Virus record (IMG/VR): IMGVR_UViG_3300029305_011675
Strand: one strand, 5' to 3'
Origin: a virus
Taxonomy: Duplodnaviria; Heunggongvirae; Uroviricota; Caudoviricetes
Length of the DNA: 40,168 nucleotides
In this document: piece after piece, positions 1-40,168 of the stretch
Layout of the letters: the number at the start of each line of letters is the position of its first letter
Position numbering within the stretch: the first letter of the stretch is position 1
The notes under the pieces: generated by a model
What the model saw: only the letters and a program-made list of their open reading frames with translations
The model's database searches: none
What the model was told of the DNA's origin: nothing
Translations under genes and position numbers: made by a program

Positions 1-116
1 AAAAGACATATGTCTTTTTTCATTTATTAACATAAATGAAAAACACTCTTGTTCTTGACAAAATGCTCTTTTGTTTTTCAATAAAACAATTTTATGTCAC
101 GAAAGGAGTATTATAA

Positions 117-1100
117 ATGGCAAAACATGATAATTTAAACAAAGCAAAAGACGCTAAAAATGATGAATTCTATACTCGTCTTGAAGATATAGAAGCAGAA
201 ATTTCTCAACATAAAGATTATGTAAAACAATTTGAAGGAAAAACAGTCCTTTGTAATTGTGATGACCCAGAATGGTCAAATTTTTTTCAATTCTTTAAGT
301 TGCACTTCAAACAGTTAAAACTTAAAAAACTCATTACAACACATTTTAATAAAGATGGTTCTCCTTCATATAAGTTGGAGTGGGCAGGAGAAATGTTGAA
401 TGATGACATGGTAAATCTTGTTAAGACTCCTCTTTTAGGAAACGGAGATTTCAGGAGTGATGAATGTGTTAGTATTTTGAAAGAAGCAGACATAGTTGTT
501 ACAAATCCGCCGTTTTCAATCGCTCGTGAAAGTTTTATTCCGCTACTAATCGAACATAATAAAAAATTCATCATTATCGGCGATTTGAATTGGATTACAT
601 ACAAAACAGTGTTTCCCTTATTTAAGAGCAATAAGATGTTTTTCGGATACACAAATGTAAAGGAATTTATAACACCAGATGGCACTACTAAAAAGTTCGG
701 CAACAAAACATGGTTTACAAATATGGATTTAGATAAGCATCACGAACCTTTAATTTTAACTAAAAACCATAAAGGCAATGAAAGTAGATATCCGAAATAT
801 GAAAATTATGACGCTATAAATATCAATAAAGTTTCGGAAATTCCAAAAGATTATTTTGGAAAGATGGGTGTTCCTATTACATTTCTTAATTCATTCTGCC
901 CAGAGCAATTTGATATTGTTGAATTGAGCAGATATCTAAAAGATAGTAGCGGAATGTCCAAAGATTTTGTAGATACATATTATGCACAGGGGAATACTGG
1001 ACAAATTACGGAGGGTCATCCAGATTTGTGCTATTATGATGGCAATAAGGCAATTGTTCCATATATGAGAATTATAATTAAAAGAAAGGAGACCAAATAA
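117..1100 (+). CDS. Adenine-specific DNA methyltransferase, M.EcoRI-like family
   Basis: 327 aa ORF, GGAG RBS. Family-typical N-terminus (AKDAKNDEFYT), LCNCDDP, GNGDFRS and catalytic TNPPFS. Confidence 0.85.
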   Translation: MAKHDNLNKAKDAKNDEFYTRLEDIEAEISQHKDYVKQFEGKTVLCNCDDPEWSNFFQFFKLHFKQLKLKKLITTHFNKDGSPSYKLEWAGEMLNDDMVNLVKTPLLGNGDFRSDECVSILKEADIVVTNPPFSIARESFIPLLIEHNKKFIIIGDLNWITYKTVFPLFKSNKMFFGYTNVKEFITPDGTTKKFGNKTWFTNMDLDKHHEPLILTKNHKGNESRYPKYENYDAININKVSEIPKDYFGKMGVPITFLNSFCPEQFDIVELSRYLKDSSGMSKDFVDTYYAQGNTGQITEGHPDLCYYDGNKAIVPYMRIIIKRKETK

Positions 1101-2384
1101 ATGATAGTCAAAACATATGAAGAACTATTTGGTAAAAAACTTACCATTCGTGATTTAATTAACGGATTTAACGAAAATACAAAAACTGGTGAAGTAACTG
1201 CATTTGGTGGTAATCTCAATGTAAGACCACCCTATCAAAGAGAATTTGTTTACGAAATCCCAAAGCAAATTGCTGTTATCGATACAATATTAAAGGGTTA
1301 TCCACTTAATGTTATGTATTGGGCAAAATCTGATGATGGCAAATATGAACTTATGGATGGTCAGCAAAGAACCTTATCTATTTGTAAGTTTGCAGAGGAC
1401 CAATATTCCGTTTCTCTCTCCATCGGCGGAAAAGAAGTTGCGAAAACATTCAGCAATCTTGGCAGCAAGACAGACGATTTTCTCGATTATCCTGTTACAA
1501 TTTATATTTGTGACGGCGATGAAGATGAAAAACTTGCTTGGTTTCAAATTATCAACATTTCAGGAATTAAACTTACTGACCAAGAAATGCGAAATGCCAT
1601 TTATAACGGAACTTGGGTAACTGATGCAAAGAGATATTTTTCTCGTATTGATGGAGAAGGTTATCTTTCAGAAGGTCATGTTTCTAACGGTCATACATAC
1701 GGTGATTATCTTAATGTCGTTGGTGGTAATAAATCTGAAAAAGAAAATGCTGTTGTTCGTCAAAAATTATTAGAGATTGTTCTTGAATGGGCAGTTGATG
1801 CATATAATAAAGAATTTGGTCGCAAAGAAACTATTGATAGTTATATGGATGCACATCGCAAAGACCCCAATGCCCGTGAATTATGGAGATATTATGAAGA
1901 TGTTATGGAGTGGGTAAAAGAAACATTCCCAACATATCGCAAACATATGATTGGTGTGGACTGGGGTATTCTGTATAACAAATATCACAACAATACACCT
2001 AAAAATGCTGATGATATGGCAAATGCTATTTTTGAAAATGCTTCTGATGAAATAAGCAACCCCAAAGGTGTATATGAAGCAGTATTGAGTAAAAATATTA
2101 AGTTTATTCACTCTCGCGCATTCGACAAAAAAGATATATCTTGGGCTTATAAGAAGCAAGGTGGAGAATGCCCATATTGTCACAGACATTTTGAAGAATC
2201 TGAAATGCACGGAGACCACATTAAACCTTGGTCAAAAGGTGGAGCAACAGAAAGAGAAAATCTACAGATGCTCTGCACAGAATGTAACATTAAGAAGTCT
2301 GCCTACGATACACAGTTTAACCCTTGGGACGGAAAAGATTACACTCCATTTGATATTGAAAAGTGGGATAATCAAGATGAATAA
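1101..2384 (+). CDS. DUF262 (GmrSD-like) plus C-terminal HNH endonuclease
   Basis: PPYQREFVY, DGQQR and FQIIN motifs of DUF262; C-terminal CPYC...DHIKPWSKGG...NLQMLCTECN HNH. ATG directly follows the upstream TAA. Confidence 0.85.
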   Translation: MIVKTYEELFGKKLTIRDLINGFNENTKTGEVTAFGGNLNVRPPYQREFVYEIPKQIAVIDTILKGYPLNVMYWAKSDDGKYELMDGQQRTLSICKFAEDQYSVSLSIGGKEVAKTFSNLGSKTDDFLDYPVTIYICDGDEDEKLAWFQIINISGIKLTDQEMRNAIYNGTWVTDAKRYFSRIDGEGYLSEGHVSNGHTYGDYLNVVGGNKSEKENAVVRQKLLEIVLEWAVDAYNKEFGRKETIDSYMDAHRKDPNARELWRYYEDVMEWVKETFPTYRKHMIGVDWGILYNKYHNNTPKNADDMANAIFENASDEISNPKGVYEAVLSKNIKFIHSRAFDKKDISWAYKKQGGECPYCHRHFEESEMHGDHIKPWSKGGATERENLQMLCTECNIKKSAYDTQFNPWDGKDYTPFDIEKWDNQDE

Positions 2385-2446
2385 TGTTGTATTCATCTTT
2401 CCAATCCTTACTGCATCGTGGTATGATATATCGGGAGGTAAACAAA

Positions 2447-2638
2447 ATGGCAAGGCAGAAGAAAAACTATAAAGCACTTAATTGTAAGGTTGAGATTACA
2501 ATTTGGCAAAATCTTGATGAACATTGTAAAAATACAGGTTCGAATAAAACATTCGTTGTAGAAAAAGCAATTCAACAATATCTTCGCTCTTATGAGGAAC
2601 AACAAAATATTCTCAATCAACTTAATAAAAAGAAATAA
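2447..2638 (+). CDS. Small ribbon-helix-helix-like DNA-binding protein
   Basis: GGAGGT RBS before ATG 2447. 63 aa with beta-strand/helix/helix pattern (ALNCKVEITIWQNLDEHC...KTFVVEKAIQQYL). Confidence 0.55.
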   Translation: MARQKKNYKALNCKVEITIWQNLDEHCKNTGSNKTFVVEKAIQQYLRSYEEQQNILNQLNKKK

Positions 2639-2670
2639 AGTGGTATGATTTCTCATACCACTTTTTATTT
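2634..2670. terminator. Bidirectional hairpin terminator
   Basis: aaagtggtatga / tcataccacttt inverted repeat with A/T tails between convergent genes. Confidence 0.75.
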
Positions 2671-4095
2671 TGTCTCGATGCCGAATTCCTTAACGAATTT
2701 AGCACTTACATTACGATATCCACCTGCCATATTCTTCCCAACAAGAAATAGATATTTGTGAAATTCTTTACTTAATAAAATCTGCTTTACCCTATTGTAA
2801 TTCTTTTCCTCTTTGACGACAATGTAGATACCAGAGTAAACAAGAGTTTTTGTATCAAGTTCTTTAATTTCGCAAGATGCATCTTCGTTGGAAAGAATAT
2901 GTTTCAAAGCAAACTTCTTGTTATTAGAATTTTGAATGCCTTGACTGCGAGCATACTGATACCACAAGCAATCCTTTTCCATATCACGCTTACTCAAAAC
3001 AGTGCGGTTATCAGAGAGATATTGATATGTTTTTGGGTATTTTTCTCTCATATCTTTTTCACTTATAACCACATAACGACCCATTTCTTCGTCCCACTCA
3101 TAAGGGAAGATGATTTTGTTATCAACATTTAATGTAGAGGCCTTTGCAACTGGTCGCAGAATGTCGCTCTCAAAATTACCAACATCATCTTTATTGACTA
3201 CATAGACTTTATCAGCATTCGTTGCAAGTCCATGTTGAATGTCACACAGGTCTTTCAACTTGGTTTTCCTTTTGGCGATTTTCTCCAAGAATTTTGCATC
3301 AGATGAACTTGTAAAGACCCAAGGTTTCTTCCCAAAAGATTTCAGGTCAACATTGGACTGATATTCCTCTTCTGTTTCTGATTTCATCATGATATATTTG
3401 GTGGTTTTGTTTTCTCTATCAAAATCGAGTAAGATAATTGCTGTGTATGTTGCAATGGAATCGAACACTTTGACATTGCAGTAATCAACGATTGTATCAA
3501 CCAAATTGTTGTCAGAAAGATATTTTCTAAACAATGTCTGTGAACTGTTTTTGAAATATGAGTTAGGTGTAATAAAGCATAACTTACCATCATGTTTCAT
3601 TGCCTTCAAACAATATTCAAAGAAAACAACATATAAGTCTGTATTACCAACTCCGAATTGATAATTCGTTTCAATTTCATTTCTGGTAGACAAATCCATA
3701 TGCATCGCTCTCTGATAGGGTGGGTTAGCAACAGTTAGGTCAAACTTGACAGGAGGAACATAATGAAGCGTATTACCACAAACGATATTGTTCCATTCGT
3801 ATTTGATACCATATTCAGACAGAATATTGTTCAACTTCTGAATGGTTATATCATAATACTTTTTATCAATCTCAACAGCATACACATTGTTAAGAATACC
3901 TATCGTTTCTTTGTGAGTAAGTTTATTCTCATTAGAATATGTAAGAATTCTTTTAACAATTGCTGTGAGAAAAGCACCATCTCCGAAAGATGGTTCAAAG
4001 ATAGTTTTGTTTTTAATGTTATCGTCTTTGTAGTTAAGTTTATCTAACATCAAATCAACTATATAGGTAGGTGTAAATACTTGACAGTTATTCAT
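2665..4095 (-). CDS. N6-adenine DNA methyltransferase (TaqI/Eco57I-like, with C-terminal target-recognition region)
   Basis: QVFTP, motif I FEPSFGDGAF, motif IV ANPPY, DLYVVFFE, FITPNS. GGAGGT RBS supports ATG at 4095. Confidence 0.85.
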   Translation of the reverse strand: MNNCQVFTPTYIVDLMLDKLNYKDDNIKNKTIFEPSFGDGAFLTAIVKRILTYSNENKLTHKETIGILNNVYAVEIDKKYYDITIQKLNNILSEYGIKYEWNNIVCGNTLHYVPPVKFDLTVANPPYQRAMHMDLSTRNEIETNYQFGVGNTDLYVVFFEYCLKAMKHDGKLCFITPNSYFKNSSQTLFRKYLSDNNLVDTIVDYCNVKVFDSIATYTAIILLDFDRENKTTKYIMMKSETEEEYQSNVDLKSFGKKPWVFTSSSDAKFLEKIAKRKTKLKDLCDIQHGLATNADKVYVVNKDDVGNFESDILRPVAKASTLNVDNKIIFPYEWDEEMGRYVVISEKDMREKYPKTYQYLSDNRTVLSKRDMEKDCLWYQYARSQGIQNSNNKKFALKHILSNEDASCEIKELDTKTLVYSGIYIVVKEEKNYNRVKQILLSKEFHKYLFLVGKNMAGGYRNVSAKFVKEFGIETK

Positions 4096-4597
4096 AAACA
4101 ATAACACCTCCGTTAACGCAATGAGCGTGTAAATGTTTATAAGGATTATTACTAATATAACTATCTTTCTTACACAGCAAGAGATTTATTGATAAAGGCG
4201 GATTACCACAAACTATGTCAAACTCGCCCATATATTTTTCATAAACATCAAATGTATCAGCATTTACCAAGTATGGGAAACTACCATCATAAGAAATACC
4301 GTATTGAAAAAGCACTCTACGAATATTGTCTATTGCCATTCCGTAATATTTACTGTCTTTTTCAACACCATGAACATTGCCCGTAACAATATCCATTGTT
4401 TTAACAATGCTATAATCATTATTCTTACAATATTCCACTATCCTGCGAATGATTTCAGAAAGGAAAGCACCATCGCCAAAAGATGGTTCCATAATCTTCA
4501 TTTTTACGACATTATCATCACAAAACCCTACCATATCCAATATATTATTGACAATATGTTTCGGTGTAAATATTTGCCCCATAGTTTTGGTTTTCAA
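4088..4597 (-). pseudogene. Truncated N6-adenine methyltransferase paralog (N-terminal half only)
   Basis: TTG start after AAGGAGAG. GQIFTP, MEPSFGDGAF, then GNPP followed by L rather than Y/F and about 35 unrelated residues to the stop. Confidence 0.7.
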
Positions 4598-4628
4598 CGA
4601 TATCTCTCCTTTCTTTTGTAATGATATA

Positions 4629-4657
4629 ATTATATCACAAATCAATTAGAAAGTCAA
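4629..4657 (-). promoter_or_regulatory. sigmaA promoter TTGACT-17-TATAAT with extended TG
   Basis: Minus strand ttgact ttctaattgatttgtga tataat. Confidence 0.75.
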
Positions 4658-4800
4658 TCTGAAGAAAAATATTTTTTATCAACTCCCTATTTTTTTACTT
4701 GAATTTCGCAACGAAACACAATACAATATAATTGTGATTGAACATCGCACATCTCCTTTGGCTCTTTTGCCATGTTAATGACCAGACTCCTATATATCAG

Positions 4801-4832
4801 AAAAAAGCACCGATTTGCCATCGGTGCTTTTT
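4801..4832. terminator. Hairpin terminator
   Basis: aaaaagcaccga / tcggtgcttttt. Confidence 0.75.
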
Positions 4833-4837
4833 CGTTT

Positions 4838-5404
4838 TTAATACCACTCGTGATAAAACAAAGTGCCATTTTCGTGCGAAACAAGTGCATTACACTGTTC
4901 CCTGTCTTCACGACAAATCATTGCCACCTGTTTCATAGACAACTGATAGTATCCACAGTTTTCAACCAAAATATTGTGGTCATCTTCAAAACTTTTATAA
5001 ATCTTGCTCTGAAGTTCATATGCCTTCCGCCAATATGCAACTTCCGTCAGTTTAAGACCCCAAATAGGTCTTTCGACTTCAATCTTATATTTCTCATCAA
5101 GTGTCTTGGCATCAATCTGAACTTCTTTTTTGCCATCACGGAAAATCGTGTATTGACCAGTGCAAACCGAAGAATGGAAACCTTCGCCCATATTATGGTC
5201 TTTGCGAATTCTGTCATAATCCAATTCTTCATAAATCACATTAAAAGGAACTGCAAACTCCTTTAATGCGACAGTATCATCTTGACCGAAATATTCTTCT
5301 TCTATCAAGGTATAGCCAAGGTCTTTAATGTCTTCAAAACGATGCACGACATTAGGGTCGATAGCAGGTGCTTCTGCCTTAAAAACATACATATCTAATC
5401 CCAT
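4838..5404 (-). CDS. Hypothetical protein (MGLDMY N-terminus, phage-type)
   Basis: About 188 aa ORF with GGAGG RBS, its own promoter and terminator; YWRKA motif. Confidence 0.7.
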   Translation of the reverse strand: MGLDMYVFKAEAPAIDPNVVHRFEDIKDLGYTLIEEEYFGQDDTVALKEFAVPFNVIYEELDYDRIRKDHNMGEGFHSSVCTGQYTIFRDGKKEVQIDAKTLDEKYKIEVERPIWGLKLTEVAYWRKAYELQSKIYKSFEDDHNILVENCGYYQLSMKQVAMICREDREQCNALVSHENGTLFYHEWY

Positions 5405-5450
5405 AAAATTCATCCTCCATTAAGTGTTTTTCTTTATCTTTTGTATATTT

Positions 5451-5479
5451 ATTATACCACAAAACATCATCAAAGTCAA
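5451..5479 (-). promoter_or_regulatory. sigmaA promoter TTGACT-17-TATAAT
   Basis: Minus strand ttgact ttgatgatgttttgtgg tataat. Confidence 0.75.
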
Positions 5480-5515
5480 CTACTTTTTATCAAAATGATG
5501 AAAAGTTTTTTCAAC

Positions 5516-5546
5516 AAAAAAAGAGACGATTACTCGTCTCTTTCTT
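5516..5546. terminator. Hairpin terminator
   Basis: aagagacga / tcgtctctt. Confidence 0.7.
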
Positions 5547-5547
5547 A

Positions 5548-6198
5548 TTATTCGTATCTAATTTCAGTTGTTATTTTTCCTTTTTCAACTATACACATTT
5601 GATAGTTTACAAAACCAGCATCAACAACTACAAATTGCTCCTTGTATCTGTCATATTGCTCTTGTGTAAGATAATAAAAGTAAATATTGCAGTCTATCTT
5701 ATTTTGCGTAAGTTTTGTTTTATAACCAGCAATTTGATTTTCAATATCTTCGTTTTCTAAAATACCAACTGCAATATTGAAATAATTATAATCTATTGCT
5801 TCTTCGATTGTCGGCAGAACATTGAGTTCGCCCAAATTCATAATATTGACTAAAACATCTTCTCCAAAGAAATTCTTAAAATATTCAAAAATCTGAAAAT
5901 TCATATTGAGAGAAGAATAGTTATCGGTTATTGCATAACCTTCTCCAGAAGTATTAGATGTAACGATAAGAGTGAATGACGGATATTTTGGAGAAGTATA
6001 ATAAAATCTCTTTTCCGTTTCGCTAACAACTTCTTCATTTCTGAAAACGAAACTATCATCCAGATTCTCTACATATTTATCTACATATGCTTTATTCTGG
6101 GCAACAGTATCGAGCATTTTATTTTTAGCAACAACACCCAAAACTATTGCACCAATCATAAAAACAATGAGTGTAATAAAAATCGCTTTATTTTTCAC
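5548..6198 (-). CDS. Hypothetical membrane-anchored or secreted protein
   Basis: GTG start. N-terminal basic residues then a hydrophobic helix (AIFITLIVFMIGAIVLGVVA). Confidence 0.7.
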   Translation of the reverse strand: MKNKAIFITLIVFMIGAIVLGVVAKNKMLDTVAQNKAYVDKYVENLDDSFVFRNEEVVSETEKRFYYTSPKYPSFTLIVTSNTSGEGYAITDNYSSLNMNFQIFEYFKNFFGEDVLVNIMNLGELNVLPTIEEAIDYNYFNIAVGILENEDIENQIAGYKTKLTQNKIDCNIYFYYLTQEQYDRYKEQFVVVDAGFVNYQMCIVEKGKITTEIRYE

Positions 6199-6204
6199 AA
6201 CATA

Positions 6205-6813
6205 TCACCATCCATAGAAAATTAAATAATGCTTATCCCAGTCAAAAGACTTATAAAAGCGAACCAGTTCAAAAACCGCATATTCATATCTCCAAGAACT
6301 TACGATTTCATCGGTTCCGAGGTTCAAACTGTAAGGAAGTTGCATTTCATTGAGTTTATTTCGCCTTTCTTCCGACATAGAAGAACAGTCGATGTAATCG
6401 CTAAACATTCCCCATTCACGAATTTTTTCATCAAAATGAAGTTTTGCACGATTTTCATCATTTCTCATTTCAATCATATAATCGTAAATAAGTTTTCTCA
6501 TGCCATCAATTGCAGCGAGGAAAGTCGTTCTATCACAAAGACGGAAATGACACTCTTTGAATGCTTCTTCGGTATCTTCTTTTTCAAACAAAACAACAGA
6601 TGTTTTTTCAATTTCGTCATAAAAAGAGCAACCGCCAAAATCAAAAAACTCTTTCTGTCCAAATAATGCCCAGCAATCAAAATACTGTTCTTCTTCATCA
6701 TAGATACTTGGGTTGGTTTCCTTAATATAATTCAAGAGTTCATCGTAAGACATACCTTTCATCTTATCGACTTTTTCTTTATCAGCATAAGCAAATCTAT
6801 ATCTGTAAGACAT
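6205..6813 (-). CDS. Hypothetical protein
   Basis: AGGAG RBS before ATG 6813 (MSYRYRF); 202 aa; ends in YLIFYGW. Confidence 0.7.
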   Translation of the reverse strand: MSYRYRFAYADKEKVDKMKGMSYDELLNYIKETNPSIYDEEEQYFDCWALFGQKEFFDFGGCSFYDEIEKTSVVLFEKEDTEEAFKECHFRLCDRTTFLAAIDGMRKLIYDYMIEMRNDENRAKLHFDEKIREWGMFSDYIDCSSMSEERRNKLNEMQLPYSLNLGTDEIVSSWRYEYAVFELVRFYKSFDWDKHYLIFYGW

Positions 6814-6842
6814 AATCATTCTCCTTTTTTCTTTATACAATT

Positions 6843-6871
6843 ATTATATCACAAAACAAGTCTAATGTCAA
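6843..6871 (-). promoter_or_regulatory. sigmaA promoter TTGACA-17-TATAAT
   Basis: Minus strand ttgaca ttagacttgttttgtga tataat. Confidence 0.8.
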
Positions 6872-6880
6872 CCAAAATAC

Positions 6881-6910
6881 AAAAAATCGGCATTTTGAAT
6901 GCCGATTTTC
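6881..6910. terminator. Hairpin terminator
   Basis: aaaatcggcatt / aatgccgatttt. Confidence 0.75.
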
Positions 6911-6916
6911 TTAATA

Positions 6917-7630
6917 TTATTCTGGGTAACGTTGGTCTTTAATTTTTCTGCTTTCAATGACAAAATCACGATATTCTTCGTAATCCTTAAATTTCACATA
7001 TTTGCCATTATAAACATCGAAACAGTTTTCTCCACGAGCCATTTCGTATTCGTTAGCAGATACAACAATGTAAACCTTTGTGTCGCCCTTATCAGCGAAG
7101 ATAGTCTTAAACAGATATTCTTTGATGTCAACGATGTTATCGACACTCAAACCGCTATCAACGGCGTCAAGAAGCAACCATCTTTCATTTGGTACTTCTT
7201 TTTCATCTTCTTCGCCTTCGCCCCACATTGCTTTTGCGAATGCTCTTGCAAGGGCATCACTATTGCCTTTTACTTCGCCATTCTTGATAAATCCACGAAG
7301 ATTAGAGGCAAGTTTTCCAATGTTCATAACGATGTTTTCGCCTTCAGAAGATGCCATAGCAGTTGCCATAAAACCAAAATCTCCATAAAATCCAGCAGAG
7401 GACACCGCATGTCCACCACCCTCTTTGAGATTATCAAAAGAAAGAACGGGAATGTCTTCCTTTTTACACTGGTCTTTAATCTGTCGAAGAAGAGTTGTTT
7501 TGCCGATTCCGTTGCAACCAACTAAAACAGTCAAACCTTCTTTAATGGTAATAGTTTTCTTTTTATAGAGGTCATAATCCTCTCCATAATATCTTTTATG
7601 CAATGTAAATTTTCTACTCATTCGCATCAC
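6917..7630 (-). CDS. Stand-alone ABC-class P-loop ATPase
   Basis: Walker A GCNGIGKT, signature-like SSEGE, Walker B/D-loop LLLDAVDSGLS. No transmembrane partner adjacent. Confidence 0.75.
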   Translation of the reverse strand: MMRMSRKFTLHKRYYGEDYDLYKKKTITIKEGLTVLVGCNGIGKTTLLRQIKDQCKKEDIPVLSFDNLKEGGGHAVSSAGFYGDFGFMATAMASSEGENIVMNIGKLASNLRGFIKNGEVKGNSDALARAFAKAMWGEGEEDEKEVPNERWLLLDAVDSGLSVDNIVDIKEYLFKTIFADKGDTKVYIVVSANEYEMARGENCFDVYNGKYVKFKDYEEYRDFVIESRKIKDQRYPE

Positions 7631-7653
7631 TCCGTTATCCGTATTTTTTTATT

Positions 7654-7682
7654 ATTATATCACAAAACACCATGCGTGTCAA
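7654..7682 (-). promoter_or_regulatory. sigmaA promoter TTGACA-17-TATAAT
   Basis: Minus strand ttgaca cgcatggtgttttgtga tataat. Confidence 0.8.
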
Positions 7683-7694
7683 CCCTATTTATAC

Positions 7695-7723
7695 AAAAAA
7701 CAACCCGCAAAATGCGGGTTGTT
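7695..7723. terminator. Hairpin terminator
   Basis: aacaacccgca / tgcgggttgtt. Confidence 0.75.
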
Positions 7724-7728
7724 CTACA

Positions 7729-8664
7729 TTATCTTAACTTTGTGCGAACCACTTTGCCGATGCCATACTCATAAAACATACTATAAAAATCTCCGTCATA
7801 TGTGCACTCAAATAATTCGCCGTAAATATCATCATTTTCTTCTGAAGGATTTCTATCGCCAAAACGATATATAAAACCATTCTCCGAAATAATAGGAATA
7901 CAAATGTTTCGTGCTCGTTTTAGTTGTCCATCATCCATAGAAATATCGTTACAAATTACATAATCTGTATCGTCCTCAATTTCGCCTTGAAGTACAGCAC
8001 CTTTTTCTTCAATTAGACGAACAAGTTCATCATAATCATCGAAATCATCTTTTTCTCCAACAATAAGAACTTTAAGACCATTTGCTTCTTCGACATCTTC
8101 ATCAGTATCGTATTCGTCCATCGAAATCGACAACATATAACCATTCTTGGCAGTTACATCTTGAAGATGAATAACTTCGCCCTCGAAACCAGTATTGAGT
8201 TCGATATTAGCATCTTCAATGGATGCATCCATTTCATCAAAACAAGACAATTCATTTTCTAATGTTTCTCTATCCCAATGTTCAACATCGTCCATATCGA
8301 ACTTAATAACGCCTTTCTCAACAAGTAACTTCAAAAATGCAATTACGAAATCAGAGTATTCATCAAGTTCTTTTGCAGGATATACAGATTCAACTTCACA
8401 CAGAATAGTTTCCACAATCCAACTGGAAATAGATGATGCCTCGTCTGGTGTTGCAATCCAATCAGCAATGTCGTCATCATACAAATTCATCTTTTCTCCT
8501 GTTGGTAAAACAATTTCCATACCATCGTTAAATTCTCCATCGTCAGAATTTTCAATTTTCACTCCCAACGATATTAGAAAATTGTACAGTTCTGGATTTT
8601 TAACATTAAATACGAGAAAACTCGAACTGGAACTATTCGTAACAAAACCGCTTCTAAACTTCAT
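7729..8664 (-). CDS. Acidic protein with N-terminal GFVTNSSSSSF motif and C-terminal BRCT domain
   Basis: Begins MKFRSGFVTNSSSSSF. C-terminal LKVLIVGE...ELVRLIEEKGA...TDYVICND...ARNICIPIISE resembles the NAD-ligase-type BRCT domain. Confidence 0.7.
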   Translation of the reverse strand: MKFRSGFVTNSSSSSFLVFNVKNPELYNFLISLGVKIENSDDGEFNDGMEIVLPTGEKMNLYDDDIADWIATPDEASSISSWIVETILCEVESVYPAKELDEYSDFVIAFLKLLVEKGVIKFDMDDVEHWDRETLENELSCFDEMDASIEDANIELNTGFEGEVIHLQDVTAKNGYMLSISMDEYDTDEDVEEANGLKVLIVGEKDDFDDYDELVRLIEEKGAVLQGEIEDDTDYVICNDISMDDGQLKRARNICIPIISENGFIYRFGDRNPSEENDDIYGELFECTYDGDFYSMFYEYGIGKVVRTKLR

Positions 8665-8838
8665 TTAGTTGCCCCCTTGTTGTTATATTTTGCACTATTA
8701 TATTATCACATTTTTTATAATTTTTCAATAGAAGAACCCCCTTTAAAAAAGAAAAAGTTAACCTACATTTTCGCAAAATAACAAAATCGTAGGTTAACTA
8801 TTAGTCGTATTTAGAAACGAATTTTCCTCTCTTACCTA

Positions 8839-9246
8839 TCAAACAAGATTATCTATATGTTTGAGATTATCACAATGTTGAATAGATATATCTCCCCAAA
8901 CTTTTTTAATAGGTCTTTTGCTTTTGATAGCGACAAGATTATTACAATAACCAATTCCGCACTGTGCAATTTCAACAGTATCGACAACACCACGAAATTC
9001 AATTTCTCGCAAAGCGGGACAACCATAGAAAGTTGCATTGGGAATTTTAGTAATGCCCTCTGGTAAACTTACGGTTTCAAACCACTCGTGCATAAAAGCA
9101 TGTTCGTAAATCCATTTAACAGGGAAACCATCAACAACATCAGGGATAATAAGGTCAATGATGTCTTTCTTTTTCAAACCGACAACAGTGATTTCATTAT
9201 TATCGAGTTCGTATTTAATGCCTTTTCGTGTGAATTTCTTTCCCAT
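8839..9246 (-). CDS. Small BspA-type leucine-rich repeat protein
   Basis: IIPDVVDGFPVKWI, SLPEGITKIPNATFYGCPALREI repeats. Confidence 0.7.
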   Translation of the reverse strand: MGKKFTRKGIKYELDNNEITVVGLKKKDIIDLIIPDVVDGFPVKWIYEHAFMHEWFETVSLPEGITKIPNATFYGCPALREIEFRGVVDTVEIAQCGIGYCNNLVAIKSKRPIKKVWGDISIQHCDNLKHIDNLV

Positions 9247-9281
9247 TTTAGTATCCTCTTTCTCTCGTTTTTCTTAAATAT

Positions 9282-9310
9282 ATTATACCACAAAACCACA
9301 TCAATGTCAA
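9282..9310 (-). promoter_or_regulatory. sigmaA promoter TTGACA-17-TATAAT
   Basis: Minus strand ttgaca ttgatgtggttttgtgg tataat. Confidence 0.8.
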
Positions 9311-9345
9311 CACAAAACACATTCTTATAACATAATATTTTACCG

Positions 9346-9374
9346 TTGACATAGAACTTGATATGTGGTATAAT
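9346..9374 (+). promoter_or_regulatory. sigmaA promoter TTGACA-17-TATAAT
   Basis: ttgaca tagaacttgatatgtgg tataat; divergent from the promoter at 9282-9310. Confidence 0.8.
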
Positions 9375-9407
9375 AGAGATAACGAAAAAGCGAAGGGAAG
9401 TGATTTT

Positions 9408-9986
9408 ATCAGTCACTCAAAAAAGAAAATCTCTTACAGAATAGCAGATTTCCCAGATATTGACCCAAACCAAACATATAGAGAAGAGTTTCTTAAGAAA
9501 GAAGGATATACTCTTGTTGCAAACTACAGTGACCTCGGTATTCAATCGCATCCCAGAGATGTAACCAAAACATTTGGTGTACCGATAAATGTCATAGTTA
9601 CAAAGTATAATTACAAGGCAATAAGAAAGTATTTTGATTGTCACGGTCAGTTGAAATTTCACGGAGAAGAAGATGATTATGCTATTTTCTCCGATAACGA
9701 CAAAACAATCAAAGTCCCAATTAACGCAATTTGTAATTTTTATGAACAGTCTGTTAGAGAATTTTTTGTGTTTTCAGAAAAAGAAATTGCATCTCGTCGT
9801 GTAGGCAAAAATACAATTAATTATTTAGAAAGCAGTTTCAAAAAAGAGCGACAATTCGATACAAATAATTACTCATATACTTTTCTTTCATCAAATCAAA
9901 TCGCTGTTTTGGAAGAAAAAGACAAAACTCTTGACCTTATGAGTTATTATTCAGAAGAAGACCCAAAACTATATATATCATATTAA
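9408..9986 (+). CDS. Hypothetical protein, probable non-canonical ATC start
   Basis: The ORF-track ATG (9363) lies inside the promoter spacer. RBS-like AAGGGAAGTGA precedes an in-frame ATC at 9408. Confidence 0.55.
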   Translation: MSHSKKKISYRIADFPDIDPNQTYREEFLKKEGYTLVANYSDLGIQSHPRDVTKTFGVPINVIVTKYNYKAIRKYFDCHGQLKFHGEEDDYAIFSDNDKTIKVPINAICNFYEQSVREFFVFSEKEIASRRVGKNTINYLESSFKKERQFDTNNYSYTFLSSNQIAVLEEKDKTLDLMSYYSEEDPKLYISY

Positions 9987-10015
9987 AAAAGACGGCATCA
10001 AACGATGCCGTCTTT
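9985..10015. terminator. Bidirectional hairpin terminator
   Basis: aaagacggcatc / gatgccgtcttt. Confidence 0.75.
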
Positions 10016-10234
10016 CTGTATAGGTGTGTTCCTACTCACACCCACAATTGTATTTTGGTTCGAATCCAACCTCTGTTTAATAGTAGATTTCCAAAGCACA
10101 ATTTTTGTATCGTTACTATATCACACATTATCACTATTGTCAAGCCTTTTTTACAAAAACAAATTTTAATTTTATTGACAATAAAACGAATGCTATCCAT
10201 AATATATTCAATATGAATGAAAGGATGATTACTT

Positions 10235-11650
10235 ATGAAACTACTAAAATCAAAAGCAGGTTTTACACTAATCGAACTTCTTGTAGTTATAGGTATCCTT
10301 GCAGTCCTCGCCGCTATCGCAATCCCATCAGTTGCTGGACTTATCGATAGAGCGAATGTATCTGCTGACAAAACTAACACCAATGAATATACAAATGCTA
10401 TTGAAAGGTTTGCAAGTGAGTACGAACTCTACTGTCAGGACATTGCATCTGGTGTATTAATAGATACAAATAATGATGGCAAACCAGATAATATGGATGC
10501 CACACAAAACAGAGTCTATAGTGTTACTGGCATAACAACAAGAAATGGTATAGAAACAACAGAAATAGCATATAACGGAACTATCAACAACAATATTCCT
10601 CAACTTTATAGAGACACAAAATATCCCGCAAATGCTTATACACTAAAGAAAATTATTGAGAGTTATACAAAAACATCTTCTTCAACCTTTGAACCAAAAC
10701 AATCAGATATGCATTATTGGTATAGTCCAGATTGTGGTGTAGTTATTTATGCATCACCAAACTCTTCTATCGCAGACAAAAATAAAATGATAACTTCTGG
10801 TGTTGATGCAAAGGGGAGACCACTTGTAGATAACGGAGAAAATGCTACCATTTGGATAAATTTAACAAATGGAGCAAATGACGGAAAACTTGATTATGGT
10901 TCTAATGACCCAGACTTAAATCCAGTCAAAAATGTTCCAAATGATGCAATCTATCTTAAAGAATGTGTTATATGCCCGACATGTCAGTGGACCTTTGCGG
11001 ATGGGAAATACATAAGTGCTTTAAGTTGTGGCCATAGTTACAATTTTCCTGATGTAGATAGACGAGTCTATGTATTTCCAGATACACCTAAAGAAGGCGA
11101 TGTATATATCTATGGAGATTATTACTATTATTATAAGTGGGCAAGATGGTATGTAACAACTATAGATAAAAACAAAACATCATACTCACCAGTTATCGAA
11201 TCCATTAATGAAGTCCCAATATCATCAATGAGAGGTTGTTATGCAGGTTGTGCAAATTTAACAAACATTGATAATTTGATTATACCAGACAATGTTTTTG
11301 ATGTGTATGGAATGTTCAAAGAATGTAAAAACATAACAAACATAGATAACTTTAAACTCCCCCAAAGTGCAAGAATTATTGACTATTTATTCCAAGGATG
11401 TTCTTCTGTTAAGAGGTTTGAAAATTTTGTAATACCATCATCTGTTAAAGATGCAAACGGAGTTTTTGTTGGTTGTTCAAACCTTGAAGGAACAATAACA
11501 ATTAGCAAAGGCACCAATCTCGTTTCTCATGCAGATTGGTTTATGAATGTCGGTGCTTCAAAAATCACTGTTTACGGCGACGACATAGAAGTTGAGAAAA
11601 TAACCTCTAATAGTGCACCAAGAATTGAATTTATAAAAAACCCACAATAA
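10235..11650 (+). CDS. Type IV prepilin-like protein with C-terminal BspA-type LRR region
   Basis: KAG|FTLIELLVVIGILAVLAAIAIP class III signal. C-terminal repeats such as CANLTNIDNLIIPDNV and CSSVKRFENFVIPSSV. Promoter ttgaca-17-cataat at 10175-10203. Confidence 0.8.
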   Translation: MKLLKSKAGFTLIELLVVIGILAVLAAIAIPSVAGLIDRANVSADKTNTNEYTNAIERFASEYELYCQDIASGVLIDTNNDGKPDNMDATQNRVYSVTGITTRNGIETTEIAYNGTINNNIPQLYRDTKYPANAYTLKKIIESYTKTSSSTFEPKQSDMHYWYSPDCGVVIYASPNSSIADKNKMITSGVDAKGRPLVDNGENATIWINLTNGANDGKLDYGSNDPDLNPVKNVPNDAIYLKECVICPTCQWTFADGKYISALSCGHSYNFPDVDRRVYVFPDTPKEGDVYIYGDYYYYYKWARWYVTTIDKNKTSYSPVIESINEVPISSMRGCYAGCANLTNIDNLIIPDNVFDVYGMFKECKNITNIDNFKLPQSARIIDYLFQGCSSVKRFENFVIPSSVKDANGVFVGCSNLEGTITISKGTNLVSHADWFMNVGASKITVYGDDIEVEKITSNSAPRIEFIKNPQ

Positions 11651-11710
11651 TTTTTACAATCAGCCCTCCACCCCTCCCCATAACCCATTTCAACATTGTT
11701 CAAGAATCAC

Positions 11711-11745
11711 AAATTGCCCGAACATTCTGTTCGGGCAATTCTTTT
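11711..11745. terminator. Bidirectional hairpin terminator
   Basis: aattgcccgaac / gttcgggcaatt. Confidence 0.75.
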
Positions 11746-11762
11746 ATATCTCCATTAACTTT

Positions 11763-13349
11763 CTATTCAACACCTGACACTCCCAGTATAGTTTTACTAT
11801 AAGGCACATCGAGTATATGTAAATCAATCTCCAAACCTAAAATCTCCAAAATAAGTTCATCGAATTTTCTTCGATACTCAATAGGAAACTTTACATTTTC
11901 CTGATATTCCCCAGCATTCATCTTTTTAACGATATATTTTGTTTCATCTGCAATTATCTCATCAACCAATTCTTTCATTTTCTGATACTGTTCGTCAGAA
12001 ATAACATCTATAAAAGATGGCATTTTAAGAGCAAGAGAAGACGAGAAATTGATACCGCCATCGAACATTCTCCAGTACCAATAAGCGAAACTGGAATTAA
12101 GCATTGTATAGATATAGTAGAAAGACTTTTCGTCTTTGGCATATATAGTATCTCGCATTGCTCGTTTCATAGGATAAGTAACTCCGCAGGTAAAGTACCT
12201 GCAGGCGTGTGGCATATACACCACCCACCCCTCCCCATCTTGCCCTGTAAAAGAAGACTTTTTCACAGTACACTCTGCAAGAGTAGAATTAGACTTACTA
12301 ACCCATAAATCATACAAACATTCCAAATCCTTTATATGCTTACAATAGATAGGATTACTACCATCAATAATCTGTTTCTTATCCGATAATAAACCATATA
12401 AGAAGTCCCTATTAAGCAAACCTTCTCTTTCACTGTTATGAAACCGAATAAGTTGAGAAGTACGGAAACCCTTATCACCCTCATTATTAACAACTGTAAT
12501 AGTAGTTCTTACAGAGTTTCTATTACTGGACGATAAAGTACCTATTTTATTACCGCAAAAGATATTACCAGGGACATTATCAAAAGAGAAGAAATAACCA
12601 GAATAGTCGTTAAGGAAATACCTCATTTTAGAGAACTTATTACCAGATAGAAAACTATAAGGTGTAATAAGCACGGATGCTTTTGAATAGCGAATAATCT
12701 TCTCCATAAAAGCACCGTATAACTCCCTACATTGCTTTGCAATATCCGTTAAGGTGAAATCACAATTGTTCACATCAATCTTATAATAAGGTGGATTAGA
12801 AATTACCTTGCAATTAGAAGGCAATGCAGTTTTGTCATCCAAGAAATTTCCACAATAACACTTTATATTATCAAAGACTTCTCGACCAAATAAAATGGCG
12901 ATTTTGTGACGGCAAATAAGAAGTGCAAGTTCATCATTGTCATACAAATAAACATTACCGTTCAATAAAATATCTCTTGCATTATCTATTCTGCTTAATA
13001 CGGAAATAATAAGGTTGCCAGTACCGCAGGCAACATCGCCAATATTCTCACCTTTTAACTCATTAAAGAAATCTGCCATAACATTTGCTACATCGGAAGG
13101 AGTATAGTAGATGCCTGCTTCCTGCTTACTCTTTTTATTAACAAAGGCAAGTCCTAACTCATAAAGCATTCCGAAGTTATCTATATGAATAATAGATGTA
13201 TTATCGGGTTTCTTGTTGATATTCTCTTTTATAATAGCATACCATACTTCTTTGATACCGTAAGTGGTAATATCGTTATAGTATTGTTCTTCGGTATAGT
13301 TATCGAAGTTAATCTTTGGTGTGTTTTGGTATATAAAGAGATTTATCAT
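11763..13349 (-). CDS. N6-adenine DNA methyltransferase (solitary)
   Basis: GIYYTP, motif I DVACGTGN, motif IV SNPPY, LITPYS. Confidence 0.8.
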   Translation of the reverse strand: MINLFIYQNTPKINFDNYTEEQYYNDITTYGIKEVWYAIIKENINKKPDNTSIIHIDNFGMLYELGLAFVNKKSKQEAGIYYTPSDVANVMADFFNELKGENIGDVACGTGNLIISVLSRIDNARDILLNGNVYLYDNDELALLICRHKIAILFGREVFDNIKCYCGNFLDDKTALPSNCKVISNPPYYKIDVNNCDFTLTDIAKQCRELYGAFMEKIIRYSKASVLITPYSFLSGNKFSKMRYFLNDYSGYFFSFDNVPGNIFCGNKIGTLSSSNRNSVRTTITVVNNEGDKGFRTSQLIRFHNSEREGLLNRDFLYGLLSDKKQIIDGSNPIYCKHIKDLECLYDLWVSKSNSTLAECTVKKSSFTGQDGEGWVVYMPHACRYFTCGVTYPMKRAMRDTIYAKDEKSFYYIYTMLNSSFAYWYWRMFDGGINFSSSLALKMPSFIDVISDEQYQKMKELVDEIIADETKYIVKKMNAGEYQENVKFPIEYRRKFDELILEILGLEIDLHILDVPYSKTILGVSGVE

Positions 13350-13394
13350 GGAATGTTTCGCCTGCCTTTATTTTTGTGGTTGTTACATAGAAAT

Positions 13395-13423
13395 ATTATA
13401 GTATATTTTGGTAGATTTGTCAA
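13395..13423 (-). promoter_or_regulatory. sigmaA promoter TTGACA-17-TATAAT
   Basis: Minus strand ttgaca aatctaccaaaatatac tataat. Confidence 0.75.
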
Positions 13424-13800
13424 TTGGCATAGGGATTATTGTATATTAGATGGTTGTTGGAATCGTAAACAGGAATAGTTTGGGAGGGAGGACTGGTTTA
13501 GGAGGCATGTTTGCTTTTTTTAAGGGGTCGTGATGGAAGGAAAGGAGGATGGACAAAAAGAAACCCAAAGGCGAATAGTGCCTTTGGGTGTTATTTTTCG
13601 GAAGATTAAAAGTGAGGAAGGCTGGGAATGTTTTTTGAATGGGTTAAACCTTTCGAGAGGGTTGTGAAATGATAATGTTTATTTTTTTGAGTGGGTTATG
13701 AGTGGTGGTTGGGTGGGTGGAAAAATGTTGAAATATTTTTTGATATTAGCGAAAAAATGATTTACAATTTTTTCATCAATTAAAGAAGGGGGTCTTTTTT

Positions 13801-14829
13801 ATGACTAAAAGACTTTTGTCATTGCTTTTAGCAATTATTTTAGTTTTCTCCGTTACTGGTTGTGCAACAAGTAAAAACGACACAAAACCAAACGAAGAAA
13901 CAACAAACACAGAGACATCTACAGAACCTTCTGACACGACACCAGATGACACACAAACAGACACAACTGTTACAGAACCATCTGATACCACAACAGAAGA
14001 AGATGCCACAACACCAACAGAATCAACCACAGAACAAGAGACCAAACCAAGTCAAGATACAAATAAGGAAACAGAAAACACTACAGAAAAAGAACAAGAA
14101 AAAGTAAATAACAACAAAACAGAAACAGAAAAAGAAAATACGACTTCCAGTTCTGACCGTGTTGTAGTAAAGGATGAAGTTGAAGTGAAGCAATCTAATG
14201 TTGGTCTTCAAGTATTCGATAGTAAGATGATTAGTTATTTGGAACAAAAATACGGTGTCAAAGAAAATATGTTTGCTTCTCCTCTTTCTCTAAAATATAT
14301 GCTTACTATGGCAGCAATTGGTTCTAATGGAGAAACTCAAAAAGAACTTTTACAGGTTTTGGGTTTCAAATCTATTAAAGAGTGTGAAGATTGGGCAAAA
14401 TCTTACCTCGAAATGACGAAACCACTCGATAATCTCATTACAGAAACTCCTCCGCAGGAAGATGGTATTATCGCATCACCTGGTATTATTGGTGGTTCGG
14501 ACAAAACAACTCTCAATATTGCAAACTCCGTATGGCACAATGCAAATAAGGGTGGTAAAATCAAAACAACCTTTATAAATGCTATAAACAAAGCATGCGG
14601 TGCAGAAGTATTCAATGTAAACGGAAATAAATTAAAGAACGAAATCAATACTTGGATTGAAAAAGAAACAAATGGAATGATTAAGAATATGGTTGATGAT
14701 TCCGTTGCCAATAAAAACACAGTTTTGATAAATGCTCTGTATTTAAAAGCACAATGGACTTCGAAATTCAGCAAAGGTCTTACACACAAAGACAATTTCA
14801 AATGCACCAAAGAATCGGCGGGGTCATAA
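13801..14829 (+). pseudogene. Serpin-domain lipoprotein, C-terminally truncated
   Basis: Lipobox VTG|C and T/E-rich linker. Serpin motifs SPLSLKYML, IANSVW, INTWIEKETNGMI, VLINALYLKAQW. Stops shortly after and has no reactive-centre loop. Confidence 0.8.
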
Positions 14830-15008
14830 AAACGTTGTGGAATATCTGCCCATAAATATTGAGACTCTATCATATCGAAGTTGTAAACACTATTGCAGTC
14901 TCTATATTTGTACAAATATCGTGGGTACTTATCTATTTGAATGGTTATTGTTTTCTCATCACTAATCCCAATTATTTGGTCGAGTTTTTGTTTGAAATAT
15001 TTATCCAT
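14800..15008 (-). pseudogene. 5' fragment of a DUF2971-like gene
   Basis: GGAGG RBS. YLYKYR...LWAD...FYDPAD motif, after which the reading frame runs into antisense serpin sequence. Confidence 0.6.
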
Positions 15009-15020
15009 AAAACCCTCCTA

Positions 15021-17120
15021 TTAAGCAAATAACTTCTTGATTCTCTCTGATACGGAATTCTCCAATGTTGCAAACCTTGCCTCAAGTTCTTCACTTGCAG
15101 TGGGTTGCTTATACTGATAGAAATATTTGGTGAATGGGATTTCTGCACCAACACGAATCACAGGATTCTTCTTGGTCATATCTTCTTCCCAGAACCACTT
15201 CGCATCAGGAACATGAGGAAGAACTTCTCTTGCCATATAATTTTCAATATCTTCATCCCACTTAACGATTTCTGTATCTTTTGTTGTCTTATCATAAATA
15301 ATTTCTCCCTTGTTTTTGCCCTTGGGTTCTCTCTGAATTTCGGCTTCTTTATCCATCACAGATAAGCCATCGGCAATCTTTGCAATAAGTTTAGCATCAA
15401 TGCCAGTATCAGCAAGAATATCATTCAAAACAGGCATGAAATCATTTACAGAAAGGTGTTTAATTGTACTAATGGCATTATTTAATGCTTCGAGAACGGC
15501 ATCATAGAGTGGTTTGTTCTTTCTAAAACCATCCAACTTTGTTTGTTCCTTGCCACTAATAGAAACACCCTTGTTTTCTAATTCAGCAACCTTTGCTTCA
15601 TCGTAAAGACCATTCAATGCACCAGATTGAAGCATATTAGCAATACTTTTTTCTGTGATGGAATAACTTCTCTGAAGCGGTTGCATTACTGCATATTCCT
15701 TATAAATAAACTCTGTATTGTCGTAAATCTTAACGACATCGGTATTGACAAAATCAGCATACAACTTTGTAATCATTGCTCTATCCTCTGGCAAGAATTC
15801 GTTTTTCTTATTGCCCAGAGGTTTTCTTAATTTATGGCAAATGGCAGATGCATCAATTAACTGAATCTTGCCTTTCCTTTCAGGTCTCTTGTTCTTGGAA
15901 AGTAACCAAATATAAGTTGCGATGCATGTATTATAAAAGGAATCGGTAGGTAACTGAATAATTGCTTCAATCAAATCGTTTTCAAGCAACCATCTACGAA
16001 TTTGAGATTCGCCAGATGCTGTGCCACCAGTAAACAATGGAGAACCATTGGAAATAATAGCAGCACGACCAACATTATCATCCATCTTATGAACTGCCGA
16101 CTGCATAAAGAGCAACTGTGAGTCGCCACCACCAGGAAGACCTGCTCCCCAACGACCAACCATACCCTTTGCATGTTCTGTCTTAACTGCATCTTCCTGA
16201 CCTGCCTTGGCACTTTCTCCAGACCAAGGTGTGCCAAAAGGAGGATTTTCCAACAAGAATCTCATCTTGGTTTCAGGGAAACAATCATTCTTCAAAGTAT
16301 CTGTATGACGGAAGTTCTCTGCATTCTGACCTTTGATAAGCATTTCAGCAAGACCAACAGCATAAGAAGGACCCATAAATTCCTGACCAAACAAACGAAC
16401 ATCGGCAGTAGGATTGAAGTGCTTCAAATATGTATAAGCAGTAGACAACATACCGCCAGTACCACATGCTTGGTCACAAACGGTCAAAATTTTCTTATCA
16501 TCAAAGATATCATCGCAACCTTCTGCAATCAAGAGAGATACACACAGTTTTACTATGTCACGTCCAGTGTAGAACTGACCTGCATCAACATTCTGATAAA
16601 AACGACCAATCAGATTTTCAAAGATATAACCCATCTTAATGCTATCGTAAGTAGAAGGATTAAGGTCAAGTTCGGAGAATGCCTTTGCAACAGAATACAA
16701 ACAACCGTCCTTGTCCATCTTTTCGATGTGTTTCTTCATTTCTAACTCATTTAAGATGTCCTGAACATTATTGGAGAATCCAGCAATATATGCATTAAAG
16801 TTGGAGGCGATATGGTCAGCATCATTGCAAAGTTCTTTCAAATCAAATTCACTGGTATTATAAAACTGATATCCAGATATACGGCACATTGCCTTGTAAG
16901 GATACAGTGGATTTTCCTTAAATTTATTAACTACTGCTTGCTTTGTATCAGCAAGAGTGCATTCAAAACGGCGAATGATAACCATAGGGATGATTACATC
17001 ACCATACTTGTCGGGCATATAAGAACCCCTTAATTTGTTTGCGATAGACCAAATAAAGTTAGCCTCCGCAGTTACATCTACGGGAGTTTCGTCCCAAATC
17101 ATATTTTTAATATCAGTCAT
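15021..17120 (-). CDS. hsdM: Type I restriction-modification methyltransferase subunit M
   Basis: ANFIWSIANKLRG N-terminus, GQFYT, DQACGTGGML, NPPFG, NGSPLFTG. No hsdS or hsdR in the window. Confidence 0.9.
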   Translation of the reverse strand: MTDIKNMIWDETPVDVTAEANFIWSIANKLRGSYMPDKYGDVIIPMVIIRRFECTLADTKQAVVNKFKENPLYPYKAMCRISGYQFYNTSEFDLKELCNDADHIASNFNAYIAGFSNNVQDILNELEMKKHIEKMDKDGCLYSVAKAFSELDLNPSTYDSIKMGYIFENLIGRFYQNVDAGQFYTGRDIVKLCVSLLIAEGCDDIFDDKKILTVCDQACGTGGMLSTAYTYLKHFNPTADVRLFGQEFMGPSYAVGLAEMLIKGQNAENFRHTDTLKNDCFPETKMRFLLENPPFGTPWSGESAKAGQEDAVKTEHAKGMVGRWGAGLPGGGDSQLLFMQSAVHKMDDNVGRAAIISNGSPLFTGGTASGESQIRRWLLENDLIEAIIQLPTDSFYNTCIATYIWLLSKNKRPERKGKIQLIDASAICHKLRKPLGNKKNEFLPEDRAMITKLYADFVNTDVVKIYDNTEFIYKEYAVMQPLQRSYSITEKSIANMLQSGALNGLYDEAKVAELENKGVSISGKEQTKLDGFRKNKPLYDAVLEALNNAISTIKHLSVNDFMPVLNDILADTGIDAKLIAKIADGLSVMDKEAEIQREPKGKNKGEIIYDKTTKDTEIVKWDEDIENYMAREVLPHVPDAKWFWEEDMTKKNPVIRVGAEIPFTKYFYQYKQPTASEELEARFATLENSVSERIKKLFA

Positions 17121-17139
17121 TTAATGCGCCTCCTAATTC

Positions 17140-17403
17140 TTATTTATCAGATGCTCTAAACATTTCTACTGCTGAAATAGCCTTATCAGTCAGCAAATAT
17201 CTTCCAATGTGTACTGTATCTTGTTCTAAATATCCATCTTCTTTTAACTGCTTGAAGATGCCATTCATTGTTACTCTACTTAAACCGAGTTCATCGGCAA
17301 CCTCTTGCTGTGTAATACGTGCGCGATTATCATTGCCTTTTACATCATAAAGGTATGCTAATGCACGAAACTTATCGTTTGTAAAATATTTCACATTTGA
17401 CAT
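17140..17403 (-). CDS. Winged helix-turn-helix DNA-binding protein
   Basis: ITQQEVADELGLSRVTMNGIFKQLKEDGYL. GGAG RBS supports ATG at 17403. Confidence 0.75.
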   Translation of the reverse strand: MSNVKYFTNDKFRALAYLYDVKGNDNRARITQQEVADELGLSRVTMNGIFKQLKEDGYLEQDTVHIGRYLLTDKAISAVEMFRASDK

Positions 17404-17408
17404 ATCAT

Positions 17409-18140
17409 TTACTCCTTCCAATTAGGATTTCTTTGTTTATAAGAATCCATCAATACTTCTTTTACTTTTTCTTTATCATCTAATGAATTCATATATAATC
17501 GGTACTTCATTGTCCAATTGTAACTATCTGGGAGCAGGTCTCCCAATTCGTGGTCATCAATAGGAGGAAGAGTATACATTTGGATTTTGTTTTTTTGCAA
17601 ATGGAACTCGCAAAAACCAATGCCGTTTGCCAACCATAAGATATAGTTAGGTGTGACTCGCAATGATGTTCCCGAAACCTTGTCAAAGATGTCTCGCTTT
17701 AACATTCGATACCAATTAACCATCTCTGGTGTTTTTTCTGCAAGCCACTCTTCTTCGGCAAGATTATTACCTTTGTTTGAACCATCACCATCAACATCTT
17801 GGATGTGTTGTGGTTTATTTTGTGTCCAAAACTTTGGTTCTGCAGTATTACTGATTCTTGCAATTGCAGTTAACATAGCAAAAGCATCTTCTGGTGTCAT
17901 GATATAAAACTCTCTGTGCTTTGAAACTCTTAATTTTGGATTTAATAAGTCAATTAGGGAATGCAATTTCTTATCTTCCAGATTACCAGCGGTTTCGTAA
18001 GTGGCATACACCTCATAATCATAAGGGAGAGCAGTACCACTCAATTGTTTTCGTCTCTCCTCAACATCCGTGGCATATCCTATCTTAACCATATTTGTCA
18101 ATGCTGGATTGGTCATTATGTAAATATATCCTTTCGCCAT
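17409..18140 (-). CDS. GIY-YIG (T5orf172-type) domain protein with a DUF5655-like C-terminus
   Basis: GYIYIMTNP...VKIGY...VEERRKQL...E...H...REFY. C-terminal family call is tentative. Confidence 0.75.
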   Translation of the reverse strand: MAKGYIYIMTNPALTNMVKIGYATDVEERRKQLSGTALPYDYEVYATYETAGNLEDKKLHSLIDLLNPKLRVSKHREFYIMTPEDAFAMLTAIARISNTAEPKFWTQNKPQHIQDVDGDGSNKGNNLAEEEWLAEKTPEMVNWYRMLKRDIFDKVSGTSLRVTPNYILWLANGIGFCEFHLQKNKIQMYTLPPIDDHELGDLLPDSYNWTMKYRLYMNSLDDKEKVKEVLMDSYKQRNPNWKE

Positions 18141-18261
18141 ATTGGTAACTCCTCTATATGTTTGTTAATTATTTTTTATATTAAATATAGAATATGTATA
18201 ATTACAATATTAAAATAATTTAACATTTTTTCAAAAATGTCAAGTAAAAATGATAAAAAAA

Positions 18262-18302
18262 ATAATAGGCATCCTGCAATTTTATGCAAGATGCCTATTT
18301 TT
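18262..18302. terminator. Hairpin terminator
   Basis: aataggcatc / gatgcctatt. Confidence 0.7.
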
Positions 18303-18335
18303 ATATTTATTTTTTTCATCGATAATGTTATTATG

Positions 18336-18417
18336 ATTTCATATCGACTTGGACTTTCAACTTTTTGAATTTTTTATAATTTCATATCGACTTGTATCAT
18401 TTCATATCGACTTGGAC
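18336..18417. repeat. Three direct copies of ATTTCATATCGACTTG
   Basis: Copies start at 18336, 18379 and 18399. The last copy is the 3' end of the oxidoreductase gene. Confidence 0.85.
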
Positions 18418-19800
18418 ATTATCATCAGCCGTTTTTTCGCCAATTACACGACTTACATATACACCTTCTGCACTGGCCTGACCTAAAGAGTGGGTAGTGC
18501 CACTGCAATCGCCGATAAAGTAGAGTCCCTTCTTCTCGCTCTCAAAATTATTATCAACATTGACAACGGAATTATAGAACTTAACTTCTGCACCATATAG
18601 CAGATTGTCGTAGTTTGCCGTACCAGGAGCAATCTTATCAAGAGCATAAATCATCTCGATAATAGTGTCCAAGGTCATCTTCGGCATACACAGGGCAAGG
18701 TTGCCAGGTTCTGCAGACAGAGTGGGGCGAGTAAAAGACTTTTCAAGTCTGTCAGCATTGGTTCGCTTATTTGCAAGCAAATCACCAAATCGCTGAACCA
18801 TAACACCACCAGCAAGCATATTTACCATGCTTGCAACTGCTTCCCCATAAGCATTACTATCCTTAAAAGGTTCTGTGAACTTATGAGTGACAAGCAGAGC
18901 GAAGTTCGTATTCTTGGTATGCAGAGACTTATCTTCATAACTATGCCCGTTAACAGTCACGATACCGTTGGTGTTCTCGGCAACTATTTCGCCGTGAGGA
19001 TTCATACAGAAAGTACGACAAGTACAACCAGTCTTGGAACTTCTGTACATAATCTTACTCTCATAGACCTCGTCGGTAATATGTTCCCAAATTTCAGCAG
19101 GACACTCAAAGCGAATACCGATATCTACACGGTTATTGCTACCAGCAATACCGAAACTCTCACACAACTGGGAAGTCCACTTTGAACCGCTACGACCAGT
19201 TGCAACAATGACATTGTTCGCATAGACGCCCAACTTTTCGCCAGCACCGATGTACCAAATATCCTCAAACTGCTTTACAGTATCAACAGAAGCATTGTAG
19301 AAAATATCAATCTTATCAGACAGATATTCGACAATGTTGCCGATAATATTGTAATTCTTTTCAGTACCAAGATGGCGCACATTCGCATCAAGCAGATGCA
19401 AATCGTGCTTCAATGCCTCTCTCTTCAATGCAGTACTTGCAGAAGGATATAGGGTAGAACCATCGCCACCCATTTCCATATTGATAGCATCAACATACTC
19501 CATCAACTCGATAGCGGTCTCACGACCAACATACTCGAAAAGATTTCCACCAAAATCATTGGTGATATTATACTTACCATCGGAAAAAGCACCTGCACCA
19601 CCGATACCAGTAGTAATAGAACAGTTCTTGCATCCGATGCAATTCTTAATCTTCTTGCCGTCAATCGGGCACTTTCTCTTATTCAGTTCGTTTCCCTTTT
19701 CGAGAATACAAACCTTCATATTGGGGTACTTCTTCGTGAACTCGTAGGCAGCAAACAGACCGCCTGCACCACCACCAATAATCGCTACATCATACTTCAT
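18397..19800 (-). CDS. FAD/NAD(P)-dependent oxidoreductase (uncharacterized FAD-dependent dehydrogenase family)
   Basis: IIGGGAGG, GIGGAGAFSDGK, ATGRSG, TFCMNPHG, NGHS, GAEVKFY, IGDCSG. Confidence 0.85.
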   Translation of the reverse strand: MKYDVAIIGGGAGGLFAAYEFTKKYPNMKVCILEKGNELNKRKCPIDGKKIKNCIGCKNCSITTGIGGAGAFSDGKYNITNDFGGNLFEYVGRETAIELMEYVDAINMEMGGDGSTLYPSASTALKREALKHDLHLLDANVRHLGTEKNYNIIGNIVEYLSDKIDIFYNASVDTVKQFEDIWYIGAGEKLGVYANNVIVATGRSGSKWTSQLCESFGIAGSNNRVDIGIRFECPAEIWEHITDEVYESKIMYRSSKTGCTCRTFCMNPHGEIVAENTNGIVTVNGHSYEDKSLHTKNTNFALLVTHKFTEPFKDSNAYGEAVASMVNMLAGGVMVQRFGDLLANKRTNADRLEKSFTRPTLSAEPGNLALCMPKMTLDTIIEMIYALDKIAPGTANYDNLLYGAEVKFYNSVVNVDNNFESEKKGLYFIGDCSGTTHSLGQASAEGVYVSRVIGEKTADDNVQVDMK

Positions 19801-19948
19801 AAAATTTTAATCTCCTTTATCTTTTGTGTGCTCGGTTTTACCTCCATTATTGTATCACAAAATAGTGCCTATGTCAACTACTTTTTGTATTGATTTTGTG
19901 AAAAAAATATGTTATACTGTAGAAAATTTTTATGGAGGTGCTTTTGAA

Positions 19949-20566
19949 ATGCTCACTTCTAAAAAGGGTTTTACCCTTATCGAACTATTAGTAGTTATCG
20001 GCATTCTTGCTGTTTTAGCATTCGTAACTGTACCTTCTGTTGCTGGAATTATAGAAAAGGCAAGAGCATCAAGCGATATGCAAGAGATTAGAGCAATGGA
20101 AATCGCAATAAATCACTACGCTATTGATGGTCGCTCTTATTTGTCTGCGACTTATGATATGCCAAAAGTTGAAGCAGTATTAAGACAGGTAACAGATGGA
20201 GAAACGAATTATGAAGAACTAATCAATAACAGATGTAATGCGACATTTGATAAAGACTTTTTACCAATAACTGCAAAAAGTTTTTCAGCAGTCGTATTTA
20301 ATTACTGTCAAGTTGAAAACAAAAAATTAACAACACCATCTCAATTTGGTTTTGATTACTATTACAATGTAGATACAGGTCTCGTTGTAAAAGCAGAAAA
20401 AGGCATTACAGACAGAAATGTATTAAAAGAAATTTTAATGAGTACAAGAGATGAAGATGATTTAACGGGAATGTGGATTAATATTACTTCATCTGTTGAA
20501 AACGGACTAACAAATGAAATGCCAACAGAAAACTATATACTATATACAAGTAACAATGGAGGGTAA
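19949..20566 (+). CDS. Type IV prepilin-like protein (pilin module only)
   Basis: GGAGGTG RBS; KKG|FTLIELLVVIGILAVLA; promoter ttgatt-17-tatact upstream. Confidence 0.8.
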   Translation: MLTSKKGFTLIELLVVIGILAVLAFVTVPSVAGIIEKARASSDMQEIRAMEIAINHYAIDGRSYLSATYDMPKVEAVLRQVTDGETNYEELINNRCNATFDKDFLPITAKSFSAVVFNYCQVENKKLTTPSQFGFDYYYNVDTGLVVKAEKGITDRNVLKEILMSTRDEDDLTGMWINITSSVENGLTNEMPTENYILYTSNNGG

Positions 20567-20569
20567 TAT

Positions 20570-21472
20570 ATGAGCAGTGTAATTTCTATGAAAAATATTT
20601 CGAAAGTTTATCGAAATACAAAAGCATTGAATGATTTTTCTATTGAAATCAACAAAGGTGATATTTACGGTTTAATCGGACCAAATGGTGCTGGTAAATC
20701 TACTTTTATCAAGGTTATTACTGGTCTTACAATGCCAACAACTGGCGAACTAACTATTTTTGATTCTGCTAATTTAGAAGAACCAAGAAGAAATATCGGT
20801 TCTATTATCGAAACACCAGTATTCTTCAAAAATTTAACAGCAAGAGAAAATTTGATTTTCTATTGCAAACAGTTTAACTGCAAAGAAGAAATTGTTGATA
20901 TTTGCTTGGAAAAAGTGAAGTTATCCAGTGTTAAAAACACGAAAAAGTTTAGAGAATATTCTCTCGGAATGAAACAGAGACTCGGAATTGCTCTTGCTTT
21001 GATGAATAATCCAAAACTTGTAATTTTGGACGAACCCACAAATGGTCTTGACCCAGTCGGCATTTCCGAATTAAGAGAAATTATCAAAGAACTTAATGAT
21101 AATGGTGTTACCTTTATCATTTGTAGTCATATCTTGTCAGAACTTTCTCAAATTGCCACAAAGTTTGGCATTATCAATGAAGGTAAATTCATCAAGGAAT
21201 TTACAAAGGATGAATTGGCAGAAATGACAAGTGATAAGATTATTATTGCTTCACCAGAATTCGATAAATTAAAAGAATATCTCACATCAAAGAAATTGGC
21301 ATTCGAAGAAATCGACCACAACACTGTTGAGGTTGAGAGTAAAGATATGCAAACTCACACATTTGCAAAAGATATGGTTGAAAAAGAAATCGTTATCGAT
21401 GCAATTTATCATAAGAAAATCACTTTGGAAGATTTGTTCTTAACTATTTTGAGTAATGGAGGTAATGCATGA
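20570..21472 (+). CDS. ABC transporter ATP-binding protein (BcrA/lantibiotic-immunity type)
   Basis: GPNGAGKS, YSLGMKQRLGIA, ILDEPTNGLDP, SHIL. Confidence 0.9.
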   Translation: MSSVISMKNISKVYRNTKALNDFSIEINKGDIYGLIGPNGAGKSTFIKVITGLTMPTTGELTIFDSANLEEPRRNIGSIIETPVFFKNLTARENLIFYCKQFNCKEEIVDICLEKVKLSSVKNTKKFREYSLGMKQRLGIALALMNNPKLVILDEPTNGLDPVGISELREIIKELNDNGVTFIICSHILSELSQIATKFGIINEGKFIKEFTKDELAEMTSDKIIIASPEFDKLKEYLTSKKLAFEEIDHNTVEVESKDMQTHTFAKDMVEKEIVIDAIYHKKITLEDLFLTILSNGGNA

Positions 21473-22308
21473 TGACAAACTTATTGAAAGCAGACTTGTA
21501 TAGAACAAGTAAATCAAAATCTCTTTATGTAACGGCAATTGTATGTATTGTTTTTGTATTGCTTTCCGCATTACTTTATAAAGGCATTGATATTGTTGCC
21601 AACACTTTGTTGCCAGGTGAAAGTATTATGCAAGAAACCCCCGTTGAAGGCGGAGATATCGCCGAAATGGGAGATATGCTGGTAGGAAGTTTTGGTTCTT
21701 CAACAGCATTTACAACGGCACAGGAAATTCTAAAATCCGATACGCTTATTTATTGCTTAATTGCGATTTTCATTTTGGTTTCTGCGGTTGAATTTTCATC
21801 GGGAACGATTAAAAACTCGCTTACTGCTGGTATCAGTAGAAAAAATATCTATTTTTCAAAGTTTACACTTTCTTGTTTGTATACGATTGGTTACTATTTA
21901 GTATTTTTCGTATTTGCAATTTTAAGTAGTATGCTTGTATATTGGGAAGGTATTTCTGCATCCCAACTTGGAGAATTGTTATTTACAGGAATTAGGCAAA
22001 TTCCGATTTATATCGGTGTAATCGCCGCCGCACATTGTTTCGTATTTGCGACACAATCAACGGTAGCATCTGTTTCTTTATTTATCGTTTCTTTTATGAT
22101 TTTTAACACCATTTTACCAATGTTCAATATGGTGCTTGGTTGGGACATGAATGTAACACTTCTTTTCCCTCTATATCAGTGTATTGAACTTGTTAATTTT
22201 GATGTATCAGCAATCAACTATGCAACAATATATGGTAGTACACTTTTATACATCCTACTATTTGTATGGTTTGGTTATGCAAAATTCAAAAAATCAGAAA
22301 TTAAATAA
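21469..22308 (+). CDS. ABC-2 type transporter permease
   Basis: Multiple hydrophobic helices; EFSSGTIKNSLTAGISR motif; ATGA overlap with the ATPase gene. Confidence 0.85.
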   Translation: MMTNLLKADLYRTSKSKSLYVTAIVCIVFVLLSALLYKGIDIVANTLLPGESIMQETPVEGGDIAEMGDMLVGSFGSSTAFTTAQEILKSDTLIYCLIAIFILVSAVEFSSGTIKNSLTAGISRKNIYFSKFTLSCLYTIGYYLVFFVFAILSSMLVYWEGISASQLGELLFTGIRQIPIYIGVIAAAHCFVFATQSTVASVSLFIVSFMIFNTILPMFNMVLGWDMNVTLLFPLYQCIELVNFDVSAINYATIYGSTLLYILLFVWFGYAKFKKSEIK

Positions 22309-22318
22309 CATACAAAGC

Positions 22319-22352
22319 AAAAGTACCAGACAAATGTCTGGTACTTTCTTTT
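22319..22352. terminator. Bidirectional hairpin terminator
   Basis: aaagtaccagaca / tgtctggtacttt. Confidence 0.75.
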
Positions 22353-23066
22353 TTACTCGATATTGGAATACTTTTCGTTCAAAGCAAGGTCAACGAGAGA
22401 AATCTCATTGTATGCGGGAGCATCAATGTTTCTTTGAGAGGCGAAAGAGTAATCACAATCAGTAAGCATCTTGCCAAGGGCATTAAGATAAAGCATATCG
22501 AACTCATACACAGTATCCTCGCCATCGTAATCTGGATATTCACTTACATAGAACTTCTTGTCGTAGTTCAGATAACGATAACCAGTGTCCTTTGCAAAAC
22601 CCTCTGCAATAAGACCCTTTGCAGGAATCTCATTTCGCTGACTGAAGAAAGAAAATGCCTTCAGTTTTGCGATAACGTCGGGATTTGGAGAGTGGAACTG
22701 GTCATTTGATACATCGTATGCAGTCAATTCGTTGTCGCCAAACTCCAGACTATGTGCATAGAGTTTGATGAGAGCAGTCATGAGTTCGTGACTGTAAATC
22801 TCTCCATTGGATGCGATATAGAAACCGCCAACCTCGACATGATTATCTACGATGTAATCGACAATTTCAGCAATTTCCTTGCTGTAGAGAGTAGGTTCGC
22901 CACCAGTGAAAGTGATGCAACCAATGTAACTTACCTGATTGATGATATGCTTAACATATTCAATATCAATCGTTACATCTTCCATAGCACCGCGCAGGCA
23001 ATGAGCACATTGACGGTTGCATTTTCTTCCTACCTCGACGATAAATTGGCTAATTTGTGCTTTCAT
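22353..23066 (-). CDS. Radical SAM protein (short, no SPASM domain evident)
   Basis: CNRQCAHC (CX3CX2C), FTGGEP, ASNG, SNDQFH; AAGGAGG RBS. Confidence 0.85.
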   Translation of the reverse strand: MKAQISQFIVEVGRKCNRQCAHCLRGAMEDVTIDIEYVKHIINQVSYIGCITFTGGEPTLYSKEIAEIVDYIVDNHVEVGGFYIASNGEIYSHELMTALIKLYAHSLEFGDNELTAYDVSNDQFHSPNPDVIAKLKAFSFFSQRNEIPAKGLIAEGFAKDTGYRYLNYDKKFYVSEYPDYDGEDTVYEFDMLYLNALGKMLTDCDYSFASQRNIDAPAYNEISLVDLALNEKYSNIE

Positions 23067-23149
23067 ATTATTCCTCCTTAATATTGTGTTTAATATACCA
23101 ATACAAAAACAATATCATATGGACTTTATTTTTTCAAAAAATAAAATAA

Positions 23150-23656
23150 AAAAGGACTTAACCTTTCGATTAAGTCCTAATTTATACAAACAATTAAGTT
23201 TTGTACTTTATTATTTTGCCATTCGTTTCCGAATGCCCTTACGGTCATCATACTCATTTTCAACCCAAGTATGAAGGCAAGTTAGTGGAGAAGTTCAACC
23301 CATTCATCTCCAATATACCACAAGCACCATTCTTGGTGCACAATCGAAAGGCGAACCTTTCGGTGAGGAAACCTGCGGTAAGTGTCTCCTTGTAACTATT
23401 CGACAAGCGAATAGCAATGCAATCAGGACCGAAACTAATCCTTCATTATCGCATCCCCACTTTTTCCGCACCTTCCATTCAGTGTTCCCCAATACGTCCA
23501 CATCTCAATAGATGCTTCGTGTAGAAGTTCCCAAGGAATTTCCAATGTTTCCAAAGAAGTTCAGGTCAAAATCCAAATTACTTCTATTTGCCACGACCTT
23601 CAACTCATTTTTCAACCCAGTCGAAGGAGATTGCTCGATAACATTTTTGTTATCGT
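23150..23656 (-). ncRNA. Candidate large structured non-coding RNA (about 500 nt)
   Basis: Perfect promoter upstream (23663-23691), terminator downstream (23144-23183), many stems and GNRA loops, and no credible ORF. Confidence 0.65.
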
Positions 23657-23662
23657 TCTGCT

Positions 23663-23691
23663 ATTATAAAACATAAAATTACATTTGTCAA
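23663..23691 (-). promoter_or_regulatory. sigmaA promoter TTGACA-17-TATAAT
   Basis: Minus strand ttgaca aatgtaattttatgttt tataat. Confidence 0.8.
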
Positions 23692-23711
23692 GTATTTTAA
23701 GAAAAATTTTT

Positions 23712-24413
23712 TTATAAACTCTTGTCGCACTCAACATAGAATTGACACATATCGTCAAGTCTCAAGCAACCAAGTCTCTGTATTTTTGCACATCCGCAAT
23801 CAATATTTATCTTTTTCCCATCATCGTAAGTGAGAATTTCATAAAAACCAAAAGGATGCCATTTACCACTTGGTGTATGACCATGTACAAATATATAATC
23901 GGAAGTGTTCTCCCAAAATCTCAACTCTCCTCTATTCCAGAGGATGTTTTCACTTTTAACTTCATTTTCAAGAGTTTCTTCAAAACTATCTCCATCTCTC
24001 ATACAAAGAGCAGCATGGGATAAAAAGAATTTTTTATCACCAATTTCCACAAACTCGTACCATTTAAGTTCGGCAATATAATCAATAATTTCTTGTCGAA
24101 CTTCTTTTGATAATTCAAAGAATTCTCTCTTTGTGGTATAACCACCGTTCCACTCCCACATATCGTTTGCTTCTGCTCTTTTCTCTTCGTCTGTGCTTGC
24201 AGAATCGAGCATCATTTTTTCATGATTACCCATCAAAAGAACAATATTGTCTGCATACATTGTGTGTCTTAAGACCTTGATTGGATTTTGCCCACGGTCA
24301 ATGACATCCCCAAGAATATATAATTTATCTTTGTGGGAGAAATTTATTTTTAGTAACATTTCGAGATATTCGTCGTATCTACCGTGAATATCCGACATAA
24401 CATAGGTGGACAC
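23712..24413 (-). CDS. Calcineurin-like metallophosphoesterase (PPP/lambda-phosphatase type)
   Basis: SDIHG, GDVIDRG, GNHE, SHA, HGHTP, IDCGC; GTG start after AAAGGGGTG. Confidence 0.85.
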   Translation of the reverse strand: MSTYVMSDIHGRYDEYLEMLLKINFSHKDKLYILGDVIDRGQNPIKVLRHTMYADNIVLLMGNHEKMMLDSASTDEEKRAEANDMWEWNGGYTTKREFFELSKEVRQEIIDYIAELKWYEFVEIGDKKFFLSHAALCMRDGDSFEETLENEVKSENILWNRGELRFWENTSDYIFVHGHTPSGKWHPFGFYEILTYDDGKKINIDCGCAKIQRLGCLRLDDMCQFYVECDKSL

Positions 24414-24431
24414 AACGAACACCCCTTTCTT

Positions 24432-24872
24432 TTAGCATAGATTACTCGCACCGATTCTATCGGCACCAATATCAATATATTTTTTAGCATCTACAAGAGT
24501 TCTAATACCTCCCGATGCTTTAATTTTAAGGTCAAAATTGTTTCTATCAATCATTTCTTTCATAATAGAAACTGCCTCTGGTGTTGCACCGTGTTCTGCA
24601 AAACCAGTAGATGTCTTAATGTAGTCAGCACCACATTCCGCACAAATCTGACACATCTTTTTAATCTGCCATTCCGTGAGACAACAGGTTTCGACAATAA
24701 CTTTTAGAATTACAATGTCGCAACCTCTTTTGTGGTCATCAATCGCTTCAACGATTGTTCTAATCTCTTCTGCAACTTTTGCAAAAGTAGAACAATCCCA
24801 ATTTGGAAAACCAACAACAGTGCAAACTTTTACATCACTACATTCAAGATGTGCCTTTGCCTGTGATACATA
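24432..24872 (-). pseudogene. deoC: deoC 3' part (deoxyribose-phosphate aldolase), also carrying an in-frame internal deletion
   Basis: Manual translation gives YVSQAKAHL..VKVCTVVGFP..LKVIVET..GADYIKTSTGF..IKASGGIRT..GADRIGAS. Confidence 0.85.
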
Positions 24873-25090
24873 ATGACATCCTCTACCGCTTCAAGCGGTA
24901 GTTTCCATTACGAACAACCCTAACGGTCTAACCACGGGTTGTTCATTTTTTATAGAAACCACCATTAAAGTGGAATTACAAGGTTTCTGCTTCTTCCATC
25001 ACTGCCAATTGAGCATAACTCAACTGGTCTTACACGATGTCCACAGACGTAAGTTCCCGTGTGTCCCACGGTACTGTTTATATAATTAGG
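24873..25090 (-). ncRNA. Predicted TnpB omega-RNA (reRNA) scaffold
   Basis: About 210 nt between the tnpB stop and the IS right end, as established for IS200/IS605 tnpB loci. Boundaries are inferred. Confidence 0.55.
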
Positions 25091-26243
25091 CAGTGAGCAA
25101 TCTCTTGCCTTCGTTCAATATGTTGACAGAAGCATTAAAATCTCTATCGTGGGCAGTATTGCAATTGGGACATATCCAATTTCTAACGGAGAGATTTTTT
25201 ACTTCTGCATTTTTGTATCCACAGCAACTGCAGATTTGTGAACTTGGGTAGTAGGTATCAACCTGTATGAAAGTTTTACCATACCATTCAGATTTATATT
25301 TTAATTTAGATATAAATGAATACCAACCAAGTTCGCCAATGTTTTTATGCAATTCCTTACTGTAAGGCAAAGAATTGTCCATTAGCATTTTCTTAACATT
25401 AAGATGCTCTACCGCAATTAAGTCATATTCTCTTACTATATCAAGAGATAACTTATGAAGAAAATCTTCTCTACAGTTCGCATCTTTTCCACAGAATTTT
25501 GCTAATTTTAGTTTTGCTTTCTCTCTATTTTTTGAACCCTTTTGCTTTTTAGAGAGTTGCCGATAGAGTCTTCTCTTTTTCTTTTCGTTTTGCTTGATAA
25601 AATTGGGTTTTTCGATAACTGTTCCATCGGAAAATGTAGTGAAATGACTAATTCCGATATCGATACCTACTTCTTTGCCAGTTTTATCAAACTGTTCAAT
25701 TCTATCTGCACGACGAATAGTAAGAGTTACATAAACTTTACCAGATTTCGTTTTTTTAACAGTCGCAGATTGAATAGTGCCGTTAGGTATCGCTTGATTA
25801 GGTTTGGTTCTCACCCAACCAAATTTTCCCAACTTAATTTTGTTACCATCAAAACGAATGCCATTTGTAACATTCATTATACGAAAACTCTGGTTACTGT
25901 GTTTGCTGCGGTATTTTGGTAAACCGCATTTCTTTTGATAAAAGTGTTGCATTGTGGTCCAATAGTCCTGCAACGCTTGTTGTAAACAAGTAGCATCTGC
26001 TTCTTTAAGAAATGGGTTTACTTTCTTTAAATTTGGTAATTCTTTTGCCAAATTTACAAAATTATACTGTTGCAAGTTATTCTTGTACCTATCGGTATTA
26101 AAATCAATTGCCCAGTTATATATAAAACGAGAGTGACCAAAATATTTATTGAGAAGTTCTAATTTTGAAACGGGTATGTCTATACTGCATTTAATATTAA
26201 CAGTATTCGTTCCATTGCTTTTGAAAGAACCTTTCTTAAACAT
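25086..26243 (-). CDS. tnpB: RNA-guided endonuclease TnpB
   Basis: HSRFIYNWA HTH, RuvC GIDIG / AVEHL / HDRDFNA, zinc ribbon CSCCG..CPNC. Own promoter ttgaca-17-tataat. Confidence 0.9.
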   Translation of the reverse strand: MFKKGSFKSNGTNTVNIKCSIDIPVSKLELLNKYFGHSRFIYNWAIDFNTDRYKNNLQQYNFVNLAKELPNLKKVNPFLKEADATCLQQALQDYWTTMQHFYQKKCGLPKYRSKHSNQSFRIMNVTNGIRFDGNKIKLGKFGWVRTKPNQAIPNGTIQSATVKKTKSGKVYVTLTIRRADRIEQFDKTGKEVGIDIGISHFTTFSDGTVIEKPNFIKQNEKKKRRLYRQLSKKQKGSKNREKAKLKLAKFCGKDANCREDFLHKLSLDIVREYDLIAVEHLNVKKMLMDNSLPYSKELHKNIGELGWYSFISKLKYKSEWYGKTFIQVDTYYPSSQICSCCGYKNAEVKNLSVRNWICPNCNTAHDRDFNASVNILNEGKRLLTA

Positions 26244-26434
26244 TTTTATCACTCCTTTCATAAGTTTTATATGTATAAATTATACTTAAAAAGTAAGAAA
26301 ATGTCAATAGAATCCAATAAACAAACAGCACCGCTACCGCTCTACTGTTTGTTTAAGATATGCGGTCTTGCACTTCAAGTGCGACCGCTGTGCCTGCATC
26401 CACCGTCAAAGACGGATGTTTTGACACTTAAATA

Positions 26435-26560
26435 ATAAGAAGGAACATATACACTTACTGTCTTAAGATATTTTACCTTTTTGCAAAGGTTAATAATATC
26501 TTTTGATGTTGTAATTCTTTTTAATATAGTTAAATCTACTTTACCCCAAATTCTTCCCAT
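26435..26560 (-). pseudogene. deoC: deoC 5' part
   Basis: KVDLTILK..TSKDIINLC..SVYVPSY matches the DeoC N-terminus (IDHTLLK..DI..LC..SVC.PP.Y). Promoter ttgaca-17-tataat at 26593-26621. Confidence 0.75.
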
Positions 26561-26714
26561 ATAAGCCTTCTAAATGCTATTTTGTTGTTTTTATTATACC
26601 ATATTCTCGAAACCGTGTCAACCAAAAAAGAAAACTTTTTGCAAAAATAGTAGTTGACATTTAGAACACTTTATGGTAAAATTAAGAAAAATAATTCGTG
26701 AAAAGGTGACAAAT

Positions 26715-27464
26715 ATGCAATTACGAAATCTAATTCCAGATACTTGGGATGAAGCATTGTCGGCAGAATTTGAAAAACCGTATTTTTTAGAATTAGAAAA
26801 TAAAATTAATGAAGAATATAAAAATCATACAGTTTTCCCAGCAAAAGAAAATATCTTTAATTCCATTTCTTTTTCTAAACCAGAAGATATCAAAGTCGTA
26901 ATTCTGGGGCAAGACCCCTATATTAAACAGGGGCAAGCACACGGTTTGAGTTTTTCAGTTCAAGATGGTATCGCATTCCCAAAATCTCTAATCAATATTT
27001 TTAATGAATTAAGCGTTGACCAGAATTGTTCAATCCCAACCTCTGGTTGCCTTGAAAAATGGGCAGAACAGGGTGTGTTGCTATTAAACACAATATTAAC
27101 TGTTAGAGAAAATGAAACAAATTCTCATATCAATTTTGGTTGGCAAAACTTCACAAAAGAAATTCTAAAAATAGTATTAAATACTGATACTCCAAAGGTA
27201 TTTATTTTGTGGGGTAATCAAGCGAAGCAATCTTTTGCATCGGCAATTGATGACGAAGTATTTAGAAATGTTTTGTTAACGGAAAATTTCAGAGAGTTAA
27301 ATAGCACTATCAAACATGCTGATAAAAACTATATGATTCTCACAGCACCTCATCCAAGTCCACTTTCAGCATATCGGGGTTTCTTTGGTAGTAAACCATT
27401 CAGCAAAACAAATGATTTTCTCATTAAAAATGGACAATCTCCGATTGAATGGAGGTTGCCTTAA
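26715..27464 (+). CDS. ung: Uracil-DNA glycosylase (family 1)
   Basis: GQDPY, AHGLSFSV, GVLLLNTILTV, FILWG, HPSPLS. Promoter ttgaca-17-taaaat at 26654-26682. Confidence 0.95.
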   Translation: MQLRNLIPDTWDEALSAEFEKPYFLELENKINEEYKNHTVFPAKENIFNSISFSKPEDIKVVILGQDPYIKQGQAHGLSFSVQDGIAFPKSLINIFNELSVDQNCSIPTSGCLEKWAEQGVLLLNTILTVRENETNSHINFGWQNFTKEILKIVLNTDTPKVFILWGNQAKQSFASAIDDEVFRNVLLTENFRELNSTIKHADKNYMILTAPHPSPLSAYRGFFGSKPFSKTNDFLIKNGQSPIEWRLP

Positions 27465-28075
27465 TGGAAACAGATTTAACAAAGAAAATGAAACACGGTG
27501 TTGTATGGCACAAACCCGCATTAACAACTAAAATGCGAATTATACGGCACGCAACAGAGGTTTGGACACCAAGTGGAATTGTGGATGCAATCCGATTTGA
27601 AGATTACAAATCAAGAGACTATTCATTTTGTTCTGTAATCGATTATCAAAAGTTCGATAAAAGTTATCAACAAACTTGGCAGCAAATGCACCCACATCAA
27701 AAATTAGGAGAATGTAAAGTTGCTGGATGCACTTACCCTAATGAACATTGTACGGGTTGTTTTTGGCATTCAAGGTCTTATGATATCGGAATGCTAATCA
27801 CTTGTTATGAATGTAAGATAACACTACAAGATTTCAAATCACCAAACGGTCACAATTTTCACGGAAATAAAAATTACTATGTTGTTCCAAAAGACCTTGT
27901 GAAGAAAATAGAACCATTGGTTCCGCAAGGGATTGGAATTATAGCATATTATCCAGATTCAGATAAATTTCGCACTGTCAAAGAATCAGATTTTCAGGAA
28001 GTGTCGGAAGAAACAAAAACAAAATTATTATATAATGCACTTGGAAAATGGTGCAGCGGTAAGGAGCGTTATTAA
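27464..28075 (+). CDS. Putative PD-(D/E)XK nuclease (MmcB-like)
   Basis: E...GIVDAI...CYECKITLQDFKS..GN.NYYVVP pattern; start overlaps the ung stop. Confidence 0.5.
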   Translation: METDLTKKMKHGVVWHKPALTTKMRIIRHATEVWTPSGIVDAIRFEDYKSRDYSFCSVIDYQKFDKSYQQTWQQMHPHQKLGECKVAGCTYPNEHCTGCFWHSRSYDIGMLITCYECKITLQDFKSPNGHNFHGNKNYYVVPKDLVKKIEPLVPQGIGIIAYYPDSDKFRTVKESDFQEVSEETKTKLLYNALGKWCSGKERY

Positions 28076-28078
28076 AGT

Positions 28079-28699
28079 ATGGTAGTAAAAGAATTATTTG
28101 GTCAGTGCGACCCACACAAGATATATTGTTTTTTGAAGGACAATCACAATCTTGGTAGTTTTTCAGAGCATGAATTCAATAAGAGATTGGATAAGTTGCT
28201 CGCAAACACAGACGAAAAGACAGAGGATTTATATTTGATTTGTTCCCCGTATATTTCTATGGGAAATTCTCATACGGACAGAGATGTCTTTTTGGTCATT
28301 CCAAATGAAGTAATGGAAAGTGTAAGCAGAAATCGTTCTCCGTTTGACACAATGATGTTGTGTGATAGACGAGAGTGCGATTGCACAAGCATTGCTAATG
28401 TATTAAATGCAAATGTTTGTCCTCTTTCTGCAAGCACATTCCATCTATATGAAATTTGTGCAGACATTTTCTTCTCGTTAGCGGTTTCCGTTGCAGATGT
28501 TGAAAAATGGAACCGACAGCAAGCACTTGCTTTTATTCAAAACATCAAGGACACTTTCACTTACGACCCAGTTCCAAGCAAGATGAACTTGGTACAAGAA
28601 AAGAAGAAATATTGCAGAGATGTAGAAAGTTCTATTGAACAAAACACATTGTTCTATTATCCCTACTATGTTTCTGTTGCGAATCATATGATGCACTAA
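28079..28699 (+). CDS. Hypothetical protein
   Basis: 206 aa ORF closing the ung operon, followed by a terminator at 28705-28739. Confidence 0.7.
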   Translation: MVVKELFGQCDPHKIYCFLKDNHNLGSFSEHEFNKRLDKLLANTDEKTEDLYLICSPYISMGNSHTDRDVFLVIPNEVMESVSRNRSPFDTMMLCDRRECDCTSIANVLNANVCPLSASTFHLYEICADIFFSLAVSVADVEKWNRQQALAFIQNIKDTFTYDPVPSKMNLVQEKKKYCRDVESSIEQNTLFYYPYYVSVANHMMH

Positions 28700-28818
28700 T
28701 ATACAAAGAGTTGCCGTTGCAAAACGGCAATTCTTTTTTCTTGATAAAAAACATTTAAAAATATAAAATATTTATACGGTATTTTTTATACATACAATAT
28801 AAAGGAGGAATATATAGT

Positions 28819-29418
28819 ATGAAAGAACCTATTTTAGTGAAGGTCATTGCACCTTCCGCAAAAATTGCTTTTGACAAAGCAAAGCGTGAAGCGATAAAAA
28901 TGTATGGCAAAAATCCGTTTTCTGGTACAATCGCTACTTGTACTATGGGTACCTGTCAGATGGAATTTGACAGATATCTTAAGTACAACGACAGCAAGGC
29001 CATGCGCCTGATTAAAGAACTCGGATATGGTGATGACAATGTCGCTCACTTTATCAACATGGGTCGTGTACATTACCGCATTATCCATGTTAAGCGAGAT
29101 GTGCATCAGTATGATGCCGTGTATCGTCAGCATTACATTGTAACGGACCTCGATGGTAAGGTTCTCGAACCTGCCGCTGACCACACTTTTGAATTCAAGG
29201 GTCAGGCAGACGAAAAGGCTCTGTCTTATGTCCTTTTGGGCGAAGAAGTTATGGTTAGAAAGGCAATGGTCATCCTTTCTGGTGGAGATGTAGTTACTAC
29301 TTTCTCCAATGTTGCCACGAAGGAAACCCAACCTACTGAACCTGCATTCAGAAAAACAGAAGTTGATAATTACTTCCCTGAATACGAGTTTTGGTTCTTT
29401 GCAAATGTAATCAAGTAA
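28819..29418 (+). CDS. Hypothetical protein
   Basis: AAGGAGG RBS; 199 aa; terminator at 29423-29464. Confidence 0.75.
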   Translation: MKEPILVKVIAPSAKIAFDKAKREAIKMYGKNPFSGTIATCTMGTCQMEFDRYLKYNDSKAMRLIKELGYGDDNVAHFINMGRVHYRIIHVKRDVHQYDAVYRQHYIVTDLDGKVLEPAADHTFEFKGQADEKALSYVLLGEEVMVRKAMVILSGGDVVTTFSNVATKETQPTEPAFRKTEVDNYFPEYEFWFFANVIK

Positions 29419-29534
29419 CCCCAAAAAAGAAACCTCCGCCACAAGCGGGGGTTTCGTCTTTTCTTGAAAAAAATACCCCATATGATATAATTTTTATAGG
29501 TTTATTTACAGTTTTTATAAAGGAGGAATACAAA

Positions 29535-31673
29535 ATGAAAAAACCTAAAATTGCACCATTTGACAGTTCTCATCCCATCTATGATGAAATGTTGAATTGG
29601 TACAGAAAGCACTTCCACTTTCAGGGTGTTTATACTTCTTCGTATAGTGGAAAAGCACACTGTGCTTCTTGTGGTTGGACAGGAGCATATAGTGAATTCG
29701 AAAAAGCACGATACAGTTGCCCTATTTGCAATGCCGCAGAAACCAAGAATGCCTATATGTACTCTTCGGAGTCTTATAAGGGAACACTGATTATCGACAA
29801 GAGAGATGGAGTAATTATTTTCCGTTTTATTGGTTTTGAATACCATGTAAACGAAAATGGTGAAGATTTCTTTGCAGAAGAAATGTATCGTATTTATACC
29901 GACAAGGTTGATTACGAGATTTACAAGTTGTCTGACGGTAAGACTCTCAAAAAGCATGCAAGTGCAGAAATGGATTATAATCGCTATTTCAAAGATATGG
30001 ATGTTTACGAGCATCATAATTATGAAGCAAATGTCTGTAGCGATGATTTCATCAAAACTCTTGCCATTCTTGATGAAGACACGATTCTTGAAAATGTATT
30101 TAAGGACATAGCAAAAAATGCAGCAAAAAACTCTGTTGCATATACTTGTCCCGTTTTCAACAAACCTCCTCTTACCGAAGATTTTCTTTTGAAAACCAAC
30201 TATAAAAACATCTCCAAAATCATACACCATGTTGAAAAACAAAACATCGGCAATGCCGCTGTTTACAATGCATGGTGTGGCAAATGCGGTAAATTTGCTA
30301 CTGCAACTTTTCCTGCAAGTTACACGTCTCCCCGTGTAGATTTGTCCTGCGATTGTGCTATCGGTTCAGTTTATGTTGGAACAAACCGCTATGAGGTAGT
30401 TACCAATGGAGGCATGAATGTGTATATCGATGTGCAGTTTGAAAATGATTGCACGGTATTGAGATACACAAATTTCAGCATTATCTCTTCCCTTGTTAAT
30501 CAGGCGTTCATCCCTTCGTTCGATGCGAAGACAGAATTGTCTGCAAAAATTGAGCAAATTTATTATGTTTGTTGCTTTGCCGATGGTAAAGTAGCAGTAT
30601 TTAACGAAAACTATGAACCTCTCACTCCGTTTGAAGTTGAGAATACGGTTTTTGTTGAATCTGTTGCTAATTCCGATATCGAGCAAATCCTCGAAAATGA
30701 TAACTTTACCAAGAACATTGGGTTTGTAGATTATGCGAAGATGAATGACAATTTCTCTCTTCAGTACTTCTTCGGATGTATGAAGACAGAACTCGTTAAA
30801 GAATTGGTTGCTTGCAACCTCCATTCTCTCATTTTCGATATGGCGAGACCGAGTTCGGCAAAACTCCCCGTTTATTTGCAGAAAAACAACGGTAAGTTTA
30901 CCGCAAATATGTTTACACCAGAGCAGATTGAAGACTTTGCACTTCATTATGTAATGGTTGACTACTTTGTTGGTTTTATGCAGATTTTCAAAAAGGATAT
31001 CACTATCCTTTACGGAGATTATTGTGCTCTGTCTGATGTTGCTGGAAAGAACTCCATTGCAGAAATCTATCGTCGAATCCCCGACATTCGCTTTGATAAG
31101 GCATATAACTATATTGCATATCTCAATGGCGAAGAAGCACTCTCTCCTGTTGAAAGCATTCCTTTGTGGTGTGGATACCTCAATACCGCAAAGAACTTGA
31201 AGTTGGACCTCACAAAAGATGCCGTTTGCTTCCCGAAGTCCTTAAAAATGACTTCCGATGTTTTAAGCAGAACCCTTCGTGAAAGAAATCTTTCTGAACA
31301 AGAAATTGAAGAGTATGCAGAAAATGCTAAAAAGGCAAATGTGCATTACGAAGACGAAAGATGGTGTATCAAAACCGTTGAAAACATTGATGAATTCATT
31401 AAGCACAAAAATGCTCTTATGAATTCACAGGCACTCTATTACCACAATGTTGTCAATCGAATTTCTCTCGTTGTCTACGACAAAAGAAGAGATTGCATCA
31501 AGTATTTGATTGACCTCGATGGAGAGTTCGTTGACGATACACTCGCATCTGCCAAACTGATTCAGTTTTATGCTTTCGGAAATACAGCACTGCATGGCCG
31601 TAATAATTATTACAGAATTGTAAAAGCAAATAGTGCCCTTTCTGCTGTATTTAAGAAGTACAAAATCAACTAA
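29535..31673 (+). CDS. PcfJ-like domain protein with N-terminal zinc-ribbon motifs
   Basis: AAGGAGG RBS; CASC/CPIC and CGKC motifs; WCGYLNTAKNLKLDL...FPKSL resembles the PcfJ signature (divergent). Confidence 0.6.
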   Translation: MKKPKIAPFDSSHPIYDEMLNWYRKHFHFQGVYTSSYSGKAHCASCGWTGAYSEFEKARYSCPICNAAETKNAYMYSSESYKGTLIIDKRDGVIIFRFIGFEYHVNENGEDFFAEEMYRIYTDKVDYEIYKLSDGKTLKKHASAEMDYNRYFKDMDVYEHHNYEANVCSDDFIKTLAILDEDTILENVFKDIAKNAAKNSVAYTCPVFNKPPLTEDFLLKTNYKNISKIIHHVEKQNIGNAAVYNAWCGKCGKFATATFPASYTSPRVDLSCDCAIGSVYVGTNRYEVVTNGGMNVYIDVQFENDCTVLRYTNFSIISSLVNQAFIPSFDAKTELSAKIEQIYYVCCFADGKVAVFNENYEPLTPFEVENTVFVESVANSDIEQILENDNFTKNIGFVDYAKMNDNFSLQYFFGCMKTELVKELVACNLHSLIFDMARPSSAKLPVYLQKNNGKFTANMFTPEQIEDFALHYVMVDYFVGFMQIFKKDITILYGDYCALSDVAGKNSIAEIYRRIPDIRFDKAYNYIAYLNGEEALSPVESIPLWCGYLNTAKNLKLDLTKDAVCFPKSLKMTSDVLSRTLRERNLSEQEIEEYAENAKKANVHYEDERWCIKTVENIDEFIKHKNALMNSQALYYHNVVNRISLVVYDKRRDCIKYLIDLDGEFVDDTLASAKLIQFYAFGNTALHGRNNYYRIVKANSALSAVFKKYKIN

Positions 31674-31724
31674 AGCAGAGGGATTCGACTTGTTCGAATC
31701 CCTTTACTTTTTCTCAAAAAACAG

Positions 31725-31753
31725 TTGACATTGAAAGTGATTTATGGTATAAT
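31725..31753 (+). promoter_or_regulatory. sigmaA promoter TTGACA-17-TATAAT
   Basis: ttgaca ttgaaagtgatttatgg tataat; drives the radical SAM operon. Confidence 0.8.
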
Positions 31754-31781
31754 AATAGTAACAAATAAAGGAGGAAATACT

Positions 31782-33131
31782 ATGATTAAGAAGTATTTTG
31801 ATAAGAAAAATCGCTTTGGAGAAATGTTTAATACCGTAAATGGATTTTACTTCCGTACAGGTGTCCTTGATGCAAATGGCAAGGATACTGGAGTAGACCC
31901 CTTTATGAGAGACTTCCCTGCACTAATTGACATCGGTGTAATGGGACACTGTGTACATGGTGCATCTGGTCTTTGTGCAAAGTCTGGTGTTCAGTGTTAC
32001 CAGAACGGTCTTAAGACTTACGAACCCAATATGTCTCTCGATAACTTTAAGAAAATTGTTGACGAGTGCAAGGATAAGTGCTTCCAGTTTGCACTTGGTG
32101 GTCGTGGAGATGTTGACCAGCACGAGAACTTTGAAGAAATTCTTCGTTATTGTGCGGAAAATCACATCGTTCCCAACTTCACCACATCTGGTCTTGGTAT
32201 GACCAAAGAAATCGCACAGACTTGCAAGACTTACTGTGGTGCAGTTGCCGTAAGTATGTATTCTCGTCTCGATAATATCGTTCCCGATATTGCTCGCAGA
32301 AAGTTGACTGATGGTAGCAAGAGAGTTTATCGTTCTGTTGACGATATTCCTGTTCTGTTTACCTTCAACAATGAAAATAAGGAATGTTATTGGGATGCTC
32401 CCAACTACATCATCAACGGTGAGACATACGAGTGGGATGAACTTCATCACATTGTATTCTCCGATGAAGAGCAGGAGTACGAATATTTCCGAATTTTCAA
32501 CGAAAAGAACTCTATCGCAAAGAACGACATCCCCAATTACACTATCAATGCAGTTAATATGCTTATTGATGCTGGTGTAACTACCAACATTCACTATGTA
32601 ATTGGCAACAACACCATTGATGAGGCAATCGCAAGATTGAAGTACAATGGTTTTCCGACTGGAATCAATGCAGTTATTTTCCTGCTCCACAAACCTGTTG
32701 GTCTTGGCAAGGAAGATAATGTCCTTGACATCAATGATGTCAGAGTAAAGGAATTTTTCAACCTTATCGATACTGGAAAGTTCCCTTTCCAGATTGGTTT
32801 TGATAGTTGCACAGTTCCTGGCATTATCAACTGCACAAAGAACATCGCAGGCGAAAGCATTGACAGTTGTGAGGGCGGTCGCTTCTCTATGTATATCACT
32901 TCCGATATGAAAGCACTTCCTTGCTCTTTTGACAATCAGGACATGAAGTGGGCAGTTGATATTTCCAACGGGCTCATCGAAGATGCTTGGAATAGCGACA
33001 GTTTCAATGATTTTAGAAGTCACTTTTTGAACTCTTGTCCTAATTGCCCGAACAGAACATCTTGTTACGGTGGTTGCCCGATTCGCAGACAGACCGTTTT
33101 GTGTAATCGTCAGACAAAAGAATTGAATTAA
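31782..33131 (+). CDS. Radical SAM/SPASM-domain protein with an expanded cysteine motif
   Basis: CVHGASGLCAKSGVQC, ALGGRGD, FTTSG, VAVS. SPASM-like CEGGRFSMYI..LPCSF..CPNC...CYGGC. Confidence 0.85.
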   Translation: MIKKYFDKKNRFGEMFNTVNGFYFRTGVLDANGKDTGVDPFMRDFPALIDIGVMGHCVHGASGLCAKSGVQCYQNGLKTYEPNMSLDNFKKIVDECKDKCFQFALGGRGDVDQHENFEEILRYCAENHIVPNFTTSGLGMTKEIAQTCKTYCGAVAVSMYSRLDNIVPDIARRKLTDGSKRVYRSVDDIPVLFTFNNENKECYWDAPNYIINGETYEWDELHHIVFSDEEQEYEYFRIFNEKNSIAKNDIPNYTINAVNMLIDAGVTTNIHYVIGNNTIDEAIARLKYNGFPTGINAVIFLLHKPVGLGKEDNVLDINDVRVKEFFNLIDTGKFPFQIGFDSCTVPGIINCTKNIAGESIDSCEGGRFSMYITSDMKALPCSFDNQDMKWAVDISNGLIEDAWNSDSFNDFRSHFLNSCPNCPNRTSCYGGCPIRRQTVLCNRQTKELN

Positions 33132-33142
33132 GAGGTGATATT

Positions 33143-33565
33143 ATGATTGTTGGAAGAGATTGTTTTTATAAAAATTGTCCCACCAAAGGAGACGAATACT
33201 ACTTCGTCTCCGATGGTAAAATTCAGAAGCAAAACTGGGAAGATGCGCCTGTCGATATGATTAGATGGCGAACAGGTAATTGTTTCAAGACTGGTGCTGA
33301 TGCAATTTTTGCATTCAATAAGTCGATTGTAATTGCAAAGTTAAAGTGCTTCGCAGATGTGAATAATGGTGAAATTTCTTGGAAAAAGAACACAGAAAAG
33401 TTTTATCTGCGATATAAGCGAAACATCGATGCAATCGAAGTGGTTGCTTGTGTGTATGAACCAGTCGGCGATATTGTGTTCTCCTCAAAAGAAATCGCAG
33501 AACAAGCGATTATTGAAGTTGGACAGGAAAATCTGAAAAAATATTATTTTGGACAGGAGGAATAA
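33143..33565 (+). CDS. Hypothetical protein (phage-type)
   Basis: GAGGTG RBS; 140 aa; operonic with the radical SAM gene. Confidence 0.75.
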   Translation: MIVGRDCFYKNCPTKGDEYYFVSDGKIQKQNWEDAPVDMIRWRTGNCFKTGADAIFAFNKSIVIAKLKCFADVNNGEISWKKNTEKFYLRYKRNIDAIEVVACVYEPVGDIVFSSKEIAEQAIIEVGQENLKKYYFGQEE

Positions 33566-33567
33566 CT

Positions 33568-34272
33568 GTGAAAATTAGATATGGTTTTGTAACAAACAGT
33601 TCGAGTTCTTCTTTCATTATCAAAAAGAAGGACAATTTCAATTCGGTCGAAGATGTTTATCAAACCGTAAAACAACTGTATGTTGAATTCAAAAATGTAA
33701 TTGACAATGCAGTAAATGCTTGCAAAGATAATCCCAAATATACTATCGTAAGAGATAAGGACGACAACAATAAGGTTGTTCACATTACTCTCACGAAAGA
33801 GAAAGGTTATGATTGGTTGACCGAAACCGATGCTTTTGAAGCAGAATTCGGAATTGGTCTTCTCGATTATTTGGGTTATAACCTTACTTGGATGGAGACT
33901 TGCCCCACCTATCAAGACTTCTTAAAGAAGTTTGAAGGTGAATATGGTCCTTTTAGAATTCTCGATTTCTCAAAACCAGAAGATAGAGATTCTGATGAGG
34001 AAGAAAGTCTTATGAGCATCCTTTGCTGGTATATGCCTTGCTATGACGACAACAGCAGAAATTGCAACACTTGTAGGTACACCAAGTATTGCGACTTTAA
34101 TAAGAAGTGTCCTGACCTAATCGATAAGGTTAAAGATGCAAACGGTGATATCGATGTTGTGTTTGAAGTCTTTGGACAGTTCTGTGTTGCAAGTGAGTGC
34201 GGTTATATTCCCGATTATGTTGTGCAGAGGTTGTCTGGTTTGTCAACTTTTGCCTGCAATCACATGGGTTAA
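33568..34272 (+). CDS. GFVTNSSSSSF-motif protein with a cysteine cluster
   Basis: GTG start after AGGAGG. MKIRYGFVTNSSSSSF; CNTCRYTKYCDFNKKC; ends in CNHMG. Confidence 0.75.
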   Translation: MKIRYGFVTNSSSSSFIIKKKDNFNSVEDVYQTVKQLYVEFKNVIDNAVNACKDNPKYTIVRDKDDNNKVVHITLTKEKGYDWLTETDAFEAEFGIGLLDYLGYNLTWMETCPTYQDFLKKFEGEYGPFRILDFSKPEDRDSDEEESLMSILCWYMPCYDDNSRNCNTCRYTKYCDFNKKCPDLIDKVKDANGDIDVVFEVFGQFCVASECGYIPDYVVQRLSGLSTFACNHMG

Positions 34273-34290
34273 TCTGAAAGGAGAAAAGAT

Positions 34291-34689
34291 ATGAAATTTA
34301 GAAAAGGTTTTGTTACCAACAGTTCGAGTTCATCTTTTATCGTTGCTGTAAAGGACGACGGTTCTGAAACTCTAAATGCTTTTATGAAGGCATTTGTGGA
34401 TTCGGAAGATTACAATGAAACTCGCAAGGGTCATTCGTATAAGACAAAGGAAGAACTCGACAAGTATTATGTTGAAAATTTCAAGTCTTCTCGTTGTAAG
34501 ACTCTTGAAGAAATTCTCGAAGACGATGAATATCTCGAAGAACAGTACAACAAGGAACTGGAGTGCATCGAAAAAGGCTTCGTCATTCTCACAAAGGATA
34601 TCGGATATGGCGACGATGGTTTGACCTCGTTTGTTTCCATTTTCGCTGAATCTCTTGGAGAAAATGCAATCTTGTTCGATACTGACTAA
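34291..34689 (+). CDS. GFVTNSSSSSF-motif protein
   Basis: AAGGAG RBS; MKFRKGFVTNSSSSSF; terminator at 34697-34731. Confidence 0.75.
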   Translation: MKFRKGFVTNSSSSSFIVAVKDDGSETLNAFMKAFVDSEDYNETRKGHSYKTKEELDKYYVENFKSSRCKTLEEILEDDEYLEEQYNKELECIEKGFVILTKDIGYGDDGLTSFVSIFAESLGENAILFDTD

Positions 34690-34809
34690 AAGTAATAAGA
34701 AATGGTTTCCGCAAGGAAACCGTTTCTTTTCTTGAGAAAAAACAAAGATTATTTTAAAATCTTCACAGACTTTCATTTAAACAAAAATTCTAAAAGGAGG
34801 AATGTAATT

Positions 34810-35406
34810 ATGTGTAAAGAAAGAAAGTCCCTTGCCCTCGATGTAGATGGCGTATTGATGGAATGTTACCCGCCTATCAATGCACGAATTATCGCAAAGT
34901 TCGATATGCCCGAAGATTTCCGTATCCAGCGAGTAGTAAGAAGTTGGAATATGATGGAACTTCCCGAAGAAGTTCGTCGTTTCGCTCTTGACTGCATGGG
35001 AGATGCAGAAATTGTTGAGCAGTACACTTTCAAGAAAGGTAGTTTGAAGTTCGTTAAGGAACTCTATGACTGCATTACCAGTCATGGTGGTGAATTCATC
35101 TTCAACACTCACTGCTTCAATCAGGCAGTTGGCGATGTTCGCCGTAAGCAGTTGGAAACCATTTCCGCAAAACTCGGCATTTGTCCTACCTACAACATTT
35201 CTGTTGGTAAGGTAAAGGTCAATGCTGAAACCGACATCATCATTGATGACCACATGGGGAATCTGGATGCTTCTGTTGCCGACACCAAGATTCTTTTCTC
35301 TATGTTCCATAATAGAGATTTGAAGGTCGGAGATGCTTTCAGAAGTAACGATTACAATGCAATCGTTAAACACGTTAAGGAGGTAGTCTGCTGTGAAGAA
35401 TGTTAA
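34810..35406 (+). CDS. HAD-superfamily 5'(3')-deoxyribonucleotidase-like phosphatase
   Basis: LDVDGVL motif I; IIIDDH; AAGGAGG RBS. Confidence 0.7.
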   Translation: MCKERKSLALDVDGVLMECYPPINARIIAKFDMPEDFRIQRVVRSWNMMELPEEVRRFALDCMGDAEIVEQYTFKKGSLKFVKELYDCITSHGGEFIFNTHCFNQAVGDVRRKQLETISAKLGICPTYNISVGKVKVNAETDIIIDDHMGNLDASVADTKILFSMFHNRDLKVGDAFRSNDYNAIVKHVKEVVCCEEC

Positions 35407-35665
35407 AGAAACCCAACTGAAAAAGGCAATCTTTTTGGAAAAAGAACAGTATGAAGAGGCACTTATCGAAATCTTCGGAACCGATGTAACCGTTCATCCT
35501 GACCTTGATGGTATCTGGTATGAATACAATGAAGAAGCAGTCGAAGATGAAATCGAAAATGTCCTGCTTGAAAAGTTGACTGACTATTTCGATGTCGATG
35601 AAGTCACTTCTGTACATGCCGACGATTGCGATACCGTAGGTATCTGGGTTGTCTACAAAGACTAA
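35393..35665 (+). CDS. Small acidic hypothetical protein
   Basis: GTG start after AAGGAGG; terminator at 35677-35708. Confidence 0.65.
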   Translation: MKNVKETQLKKAIFLEKEQYEEALIEIFGTDVTVHPDLDGIWYEYNEEAVEDEIENVLLEKLTDYFDVDEVTSVHADDCDTVGIWVVYKD

Positions 35666-35714
35666 AAACATAAGTTAAGTCCGAGATTTTCTCGGACTTT
35701 TCTTTTTTGTATTT

Positions 35715-35743
35715 TTGACAAAACGAAAAATTTATGTTATAAT
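35715..35743 (+). promoter_or_regulatory. sigmaA promoter TTGACA-17-TATAAT
   Basis: ttgaca aaacgaaaaatttatgt tataat. Confidence 0.8.
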
Positions 35744-35767
35744 TTAGAATAAAGGACGGTGATTATT

Positions 35768-38215
35768 TTGAAGCAATATAATGCAGATAGCATTACCGTA
35801 TTGGAAGGTTTAGACCCTGTACGAAAAAGACCAGGTATGTATATCGGTTCTACATCAGTAAAAGGATTAAACCATCTAATATTTGAAATTGTGGATAACT
35901 CCGTTGATGAACACCTTTCTGGTTATTGCGACAAAATCATTGTGAGCCTGAACAAAGACGGTTCAGCAACAATTGAGGACAATGGTCGTGGTATTCCAGT
36001 AGATATTCATGCGAAAGGTTATCCAGCAGAAAGAATTATCTTTACCACACTCCATGCTGGCGGTAAGTTTGATAATTCAAACTACAAAACATCTGGTGGT
36101 TTGCACGGTGTTGGTTCTTCTGTTGTTAATGCACTATCTTCAAAGATGATAGTAACTATCAAAAAAGATGGTTTTGTGCATTATGACGAATATGCTTTTG
36201 GCAAACCCGCTTTTCCATTAAAGAAAAACGAACCACTCCCCACAAAAGGAAAAACGAAGGAAACTGGAACAACAGTTACTTTTTACCCAGATGAAACAAT
36301 TTTTGATACTACAAAATTCAAGGCATCATCTATTGAACAAAGATTGCACGAAACAGCATTCCTAAATCCAAACTTAACAATCGTTTTTAGAAATGATAGA
36401 GATGATTTACCAGAAAAGGTATTTCACGAAGAAGATGGATTAAAAGGTTTTGTCTTATCGTTAACAAAAGATAAAGAAAAGAGCACACCCGTTGCATTTA
36501 TCAACGGTGAAAAAGATGGAATTATTTTTGAGTGTGCCTTTCAATATGTTAATGAATTTGGAGACAATCTAATTGGTTTTTGTAACAACATCAACACTGT
36601 TGAAGGCGGAACACATATTGATGGTTTCAAAGCAGGATTTGCCCGTATTCTCAATCAATATGCGAGAGATATTGGTTCTCTCAAGGAAAAAGACCCGAAC
36701 TTCACAGGCAATGACACAAGAAATGGTATGGTTTGTGTTCTTTCTATCAAACACCCAGCACCTCGTTTCGAAGGTCAAACAAAAACAAAGTTAGACAATA
36801 CGGATGCTAAAAACATAATTCAATCCATATTAAACACAGAACTGCAGGTTTTCTTCGATAGAAATGTTGATGTATTGAAGACAATTATTGCAAGTGCTGA
36901 AAAATCGGCAAAATTACGCCGAGAAGAAGAAAAAATCAAAACAAATATTGCCGATAAGAAATTCTCATTTGAAGGCAACGGAAAACTTTCGAGACAAGAA
37001 TCCAATGATGCCTCAAAATGCGAAATCTTTATCGTTGAGGGTGAGAGAAAGATTTGCCCTTATCCTTCTTTCCTGCTATCACAGGGGTAAATACAATGTA
37101 TTTGCTAACGAGGAAGACTGACCGTTATCCTTGAATGTCAAAACAAGGTTAGGCGAAGTTAATCTCGTGGAAGTTGTAAAATACAACTCTGTATCGACTA
37201 TCTCCGTTGTTGGAGAGTACTGGTGTTATTGATACACACTGGGAAATGTTGGACACGATGATGACCTGACAAGTCGGAGTGAAGAAATAGTCAGTTCCAT
37301 AAGAAATTGTGGTTGTAACGAAATCTGCAGGCGGTTCAGCAAAAACCGCAAGAAACAGAAAATATCAAGCAATCCTCCCAATTCGAGGTAAAATTCTTAA
37401 TGTTGAAAGACAATCGATTGGAAAAATTTTAGACAATGCCGAAATTAAGGCAATGATAAATGCTTTCGGTTGTGGTTTTTCAACTGGTCTTGGTAATGAT
37501 TTTGATATTTCAAAACTCAATTATGATAAAATCATAATCATGGCTGACGCGGATATTGACGGCGGGCACATCAGAACACTTTTATTAACATTTTTTTATA
37601 GATTTATGCCAGAACTTATTTATGCTGGTAAAGTTTATAATGCGATGCCTCCGCTATATCGAGCAAAAACATCAAAGTCTGAAGTTTATATGTATTCCGA
37701 CAAAGAATTAGAAGAATACAGAAAAACACATAAGAATTTTGATATACAACGGTACAAAGGGTACGAGTAGTCTGGCCCTTATCTACTTTTCCTCTATCAG
37801 AGGGGTCACACAATGTGTGGCTAACGAGGGATATTCCTACTACAACATATAGTTGTGAATGAGGATGGTCTCGTGTGAAATAAGATTTTTAATCTTTAAT
37901 CATGTATCGACTATCTCCGTTGTTGGAGAGTACAACTGTTATTGATACACAGTTGGAAAAGGTAGAGTCTATGAAGGCAGTTAGTTACCAGCCAGAGACA
38001 AGAAATAGTCAGCACCGATAGTAATATCGGATAAAAGCGTAGGCGAAATGGATGCAAAACAATTGTGGGAAACCACGATGAATCCAGAAACAAGAAAACT
38101 CAAAAAAGTTGAAATTGAAGATGCTATCGAAGCAAATAATATCACTTCTATTCTTATGGGCAATGATGTGCCAGCAAGAAGAGAATTTATTATGTCGAGC
38201 GATAACTTTTCATAA
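35768..38215 (+). CDS. gyrB: Type IIA topoisomerase B subunit (GyrB/ParE), three exons: 35768-37042, 37321-37762, 38040-38215; about 630 aa spliced
   Basis: [38 protein letters not shown]. Splicing restores [13 protein letters not shown] and RYKG|LGEM, and keeps MADADIDG. gyrB versus parE is not resolved. Confidence 0.9.
37043..37320 (+). ncRNA. Group I intron 1 (278 nt, no ORF)
   Basis: 5' exon ends in U (GAGGGU pairs with IGS GCCCUU); P10 AGAUUU pairs with exon AAAUCU; R-like gtatcgactat; S-like gaagaaatagtc; terminal G. Confidence 0.9.
37763..38039 (+). ncRNA. Group I intron 2 (277 nt, no ORF)
   Basis: 5' exon AAGGGU pairs with IGS GCCCUU; P10 GUCUG pairs with exon UAGGC; same R and S elements; terminal G; splicing restores KGLGEM. 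Confidence 0.9.
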
Positions 38216-38250
38216 TTTTTCTAAATAAAATACAAAAAGGAGTATATCTT

Positions 38251-38874
38251 ATGAAAAAAATATTATGTTTAATTTTATCGGTTTTGTTGCTATTCTCTAT
38301 AGTTGCTTGTGGTCAAAACAACAATACTACCAATAACACTGATGAAAGTATTGTTCAAGACACCACAGAAGACGAAACACAAACCGAACCCACAACAGAA
38401 GATACCAAACCTGTTGAGGATGAAATAACAAAAAACGAAGAAGTGGATGACGGTGAATACAAAAGTCAAACTTACATCATCTATAATCTAACAAACGATT
38501 TGTCCAATAGTTCAACAGTCAGACTCCATTTCACGAATAAAAAATATGGAAATTCCGAAACATTAGGCGATTATTCTCGTATATTTAGGGATGATGACGG
38601 AAACATTCTTGGAGTTATTTCTTTGTATCAAGAGCAGTATCTTTCTATTAGCAGCGAATTTACCGTCGAAGAAATGAAAGATATAGAAATTTCATCAGAT
38701 TATGCTTGGACAATTAAAAAGTTAACTACATCAGAACAAACAAAGTATAGACTTTTTACCAAAGCAGGAAATGAGGAAACTGTTTTTGATTTAATCCTTC
38801 AGGGCGATGATATTGAAATTCTAAAAGAAATTGCTGGATGTATGGTTGTTGAGTCTTGGGAAAACAGAAAGTAA
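38251..38874 (+). CDS. Lipoprotein of unknown function
   Basis: MKKILCLILSVLLLFSIVA|CG lipobox followed by a T/E/D-rich linker; terminator at 38886-38914. Confidence 0.8.
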   Translation: MKKILCLILSVLLLFSIVACGQNNNTTNNTDESIVQDTTEDETQTEPTTEDTKPVEDEITKNEEVDDGEYKSQTYIIYNLTNDLSNSSTVRLHFTNKKYGNSETLGDYSRIFRDDDGNILGVISLYQEQYLSISSEFTVEEMKDIEISSDYAWTIKKLTTSEQTKYRLFTKAGNEETVFDLILQGDDIEILKEIAGCMVVESWENRK

Positions 38875-38976
38875 ATACACAATACAAATCTCCACCTTTA
38901 TGGTGGAGATTTTTCATTGACAAAAAGAAGAAAATCATTTATATTTAGTTTATCAAGTATGAAAGGATGATTTCTT

Positions 38977-40168
38977 ATGAAATTTAATTACAAATCCCGT
39001 AAGGGTTTCACACTAATTGAACTACTTGTGGTCATTGGTATTCTTGCTGTGCTCGCAGCAATTGCCATTCCAAGTGTTGCTGGTTTGATTGACAGAGCAA
39101 ATGTTTCTGCCGACAATACCAATGCTAATGAATATACTAATGCAATCGAAAGATTCGCAAGCGAATACGAACTCTATTGTCAGGATATTGCCAGTGGTGT
39201 CATTAAAGACGAAAATGGCGATGGCAAACCAGATGGCGATTTAGATAGTGCACAAGGTAGAGTATTCAATGTAACTGGTGCTGTATCTCGTGAAGACATC
39301 ACTAATTTAGAAAGCAATGGACACTTAAATTCTAAAATTAGTAGAGATACTAAATACCCACTAAATACATATACACTTGAAGCCATTATTCAAAATTATA
39401 CAAAAACATCAAGCGCAACATTTGAACCAAAACAATCAGATTGCAGTTATTGGTACAATCCAGATTGTGGTATTGTTGTAGTTGCTGATACTAATGCCTC
39501 TATTGCACAACTTAATGATTTAGTGGTTTCTGGCAAGGATGCAAAAGGAAATGCACTTGATGATAATTATGCAAATTGGTGTAATGTAACATCTGACTCG
39601 CAAGTACCAATGGTAAAAACAATAACTTTTAGTTTTGCTGGTTATAGATTTACAGCAAAAGAAGGTCAAACTTGGGAAGAATGGTTGAATGAACATCCAG
39701 AATATCAAAGAACAACTCCAACACCAGAAATTTACTTTGACTTTATGCATGATGATGCTATAAGAATTTATACACCAAAACATACATCCGCTGATTCTTG
39801 GAGTTTAAGTGGTGCGCCAGATTCTTATTGGGTCGAAAGAACCCATGTTATAGTTGATGGAAGAGATTATCAACCAATCCATTGGTGTTGCTTTGATGCT
39901 GGTTCACAAGTTTTGATGGCAGATGGAACAACCAAGAACATTGAAGATGTTATTGTTGGTGATATGGTAATGTCACTCAATGAAACTACTGGCGAATTTG
40001 TTGCACAACCAGTAACCAATACCATTATCAAGCACAATTCTGATGACCTTGTATATGTAAATCTTTCTGATGGTACACAAATCGGAATGAGAGCATATCA
40101 TCCACTCCTCACCACAGATGGCTGGAAATCTTTGAGACCAGAAATGGTTGAGACAATTACTGATGTTG
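38977..40168 (+). CDS. Type IV prepilin-like protein with a C-terminal Hint (hedgehog/intein-like) domain, open at the window end
   Basis: Manually translated, absent from the ORF track. RKG|FTLIELLVVIGILAVLAAIAIP; from 39889 CFDAGSQVLMADGTTKNIEDVIVGDMVMS...HPLLTTDGW. Promoter ttgaca-17-tatatt at 38917-38945. Confidence 0.85.
   Translation, partial: MKFNYKSRKGFTLIELLVVIGILAVLAAIAIPSVAGLIDRANVSADNTNANEYTNAIERFASEYELYCQDIASGVIKDENGDGKPDGDLDSAQGRVFNVTGAVSREDITNLESNGHLNSKISRDTKYPLNTYTLEAIIQNYTKTSSATFEPKQSDCSYWYNPDCGIVVVADTNASIAQLNDLVVSGKDAKGNALDDNYANWCNVTSDSQVPMVKTITFSFAGYRFTAKEGQTWEEWLNEHPEYQRTTPTPEIYFDFMHDDAIRIYTPKHTSADSWSLSGAPDSYWVERTHVIVDGRDYQPIHWCCFDAGSQVLMADGTTKNIEDVIVGDMVMSLNETTGEFVAQPVTNTIIKHNSDDLVYVNLSDGTQIGMRAYHPLLTTDGWKSLRPEMVETITDV

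Follow-up and report, generated by a model that had tools for sequence, protein, structure and literature searches.

The window, by which we mean the whole 40,168-nucleotide stretch of DNA analyzed here, contains three pilin-like genes on the plus strand: pil1 (10235-11650), pil2 (19949-20566), and pil3 (38977 to beyond the window end). The original prediction had named these three genes and a shared module of ~200 amino acids, and both were confirmed by Pfam N_methyl matches, NCBIfam TIGR02532 scores above cut-off in every case (pil3 was scanned via its complete ortholog, P0051), and BLAST identities. Each gene encodes the canonical prepilin signal G|FTLIELLVVIGILAVLA and the common module. 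The signal is of class III, reading KSKAG|FTLIELLVVIGILAVLAAIAIP in pil1 with equivalents in pil2 and pil3, and comprises a short basic leader, Gly at -1, Phe at +1, Glu at +5, and ~20 hydrophobic residues. A back-translated GFTLIEL pattern had exactly three mismatch-free sites in the window, which were the three genes, against a chance expectation of 0.43. The module always ends with W-x-[N/D]-[L/I/V]-T, and the predicted W(I/C)N(L/V/I)T motif was located as WINLT in pil1 (residue 207), WINIT in pil2, and WCNVT in pil3 (residue 201).

We next compared the three genes with one another. Across residues 5-212, pil1 and pil3 were 67% identical (E 1e-88), with pil2 reaching 31% identity there (E 5e-23). 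Within the window, the leader ATGAAAGGATGATTNCTTATGAAA was present at 10217 and 38959 and nowhere else (0 expected by chance), such that leader, RBS, and start codon are common to pil1 (10217..10240, +) and pil3 (38959..38982, +). The TTGACA box of the pil1 promoter aligns upstream of pil3 as well. The predicted kinship and shared leader of pil1 and pil3 stood, and the two genes are old paralogs (dS ~1.5) rather than recent copies: dN was 0.27 and dS 1.47 overall, with dN of 0.105 and saturated dS in codons 1-75. Judging from these rates, purifying selection acts on the whole 200-residue head, beyond the helix alone. The two 207-residue genes located 5' of pil1 and pil3 bear no relation to each other, implying that duplication involved just the pilin cassette. 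Searching the window by tblastn with all modules and tails for decayed copies or spare cassettes returned the three genes only, and an Rfam scan of the window gave zero matches.

The pil1 cassette opens with a match to a sigma-A/sigma-70-type promoter (TTGACA-17-CATAAT, 11/12; 10175..10203, +) and ends with an intrinsic terminator, a two-way hairpin (11712..11740, +). Its carrier module (10235..10867, +) consists of the prepilin signal, a long alpha-1 helix, and a head ending in WINLT. The tail (10868..11650, +) combines a Cys-rich stretch with probable BspA-type LRR (LRR_5/DUF285-like), for which we take IPR026906 to be the entry. The LRR_5 score of this tail (25.8 bits, E 1.1e-5) was just below the Pfam cut-off of 27.7, and BLAST groups the tail with others that are clear LRR_5 and DUF285 domains, some at up to E 1e-69.

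In comparison, pil2 is a distant, tail-less relative whose operon also encodes an ABC exporter. It follows a promoter-like site with a TG extension (TTGATT-17-TATACT; 19890..19918, +), encodes 205 amino acids that are 31% identical to pil3 (19949..20566, +), and ends 25 residues after its WINIT junction. Co-transcribed with it are a lantibiotic-protection-like ABC ATPase and an ABC-2 permease (20570..22308, +), followed by the terminator of the operon (22320-22347). The GTG at 19826 in the ORF list was rejected as the start of pil2, as it adds 41 non-homologous residues, and the true start is the ATG at 19949. Two further relatives, P0188 and P0227, are also tail-less.

The carrier module of pil3 (38977..39591, +) ends in WCNVT and is followed by a middle domain of ~97 residues (TITFxxAGxxFTAxEGxTWxxW...; 39592..39888, +) without a family match. 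An ESM Atlas search with this middle domain gave no usable match, and a motif similar to its own opens the tail on a syntenic contig (L169). The remainder of the window (39889..40168, +) encodes the N-terminal part of an A-type bacterial intein-like (BIL)/Hint domain with Cys305 and the block-B His375, and the gene continues for ~59 codons past the window as judged from P0051 (456 aa, 96-98% identical). The PT-HINT score was 37.5 bits against a cut-off of 27.7, and the domain matched the sequence of PDB 2lwy, a "bacterial intein-like domain", with E 4e-4. All 8 Hint-class members compared retain catalytic C305 and H375, and their block B reads RAYH except for TGCH in P0092. With pil3's own end lying beyond the window, the C-terminal motif was taken from complete relatives, of which 6/7 have (V/S)HN then Ala, while P0051, the closest ortholog, has HH-A. 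The Hint domain had been predicted to be a cargo; it is instead a terminal, A-type BIL-like domain, predicted to be self-processing, with only 3-5 residues after it.

A-type BIL traits (Amitai 2003, Dassa 2004) are outlined in a later summary (PMC7765530). Compared with that outline and PDB 2LWY, the pilin-borne domain has the Hint fold signature, Cys1, the block-B His, and the C-terminal His-Asn, and it likewise has no nucleophile at +1 and resides within a hypervariable, non-conserved protein. It differs in forming the very end of a pilin, which leaves neither a C-extein nor a toxin to be released. This layout without a C-extein resembles Hedgehog-type C-terminal autoprocessing. No description of a pilin-BIL fusion was found in the literature searched.

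To place the module, we searched for its relatives in large sequence collections. A search of 1.84 billion representative proteins placed this compact, unannotated family in 172 clusters, and the module began at residues 34-41 in most rows of this search. There were 538 family matches, of which the best 120 were at least 63% identical in the module. A canonical class III signal was present in all 105 full-length representatives scanned; its G, F, T, L, and E were invariant across 74 sequences, and Glu5 and the P22-type helix are invariant in the family. GenBank phages (50,697 records) had no match to the head-only query (residues 39-212) or to the query with the helix, and PLSDB plasmids had no match to the module with or without its helix. 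Three scans of IMG/VR for the module found no true member, and the head-only query likewise had no match there. In the GTDB scan and the IMG/VR scan that used alignment A2, the generic GFTLIELL helix drove the matches, all of which were unrelated pilin N-termini, hence the GTDB scan is uninformative about the family's absence from bacterial genomes. The nearest ESM Atlas cluster is labeled Uroviricota.

The module model has a 60-residue N-terminal helix (residues 12-72) at pLDDT 82-93 (86.2 overall), corresponding to the alpha-1 helix that makes up the filament core in type IV pilins. Superposed on the solved pilins of N. gonorrhoeae, Thermus, and D. nodosus, it gave rmsd values of 1.6-3.8 Å with 38-41% identity. 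Its sequence matches Geopilin, S. sanguinis PilE1, Myxococcus PilA, and PpdD. This long helix dominates fold searches with the full module. The head was also modeled alone (pLDDT 90.6), giving a mostly helical structure of three short helices and one hairpin; the globular head of type IV pilins is an alpha-beta roll, in which alpha-1C packs against an antiparallel beta-sheet. Foldseek with the head alone found no match to solved structures. In VIA-wide, 6 of the head's top 14 among 48,161 chains were pilins or pseudopilins with weak Z-scores of 3.1-4.2, including PilJ (4.2), EpsG (3.9), MshA (3.8), PulG (3.4), and PilA1 (3.3). No solved pilin was a significant match to the head by either method (VIA Z at most 4.5), and assembly of this mostly helical head into a filament is putative. 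We make no claim that the fold is new.

We tabulated the C-terminal domains across homologs and found that they vary. At least 7 unrelated tail classes and 12 singletons stand behind the one module. The extra, non-pilus domains among 105 representatives were LRR_5 (42), DUF285 (10), DUF6273 (4), LRR_8 (4), Hint (2), and dockerin (1), and FNIP also occurs behind the module. In 234 protein pairs, modules at least 85% identical were joined to unrelated tails. Identity breaks exactly at WIDLT/WIDVT, the clearest case being a pair whose 97% identity ends exactly at ...WIDLT. Tail class changed 39 times on the module tree, as compared to a minimum possible of 6 and 53 with shuffled labels, a weak linkage of tail class to the module tree. 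A syntenic replacement was evident at the pil1 locus, where L169 has a different tail between conserved flanks (95% and 79% nucleotide identity). Moving from 5' to 3', identity was 95% in the upstream gene, 83% in the promoter, 72% and 62% in the module, ~46% with many gaps in the tail, and 79% downstream. Tails have been repeatedly exchanged at the junction, in frame and at a domain boundary. These results bear out the original prediction of a dispersed family with a constant module and interchangeable C-termini.

Variation of this kind has a precedent in the shufflon of IncI1 plasmid R64, which varies the C-terminus of PilV, the tip adhesin of a thin type IV pilus. In R64, a single gene is switched within a cell by means of silent segments, sfx inverted repeats, and the Rci recombinase. 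In both cases a mobile element varies the C-terminus of a pilin behind a constant N-terminus, altering what the pilus binds in R64 and perhaps here. However, the genes here are separate, full-length, and equipped with their own promoters, and exchange occurs between genomes on an evolutionary time scale. Around pil1 (8000-13500), we observed neither a significant inverted repeat at the junction nor a silent cassette in register. Apart from TnpB at 25086-26261, the window ORFs include no recombinase, of the Rci type or otherwise. Switching of the R64 type was rejected on these grounds.

The source is a giant genome, most probably that of a phage, from gut or rumen samples. In one assembly, the exact pil1 protein is encoded on a 678,911-bp contig, and there are about a dozen stand-alone family copies per genome. 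The window encodes a split T4-type topoisomerase II (phrog_543, E 7e-93) with best relatives in gut "Bacteriophage sp." records and phages of Firmicutes, and its relatives in IMG/VR are only 36-38% identical. Other window ORFs include six methyltransferases, GmrSD/HNH, T5orf172, UDG, and TnpB. The pilin genes stand as single cassettes among these DNA-metabolism and defense genes, with a lipoprotein and an ABC exporter as neighbors. No virion hallmark gene (capsid, portal, or terminase) was seen in the window, so the "phage" label rests on context. As originally predicted, PilB (T2SSE), PilC (T2SSF), and prepilin peptidase were absent from the 41 window ORFs scanned, and the gaps between scanned ORFs (at most ~660 bp) are too short to hold any of them. 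Nothing about the replicon resembles the alternative originally put forward, a bacterial chromosome carrying a complete pil cluster.

Modular type IV pilins are an established display strategy, as exemplified by S. sanguinis PilB with its vWA module and PilC with its lectin module (Raynaud et al. 2021, PMC8179133). More than 1,200 such pilins are known in 264 architectures, and IPR026906 is among the 15 most frequent (PMC8179133). The family described here has the same plan of a class III pilin module, a short link, and a grafted binding module. Unlike those pilins, it has one 200-residue carrier, found in metagenomes only, with many tails at one exact junction. It also differs in its ~dozen stand-alone copies on a giant phage-like element outside any pil locus, in a head without a significant structural match to solved pilins, and in tails that include a terminal BIL domain and dockerin.

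We consider it somewhat better than an even prospect that these genes encode multi-copy modular type IV pilins of a giant element, displayed on a type IV filament that is most likely the host's. Each protein would be made as a prepilin and cut after Gly-1 by a PilD/ComC-type prepilin peptidase, and the hydrophobic alpha-1 helix with Glu5 would let the 200-residue carrier enter the filament, where it would probably be a rare subunit or sit at the tip. The C-terminal domain would thereby be placed outside the cell wall. The filament may be a type IV pilus or a Com-type pseudopilus of a gut or rumen Firmicutes host, and type IV pili do occur in rumen Ruminococcus (PMC3672088). Since no machine was found in the window, it is taken to be the host's. 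The tails appear to be mainly ligand-binding (BspA-type LRR, DUF285, DUF6273, and dockerin), and the likely effect would be to alter the adhesion targets of the infected cell. Recombination swaps everything 3' of W-I-[D/N]-x-T and renews the repertoire, with purifying selection holding the carrier constant. In short, the element probably re-dresses the surface of infected cells.

The same display logic would apply if the element encoded its own complete type IV filament machine elsewhere, possibly with pil2 as the major subunit. Both the size of the 678,911-bp contig carrying the exact pil1 protein and the existence of tail-less members (pil2, P0188, and P0227) are compatible with this possibility, but we regard it as rather unlikely given that the 40-kb window has no machinery and pil2, at 31% identity to the other modules, belongs to an ABC-exporter operon rather than a pil operon. 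Less probable still, the prepilin N-terminus could be an export signal or membrane anchor, keeping the protein in the membrane, or the protein a poison subunit jamming the host's T4P or Com system, with tails that matter little. Such jamming might prevent superinfection by phages that depend on pili, or DNA uptake. Disabling type IV pili is a known way for phages to shut out competitors, a filamentous-phage protein reportedly inhibits T4P, the head is not a recognizable pilin fold, and bulky tails could stall assembly. Yet a blocker needs neither ~dozen paralogs with differing conserved binding domains (LRR_5, dockerin) nor tails exchanged again and again, in frame, where two domains meet, and selection on the entire 200-residue head along with the invariant Glu5 and P22-type helix also argue against it.

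Tail fibers classically keep their N-terminus constant and swap a binding domain at the C-terminus, and the nearest Atlas cluster has a viral label, which together raise the prospect of virion fibers or whiskers with the pilin-like helix as a stalk and the tails as receptor-binding domains. We deem this highly improbable because the hydrophobic class III signal with its G|F site and E5 is a signal for membrane insertion and peptidase cleavage, and we know of no virion protein with a class III prepilin signal. Moreover, the stand-alone cassettes have a host-type sigma-A promoter, lie outside any structural module, and neighbor a lipoprotein and an ABC exporter. It is barely credible that the contig is a bacterial chromosome or megaplasmid with ordinary minor pilins of a cellular system, even though capsid, portal, and terminase genes were not seen and bacteria do have modular pilins whose tails are BspA-type LRR (PMC8179133). 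The head-only module had no match in PLSDB plasmids or GenBank phages, the best 120 homologs are nameless save P0106 with its generic prepilin label from JGI, and instead of forming a pil operon the genes are scattered as single cassettes with phage-type neighbors.

Under the preferred reading of pilins displayed on a host filament, the Hint class would have a further step. The terminal BIL would probably self-cut at Cys305 to leave the pilin plus a ~100-residue domain, and the thioester intermediate might be hydrolyzed or passed to another nucleophile. A bolder version, which we offer tentatively and think unlikely, is a megaphage with a ~dozen self-renewing pilin-anchored adhesins that re-target adhesion and a BIL thioester that covalently attaches the pilin tip. 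If true, such Hedgehog-like chemistry has not been described for any pilus, and the pilin-BIL fusion offers a way to test whether a pilus subunit can process itself. Modular pilins are known to let bacteria endow a single filament with many functions, and here that design recurs as a large, fast-recombining family owned by a giant mobile genome. The implication is that about a dozen genes with promoters of their own are devoted by a phage-like element to altering the host surface. Very large phages would then manipulate gut and rumen cell adhesion, beyond replication and defense. The exact W-I-D/N-x-T junction is a natural fusion point, already exploited in evolution for many unrelated domains, and provides a design rule for pilus display in Gram-positive anaerobes.

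Pilins were not mentioned in the jumbo-phage literature examined. Pilin-like morons of phages or prophages exist in PHROGs (phrog_3433 "pilin", phrog_27437, and phrog_11596) and share the prepilin-type N-terminus. Their matches to pil1, pil2, and pil3 ranged from E 1e-5 to 1e-10. Those to phrog_3433 and phrog_11596 cover the N-terminal 45-65 residues only, while the match of pil1 to phrog_27437 extends to residue 115.

Three genes in the window encode type IV pilin-like proteins with a carrier module of about 200 aa: pil1 (10235-11650, 471 aa), pil2 (19949-20566, 205 aa) and pil3 (38977 to past the window end, 397 aa visible). Each begins with a canonical prepilin signal. All three matched Pfam N_methyl and NCBIfam TIGR02532, the latter for pil3 through P0051, a complete 456-aa ortholog with 96-98% identity. 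Back-translated GFTLIEL had exactly three mismatch-free sites in the window (GC ~35%), corresponding to the three genes, against a chance expectation of 0.43. For pil2, we rejected the GTG start at 19826 proposed by the ORF lister because it would add 41 residues unrelated to the family. The pil1 and pil3 proteins were 67% identical across 209 residues (E 1e-88), and pil2 was a distant family member (31% identity, E 5e-23). A 24-nt leader, ribosome-binding site and start codon were common to pil1 and pil3 only, preceded by a near-consensus TTGACA-17-CATAAT promoter. With its terminator at 11712-11740, pil1 is a self-contained cassette of promoter, gene and terminator. Divergence between pil1 and pil3 (dN 0.27 and dS 1.47 overall; dN 0.105 and saturated dS over codons 1-75) indicates old paralogs that are maintained by purifying selection.

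In each gene the module ends in a W-x-N-[L/I/V]-T motif, hereafter the junction (residue 207 in pil1, residue 201 in pil3); we refer to everything C-terminal of it as the tail. Comparing residues 1-212 of pil1 with 5.8 billion proteins gave 538 matches. Among the best 120 of these, module identity was always at least 63%, lengths ranged from 274 to 603 aa, and the Pfam content of the tail varied. One 678,911-bp assembly encoded the identical pil1 protein together with at least six further family members. We also ran an exhaustive phmmer search of 1.84 billion representatives with the head, meaning the module without its N-terminal helix (residues 36-212). Since this search returned only 172 clusters (154 at E ≤ 1e-10) and no trailing cloud of distant relatives, we consider the head a discrete family; the module started at residues 34-41 in most rows. 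The head alone had no match in GenBank phages, PLSDB plasmids or IMG/VR, and the 23 family copies in the JGI metagenome set were all on short contigs of a single project, JAEIGA01.

We then compared modules and tails across 113 homologs. All module pairs could be aligned (median identity 70%), and the tails formed 7 multi-member classes, unrelated to one another, as well as 12 singletons. Tail class changed at least 39 times on the module tree, relative to a possible minimum of 6 and 53.4 with shuffled labels, a count that is only indicative as the tree is poorly resolved. At the sequence level, stronger and more direct evidence of swapping comes from 234 protein pairs whose modules share at least 85% identity and whose tails lack detectable similarity. 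For example, P0078 and P0083 were 97% identical up to residue 207, ending exactly after EWIDLT, and P0176 and P0183 were 95% identical as far as RWIDVTADV. Replacement was also visible in place on L169, a metagenome contig with synteny to the pil1 locus. Aligned with the window, it had a nucleotide identity of 95% in the upstream gene, 83% in the promoter region, 72% and then 62% in the module, ~46% with many gaps in the tail, and 79% downstream, and the L169 pilin carried a different tail of roughly 100 aa. By this profile and the different tail, the pilin gene is a hypervariable island within a conserved backbone. The original prediction of swappable C-terminal tails behind a shared module is thus borne out by exact-junction chimeras, by the 234 pairs and by the syntenic replacement. 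We looked for shufflon-type repeats and silent cassettes and found none, so a programmed switch was rejected and we interpret the exchange as evolutionary recombination, filtered by selection at the domain boundary.

Tail content was dominated by leucine-rich repeats. In 105 full-length representatives, Pfam identified LRR_5 in 42, DUF285 in 10, DUF6273 and LRR_8 in 4 each, Hint in 2, and type I dockerin and FNIP once each; roughly two in five had a tail without any Pfam domain. The Cys-rich pil1 tail scored just below the LRR_5 cut-off (25.8 versus 27.7 bits) and clustered with genuine LRR_5 and DUF285 tails. The dockerin (E 6e-12) directly follows the module in P0041, a 284-aa protein on contig L162, and hints at cellulosome-producing Clostridia as hosts. 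Such a pilin could dock to cellulosome cohesins, and we found no description of a pilin-dockerin architecture. Type IV pili are made by rumen Ruminococcus (PMC3672088).

In pil3, the junction is followed by a ~97-aa domain without a family match and then by a Hint domain, which had been taken for C-terminal cargo. Among complete pil3 orthologs, Cys305 and His375 of this domain were invariant, and its end read (V/S)HN-Ala, or HH-Ala in P0051, with only 3-5 residues after it, often including Cys. Such features are the signature of A-type bacterial intein-like (BIL) domains (PMC7765530), and the domain matched PDB 2lwy, a 'bacterial intein-like domain'. Given this signature, the PDB match and the few residues that follow, the cargo assignment gives way to a predicted terminal self-processing unit.

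The signal peptide and 60-residue alpha-1 helix of the module are typical of type IV pilins. Its head was confidently modeled (pLDDT 90.6) as three short helices and one hairpin, for which Foldseek returned no match. In a structure search independent of Foldseek, pilins or pseudopilins (PilJ, EpsG, MshA, PulG, PilA1 and PilA4) made up 6 of the top 14 chains, with Z of only 3.1-4.2. We regard the modeled head as a possible pilin fold that has diverged very far. C67 and C167 were nearly invariant and suggest a disulfide. The ESM Atlas cluster closest in structure to the module had two members of known phylum, both labeled Uroviricota, which we treat as a lead only.

On balance, we think it somewhat probable that the element supplies modular type IV pilins, through which the infected cell presents interchangeable binding domains on a type IV filament, likely the host's. 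We infer processing, assembly, display and benefit as follows. A PilD-type peptidase would cleave the prepilin, the constant carrier would place the protein in a type IV filament, which most likely belongs to the host, and the binding domains would be displayed on the infected cell. Exchange of whatever lies 3' of the junction renews the repertoire, and the terminal domain of BIL-class members is probably released by self-cleavage. Alternatively, the element might encode its own type IV filament machine elsewhere in its genome. This seems rather unlikely to us, as the window contained no PilB, PilC or PilD homolog and the gaps between its 41 scanned ORFs are too short for one, in agreement with the original observation that a pilus assembly ATPase, PilC and prepilin peptidase are absent from the window. 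We regard the family as a variant of known modular pilins (PMC8179133). What is new relative to those is one dedicated carrier with an exact junction, the dispersal of about a dozen cassettes on a giant phage-like genome, and the BIL and dockerin tail types.

The 41 ORFs include six for DNA methyltransferases, a GmrSD/HNH nuclease, T5orf172, UDG, TnpB, radical-SAM enzymes, a serpin-like gene and a T4-type topoisomerase II large subunit (phrog_543) in two ORFs; no virion gene was seen in the window. The nearest relatives of the topoisomerase were uncultured gut 'Bacteriophage sp.' records (60%) and Firmicutes phages (~45%). Rumen megaphages of 500-716 kb that carry NAD modules have been described (PMC11662467). 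The topoisomerase ORFs (35759-37090 and 37309-37770) are separated by ~279 bp (37042-37320), a segment missing in the syntenic contig L181 (1-1940), where the halves are contiguous and the Toprim part is instead interrupted by 1.2 kb of inserted DNA that holds a 274-aa HTH ORF. The arrangement in the window recalls T4 genes 39 and 60, and Rfam detected no intron there (35759-37770).

Several genes adjoin the pilin cassettes. The pil2 gene heads an operon whose further members, at 20570-22347, are an ABC ATPase and an ABC-2 permease. The ATPase most resembles lantibiotic-protection transporters (TIGR03740, 243 bits, which is under the cut-off of that model); the two ABC genes could be a bacteriocin-immunity moron or have a functional tie to the tail-less pilin. 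Directly upstream of pil3, a lipoprotein gene (38251-38874; lipobox IVAC|G, acidic Thr/Glu-rich linker) is missing in L181 and so looks like a further variable surface-protein cassette. Upstream of pil1, a 207-aa gene without a family match (9363-9986) has a 96% copy on L169 and distant relatives (24-27% identity) adjoining pilin genes on three further contigs (L165, L173 and L183), and may be an accessory gene of pilin cassettes. The opposite strand carries a stand-alone 135-aa BspA-type LRR_5 ORF (8839-9246, minus strand) about 1 kb upstream of pil1; it has its own ATG, lacks a signal peptide and does not resemble the pilin tails at a threshold of E 1e-4.

Elsewhere in the window, a serpin-like ORF (13801-14829) with a Ser/Thr-rich, mucin-like N-terminus matches the serpin profile over the first half alone (positions 11-185 of 370) and may be truncated or frameshifted. 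DNA-modification genes are unusually dense at 117-4645, 11763-13349 and 15021-17120, comprising an EcoRI-type methylase, GmrSD-N/HNH, a further N6 methylase, two Eco57I/N6_Mtase ORFs (2665-4107 and 4088-4645) that look like one split gene, and an HsdM-like methylase adjoining the T5orf172 gene and a small wHTH gene. The TnpB/IS605 OrfB-type gene (25086-26261, minus strand; OrfB_IS605 and Cas12f1-like TNB domains) has non-coding flanks of ~660 bp and ~410 bp, which could hold an omega RNA and the transposon ends.

Follow-up and report, generated by a model that had tools for sequence, protein, structure and literature searches.

Introduction

On the minus strand of the DNA analysed here (a stretch of 40,168 nt, called the window below), about 500 nt lie between a gene for a metallophosphatase and one for a radical SAM protein. 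The question raised by this locus is whether these nucleotides encode a structured RNA and, if so, to which kind it belongs and what it could do. The first-pass annotation had described the region as a large ornate non-coding RNA with repeated loops, belonging either to a known class or to a new one. Only a small number of bacterial and phage RNAs reach 500 nt and have an elaborate conserved fold, and the majority, ROOL and GOLLD among them, have no known function.

A predicted transcription unit with its own promoter and terminator

The perfect sigmaA promoter and the terminator that had been read around the region were both recovered (Table 1). With the start set 7 nt past the -10 box and the end set in the T-run after the terminator, the inferred unit is about 510 nt long. 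The sequence AAATACTTGACAA and a TATAAT or TATACT box are retained in all full-length homologues (the subgroup E sequence ends before the promoter position), although identity over the transcribed part has fallen to 43-50%; AAATAC upstream of the promoter is also conserved. Perfect TTGACA-17-TATAAT promoters occur ten times in the window, this one included. The terminator is found at the same position in every subgroup, with stem sequences that differ and show compensatory changes. The GC enrichment of the region was likewise reproduced (0.42-0.47 versus 0.27-0.34 in the flanks).

Table 1. Positions of the RNA gene, its predicted structural elements and its neighbours in the window.
Feature	Position	Strand	Remarks
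Metallophosphatase gene	23712-24422	minus	Calcineurin-like, ApaH/PrpA-like type; upstream neighbour
Promoter of RNA gene	23663-23691	minus	TTGACA-17 nt-TATAAT, 12/12 match
Inferred transcript	23145-23656	minus	About 510 nt; ends inferred from promoter and terminator
5' hairpin CGAUAAC/GUUAUCG	23636-23655	minus	Folds; subgroup A only; identical in L020
Closing helix of 5' domain, 5' strand GCAAUC	23629-23634	minus	Partner 23419-23424
Hairpin with GGGUUGA copy 1	23597-23627	minus	9-bp stem; motif 23612-23618
Local hairpin AGAAGU/ACUUCU	23555-23585	minus	GAAAUGU/ACAUUUC in L020, a compensatory replacement
Rod	23464-23552	minus	Apical hairpin CAUCU-AUUG-AGAUG (23501-23514) over four symmetric 4x4 internal loops
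Five further hairpins	23324-23457	minus	23425-23457, 23395-23415, 23366-23390, 23345-23362 (UUCG-capped), 23324-23339
Closing helix of 5' domain, 3' strand GAUUGC	23419-23424	minus	Partner 23629-23634
Hairpin with GGGUUGA copy 2	23287-23311	minus	Motif 23295-23301
3' junction	23216-23280	minus	Closed by UUGCC/GGCAA; holds three hairpins
Junction hairpin with GGGUUGA copy 3	23248-23274	minus	Motif 23260-23266
Junction hairpin, GUAA-capped	23237-23244	minus	
Junction hairpin, GAAA-capped	23220-23235	minus	
Intrinsic terminator	23143-23178	minus	11-bp stem 23178-23153, GAAA loop, then T-run
Promoter-like site of radical SAM gene	23109-23137	minus	TTGAAA-17 nt-TATTGT, TG extension; downstream of terminator
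Radical SAM gene	22353-23066	minus	237 aa; Pfam PF04055 and PF13353; downstream neighbour

The absence of a reading frame, also claimed at first sight, stands. Comparison of homologues reveals no conserved ORF within the ~510-nt stretch. Substitutions between the window and the homologous locus L020 are distributed over the three phases as 45/51/34, without three-base periodicity, compared with 35/18/100 at codon positions 1/2/3 of the radical SAM gene. A coding reading was rejected on these two grounds.

The sense strand folds with a minimum free energy (MFE) of -154 kcal/mol (z = -4.8). The antisense strand has a weaker MFE (-127) and a strong z-score (-7.05), so that the z-score alone cannot assign the strand. 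The orientation was assigned from the conservation of promoter and terminator, from G.U pairs and from GNRA and UUCG loops. A hairpin-rich region that folds well on the antisense strand too, with short repeated motifs of a kind that can be DNA-binding sites, might also act as DNA (an origin, a packaging site or a protein-binding array) or be a functionless, decaying remnant. Both appear extremely improbable to us. All GGGTTGA copies lie on a single strand, the GNRA and UUCG loops occur on the sense strand only, and the supported helices are rich in G.U pairs that would become A.C on the other strand (UG in four of six sequences at one apical pair). Moreover, promoter and terminator are conserved and tandem G.A is an RNA motif, while decay fits poorly with the persistence of the RNA in five subgroups so diverged that their flanking proteins share only 53-55% identity. 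A promoter and terminator of its own, no coding signal and the compensated helices described below are what is generally looked for in a large structured non-coding RNA, and the comparison of homologues indicates that a folded non-coding RNA is genuinely encoded here, by a gene predicted to be independently transcribed.

A constant slot in a giant phage-like element

In all five subgroups the gene order is uracil-DNA glycosylase, DeoC, metallophosphatase, the RNA and the radical SAM gene, and the annotated position directly upstream of the latter is correct, the gene adjoining the RNA on its downstream side. The carriers are metagenomic contigs of a giant phage-like element (one contig reaches 679 kb), and the family is known from seven distinct sequences in five diverged subgroups, all from metagenomic assemblies. 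The radical SAM protein could be placed in no specific subfamily, as NCBIfam gives weak matches far under the cut-offs, and none of the annotated neighbours comes from a known RNA-binding family.

A location that is always between these two genes, on the same strand, would suit an action in cis: the RNA could be a long leader or riboswitch serving the radical SAM gene, or the metallophosphatase mRNA could carry it as a structured 3' UTR. Because no terminator was found between the metallophosphatase stop codon and the RNA promoter, read-through transcripts of the phosphatase gene would carry the RNA. We nevertheless regard action in cis as highly improbable. Its own perfect promoter is retained by all full-length homologues, the radical SAM gene is preceded by a strong terminator and then by a separate site resembling a promoter, and 510 nt with 15 or more helices is far above known leaders. 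Furthermore, the close relative L022 keeps both flanking genes, just 98 nt apart, without the RNA, and radical SAM homologues of similar identity are found in other contexts that also lack it. The block TTTTTGAAA on the 3' side of the terminator is conserved in all relatives, including L022. From this locus we infer that the RNA is an accessory cassette of the element, apparently dispensable in at least one close relative. An omega-RNA of a nearby TnpB, or of an IscB-like gene in L024, was also considered and discarded, as relatives without either gene still have the RNA.

The family is rare: its members come only from metagenomic contigs of one narrow clade, and its general reach is limited accordingly. 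A scan of JGI metagenomes with the metallophosphatase alignment gave 59 loci, among which only L067, 99% identical to the window, has the RNA. A search of genome contigs with the radical SAM protein returned one unrelated alphaproteobacterial match and a protein search of INPHARED one weak and unannotated match. The region itself matched nothing when GenBank phages and PLSDB plasmids were searched by blastn. Pattern scans of IMG/VR with two or three motif copies, two conserved 20-22-mers and a rod-core signature found no family member, the 17 and 35 matches to the motif patterns being coding low-complexity repeats.

A covarying architecture of at least 15 helices

The collection of homologues and the examination of covariation that had been proposed at the outset yielded five subgroups and strong covariation: two independent pairs of sequences were compared, giving 18 compensatory pairs for the window against L020 and 21 for L027 against L031. 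Within the ~510 nt, 15 or more helices can be counted. The covariance model R1, made from subgroups A to D, recovers the left-out subgroup E where it should lie (22.5 bits, E = 0.006); over 200 kb the one additional match scores at chance level (14.2 bits, E = 0.98) and lies right beside the subgroup E hit.

Subgroup A starts with a hairpin of its own, whereas the other subgroups begin instead with a strand of a long-range closing helix. In the window, the long-range helix GCAAUC/GAUUGC closes a domain of ~210 nt, RNAalifold pairing columns 23-28 with 234-239; in L020 one of its pairs has changed from A-U to G-C and one from G-C to G-U, and subgroups B, C and D each fold a comparable closing helix. 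Among the five further hairpins of Table 1, the first three show compensatory changes relative to L020, and the last two fall within a 47-nt block identical to it. The stem of the second motif hairpin, GGAGA/UCUCC, is GAAGAU/AUCUUC in L020 with the loop motif unchanged. In the 3' junction, compensatory changes affect the closing helix, the motif hairpin and the GNRA hairpin.

Most stems that the first-pass annotation had read by eye survive this comparison. Compensation in L020 was observed for catct/agatg, ctattcg/cgaatag, ggagac/gtttcc, ggaga/tctcc, tcatact/agtatga, ttgcc/ggcaa and the terminator, as well as for attcg-GAAA-cgaat, which reads ATTCA-GTAA-TGAAT there. Four regions are invariant between the two loci (cgataac/gttatcg, ccttcgact/agttgaagg, gcacca/tggtgc and acc-GAAA-ggt), and the last can alternatively fold as CGAAAGG-UUCG-CCUUUCG. 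Two stems lack support: covariation favours the local hairpin AGAAGU/ACUUCU over tagaagt/acttcta, and the GAUUGC strand of the proposed gcgat/attgc pairs with GCAAUC near the 5' end instead.

An uncatalogued family of a known kind

The proposed search against Rfam matched no family, RNase P, tmRNA and introns included. With Rfam 15, nothing reached the gathering score in the window, no meaningful match appeared in the 1-kb region at E <= 10, and five or six homologous loci gave no match either (at E <= 5 on six loci). The sole trace was a 29-nt tmRNA fragment at chance level (8 bits, E = 0.87). As no Rfam 15 model matches, the RNA is, to the extent that such a search can tell, not ROOL, GOLLD, OLE, RNase P, tmRNA or an intron. 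For ROOL (RF03087) this holds at the gathering score and at permissive E-values, with no tRNA islands nearby; for GOLLD (RF01998) it holds in the window and the homologous loci; for OLE (RF01071), which is associated with oap genes in extremophilic anaerobes, the neighbouring genes are unrelated as well. RNase P RNA, tmRNA, group I and II introns, 6S and SRP RNA were absent at the gathering score.

ROOL and GOLLD, which phages and prophages carry in Bacillota as well as in other bacteria, often near tRNA gene islands, remain the closest in kind, being large (about 500-800 nt), intricately folded non-coding RNAs with many conserved loops. The present locus differs in that ARAGORN finds no tRNA gene in the 40-kb window and the neighbours are the metallophosphatase and radical SAM genes; neither family is known to have a rod of four phased NGAN x NGAN loops or a repeated GGGUUGA loop. 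Type III antitoxin RNAs consist of tandem direct repeats of ~34-36 nt upstream of an endoribonuclease toxin gene. This identity was rejected, the motif copies here being 7-nt elements in unrelated hairpins 28-350 nt apart, with a radical SAM gene downstream.

Five syntenic subgroups, compensatory changes, an invariant loop motif and the match of the covariance model to the held-out subgroup all support a new conserved structured family. Of the two possibilities first offered, a known class is thus excluded by search, and comparative analysis points to a family that had not been catalogued before and that belongs to an already known kind, that of large ornate RNAs borne by phages. What it adds to them is a readable design, in which two features stay constant while the rest drifts: a heptamer, GGGUUGA, shown three or four times, and a rod with four phased NGAN x NGAN loops under an AUUG-capped hairpin. 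Such a simple design gives direct experimental handles.

A rod with four phased tandem-G.A loops

In the window, the internal loops of the rod are one CGAA x GGAC followed by three GGAA x GGAA. Their general form is NGAN x NGAN, mostly GGAA x GGAA, with a spacing of about one helical turn, and the short helices between them carry pyrimidine-pyrimidine mismatches at their centres. Four units with near-identical mirror spacing recur in 7/7 sequences, and the centre is GA x GA, flanked by helices, in 23 of the 28 units. Cognate arms pair at 72%, compared with 47% for non-cognate arms, a value reached in 0 of 20,000 resamples. In the rod-core alignment 81% of cells pair (59% when shuffled, 36-51% when slid), and 13 of 15 pairs have changed on both sides. 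The unconstrained MFE structure of subgroup B already contains the rod.

The core of GA opposite GA resembles the tandem sheared G.A loops of kink-turns and many rRNA loops, and a sheared geometry is predicted here, although the defining 3-nt bulge of a kink-turn is missing and the loops are symmetric 4x4. We know of no description of four tandem-G.A loops in phase, one per helical turn.

Proteins of the CsrA type can be sequestered by RNAs that bear numerous GGA sites, no such RNA being known in Bacillota, and every subgroup has a central 90 nt with six to eight GGA motifs at a spacing of 9-12 nt. A sponge of the CsrB/RsmZ type, in which eight GGA-containing blocks would bind CsrA dimers and the GGGUUGA loops would be secondary, is in our opinion very improbable. 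The blocks form mirror-image pairs with matching spacing, the intervening segments are complementary and covary, and wherever an outer G.A is replaced both facing positions switch, to C.C or U.U and never to a mixture, so that the GGA blocks face each other in a duplex rather than lying in loops or linkers. In addition, the usual A before GGA is absent, the context being mostly U/G-GGAA, and no CsrA gene is present among the 36 larger ORFs, a set that lies above the size of a CsrA ORF (~70 aa).

An invariant heptamer and its possible partners

A third copy of the loop motif in another stem, as had been suspected, does exist: on the minus strand, copies of GGGTTGA begin at 23618, 23301 and 23266. 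Just one further copy is present on either strand of the 40-kb window, and it overlaps an unrelated -35 box. The repetition of near-identical loops in two distant hairpins is real, and their separation is 352 nt instead of the ~370 nt first given. A hairpin with the motif carries the sequence GGGUUGAA. Across the family, 22 sites show GGGUUGA without variation; every one lies on the sense strand, and each RNA has three to four. The next base is usually A, this eighth position not being invariant. Uninterrupted stems of at least 6 bp are capped by 18 of 24 sites, compared with 14% of random positions. These stems are mostly of 8-9 bp and wholly different in sequence between subgroups, the motif-bearing loops range from 8 to 16 nt, the distance from motif to stem varies, and in subgroups C and D the 5' copy lies in a single-stranded linker. 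With so loose a loop context, a linear, single-stranded reading of the motif fits better than a precisely shaped docking loop.

No Watson-Crick 5-mer complementary to the motif is present in any of the seven RNAs, so the GGGUUGA sites are predicted to stay free. An internal pseudoknot or kissing contact was rejected: strict 5-mers occur in none, and wobble-tolerant complements are at chance level and missing in subgroups B and E. Because the eighth base and the loop contexts vary, UUGAA was not read as a T-loop either. Some type I CRISPR repeats end in ...GGAUUGAAAC; mimicry of such a 3' handle is kept as a low-probability lead only, since what is conserved here is the GGG end rather than the AAAC end.

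Our favoured reading, to which we give an even chance, is that the RNA is a trans-acting scaffold presenting copies of a single-stranded motif, a role proposed because the modelled scaffold displays multiple identical sites. Presumably made early from a host-type promoter, the RNA would use its rod and junctions as a rigid frame to hold several identical GGGUUGA sites out to a partner reading that sequence, and would thereby act as a multivalent decoy, sponge or assembly platform. Candidate partners are an RNA-binding protein present in several copies and an RNA with the sequence UCAACCC. Against this reading, a transcript bearing UCAACCC was not found in the 40-kb window, and with its four phased loops the rod exceeds in elaboration what a simple sponge would require; it may instead have a structural or assembling role. 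The CsrB/RsmZ RNAs, whose repeated motif often lies in hairpin loops and titrates a protein, are similar in their fast sequence drift and in retaining many copies of one short single-stranded motif, as the GGGUUGA hairpins do. They differ in the motif itself and as simple sponges without the covarying, rigid multi-helix architecture and the face-to-face GGA blocks seen here. A second parallel is RNAIII of S. aureus (RF00503), a highly structured trans-acting RNA of ~514 nt in which a C-rich UCCC loop, repeated on three hairpins, base-pairs with several targets; one motif is likewise displayed on several hairpins of one large RNA. In contrast to RNAIII, our RNA matches no such model, has no embedded ORF such as hld and no UCAACCC target in the window, and its motif, being G-rich, cannot pair with Shine-Dalgarno sequences.

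The partner could also be the RNA itself, self-assembling without protein like the OLE, ROOL and GOLLD RNAs, the GGGUUGA loops docking on the tandem-G.A loops of neighbouring rods to form a multimer, filament or cage. ROOL and GOLLD, which are encoded by phages and prophages, provide a precedent, as both form RNA-only nanocages through loop contacts seen by cryo-EM (10.1101/2024.12.08.627333). The element studied here is phage-like and its RNA large and ornate, and the counts are similar, with three to four invariant loops for four internal loops (four of each in subgroups B and E). The one-turn phasing would place the four internal loops on a single face of the rod. Since the GGGUUGA loops have no Watson-Crick partner inside the RNA, any contact that they make would be non-canonical or in trans. 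We consider such RNA-only self-assembly unlikely, as the loops vary in size and in motif-stem distance and sometimes dispense with a hairpin, which is unusual for docking with fixed geometry, no covariation is visible between loop variants and internal-loop variants, and subgroup D varies two internal loops and none of its GGGUUGA loops. The stronger version, in which these loops and the neighbours' four tandem-G.A loops would constitute an undescribed loop-receptor pair building an RNA-only filament, lattice or cage, is more doubtful still. If the loops bind a host factor, the giant phage-like element would encode an RNA decoy; if they dock on the rod, the family would represent a new way of building RNA assemblies.

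A literature search for the heptamer returned microRNA papers only. As a minor observation, GGGUUG is complementary to the conserved CAACCC of 16S rRNA, over these six nucleotides only.

A separately promoted non-coding unit

The stretch between the metallophosphatase and radical SAM genes holds a conserved, independently promoted, structured and non-coding unit, in which a heptamer (GGGUUGA) and a long hairpin with facing GGAA-like blocks (the rod) are held constant. The first-pass annotation had described a perfect promoter and a terminator enclosing about 500 nt that are richer in G+C than the flanks, with a radical SAM gene directly downstream, and each of these points stands: the two signals (listed in the table) span ~510 nt, with a G+C content of 0.42-0.47 versus 0.27-0.34 in the flanks. 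Ten perfect promoters are present in the 40-kb window versus 0.06 expected, all with a spacer of 17 nt and seven with a TG two bases ahead of the -10 box. The genome seems to consist of cassettes that are promoted separately, and the RNA gene thus adds another self-contained one. The radical SAM gene has its own promoter-like site past the RNA terminator, and a cis-acting leader or UTR is a less likely reading of the RNA. Other neighbours encode DeoC, Ung, an ABC-2 transporter and pilin-like proteins; none of the annotated neighbourhood genes points to a partner for the RNA.

Coordinates of the RNA gene signals, the rod and the neighbouring genes in the window
Feature	Position	Strand	Remarks
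Promoter, sigma-70-type	23691..23663	minus	TTGACA-17-TATAAT, 12/12 match
Intrinsic terminator	23178..23153 (stem)	minus	11-bp stem and T-run, downstream of the promoter
Rod	23464-23552	minus	nt 105-193 of the RNA; one long hairpin whose two strands are the GGAA run
Metallophosphatase	23712-24422		calcineurin-like, ApaH/PrpA-like; upstream neighbour
Radical SAM protein	22353-23066		small, no specific subfamily; downstream neighbour
Ten perfect promoters	6843-6871, 7654-7682, 9282-9310, 9346-9374, 13395-13423, 23663-23691, 26279-26307, 26593-26621, 31725-31753, 35715-35743		

The absence of an RBS-led open reading frame, also claimed at first sight, is corroborated by comparison with L020, a close relative. 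Substitutions in the RNA are spread over positions modulo 3 (45/51/34) whereas those in the adjacent radical SAM gene follow codon positions (35/18/100), and no stop-free stretch is conserved between homologues, which rules out a coding reading. The RNA folds at -154 kcal/mol (z = -4.8). Since the antisense strand reaches z = -7.05 with an energy of only -127 kcal/mol, the strand is not told by the z-score alone. A pairwise covariation analysis, of the kind proposed at the outset, revealed 18 predicted pairs altered on both sides with pairing retained between the window and L020, and 21 between L027 and L031, two more distant relatives. Most of the stems initially read by eye were confirmed, while two of them (tagaagt/acttcta and gcgat/attgc) are better replaced. 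A 47-nt block (23324-23370), spanning the UUCG-capped and GCACCA/UGGUGC hairpins, is identical in the window and L020 RNAs, which overall differ at about one aligned position in four; it has no recognisable counterpart in subgroups B-E.

Relatives and family status

A search of 5.8 billion proteins with the radical SAM protein as query produced homologues of graded similarity, whose contigs were then compared. In five subgroups, the metallophosphatase and radical SAM genes are separated by a gap of 570-650 nt within a constant gene order (Ung, DeoC, metallophosphatase, gap, radical SAM gene, ABC-2 transporter). Subgroup A comprises the window, L067 and L020/L021 (radical SAM identity to the window of 81% for L020), followed by B (L023-L026, 54%), C (L027/L028, 55%), D (L031, 53%) and E (L126/L127, cut at the 5' end, 53%). 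Seven distinct RNAs, all metagenomic, make up the set. Between subgroups, the gap sequences share only 43-50% identity. All full-length ones nevertheless keep the promoter (AAATACTTGACAA and -10 box), the subgroup E sequence ending before it, and all subgroups have a terminator, GGGTTGA in several copies and GGAA blocks in a run. In the contig L022 (72% protein identity), both flanking genes are present and lie just 98 nt apart, with a plain terminator in between. Because more distant relatives carry the RNA, it was most likely lost in L022 and is, by the same comparison, most likely dispensable. The RNA is absent beside radical SAM homologues found in other gene contexts. Besides, the window radical SAM protein shares its 90% cluster with a near-identical protein (P0090) found on 19 contigs of up to 678,911 bp; the element with this locus thus probably measures ~0.7 Mb or belongs to a larger entity.

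The Rfam comparison suggested by the first reading was performed with Rfam 15 and yielded no match at the gathering score in the window, only chance-level fragments at E<=10 in the 1-kb region, and no match on five and six homologous loci. ARAGORN predicted neither tRNA nor tmRNA genes in the window, neither the GenBank phages nor the PLSDB plasmids yielded a blastn match, and five pattern scans of IMG/VR returned no family member. In JGI metagenomes, the sole carrier is a copy 99% identical to the window. The RNA represents a new family of a type already known, namely the large ornate RNAs that phage-like elements carry, and we have not seen its architecture described.

Architecture of the RNA and its rod

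From 5' to 3', the window RNA starts with a hairpin, followed by a 5' domain that the long-range helix GCAAUC/GAUUGC closes around the first motif hairpin, a local hairpin and the rod; such a helix closes the domain in subgroups B, C and D too. Five further hairpins precede the second motif hairpin, then a junction closed by UUGCC/GGCAA that holds the third motif hairpin, a small hairpin and a GNRA-capped hairpin, and finally an A/U-rich hairpin and the terminator.

At first sight, the GGAA run evokes a CsrB-like sponge. The blocks instead make up both strands of a single hairpin, and a CsrA-type sponge is a less likely explanation of the RNA. Each arm bears four 4-nt blocks, left facing right, with mirror-image spacing (9, 12, 12 on the left and 11, 12, 9 on the right in the window); spacings in the other subgroups are equal or near-identical, with an apex always of 15-16 nt. 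The centre of the 28 block units is GA facing GA in 23 cases. The first outer facing pair is G.A in 22 units, C.C in three and U.U in three, and the other is A.G in 24, U.U in two, G.G in one and G.U in one. When one side departs from a purine, the facing side nearly always does so too, as expected if two blocks lie opposite each other. The inter-block segments are complementary, since cognate arms pair at 72% versus 47% for non-cognate ones (0/20,000 resamples reach 72%), and their mismatches lie at segment centres and are mostly pyrimidine-pyrimidine. At the rod tip, a 5-bp stem carries an AUUG loop; all five pairs vary between subgroups, four of them on both sides, and all cells are paired. 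The blocks recur every 11-12 nt, close to one turn of an A-form helix, so that the four internal loops should lie on one face of the rod.

In the core alignment, 81% of cells pair versus 59% after shuffling (0/500) and 36-51% with partners slid, and 13 of the 15 pairs are altered on both sides. Twelve paired cells are G.U and would read A.C on the opposite strand. A covariance model of the core trained on subgroups A-D recovered subgroup E, which had been held out, at the expected position (22.5 bits, E=0.006); its sole other match in 200 kb, both strands, was at chance level (E=0.98) and adjoins the subgroup E match. In subgroup B, the rod is already the unconstrained minimum-energy fold.

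The repeated heptamer and a possible function

The near-identical loops noticed initially proved to be a general feature: GGGUUGA occurs three or four times per RNA and is invariant at 22 sites in the seven RNAs. The base after it is A at 18 of these sites and the base before is never G. All of these sites are on the sense strand, and a DNA-level element is a less likely reading. On both strands of the 40-kb window, three of the four GGGTTGA occurrences fall within the RNA, the fourth falling in a -35 box. Uninterrupted stems of 6-11 bp are capped by 18 of 24 sites (a count including three variant copies in subgroup E) versus 14% of random positions. These stems share no sequence between subgroups, the loops range from 8 to 16 nt, the motif-to-stem distance is variable, and in subgroups C and D the 5' copy is located in a linker immediately past a hairpin. 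All subgroups have two adjacent motif hairpins in the 3' part. None of the seven RNAs contains a Watson-Crick 5-mer complement to the motif, and wobble-tolerant complements occur at chance frequency, with none in subgroups B and E, which gives the sites the appearance of free, single-stranded recognition elements.

We infer that the RNA acts in trans, the heptamer copies being its putative working sites. Because the loop context is loose, their reader would recognise a linear single-stranded sequence and could be a protein or an RNA with UCAACCC. On this sequence evidence, we give roughly even weight to the RNA being a multivalent decoy, sponge or platform, for which the rod may be a scaffold only. 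Self-assembly, with the rod as a receptor for the loops of other molecules, agrees with the known behaviour of ROOL and GOLLD and is compatible with the equal loop and internal-loop counts in subgroups B and E; we consider it rather unlikely.

Other genes of the locus and the window

The deoC gene (deoxyribose-phosphate aldolase, 24438-26560) is interrupted by a ~1.5-kb insertion carrying a TnpB gene (25086-26261; OrfB_IS605 and Cas12f-like TNB domains), whereas relatives have an uninterrupted gene (219 aa in L020). DeoC residues 1-53 are encoded at 26560-26402 and residues 42-218 at 24875-24438, and DNA comparison shows the loss of ~100 nt as well. Another IS200/605-type element arrived independently at the locus in the subgroup B relative L024 (1-451), with an IscB-like gene (RRXRR and HNH, 418 aa) at a position where its near-identical sister contigs L023 and L026 carry a uracil-DNA glycosylase gene. 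Finally, region 117-17120 contains a dense DNA-modification set (EcoRI-type adenine methylase, GmrSD/HNH protein, four N6_Mtase/Eco57I-type methylases and HsdM). A serpin (13801-14829) and a BspA-type leucine-rich repeat protein are encoded there too, and the whole looks like an arsenal for anti-restriction and host interaction.

Follow-up and report, generated by a model that had tools for sequence, protein, structure and literature searches.

The window, a stretch of 40,168 nucleotides from a giant gut phage, encodes three proteins with the same 16-residue N-terminus, two of them in one transcription unit with a radical SAM/SPASM enzyme. Judged from profile searches, such tagged proteins are a very large, unannotated superfamily, comprising ~23,000 protein clusters at 50% identity and defined by a portable 16-residue tag rather than by a domain. 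The tag is probably the cognate handle of a dedicated radical SAM/SPASM clade, and we consider it equally probable that direct binding of the tag by the enzyme leads to modification of the tag on whole proteins. The transcription unit (31725-34731) is bounded by a promoter and a terminator and holds four ORFs, listed here together with the third tagged gene:

31725..31753, plus strand: sigma-70-type promoter, TTGACA-17-TATAAT with an extended -10 TG (12/12 hexamer matches)
31782..33131, plus strand: radical SAM/SPASM enzyme, 449 aa
33143..33565, plus strand: 140-aa protein without the tag, inside the transcription unit of the enzyme
33568..34272, plus strand: p234, tagged protein of 234 aa (tag 33568-33615), with a GTG start and a GGAGG ribosome-binding site (RBS) upstream
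34291..34689, plus strand: p132, tagged protein of 132 aa (tag 34291-34338)
34704..34731, plus strand: terminator, hairpin GGTTTCCGCAAGGAAACC followed by the T-tract GTTTCTTTTCTT, 3' end of the unit
7729..8664, minus strand: p311, tagged protein of 311 aa (tag 8617-8664), an ORF with an RBS, 23 kb from the enzyme

On the 5' side of the promoter is the terminator (31677-31705) that ends the preceding gene. The enzyme starts at ATG 31782, which has an RBS, and TTG 31725 was rejected as its start. A six-frame scan found exactly three copies of the motif in the window, each in an ORF with a good RBS 7-9 nt upstream. Both the composition of this single promoter-to-terminator unit and the third, BRCT-containing protein with the same N-terminus had been described in the earlier note, and their coordinates are confirmed here, the latter on the minus strand. 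The 140-aa protein was rejected as a component of the system because its homologues in related phages are encoded 6-7 kb away from the enzyme. It is also unrelated to the bacterial protein p140b, described below. In P0148, a metagenomic relative, a homologue of the 140-aa protein is fused in frame to a p234-like protein. The earlier note had overlooked that this gene is not a conserved member, as well as the size of the family and the Avs2-like STAND context.

The N-terminal tag and the proteins that carry it

Across 265 distinct tagged proteins encoded by phages and bacteria, the consensus of the tag is M1 K2 h3 R4 x5 [D/G]6 F7 V8 T9 N10 S11 S12 S13 [S/T]14 S15 [F/Y]16, with K2, F7, V8, T9, N10 and S11-13 conserved in 96-100% of the sequences. 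The two tags in the operon of the window read MK(I/F)RxGFVTNSSSSSF, and p311 begins likewise. The tag is always located at the extreme N-terminus: in 262 of the 265 proteins, F7 follows a start codon at a distance of exactly 6 codons. Both AGY and TCN codons are used at each serine position of the tag; the runs in the window are AGT TCG AGT TCT TCT, AGT TCG AGT TCA TCT and AGT TCC AGT TCG AGT. As the earlier note had argued from such mixing, conservation is at the protein level, and an origin of the tag from a DNA microsatellite was rejected on codon usage. Chance occurrence is excluded by the reversed pattern, which gave 0 matches in five phage genomes versus 1-5 real matches in each. A glycyl-radical-like 'RxGF' site was also considered and rejected, since about half of the tags have Asp in place of G6. 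In 131 of 140 multi-tag loci, all tags share the same residue, D or G, at position 6, and distal tags (p311 and a further distal pair) are as perfect as those adjacent to the enzyme, which fits a single trans-acting reader.

Tagged proteins are 81-691 aa long (median 139) and fall into 38 BLAST clusters, with at least 11 body families lacking detectable homology. Once the tags had been removed from the 12 largest body families, hhalign related only 1 of their 66 pairs; the observation that the three proteins of the window look unrelated beyond about 20 residues is thus borne out at the profile level. The tag, its N-terminal position and its modularity are established. BRCT is the only Pfam domain in the body clusters. 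It forms the C-terminus of the acidic p311, where it narrowly passes the Pfam cut-off (E 2e-4, 22.0 versus 21.3), and the PHROG matches of p311 (E 6e-8) cover the BRCT part of NAD-ligase. p234 has a C-terminal Cys cluster and ends in ...CNHMG. Its full-length orthologues (220-257 aa, 30-35% identity) are found in at least 25 phage loci, and a tblastn search against 50,697 GenBank phage records gave no match. The bacterial equivalent of p132 is the 'core' tagged protein m137: alignments to 20 m137 proteins span the whole of p132, and the p132-type phage cluster matches the m137 cluster with tags removed (hhalign E 5e-5). A word-based homologue search with p132 recovered only its own cluster. 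This core protein also has a bacterial paralogue, p140b, from which precisely the tag segment is missing. In Pfam, NCBIfam, PADLOC and PHROGs, no family was found for the tagged proteins, except for the BRCT of p311 and weak N-terminal matches to phrog_7397 (E 2e-4 to 8e-4). Literature searches yielded no relevant paper for the motif string and nothing on phage SPASM systems.

The motif could also be the first strand and the catalytic or ligand loop of one divergent small fold, with the serine loop binding phosphate or a nucleotide. Catalytic strand-loop-strand N-termini are common in Rossmann-like folds, most family members have 110-170 aa, and in the AF2 model of p132 (pLDDT 78) a strand at residues 13-21 (S13-K21) opens a small alpha/beta domain, for which a fold search found only uncharacterised small alpha/beta proteins. 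However, residues 1-10 are predicted to be disordered, 65 of the 66 family pairs are unrelated by profile-profile comparison, and p140b retains the fold while losing the loop. Furthermore, the bodies range from BRCT and Cys-cluster to membrane proteins, with the tag in Chloroflexi directly abutting a transmembrane helix. We regard a single divergent fold as very improbable and continue to treat the motif as a portable tag.

Genomic coupling of the tag and the enzyme

The pairing of enzyme and tag recurs in hundreds of phages. The earlier note had named wide occurrence of the motif without the enzyme as the observation that would speak against their link; searched for in both directions, it did not materialise. 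With the reservation that the sampled phage loci belong mostly to a few related lineages (about six phage lineages plus the bacterial ones), so that counts overstate independence, 36 of 42 tag-bearing viral contigs carry the enzyme, the 6 without it being fragments 2-79% complete, and of 80 viral loci with the enzyme, 74 have 1-8 tagged ORFs no more than 6 kb from it, the other 6 loci being truncated. Both tag and enzyme are present in all 6 viral contigs that are at least 90% complete. In bacterial genomes the enzyme is directly adjacent to the tagged gene in 28 of 29 loci, from at least six phyla. The enzyme is also encoded beside 2 of 3 tagged representatives picked unsystematically from 150 listed, all on contigs of ~4 kb. 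One contig that is 79% complete has the tag and lacks the enzyme, and some tagged genes are found on short contigs with no enzyme near. Two-way genomic coupling of tag and enzyme is established and, together with the modularity of the tag, lends sequence-based support to the reading in the earlier note, namely, that the motif is a tag read or processed by this enzyme.

Complex prediction, also proposed there, pointed weakly in the same direction. The enzyme with SAM, three 4Fe-4S clusters and p132 scored 0.49 against 0.01 for the best control. Out of 80 solved complexes, 58 attained that mark, as did 2 out of 110 mismatched pairs; scores of at most 0.60 were seen in only 7 of these solved complexes and in both of these mismatches. 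At least 30% of the contacts were shared between runs, and the partner had a pLDDT of at least 58.

In bacteria, the enzyme and tag pair is located in NLR-like immune operons of the Avs2-like STAND type (PADLOC Avs2 matches down to E 1e-17), and an adjacent Avs2-like STAND is present in at least 18 bacterial loci with enzyme relatives. In many of these cassettes the STAND protein carries a trypsin-like protease, which is replaced by a SMEK domain in the Agrobacterium cassette. The 6-kb surroundings of the enzyme contained no STAND homologue in the window or in any other phage locus. The protease, p140b and p300 are likewise missing from the phage loci, which carry the enzyme and tagged proteins only. 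Judging by gene content, the tag/enzyme pair and the tag-less paralogue are an accessory module of Avs2-like STAND immune sensors in bacteria, suggesting that the tagged proteins are probably players in phage-host conflict.

Alternatively, the tag might be a targeting, stability or degradation signal for host or phage machinery other than this enzyme (a protease, chaperone or virion packaging apparatus), in which case the two would be linked only through hitch-hiking or common regulation. Like degrons and capsid-targeting sequences, the tag is a short, strictly N-terminal segment with predicted flexibility, and K2 and R4 are potential tryptic sites given the trypsin-like protease on many STAND proteins. 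The internal proteins of T4, which are unrelated, fast-evolving and arrayed, share a conserved short N-terminal capsid-targeting sequence that the prohead reads and the prohead protease cuts. By contrast, the constant partner here is a radical SAM enzyme, no other gene accompanies the tag throughout the phages and six bacterial phyla, and the tag is also found in bacterial chromosomal immune operons, which have no virion for packaging. The tag as a general substrate of the trypsin-like STAND domain was rejected, because phages and Agrobacterium lack this domain. A signal for other machinery is therefore improbable.

The radical SAM/SPASM enzyme and its relatives

Radical SAM enzymes ligate the SAM-binding 4Fe-4S cluster through three cysteines, canonically spaced CX3CX2C, with an aromatic residue next in sequence. 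In the enzyme of the window the triad C57/C65/C72 (31950-31997) has the spacing CX7CX6C; the three cysteines and the following Tyr are invariant across 27 aligned relatives. Distant relatives have the canonical spacing, which is found in 18 STAND-linked bacterial and 3 phage copies, with CX5-7/CX3-8 elsewhere. Such variable spacing is unusual among radical SAM enzymes. The GGE-type SAM-binding motif (GGxGD) is present as ALGGRGD, with G106, G107 and G109 invariant, and a partial TIM-barrel fold is predicted. Its C-terminal SPASM domain (residues 363-439, 32868-33098), a domain type with seven Cys for two auxiliary 4Fe-4S clusters, shows CX2CX6CX3C...C and passes the cut-offs of Pfam PF13186 (27.2 bits versus 21.5) and TIGR04085 (28 bits versus 27). 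The best Foldseek matches of the AF2 model (pLDDT 82) are SuiB and anSME, with SuiB, anSME, CteB and PqqE all at probability 1.00; profile matches are led by SuiB (E 1.4e-19), followed by SkfB, PqqE and anSME, each a SPASM or twitch enzyme acting on peptides or proteins. By profile and fold, the closest solved structures are SuiB/StrB (5V1Q), SkfB (6EFN), PqqE (6C8V) and CteB (5WGG). The family and architecture of the enzyme are established. In contrast to the near-invariant tag, the enzymes share only 26-70% identity. Matches on Klebsiella plasmids proved to be PqqE.

An in-frame insertion of ~92 aa (32262..32537, plus strand) within the enzyme is missing in 26 of 26 aligned relatives, is modelled with a pLDDT of 37-58 and has no Pfam match. 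Given this insertion and the unusual CX7CX6C spacing, the activity of this particular copy is not to be presumed. In one phage, the enzyme gene contains an intein with a homing endonuclease. Inteins are typically inserted in important phage genes, which counts for the importance of the enzyme. No RiPP recognition element (RRE, a PqqD-like wHTH) was detected in the enzyme or its neighbours by Pfam and NCBIfam searches. Only ~45 residues precede the radical SAM core, and the profile alignment to SuiB opens at SuiB residue 125, past its RRE. Recognition of the tag would thus have to fall to the catalytic body.

The earlier note had likened the system to anSME and to RiPP maturases, and of this analogy only the logic stands, since the enzyme belongs to neither family by the TIGR03942, RRE and precursor tests. 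anSME (PDB 4K36-4K39) shares the SPASM domain, the lack of an RRE and a short signature within a full-length protein, in which Ser/Cys is modified, and it matches the enzyme with a Foldseek E of 3.5e-10 and a profile E of 9e-8 at ~15% identity. However, the anSME signature C/S-x-P/A-x-R is missing from the tag; TIGR03942 gave 15.4 bits for a bacterial relative against a cut-off of 349.45 and no match for the enzyme of the window. RiPP precursor arrays resemble the tandem tagged paralogues beside the enzyme, but there is no RRE, leader peptidase or exporter here. Whereas the RiPP core peptide is short and hypervariable, here a conserved 16-residue N-terminus is followed by a variable protein, the partners being of full protein length and folded (AF2 of p132) or domain-bearing (BRCT). 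All equivalog models scored far under their cut-offs, and no XyeB/FxsB model was among the listed NCBIfam matches of the enzyme and three bacterial relatives (for two of them, the best 25 of 42-47).

A parallel in organisation is the FxSxx-COOH/FxsB module of VMAP-ternary conflict systems (Kaur, Burroughs, Iyer, Aravind 2020, PMC7159879, section 24). It also combines a radical SAM/SPASM enzyme with fast-diverging small proteins that have a short terminal F/S-rich motif and likewise belongs to a predicted conflict system, where its neighbour is a STAND-type effector (an AP-ATPase). The FxsB motif is C-terminal and is cut free by a zincin peptidase, whereas the tag is N-terminal and its bodies reach 691 aa, and in phages the module occurs by itself. 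No metallopeptidase or other peptidase was found among the conserved neighbours of tag/enzyme loci.

Possible reaction and role in phage-host conflict

We favour a model in which the flexible N-terminal tail of a tagged protein would enter the active site of the enzyme directly, with no RRE, and a 5'-deoxyadenosyl radical would install a modification inside the tag. The substrates would be full-length proteins and not short peptides, following a logic like that of anSME on the sulfatase signature, and in each genome one trans-acting enzyme would serve all tagged proteins, i.e., the two operon proteins and p311 here and up to eight elsewhere. Candidate products include an intramolecular C-C/C-O cross-link with F7/T9/N10, or oxidation or epimerisation of serine. 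The reaction type is a guess, because the tag has no Cys and no residue pair of characterised SPASM chemistry, save a possible aromatic-x-Thr triad. F7-V8-T9 fits the Aromatic-x-X3 pattern that rSAM/SPASM triceptide maturases cross-link into a three-residue cyclophane, and is a lead only.

Experiments on a system of this overall shape exist only for KpAvs2-Avap1-Avap2 of Klebsiella pneumoniae, comprising an Avs2-type STAND, a radical SAM protein and a small accessory protein (Bechon et al. 2024, PMC11564622). Its operon layout, as described, resembles that of the bacterial enzyme relatives, and it differs from the window, which belongs to a phage without a STAND gene. In KpAvs2 the sensor is bound by the small accessory protein, whereas the radical SAM protein is required against some phages and dispensable against one; the study reports that the latter lacks a nucleotide-type pocket and yields no viperin-type products, and an N-terminal tag is not mentioned (PMC11564622). 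Avap2 was assigned to DUF6375 via HHpred in that study. PF19902 (DUF6375) gave no match up to E 10, a search less sensitive than HHpred, to tagged proteins or p140b in 11 genomes or records with the cassette, and a search of 401 genomes of one phylum likewise gave none. Radical SAM accessory genes are unmentioned in a preprint on Avs2-trypsin-MBL and in one surveying STAND NTPase sensors. Ophion (rSAM + PHP + PRTase) was considered and found to be unrelated.

These comparisons bear on whether the tag is instead a docking peptide, a beta-strand that binds the enzyme or a common third partner to recruit or regulate it, so bringing diverse proteins and the enzyme together, while the true substrate would be a small molecule, nucleic acid or host protein. 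Binding without chemistry would explain the co-occurrence and the weak complex score equally well; the predicted three-stranded sheet at the N-terminus of the enzyme, modelled with confidence by AF2, could pair with a strand, and the binding of the KpAvs2 accessory protein to the sensor and the dispensability of its radical SAM partner against one phage are in line with docking (PMC11564622). Nonetheless, near-total invariance at 13 of 16 positions, including five consecutive Ser, exceeds what strand docking usually needs, the nearest solved relatives all modify peptides or proteins, and, should the KpAvs2 radical SAM protein be related to the clade, its reported lack of a nucleotide-type pocket and of viperin-type products would likewise count against this reading. 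Docking alone thus appears unlikely, and direct binding followed by covalent modification is the probable course, as is a role of the system in conflict.

More tentatively, the portable radical-SAM tag may represent a new class of whole-protein modification, yielding a cross-link or a reactive carbonyl, which bacteria would use in NLR-like (Avs2) immune complexes and giant phages would use to arm up to eight unrelated effectors, possibly mimicking or jamming the tagged immune component of the host. If the tag is modified, the ~23,000 clusters would represent a widespread modification system without a database model or a searchable paper. Being small enough to transplant onto any protein, the tag would make a testable and potentially useful tagging tool. 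It would also provide a concrete substrate hypothesis for the Avs2-type radical SAM accessory genes, the role of which was left open (PMC11564622), and raises an arms-race question, namely, why giant phages encode an enzyme of their own together with a version of the bacterial 'core' protein and many further tagged ones.

The radical SAM operon and its enzyme

The earlier note described one promoter-to-terminator unit coding for a radical SAM/SPASM enzyme, and an N-terminus shared by two of its products and by a third protein encoded elsewhere. Every detail was borne out, the ORFs, promoter, terminator and ribosome-binding sites all being located: 31725-34731 is a single transcription unit of four tightly packed ORFs. 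The tagged proteins p234, p132 and p311 (window proteins are named by their length in amino acids) start with MK(I/F)RxGFVTNSSSSSF immediately 3' of good ribosome-binding sites, with serine codons identical to those quoted in the note.

Features of the transcription unit and the distant tagged gene
31725-31753: promoter, perfect and extended TTGACA-17-TATAAT, directly past the terminator of the upstream PcfJ-like gene
31782-33131: radical SAM/SPASM enzyme, 449 aa; ribosome-binding site, then ATG at 31782
33143-33565: p140, untagged, 140 aa
33568-34272: p234, tagged, 234 aa; GTG start, C-terminal Cys cluster
34291-34689: p132, tagged, 132 aa, acidic
34704-34731: terminator hairpin with T-tract
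7729-8664, minus strand: p311, tagged, with BRCT domain

The TTG at 31725 was rejected as the enzyme start, being the -35 box. The product of the upstream gene (29391-31673) is 760 aa long, with several CxxC pairs and, at its C-terminus, a PcfJ-like domain (PF14284, E 3e-8); the gene is followed by a terminator of its own (31677-31705). Downstream, the ATG at 34810, preceded by the ribosome-binding site AAAAGGAGG, is the probable start of an NT5C-like 5'-nucleotidase ORF (34702-35406), whose earlier in-frame ATG (34702) falls within the terminator hairpin.

The SPASM domain of the enzyme scores above curated thresholds. A tyrosine follows the three cluster cysteines, and these residues, like a GGxGD motif, are invariant in 27 relatives. 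The window enzyme (31950-31997) and most phage copies have the cysteine spacing CX7CX6C, and the canonical CX3CX2C is found in bacterial enzymes linked to STAND genes and in a few phage enzymes. Other spacings in the clade (loci L001-L205), within CX5-7/CX3-8, include CX6CX6C, CX5CX6C, CX5CX3C and CX7CX8C; the invariant tyrosine follows in all variants. Only the window enzyme carries an in-frame insertion of ~92 aa (32262-32537, residues ~161-252); none of 26 aligned relatives shares it, Pfam gives no match, and its predicted order is low. The insertion does not look like an intein. In a related phage (IMGVR_UViG_3300029288_000114, locus L029:649-2424), the orthologous enzyme gene contains an intein that carries a LAGLIDADG homing endonuclease (PF14890, PF14528).

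The solved proteins nearest by profile are SuiB (1.4e-19), SkfB, PqqE and anSME; those nearest by fold are SuiB, anSME, CteB, PqqE, TigE, SkfB and ChlB. Every one of them is a modifier of peptides or proteins. The SuiB profile alignment begins past the recognition domain of SuiB, and only ~45 residues, forming a small three-stranded sheet, lie ahead of the enzyme core; a RiPP recognition element is absent. All NCBIfam equivalog models score far under their cut-offs for this clade, which is uncurated.

A conserved N-terminus on unrelated proteins

Scanning IMG/VR with a back-translated tag pattern yielded 64 loci on 42 contigs, mostly phage genomes of 85-250 kb, and a scan of prokaryotes, one genome per species, yielded 29 loci. 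Pooling of all loci collected gave 265 distinct tagged proteins with the consensus M1 K2 [IVFLY]3 R4 x5 [D/G]6 F7 V8 T9 N10 S11 S12 S13 [S/T]14 S15 [F/Y]16, in which K2, F7-N10 and S11-S13 are 96-100% conserved. A start codon lies exactly six codons 5' of F7 in 262 of the 265. AGY and TCN codons are mixed at each serine position, and it is therefore the peptide, rather than the DNA, that is under selection. With the pattern reversed as a control, five complete phage genomes with 1-5 real tags each gave no match. When the tag profile was run against 1.84 billion representative proteins, 23,390 clusters matched at E<=0.001, of which 686 reached E<=1e-10. Among the 150 best representatives the match begins at residue 1 in 142; the remaining eight are alternative start calls or ORFs uniting two modules. 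In the metagenomic protein P0148, a homologue of window p140 is in frame with a p234-like protein, so that the tag is internal (residue 144), and two tagged modules share one called ORF among P0002, P0007 and P0012. These may be real fusions or products of gene calling across tight junctions.

Apart from the BRCT domain of p311, no Pfam domain was found in 40 tagged representatives. Neither NCBIfam nor PADLOC matched the tagged proteins, which are annotated as 'hypothetical' in their sources. After removal of the first 20 residues, the bodies (81-691 aa) fall into 38 BLAST clusters. Comparison of the 12 largest with hhalign detected a relation in only 1 of 66 pairs, and we consider it very improbable that the tagged proteins have a single divergent fold. 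The one related pair joins the bacterial 'core' family m137 (137 aa) to the phage cluster that holds p132-like proteins; m137 has its phage counterpart in p132. Immediately upstream of m137 in bacteria lies the gene of its paralogue p140b (distinct from window p140; hhalign 112 columns, 92.9%, E 3.6e-7), in which precisely the tag segment is missing. This marks the tag as a modular add-on. In Chloroflexi proteins of 300-700 aa a membrane helix follows directly after the tag, which fixes the end of the tag at residue 16. In the AF2 model of p132 (pLDDT 78), residues 1-10 are disordered and a strand at 13-21 opens a small alpha/beta domain. In the second largest body family (~180-198 aa, 33 loci among viral loci L123-L202), the tag leads directly into a stretch rich in Cys and His, ...SSSSSY[IV]C[DE]ICG...C...H..C..H, which resembles a zinc ribbon.

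Linkage of tag and enzyme in phages and bacteria

The enzyme is present on 36 of the 42 tag-bearing viral contigs; the other six are fragments (2-79% complete), and each of the six contigs with a completeness rating of at least 90% carries both. Conversely, among the best 80 of 229 IMG/VR relatives of the enzyme, 74 have 1-8 tagged ORFs within 6 kb, and the other six loci are truncated on the relevant side. In bacterial genomes, 28 of 29 loci have the tagged gene and the enzyme gene directly side by side, in many cases with the stop codon of one overlapping the start codon of the next; a 2.6-kb locus is the one exception. The enzyme also lies beside the tag, on 4-kb contigs, in two of three metagenomic representatives picked unsystematically among the 150 best listed. 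Since many phage loci are closely related, the independent evidence amounts to about six phage lineages, with 39-70% identity to the window enzyme, plus bacteria from six phyla or more. The tag stays perfect in genes distant from the enzyme, such as p311, and its position 6 is uniformly D or G in 131 of 140 multi-tag loci, both of which are consistent with a single trans-acting reader per genome. Against this constant company of the enzyme, it seems improbable that the tag is a targeting or degron signal unrelated to the enzyme.

The gene order STAND NTPase (~900 aa), p140b, tagged m137, enzyme and sometimes a 300-aa protein recurs in at least 18 of the 29 bacterial loci, with frequently overlapping reading frames. 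The STAND protein matches PADLOC Avs2 models (1e-17) and NACHT. Veillonella, Lachnospiraceae and others have a trypsin-like protease as its N-terminal effector, and Agrobacterium pAt has a SMEK domain. In Veillonella, an MBL-fold gene matching the Avs1a and LmuA models precedes the STAND gene. Trypsin-MBL effector pairs on Avs2 were described recently (PMC12799240; bioRxiv 2025.09.03.673762; bioRxiv 2026.08.25.746987); radical SAM genes are mentioned neither in bioRxiv 2026.08.25.746987 nor in a preprint surveying STAND sensors. The cassette spans L119:5648-12349 on the Veillonella parvula chromosome, where it shares an island with SUKH/SMI1, DMP19, ankyrin, Macro and SIR2 genes, and occurs at loci L090-L118 and L205 (Agrobacterium pAt); its 300-aa protein has an M1E1E6-like C-terminus. 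STAND, p140b and the 300-aa protein are all absent from the phage enzyme loci examined, where the module consists of the enzyme and tagged proteins only.

A putative modification of the tag

On balance, we think that the tag would enter the active site of the enzyme directly and be modified there on whole proteins. This reading is favoured because the 16-mer, invariant, flexible and strictly N-terminal, occurs on unrelated proteins and has one constant companion gene, because this companion is of a peptide- or protein-modifying radical SAM type with no separate recognition domain, and because tags are perfect on genes distant from the enzyme. Guesses at the chemistry are a cross-link involving F7/T9/N10, or oxidation or epimerisation of a serine. 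Alternatively, the tag could be a docking element with no chemistry, which we regard as unlikely.

For the enzyme, together with SAM and three 4Fe-4S clusters, complex prediction with p132 (self-made alignments) scored 0.49 versus 0.01 for the best control, with contact agreement between runs of at least 30% and partner pLDDT of at least 58, and was graded as weak support. Of 80 solved complexes 58 reached the mark, as did 2 of 110 mismatched pairs, yet at scores <=0.60 only 7 of the 80 did, together with both mismatches that passed. We regard the predicted complex as a small supplement to the genomic evidence.

Modification of the tag would resemble the action of anSME, which likewise acts on a short signature, that of sulfatases, in a whole protein. 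A similar conflict-system setting was predicted for FxSxx-COOH/rSAM-SPASM/AP-ATPase modules by Kaur et al. (PMC7159879), but here the motif is at the opposite terminus and on proteins instead of peptides. The enzyme type and the logic of a maturase beside its substrates are already known; literature and database searches found no paper or model describing the tag or the phage module. The sole point of contact with experiment is the unexplained pair Avap1 and Avap2 of the Klebsiella KpAvs2 operon, in which the radical SAM protein Avap1 is required against some phages and Avap2 binds the sensor (PMC11564622). A PF19902 search of 11 cassette records found no relation of the Avap2 family, DUF6375, to the tagged proteins or p140b. 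Experiments are well worthwhile on a family of this size, whose portable tag is present on both sides of the phage-host conflict.

Follow-up and report, generated by a model that had tools for sequence, protein, structure and literature searches.

The stretch of DNA analysed here, referred to as the window, comprises 40,168 nt of viral sequence and carries a gene for a GyrB/ParE-family type IIA topoisomerase B subunit that is interrupted by two compact introns, I1 and I2. The features of this locus, all on the plus strand, are listed below, with a caret marking the intron site within a motif.

35715-35743, plus strand: putative sigma-70/sigma-A type promoter of the gyrB-like gene (12/12 consensus, extended -10; a consensus match only)
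35759-37042, plus strand: exon 1, ATPase and transducer, ending at the TOPRIM Glu-Gly
37013-37042, plus strand: upstream co-conversion tract with I1, the last 30 exon bases
37043-37320, plus strand: intron I1, group I, 278 nt, phase 0, site 428 (EG^xSA), terminal G at 37320
37321-37762, plus strand: exon 2, 442 nt, TOPRIM with the DADID motif, as far as RYKG and one base of the Leu codon
37763-38039, plus strand: intron I2, group I, 277 nt, phase 1, site 575 (YKG-L^G), terminal G at 38039
38040-38215, plus strand: exon 3, GyrB C-terminal domain and stop
Parts of I1: P10 37050-37055; internal guide sequence (IGS) 37056-37061; P3 37069-37072/37243-37246; P3.2 37086-37106; P4 37108-37112/37164-37168; P6a 37172-37188; P7 37194-37200/37288-37293; P7.1 37201-37216; P7.2 37220-37242; P9 37297-37312
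Parts of I2: P10 37770-37774; IGS 37775-37780; P3 37782-37791/37956-37966; P3.2 37805-37821; P4 37824-37828/37870-37874; P6a 37882-37896; P7 37907-37913/38006-38011; P7.1 37914-37929; P7.2 37933-37955; P9 38015-38030

Excision of 37043-37320 and 37763-38039 yields a single 633-aa GyrB/ParE-type frame, which holds the GHKL ATPase, transducer, TOPRIM and C-terminal domains. The NCBIfam GyrB model is tiled by the three exons from position 8 to 631, gyrB models outscore parE models for each of them, and a TTG at 35768 is a possible alternative start of exon 1. A preliminary description of this DNA had placed the introns in the TOPRIM EGxSA and RYKGLGEM motifs, and both motifs are indeed intact after excision, being regained as IVEG^KSAGGSAK at the I1 site and RYKG-L^GEM at the I2 site. 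The unusual K of EGKSA is also encoded by the intronless alleles of the related loci L121, L124 and L150, and the exons share 98% amino-acid identity with L121. Splicing in another register, to give EGESA or EGDA, was ruled out because it lacks the U/G ends and the empty alleles encode EGKSA. Exon skipping as a form of regulation is conceivable in principle but was set aside, as the joint of exon 1 to exon 3 runs straight into a stop codon and exon 3 offers no pairing partner to P10 of I1. A chromosomal relative with 70% identity belongs to a B–A gene pair that lies outside a dnaA/recF neighbourhood, an A subunit gene is absent from the 40,168-nt window, and querying viral contigs with a protein pattern from exon 2 returned distant genes only. 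The tetranucleotide GGGT occurs just twice in the 1.9-kb spliced gene (window 35759-38215), each time at an insertion site, and the corresponding count is zero in the close empty allele L121 and one to nine in more distant alleles; this scarcity may reflect either chance or avoidance of cryptic splice sites.

Elsewhere in the window there are three type IV pilin-like genes with an N-methyl motif (38977-40168, 10235-11650 and 19826-20566), two of which share their upstream region, and the last of which has a C-terminal Hint domain. Similar promoter-like stretches of 40 nt stand before many genes, six copies of them within 5449-19886 and others elsewhere, and their likeness suggests one strong promoter class. 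The N-terminal sequence FVTNSSSSSF is common to unrelated proteins encoded at 7729-8664, 33568-34272 and 34291-34689, near a radical SAM/SPASM gene (31725-33131). No virion gene was found among the window proteins scanned. Near-identical DNA is present in animal faecal and bovine gut sequencing runs, and one relative sits on a 495-kb contig.

The lengths of 278 and 277 nt and the boundaries first proposed for the introns hold, since a U precedes and a G ends each of them, and no other cut gives both together with an intact motif. The pairing of two RAGGGT exon ends with the same IGS is also found, GAGGGU at 37037-37042 with 37056-37061 and AAGGGU at 37757-37762 with 37775-37780, and each P10 matches its own 3′ exon, at 37050-37055 with 37321-37326 in I1 (6 bp) and at 37770-37774 with 38040-38044 in I2 (5 bp). 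An ORF is absent from both introns, in agreement with the earlier statement that neither encodes a homing endonuclease; P6a of I1 (37172-37188) marks the place of a GIY-YIG gene in its relatives.

In a search of the kind proposed at the outset as a check (cmscan), Rfam RF00028 returned nothing in the window at its curated cut-off of 50 bits, which is a library threshold and not a mechanistic feature, and below this cut-off I1 scored 21.3 bits (E 0.008) and I2 was unmatched. Because the Rfam match was weak for I1 and lacking for I2, the fold was tested by comparison of relatives. Given 16 ORF-less relatives, RNAalifold finds P1, P3.1, P3.2, P4, P5, P7, P7.1, P7.2 and P9 unaided, and 30 of the 52 pairs show compensatory changes. 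When we specified a structure that includes the P3/P7 pseudoknot, 96% of cells were paired and compensatory change was seen in 20 of 42 pairs; none of 500 shuffles reached as high, and slid controls gave 37-46%. In the same alignment P7 is 100% paired and nearly invariant, the P3 core is 84% paired and lacks compensatory change, and P7.1 and P7.2, which lie between P7 and P3, are 100% and 96% paired and covary. The P3/P7 core is accompanied by P4, P6, P8 and P9 and by the G–C guanosine-binding pair beside the P7 bulge, and there is no room for P2, as P3 begins 1-2 nt past the IGS. The label ‘IA2-like’ is used here because P7.1 and P7.2 point to the phage-type subgroup IA2 while P2 is absent, and subgroup IA2 is itself heterogeneous (PMC11878797). 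Judged by these comparisons, I1 and I2 are genuine group I introns with an IA2-like ribozyme fold, and self-splicing is predicted for both.

RNA bearing on excision comes from the gut metatranscriptome X24, which contains a 256-nt contig in which the terminal G, equivalent to 37320, is joined to the equivalent of 37045, i.e. intron base 3. The joint is absent from three DNA runs. Comparable circles are known, as the Azoarcus intron circularises between bases 2 and 3 and 5′-truncated group I circles form via the terminal G (PMC13168695). The X24 contigs include neither a circle of I2 nor an exon–exon joint, in a run that covered no exon of the gene. The contig, a single one of depth 2.5 from an allele with a different P6, is suggestive of excision and circularisation in vivo for that I1 relative, and is not proof for the copies in the window.

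A core-pattern search for these introns yielded 111 loci from IMG/VR, with 7 more from metagenomes and a further 14 from species genomes. The preliminary description had remarked that type II topoisomerase genes are not a commonly reported host of group I introns. This stands for the literature, where a search that took in few subscription journals found no report naming such a gene as a host; it does not extend to gut phages themselves, in which such introns are common, with a GyrB-like gene, nearly always interrupted, in 45 of the 111 IMG/VR loci. The interruptions in GyrB-like genes fall at about residues 117-119, 428, 445, 451, 505-509 and 575, and the remaining loci are nrdD-, primase-, dnaB-, dnaE- and polA-like genes, named by eye from their motifs. 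Sites 428 (EG^xSA) and 575 (KG-L^G) are each filled in many unrelated phages, in counts that are biased by search patterns demanding a GCCC-like guide. Among 50,697 GenBank phage records, none matched I2 at the nucleotide level.

GIY-YIG-like inserts occupy the P6 loop in 12 of 14 site-428 introns and 10 of 23 site-575 introns (near-duplicates included), with endonuclease genes in the cognate introns of L122 and L128 at site 428 and of L131, L100 and L074 at site 575. The L131 endonuclease is 44-54% identical to most site-575 endonucleases, compared with 38-42% for those of site 428. IGS and exon have changed together in 7 of 24 site-575 introns. The nearest empty alleles read GAAGGA at site 428 and AAGGAC or AAGGCT at site 575, and not RAGGGT, which in the whole sample is present in 7 of 30 empty site-428 alleles and none of 18 empty site-575 alleles.

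Introns of the same type also occur in L081, L134 and L127, immediately following the Glu-Gly (or Glu-Ser) of TOPRIM in primase-like genes, a position equivalent to gyrB site 428. The intron at L133:114-1092 is of the site-575 type and has the same guide, and lies one base upstream, past the whole Gly codon, where the exon ends in AAGGGT; it is a candidate for guide-directed sliding. A different type of group I intron occupies a DAD^ site, with a LAGLIDADG-like gene at L121:1586-2782 and ORF-less at L148:11791-12202. Between P7.2 and P3, a recurring insert of about 40-45 nt with a common motif is seen in introns at different sites in L013, L061 and L151, and at the L126 3′ end.

I1 and I2 are undoubtedly related to each other, with an alignment score of 251 against a maximum of 121.5 in 200 shuffles, and a core 16-mer present in two copies in the window where 0.2 would be expected. 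Their identity is 65% overall and very uneven, reaching 91% in P7–P7.2 and falling to 54-56% in P4–P5 and P3′–P8 and 41% in P6. The long shared blocks reported earlier do exist in both introns, and yet they are core elements of the whole family: among 97 members, in a set partly gathered using the counted motif itself, the P4 decamer occurs in 47, the J8/7 12-mer in 36 and the whole 31-nt block in 12, and these elements are found in introns of the two gyrB sites and also in one from a primase gene. No third copy was found in the window. The closest introns to each are at the same site of other genomes, with 97% identity for I1 and 99% for I2.

For the intron tree the guide was removed and inserts were trimmed, leaving 237 columns of mosaic sequences; splice junctions of relatives were assigned by guide, the site-428 intron of L070 was parsed by hand, and the long-branch rows L078, L135, L017 and L091, and later the site-451 intron of L074, were omitted from some trees. 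I1 groups with the site-428 introns of L122, L126 and L128 (100/99) and I2 with the site-575 introns of L129 and L128 (100/94). L128 holds an intron of either kind, and each of them stands in the tree next to its counterpart from the same position, which makes the two lines older than the divergence of these hosts. A tree in which I1 and I2 are constrained to be sisters costs 155 log units (AU p ~1e-62, with 4e-41 and 6e-45 in the other two versions of the data set). Wider unions are not rejected, whether of the I1 clade with the I2 clade (p 0.45) or of all site-428 with all site-575 introns (p 0.52); deep branches are poorly supported, and dnaE-, dnaB- and primase-site introns fall among both site families.

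Close alleles of the host gene were surveyed as originally advised, and empty, filled, remnant-bearing and clean-loss states were all found. At site 428, L121, L124 and run X8 are empty, L122 carries a 232-aa GIY-YIG gene, L125 keeps a remnant of about 60 nt which is a short piece of the end of the endonuclease gene, and the window and L126 show clean loss. The ribozyme of I1 is 97% identical to that of L122 while the exons are about 78% identical, and the last 30 exon bases before I1 (37013-37042) are 100% identical to the endonuclease-bearing L122, against a background of 70-80%, and only 83% identical to the empty L121, against a background of 96-100%. Downstream of I1, some of the fall in identity to L121 could be due to the intron that L121 itself carries. 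This signal of co-conversion is clear for I1 and weaker for I2; co-conversion marks homing by DNA double-strand break and is unexpected of reverse splicing (PMC2504315; PMC3984707).

I2 is 92% identical over its 3′ half to the intron of L131, which carries an endonuclease nearest to other site-575 endonucleases. Since L131 and, for I1, L122 with its 97% match both carry GIY-YIG genes, the ORF-less state of I1 and I2 is derived. I2 is also 99% identical to the L129 intron, including the same short P6, in exons that are 81-83% identical away from the site, which argues that I2 moved recently and after loss of the endonuclease, and it may have done so either by trans homing or by plain recombination. 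The search that had been advised for a trans-acting endonuclease came up empty, in that the window encodes no relative of the intron endonucleases. It does contain a free-standing T5orf172 gene of the GIY-YIG superfamily (17409-18140, minus strand), beside a type I methyltransferase and unrelated to the intron endonucleases, and a TnpB (IS605 OrfB) gene (25086-26261, minus strand); either could in principle act on the introns in trans.

The reading we prefer, with a probability of about 0.85, is that I1 and I2 are separately acquired, endonuclease-less members of two site-specific IA2-like families, which arrived by homing and then decayed. In the transcript, each intron would fold into a P3–P9 ribozyme whose IGS pairs on one side with the exon end, where a U·G marks the cut, and on the other with the first bases of the exon that follows that intron. 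Exogenous G would open the 5′ site and the exons would be joined at the terminal G, after which the free intron would circularise minus its first two bases, as seen once for the I1 relative and as may also hold for I2. At the DNA level each family would spread by double-strand-break homing, through predicted cleavage by a GIY-YIG endonuclease whose gene loops out of P6, and, to judge from co-conversion, repair would copy the intron together with flanking exon and in doing so supply the GGGT end required by the guide. Later deletion of the endonuclease gene would leave the compact intron, which is proposed to persist because it is seated in a catalytic motif of the topoisomerase. That I1 and I2 have equal guides would follow both from their targets, each of which ends in purine-A-GGGU (codons for Glu-Gly in one and Lys-Gly in the other), and from the kinship of the two families. 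Within this lineage, co-resident introns also appear to swap internal modules.

Evidence for such swaps comes from chimeric introns, which combine a guide and P10 of the resident site with P4–P5 and P8 of I1 type, at L148:12413-12684, L151:2232-2516, L153:5288-5559 and L153:4634-4911, and in L126 from 1687. At site 575, the introns of L148, L151/152 and L153 join a guide and 5′ end of I2 type to a P4–P5 that is 72-82% identical to I1 and 53-66% to I2. The 5′ half of the site-451 intron of L126 is 88% identical to its site-428 neighbour and nests in the I1 clade (99/91), and this intron recurs in run X8. As the chimeras keep the guide of the resident site, recombination of co-resident introns fits them better than guide-directed insertion.

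The preliminary description had explained the pair as one intron duplicated within the gene through recognition of a second RAGGGU site, which is read here as recent reverse splicing into the same mRNA and fixation in DNA. The shared IGS, the confinement of GGGT in the spliced gene to the two insertion sites, and a P7–P7.2 identity of 91% which is in the top 5% of 261 cross-host pairs of the two families (mean 79%) all speak for such an event, and yet the overall identity is just 65%, P4–P5 and P3′–P8 have diverged to 54-56%, and the AU test rejects the pairing of I1 and I2 in all three data-set versions. Endonuclease-bearing relatives exist at both sites, the RAGGGT target is missing from all 18 empty site-575 alleles and from the nearest empty site-428 alleles, the co-conversion around I1 would not be expected under reverse splicing (PMC2504315), and the pathway lacks direct experimental support (PMC3984707). 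Recent duplication is therefore rejected for these two copies by the tree test, and we regard it as very improbable. An older event has a much better standing: the ancestor of one site family could have reached the other site, both ends pairing with a GCCCU guide, by reverse splicing or by relaxed endonuclease cutting, with the families homing separately thereafter, a history that is compatible with the homing-and-decay explanation. The unrejected joint clades (p 0.52 and p 0.45), the homology of the endonucleases of the two families (about 33-46%) and the presence of the same guide type at other GGGU ends (L133, the primase-like L081 and L134 after the TOPRIM Glu-Gly, and the polA-like L017) agree with it. 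Failure to reject falls short of demonstration, however, the base is not settled in trees built without constraint, where dnaE-, dnaB- and primase-site introns are interspersed with the families, and equal targets explain equal guides whatever the ancestry, so that we hold this older transposition to be a serious possibility at somewhat under even odds.

Slightly less probable again, and offered tentatively, is partial homogenisation, whereby I1 and I2 arrived separately and their P7–P7.2 block was made alike by recombination while co-resident. Pairs from the same host have P7–P7.2 identities of 91% (the window), 91% (L128), 85%, 77% and 75%, compared with the cross-host mean of 79%, and the chimeric site-575 introns of L148, L151/152 and L153 and the L126 site-451 intron, with its 5′ half in the I1 clade, suggest that exchange of this kind can occur. 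Against this, P7–P7.2 is the most constrained part of the ribozyme, the 31-mer is common to 12 of 97 members including those of distant hosts, there are only five same-host pairs, and the grouping of the L148 and L153 introns with the I1 clade (99/92) is unstable once rows are added. The 91% identity of I1 and I2 in this block may be a trace of intron exchange. That the two inserts are dead, i.e. decayed elements which have broken the gene into a pseudogene, would be consistent with the weak or missing Rfam match and with the lack of spliced mRNA in X24, a run covering no exon, but is hardly credible given that the helices and splice signals are all intact, the frame is restored exactly, the exons are conserved (98% amino-acid identity to L121), a consensus promoter stands ahead of the gene and circular intron RNA is seen in an I1 relative. 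Separate acquisition by homing followed by decay remains the reading we adopt.

Other reading frames are seen in some P6 loops of this family. The site-575 intron of L128 contains in P6 a 225-aa gene (L128:3442-4116, minus strand) encoding a Phage_lysozyme2 domain (PF18013, E 3e-31) behind a hydrophobic N-terminus, found in one assembly, which by its domain content is a non-nuclease passenger where relatives have a GIY-YIG gene; a pattern search of viral contigs gave no relative of it. L126 has a third intron (site IRG^K), with a 66-aa hydrophobic ORF in P6 (L126:1853-2050), for which no usable Atlas match was obtained.

The closest well-known layout is that of the td intron of phage T4, a subgroup IA2 intron with P7.1 and P7.2, P3.1 and P3.2, and the gene for the GIY-YIG endonuclease I-TevI in the P6a loop. 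The window introns resemble td/I-TevI in having a phage-type ribozyme in a DNA-metabolism gene, the same extra helices, GIY-YIG genes in P6 of their relatives and homing with co-conversion, and differ in their topoisomerase B host gene, in the lack of a P2 between guide and P3, and in the loss of the endonuclease from the window copies. Tourasse and Kolsto (2008, PMC2504315) described TMP-IVS1 and TMP-IVS2 in prophages of the Bacillus cereus group, two IA2 introns in one gene which are 80% identical and have different guides. Here too a related pair without endonucleases lies at two sites of one phage gene, with the core more conserved than the periphery, whereas the window pair is 65% identical, shares one guide and has endonuclease-bearing kin for both members. 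Introns 2 and 3 of Twort orf142 (Landthaler and Shub 1999, summarised in PMC10136302) are a highly similar pair around a 23-nt exon, and both this gene and the SIOphi polymerase introns (PMC11878797) offer parallels for several group I introns per gene and possible exon skipping; the Twort pair differs from the window, where exon 2 has 442 nt, the two introns are unlike in P3 and P10, and a transcript lacking exon 2 would meet a stop codon at once.

Gut phages are already known to be rich in such elements, with capsid, terminase, polymerase, primase, RNA polymerase and nrdD genes as intron hosts in the Delta/Zeta crAss-like phages (PMC7886860) and the Jug phages (PMC12880540), in the latter of which splicing was shown in metatranscriptome reads (PMC12880540). 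As in the present case, core genes of these gut phages harbour numerous group I introns, some containing an endonuclease gene and others not, but no topoisomerase intron is named in either account (PMC7886860, PMC12880540). Collaborative (trans) homing of ORF-less introns has been reviewed (PMC3984707) and could explain how the ORF-less I2 moves between diverged alleles, although no free-standing partner was found in the window.

The mechanism proposed here follows the homing-and-decay cycle already described for such introns, while no publication on this host gene was met in the literature searched. As an ordinary end stage of that cycle, the pair does not strengthen the case that introns spread by reverse splicing. 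A broader generalisation, which we advance as possible and somewhat short of an even chance, is that in large gut phages and phage-like elements the genes for type II topoisomerase B form a hotspot, so far unreported, of six sites or more, occupied by one P2-less modular family in which ribozyme bodies are swapped between co-resident introns and the guide of the site is kept, ORF-less copies such as I2 move in trans, and P6 may take up non-nuclease passengers, as in L128. As gene callers cut this gene into three and the default Rfam threshold misses both introns, topoisomerase genes of large gut phages end up mis-annotated. The close alleles, which include empty, endonuclease-bearing, remnant, clean-loss, chimeric and passenger-bearing forms, make up a natural series for the study of how endonucleases are lost, how introns home in trans and how co-resident introns recombine.
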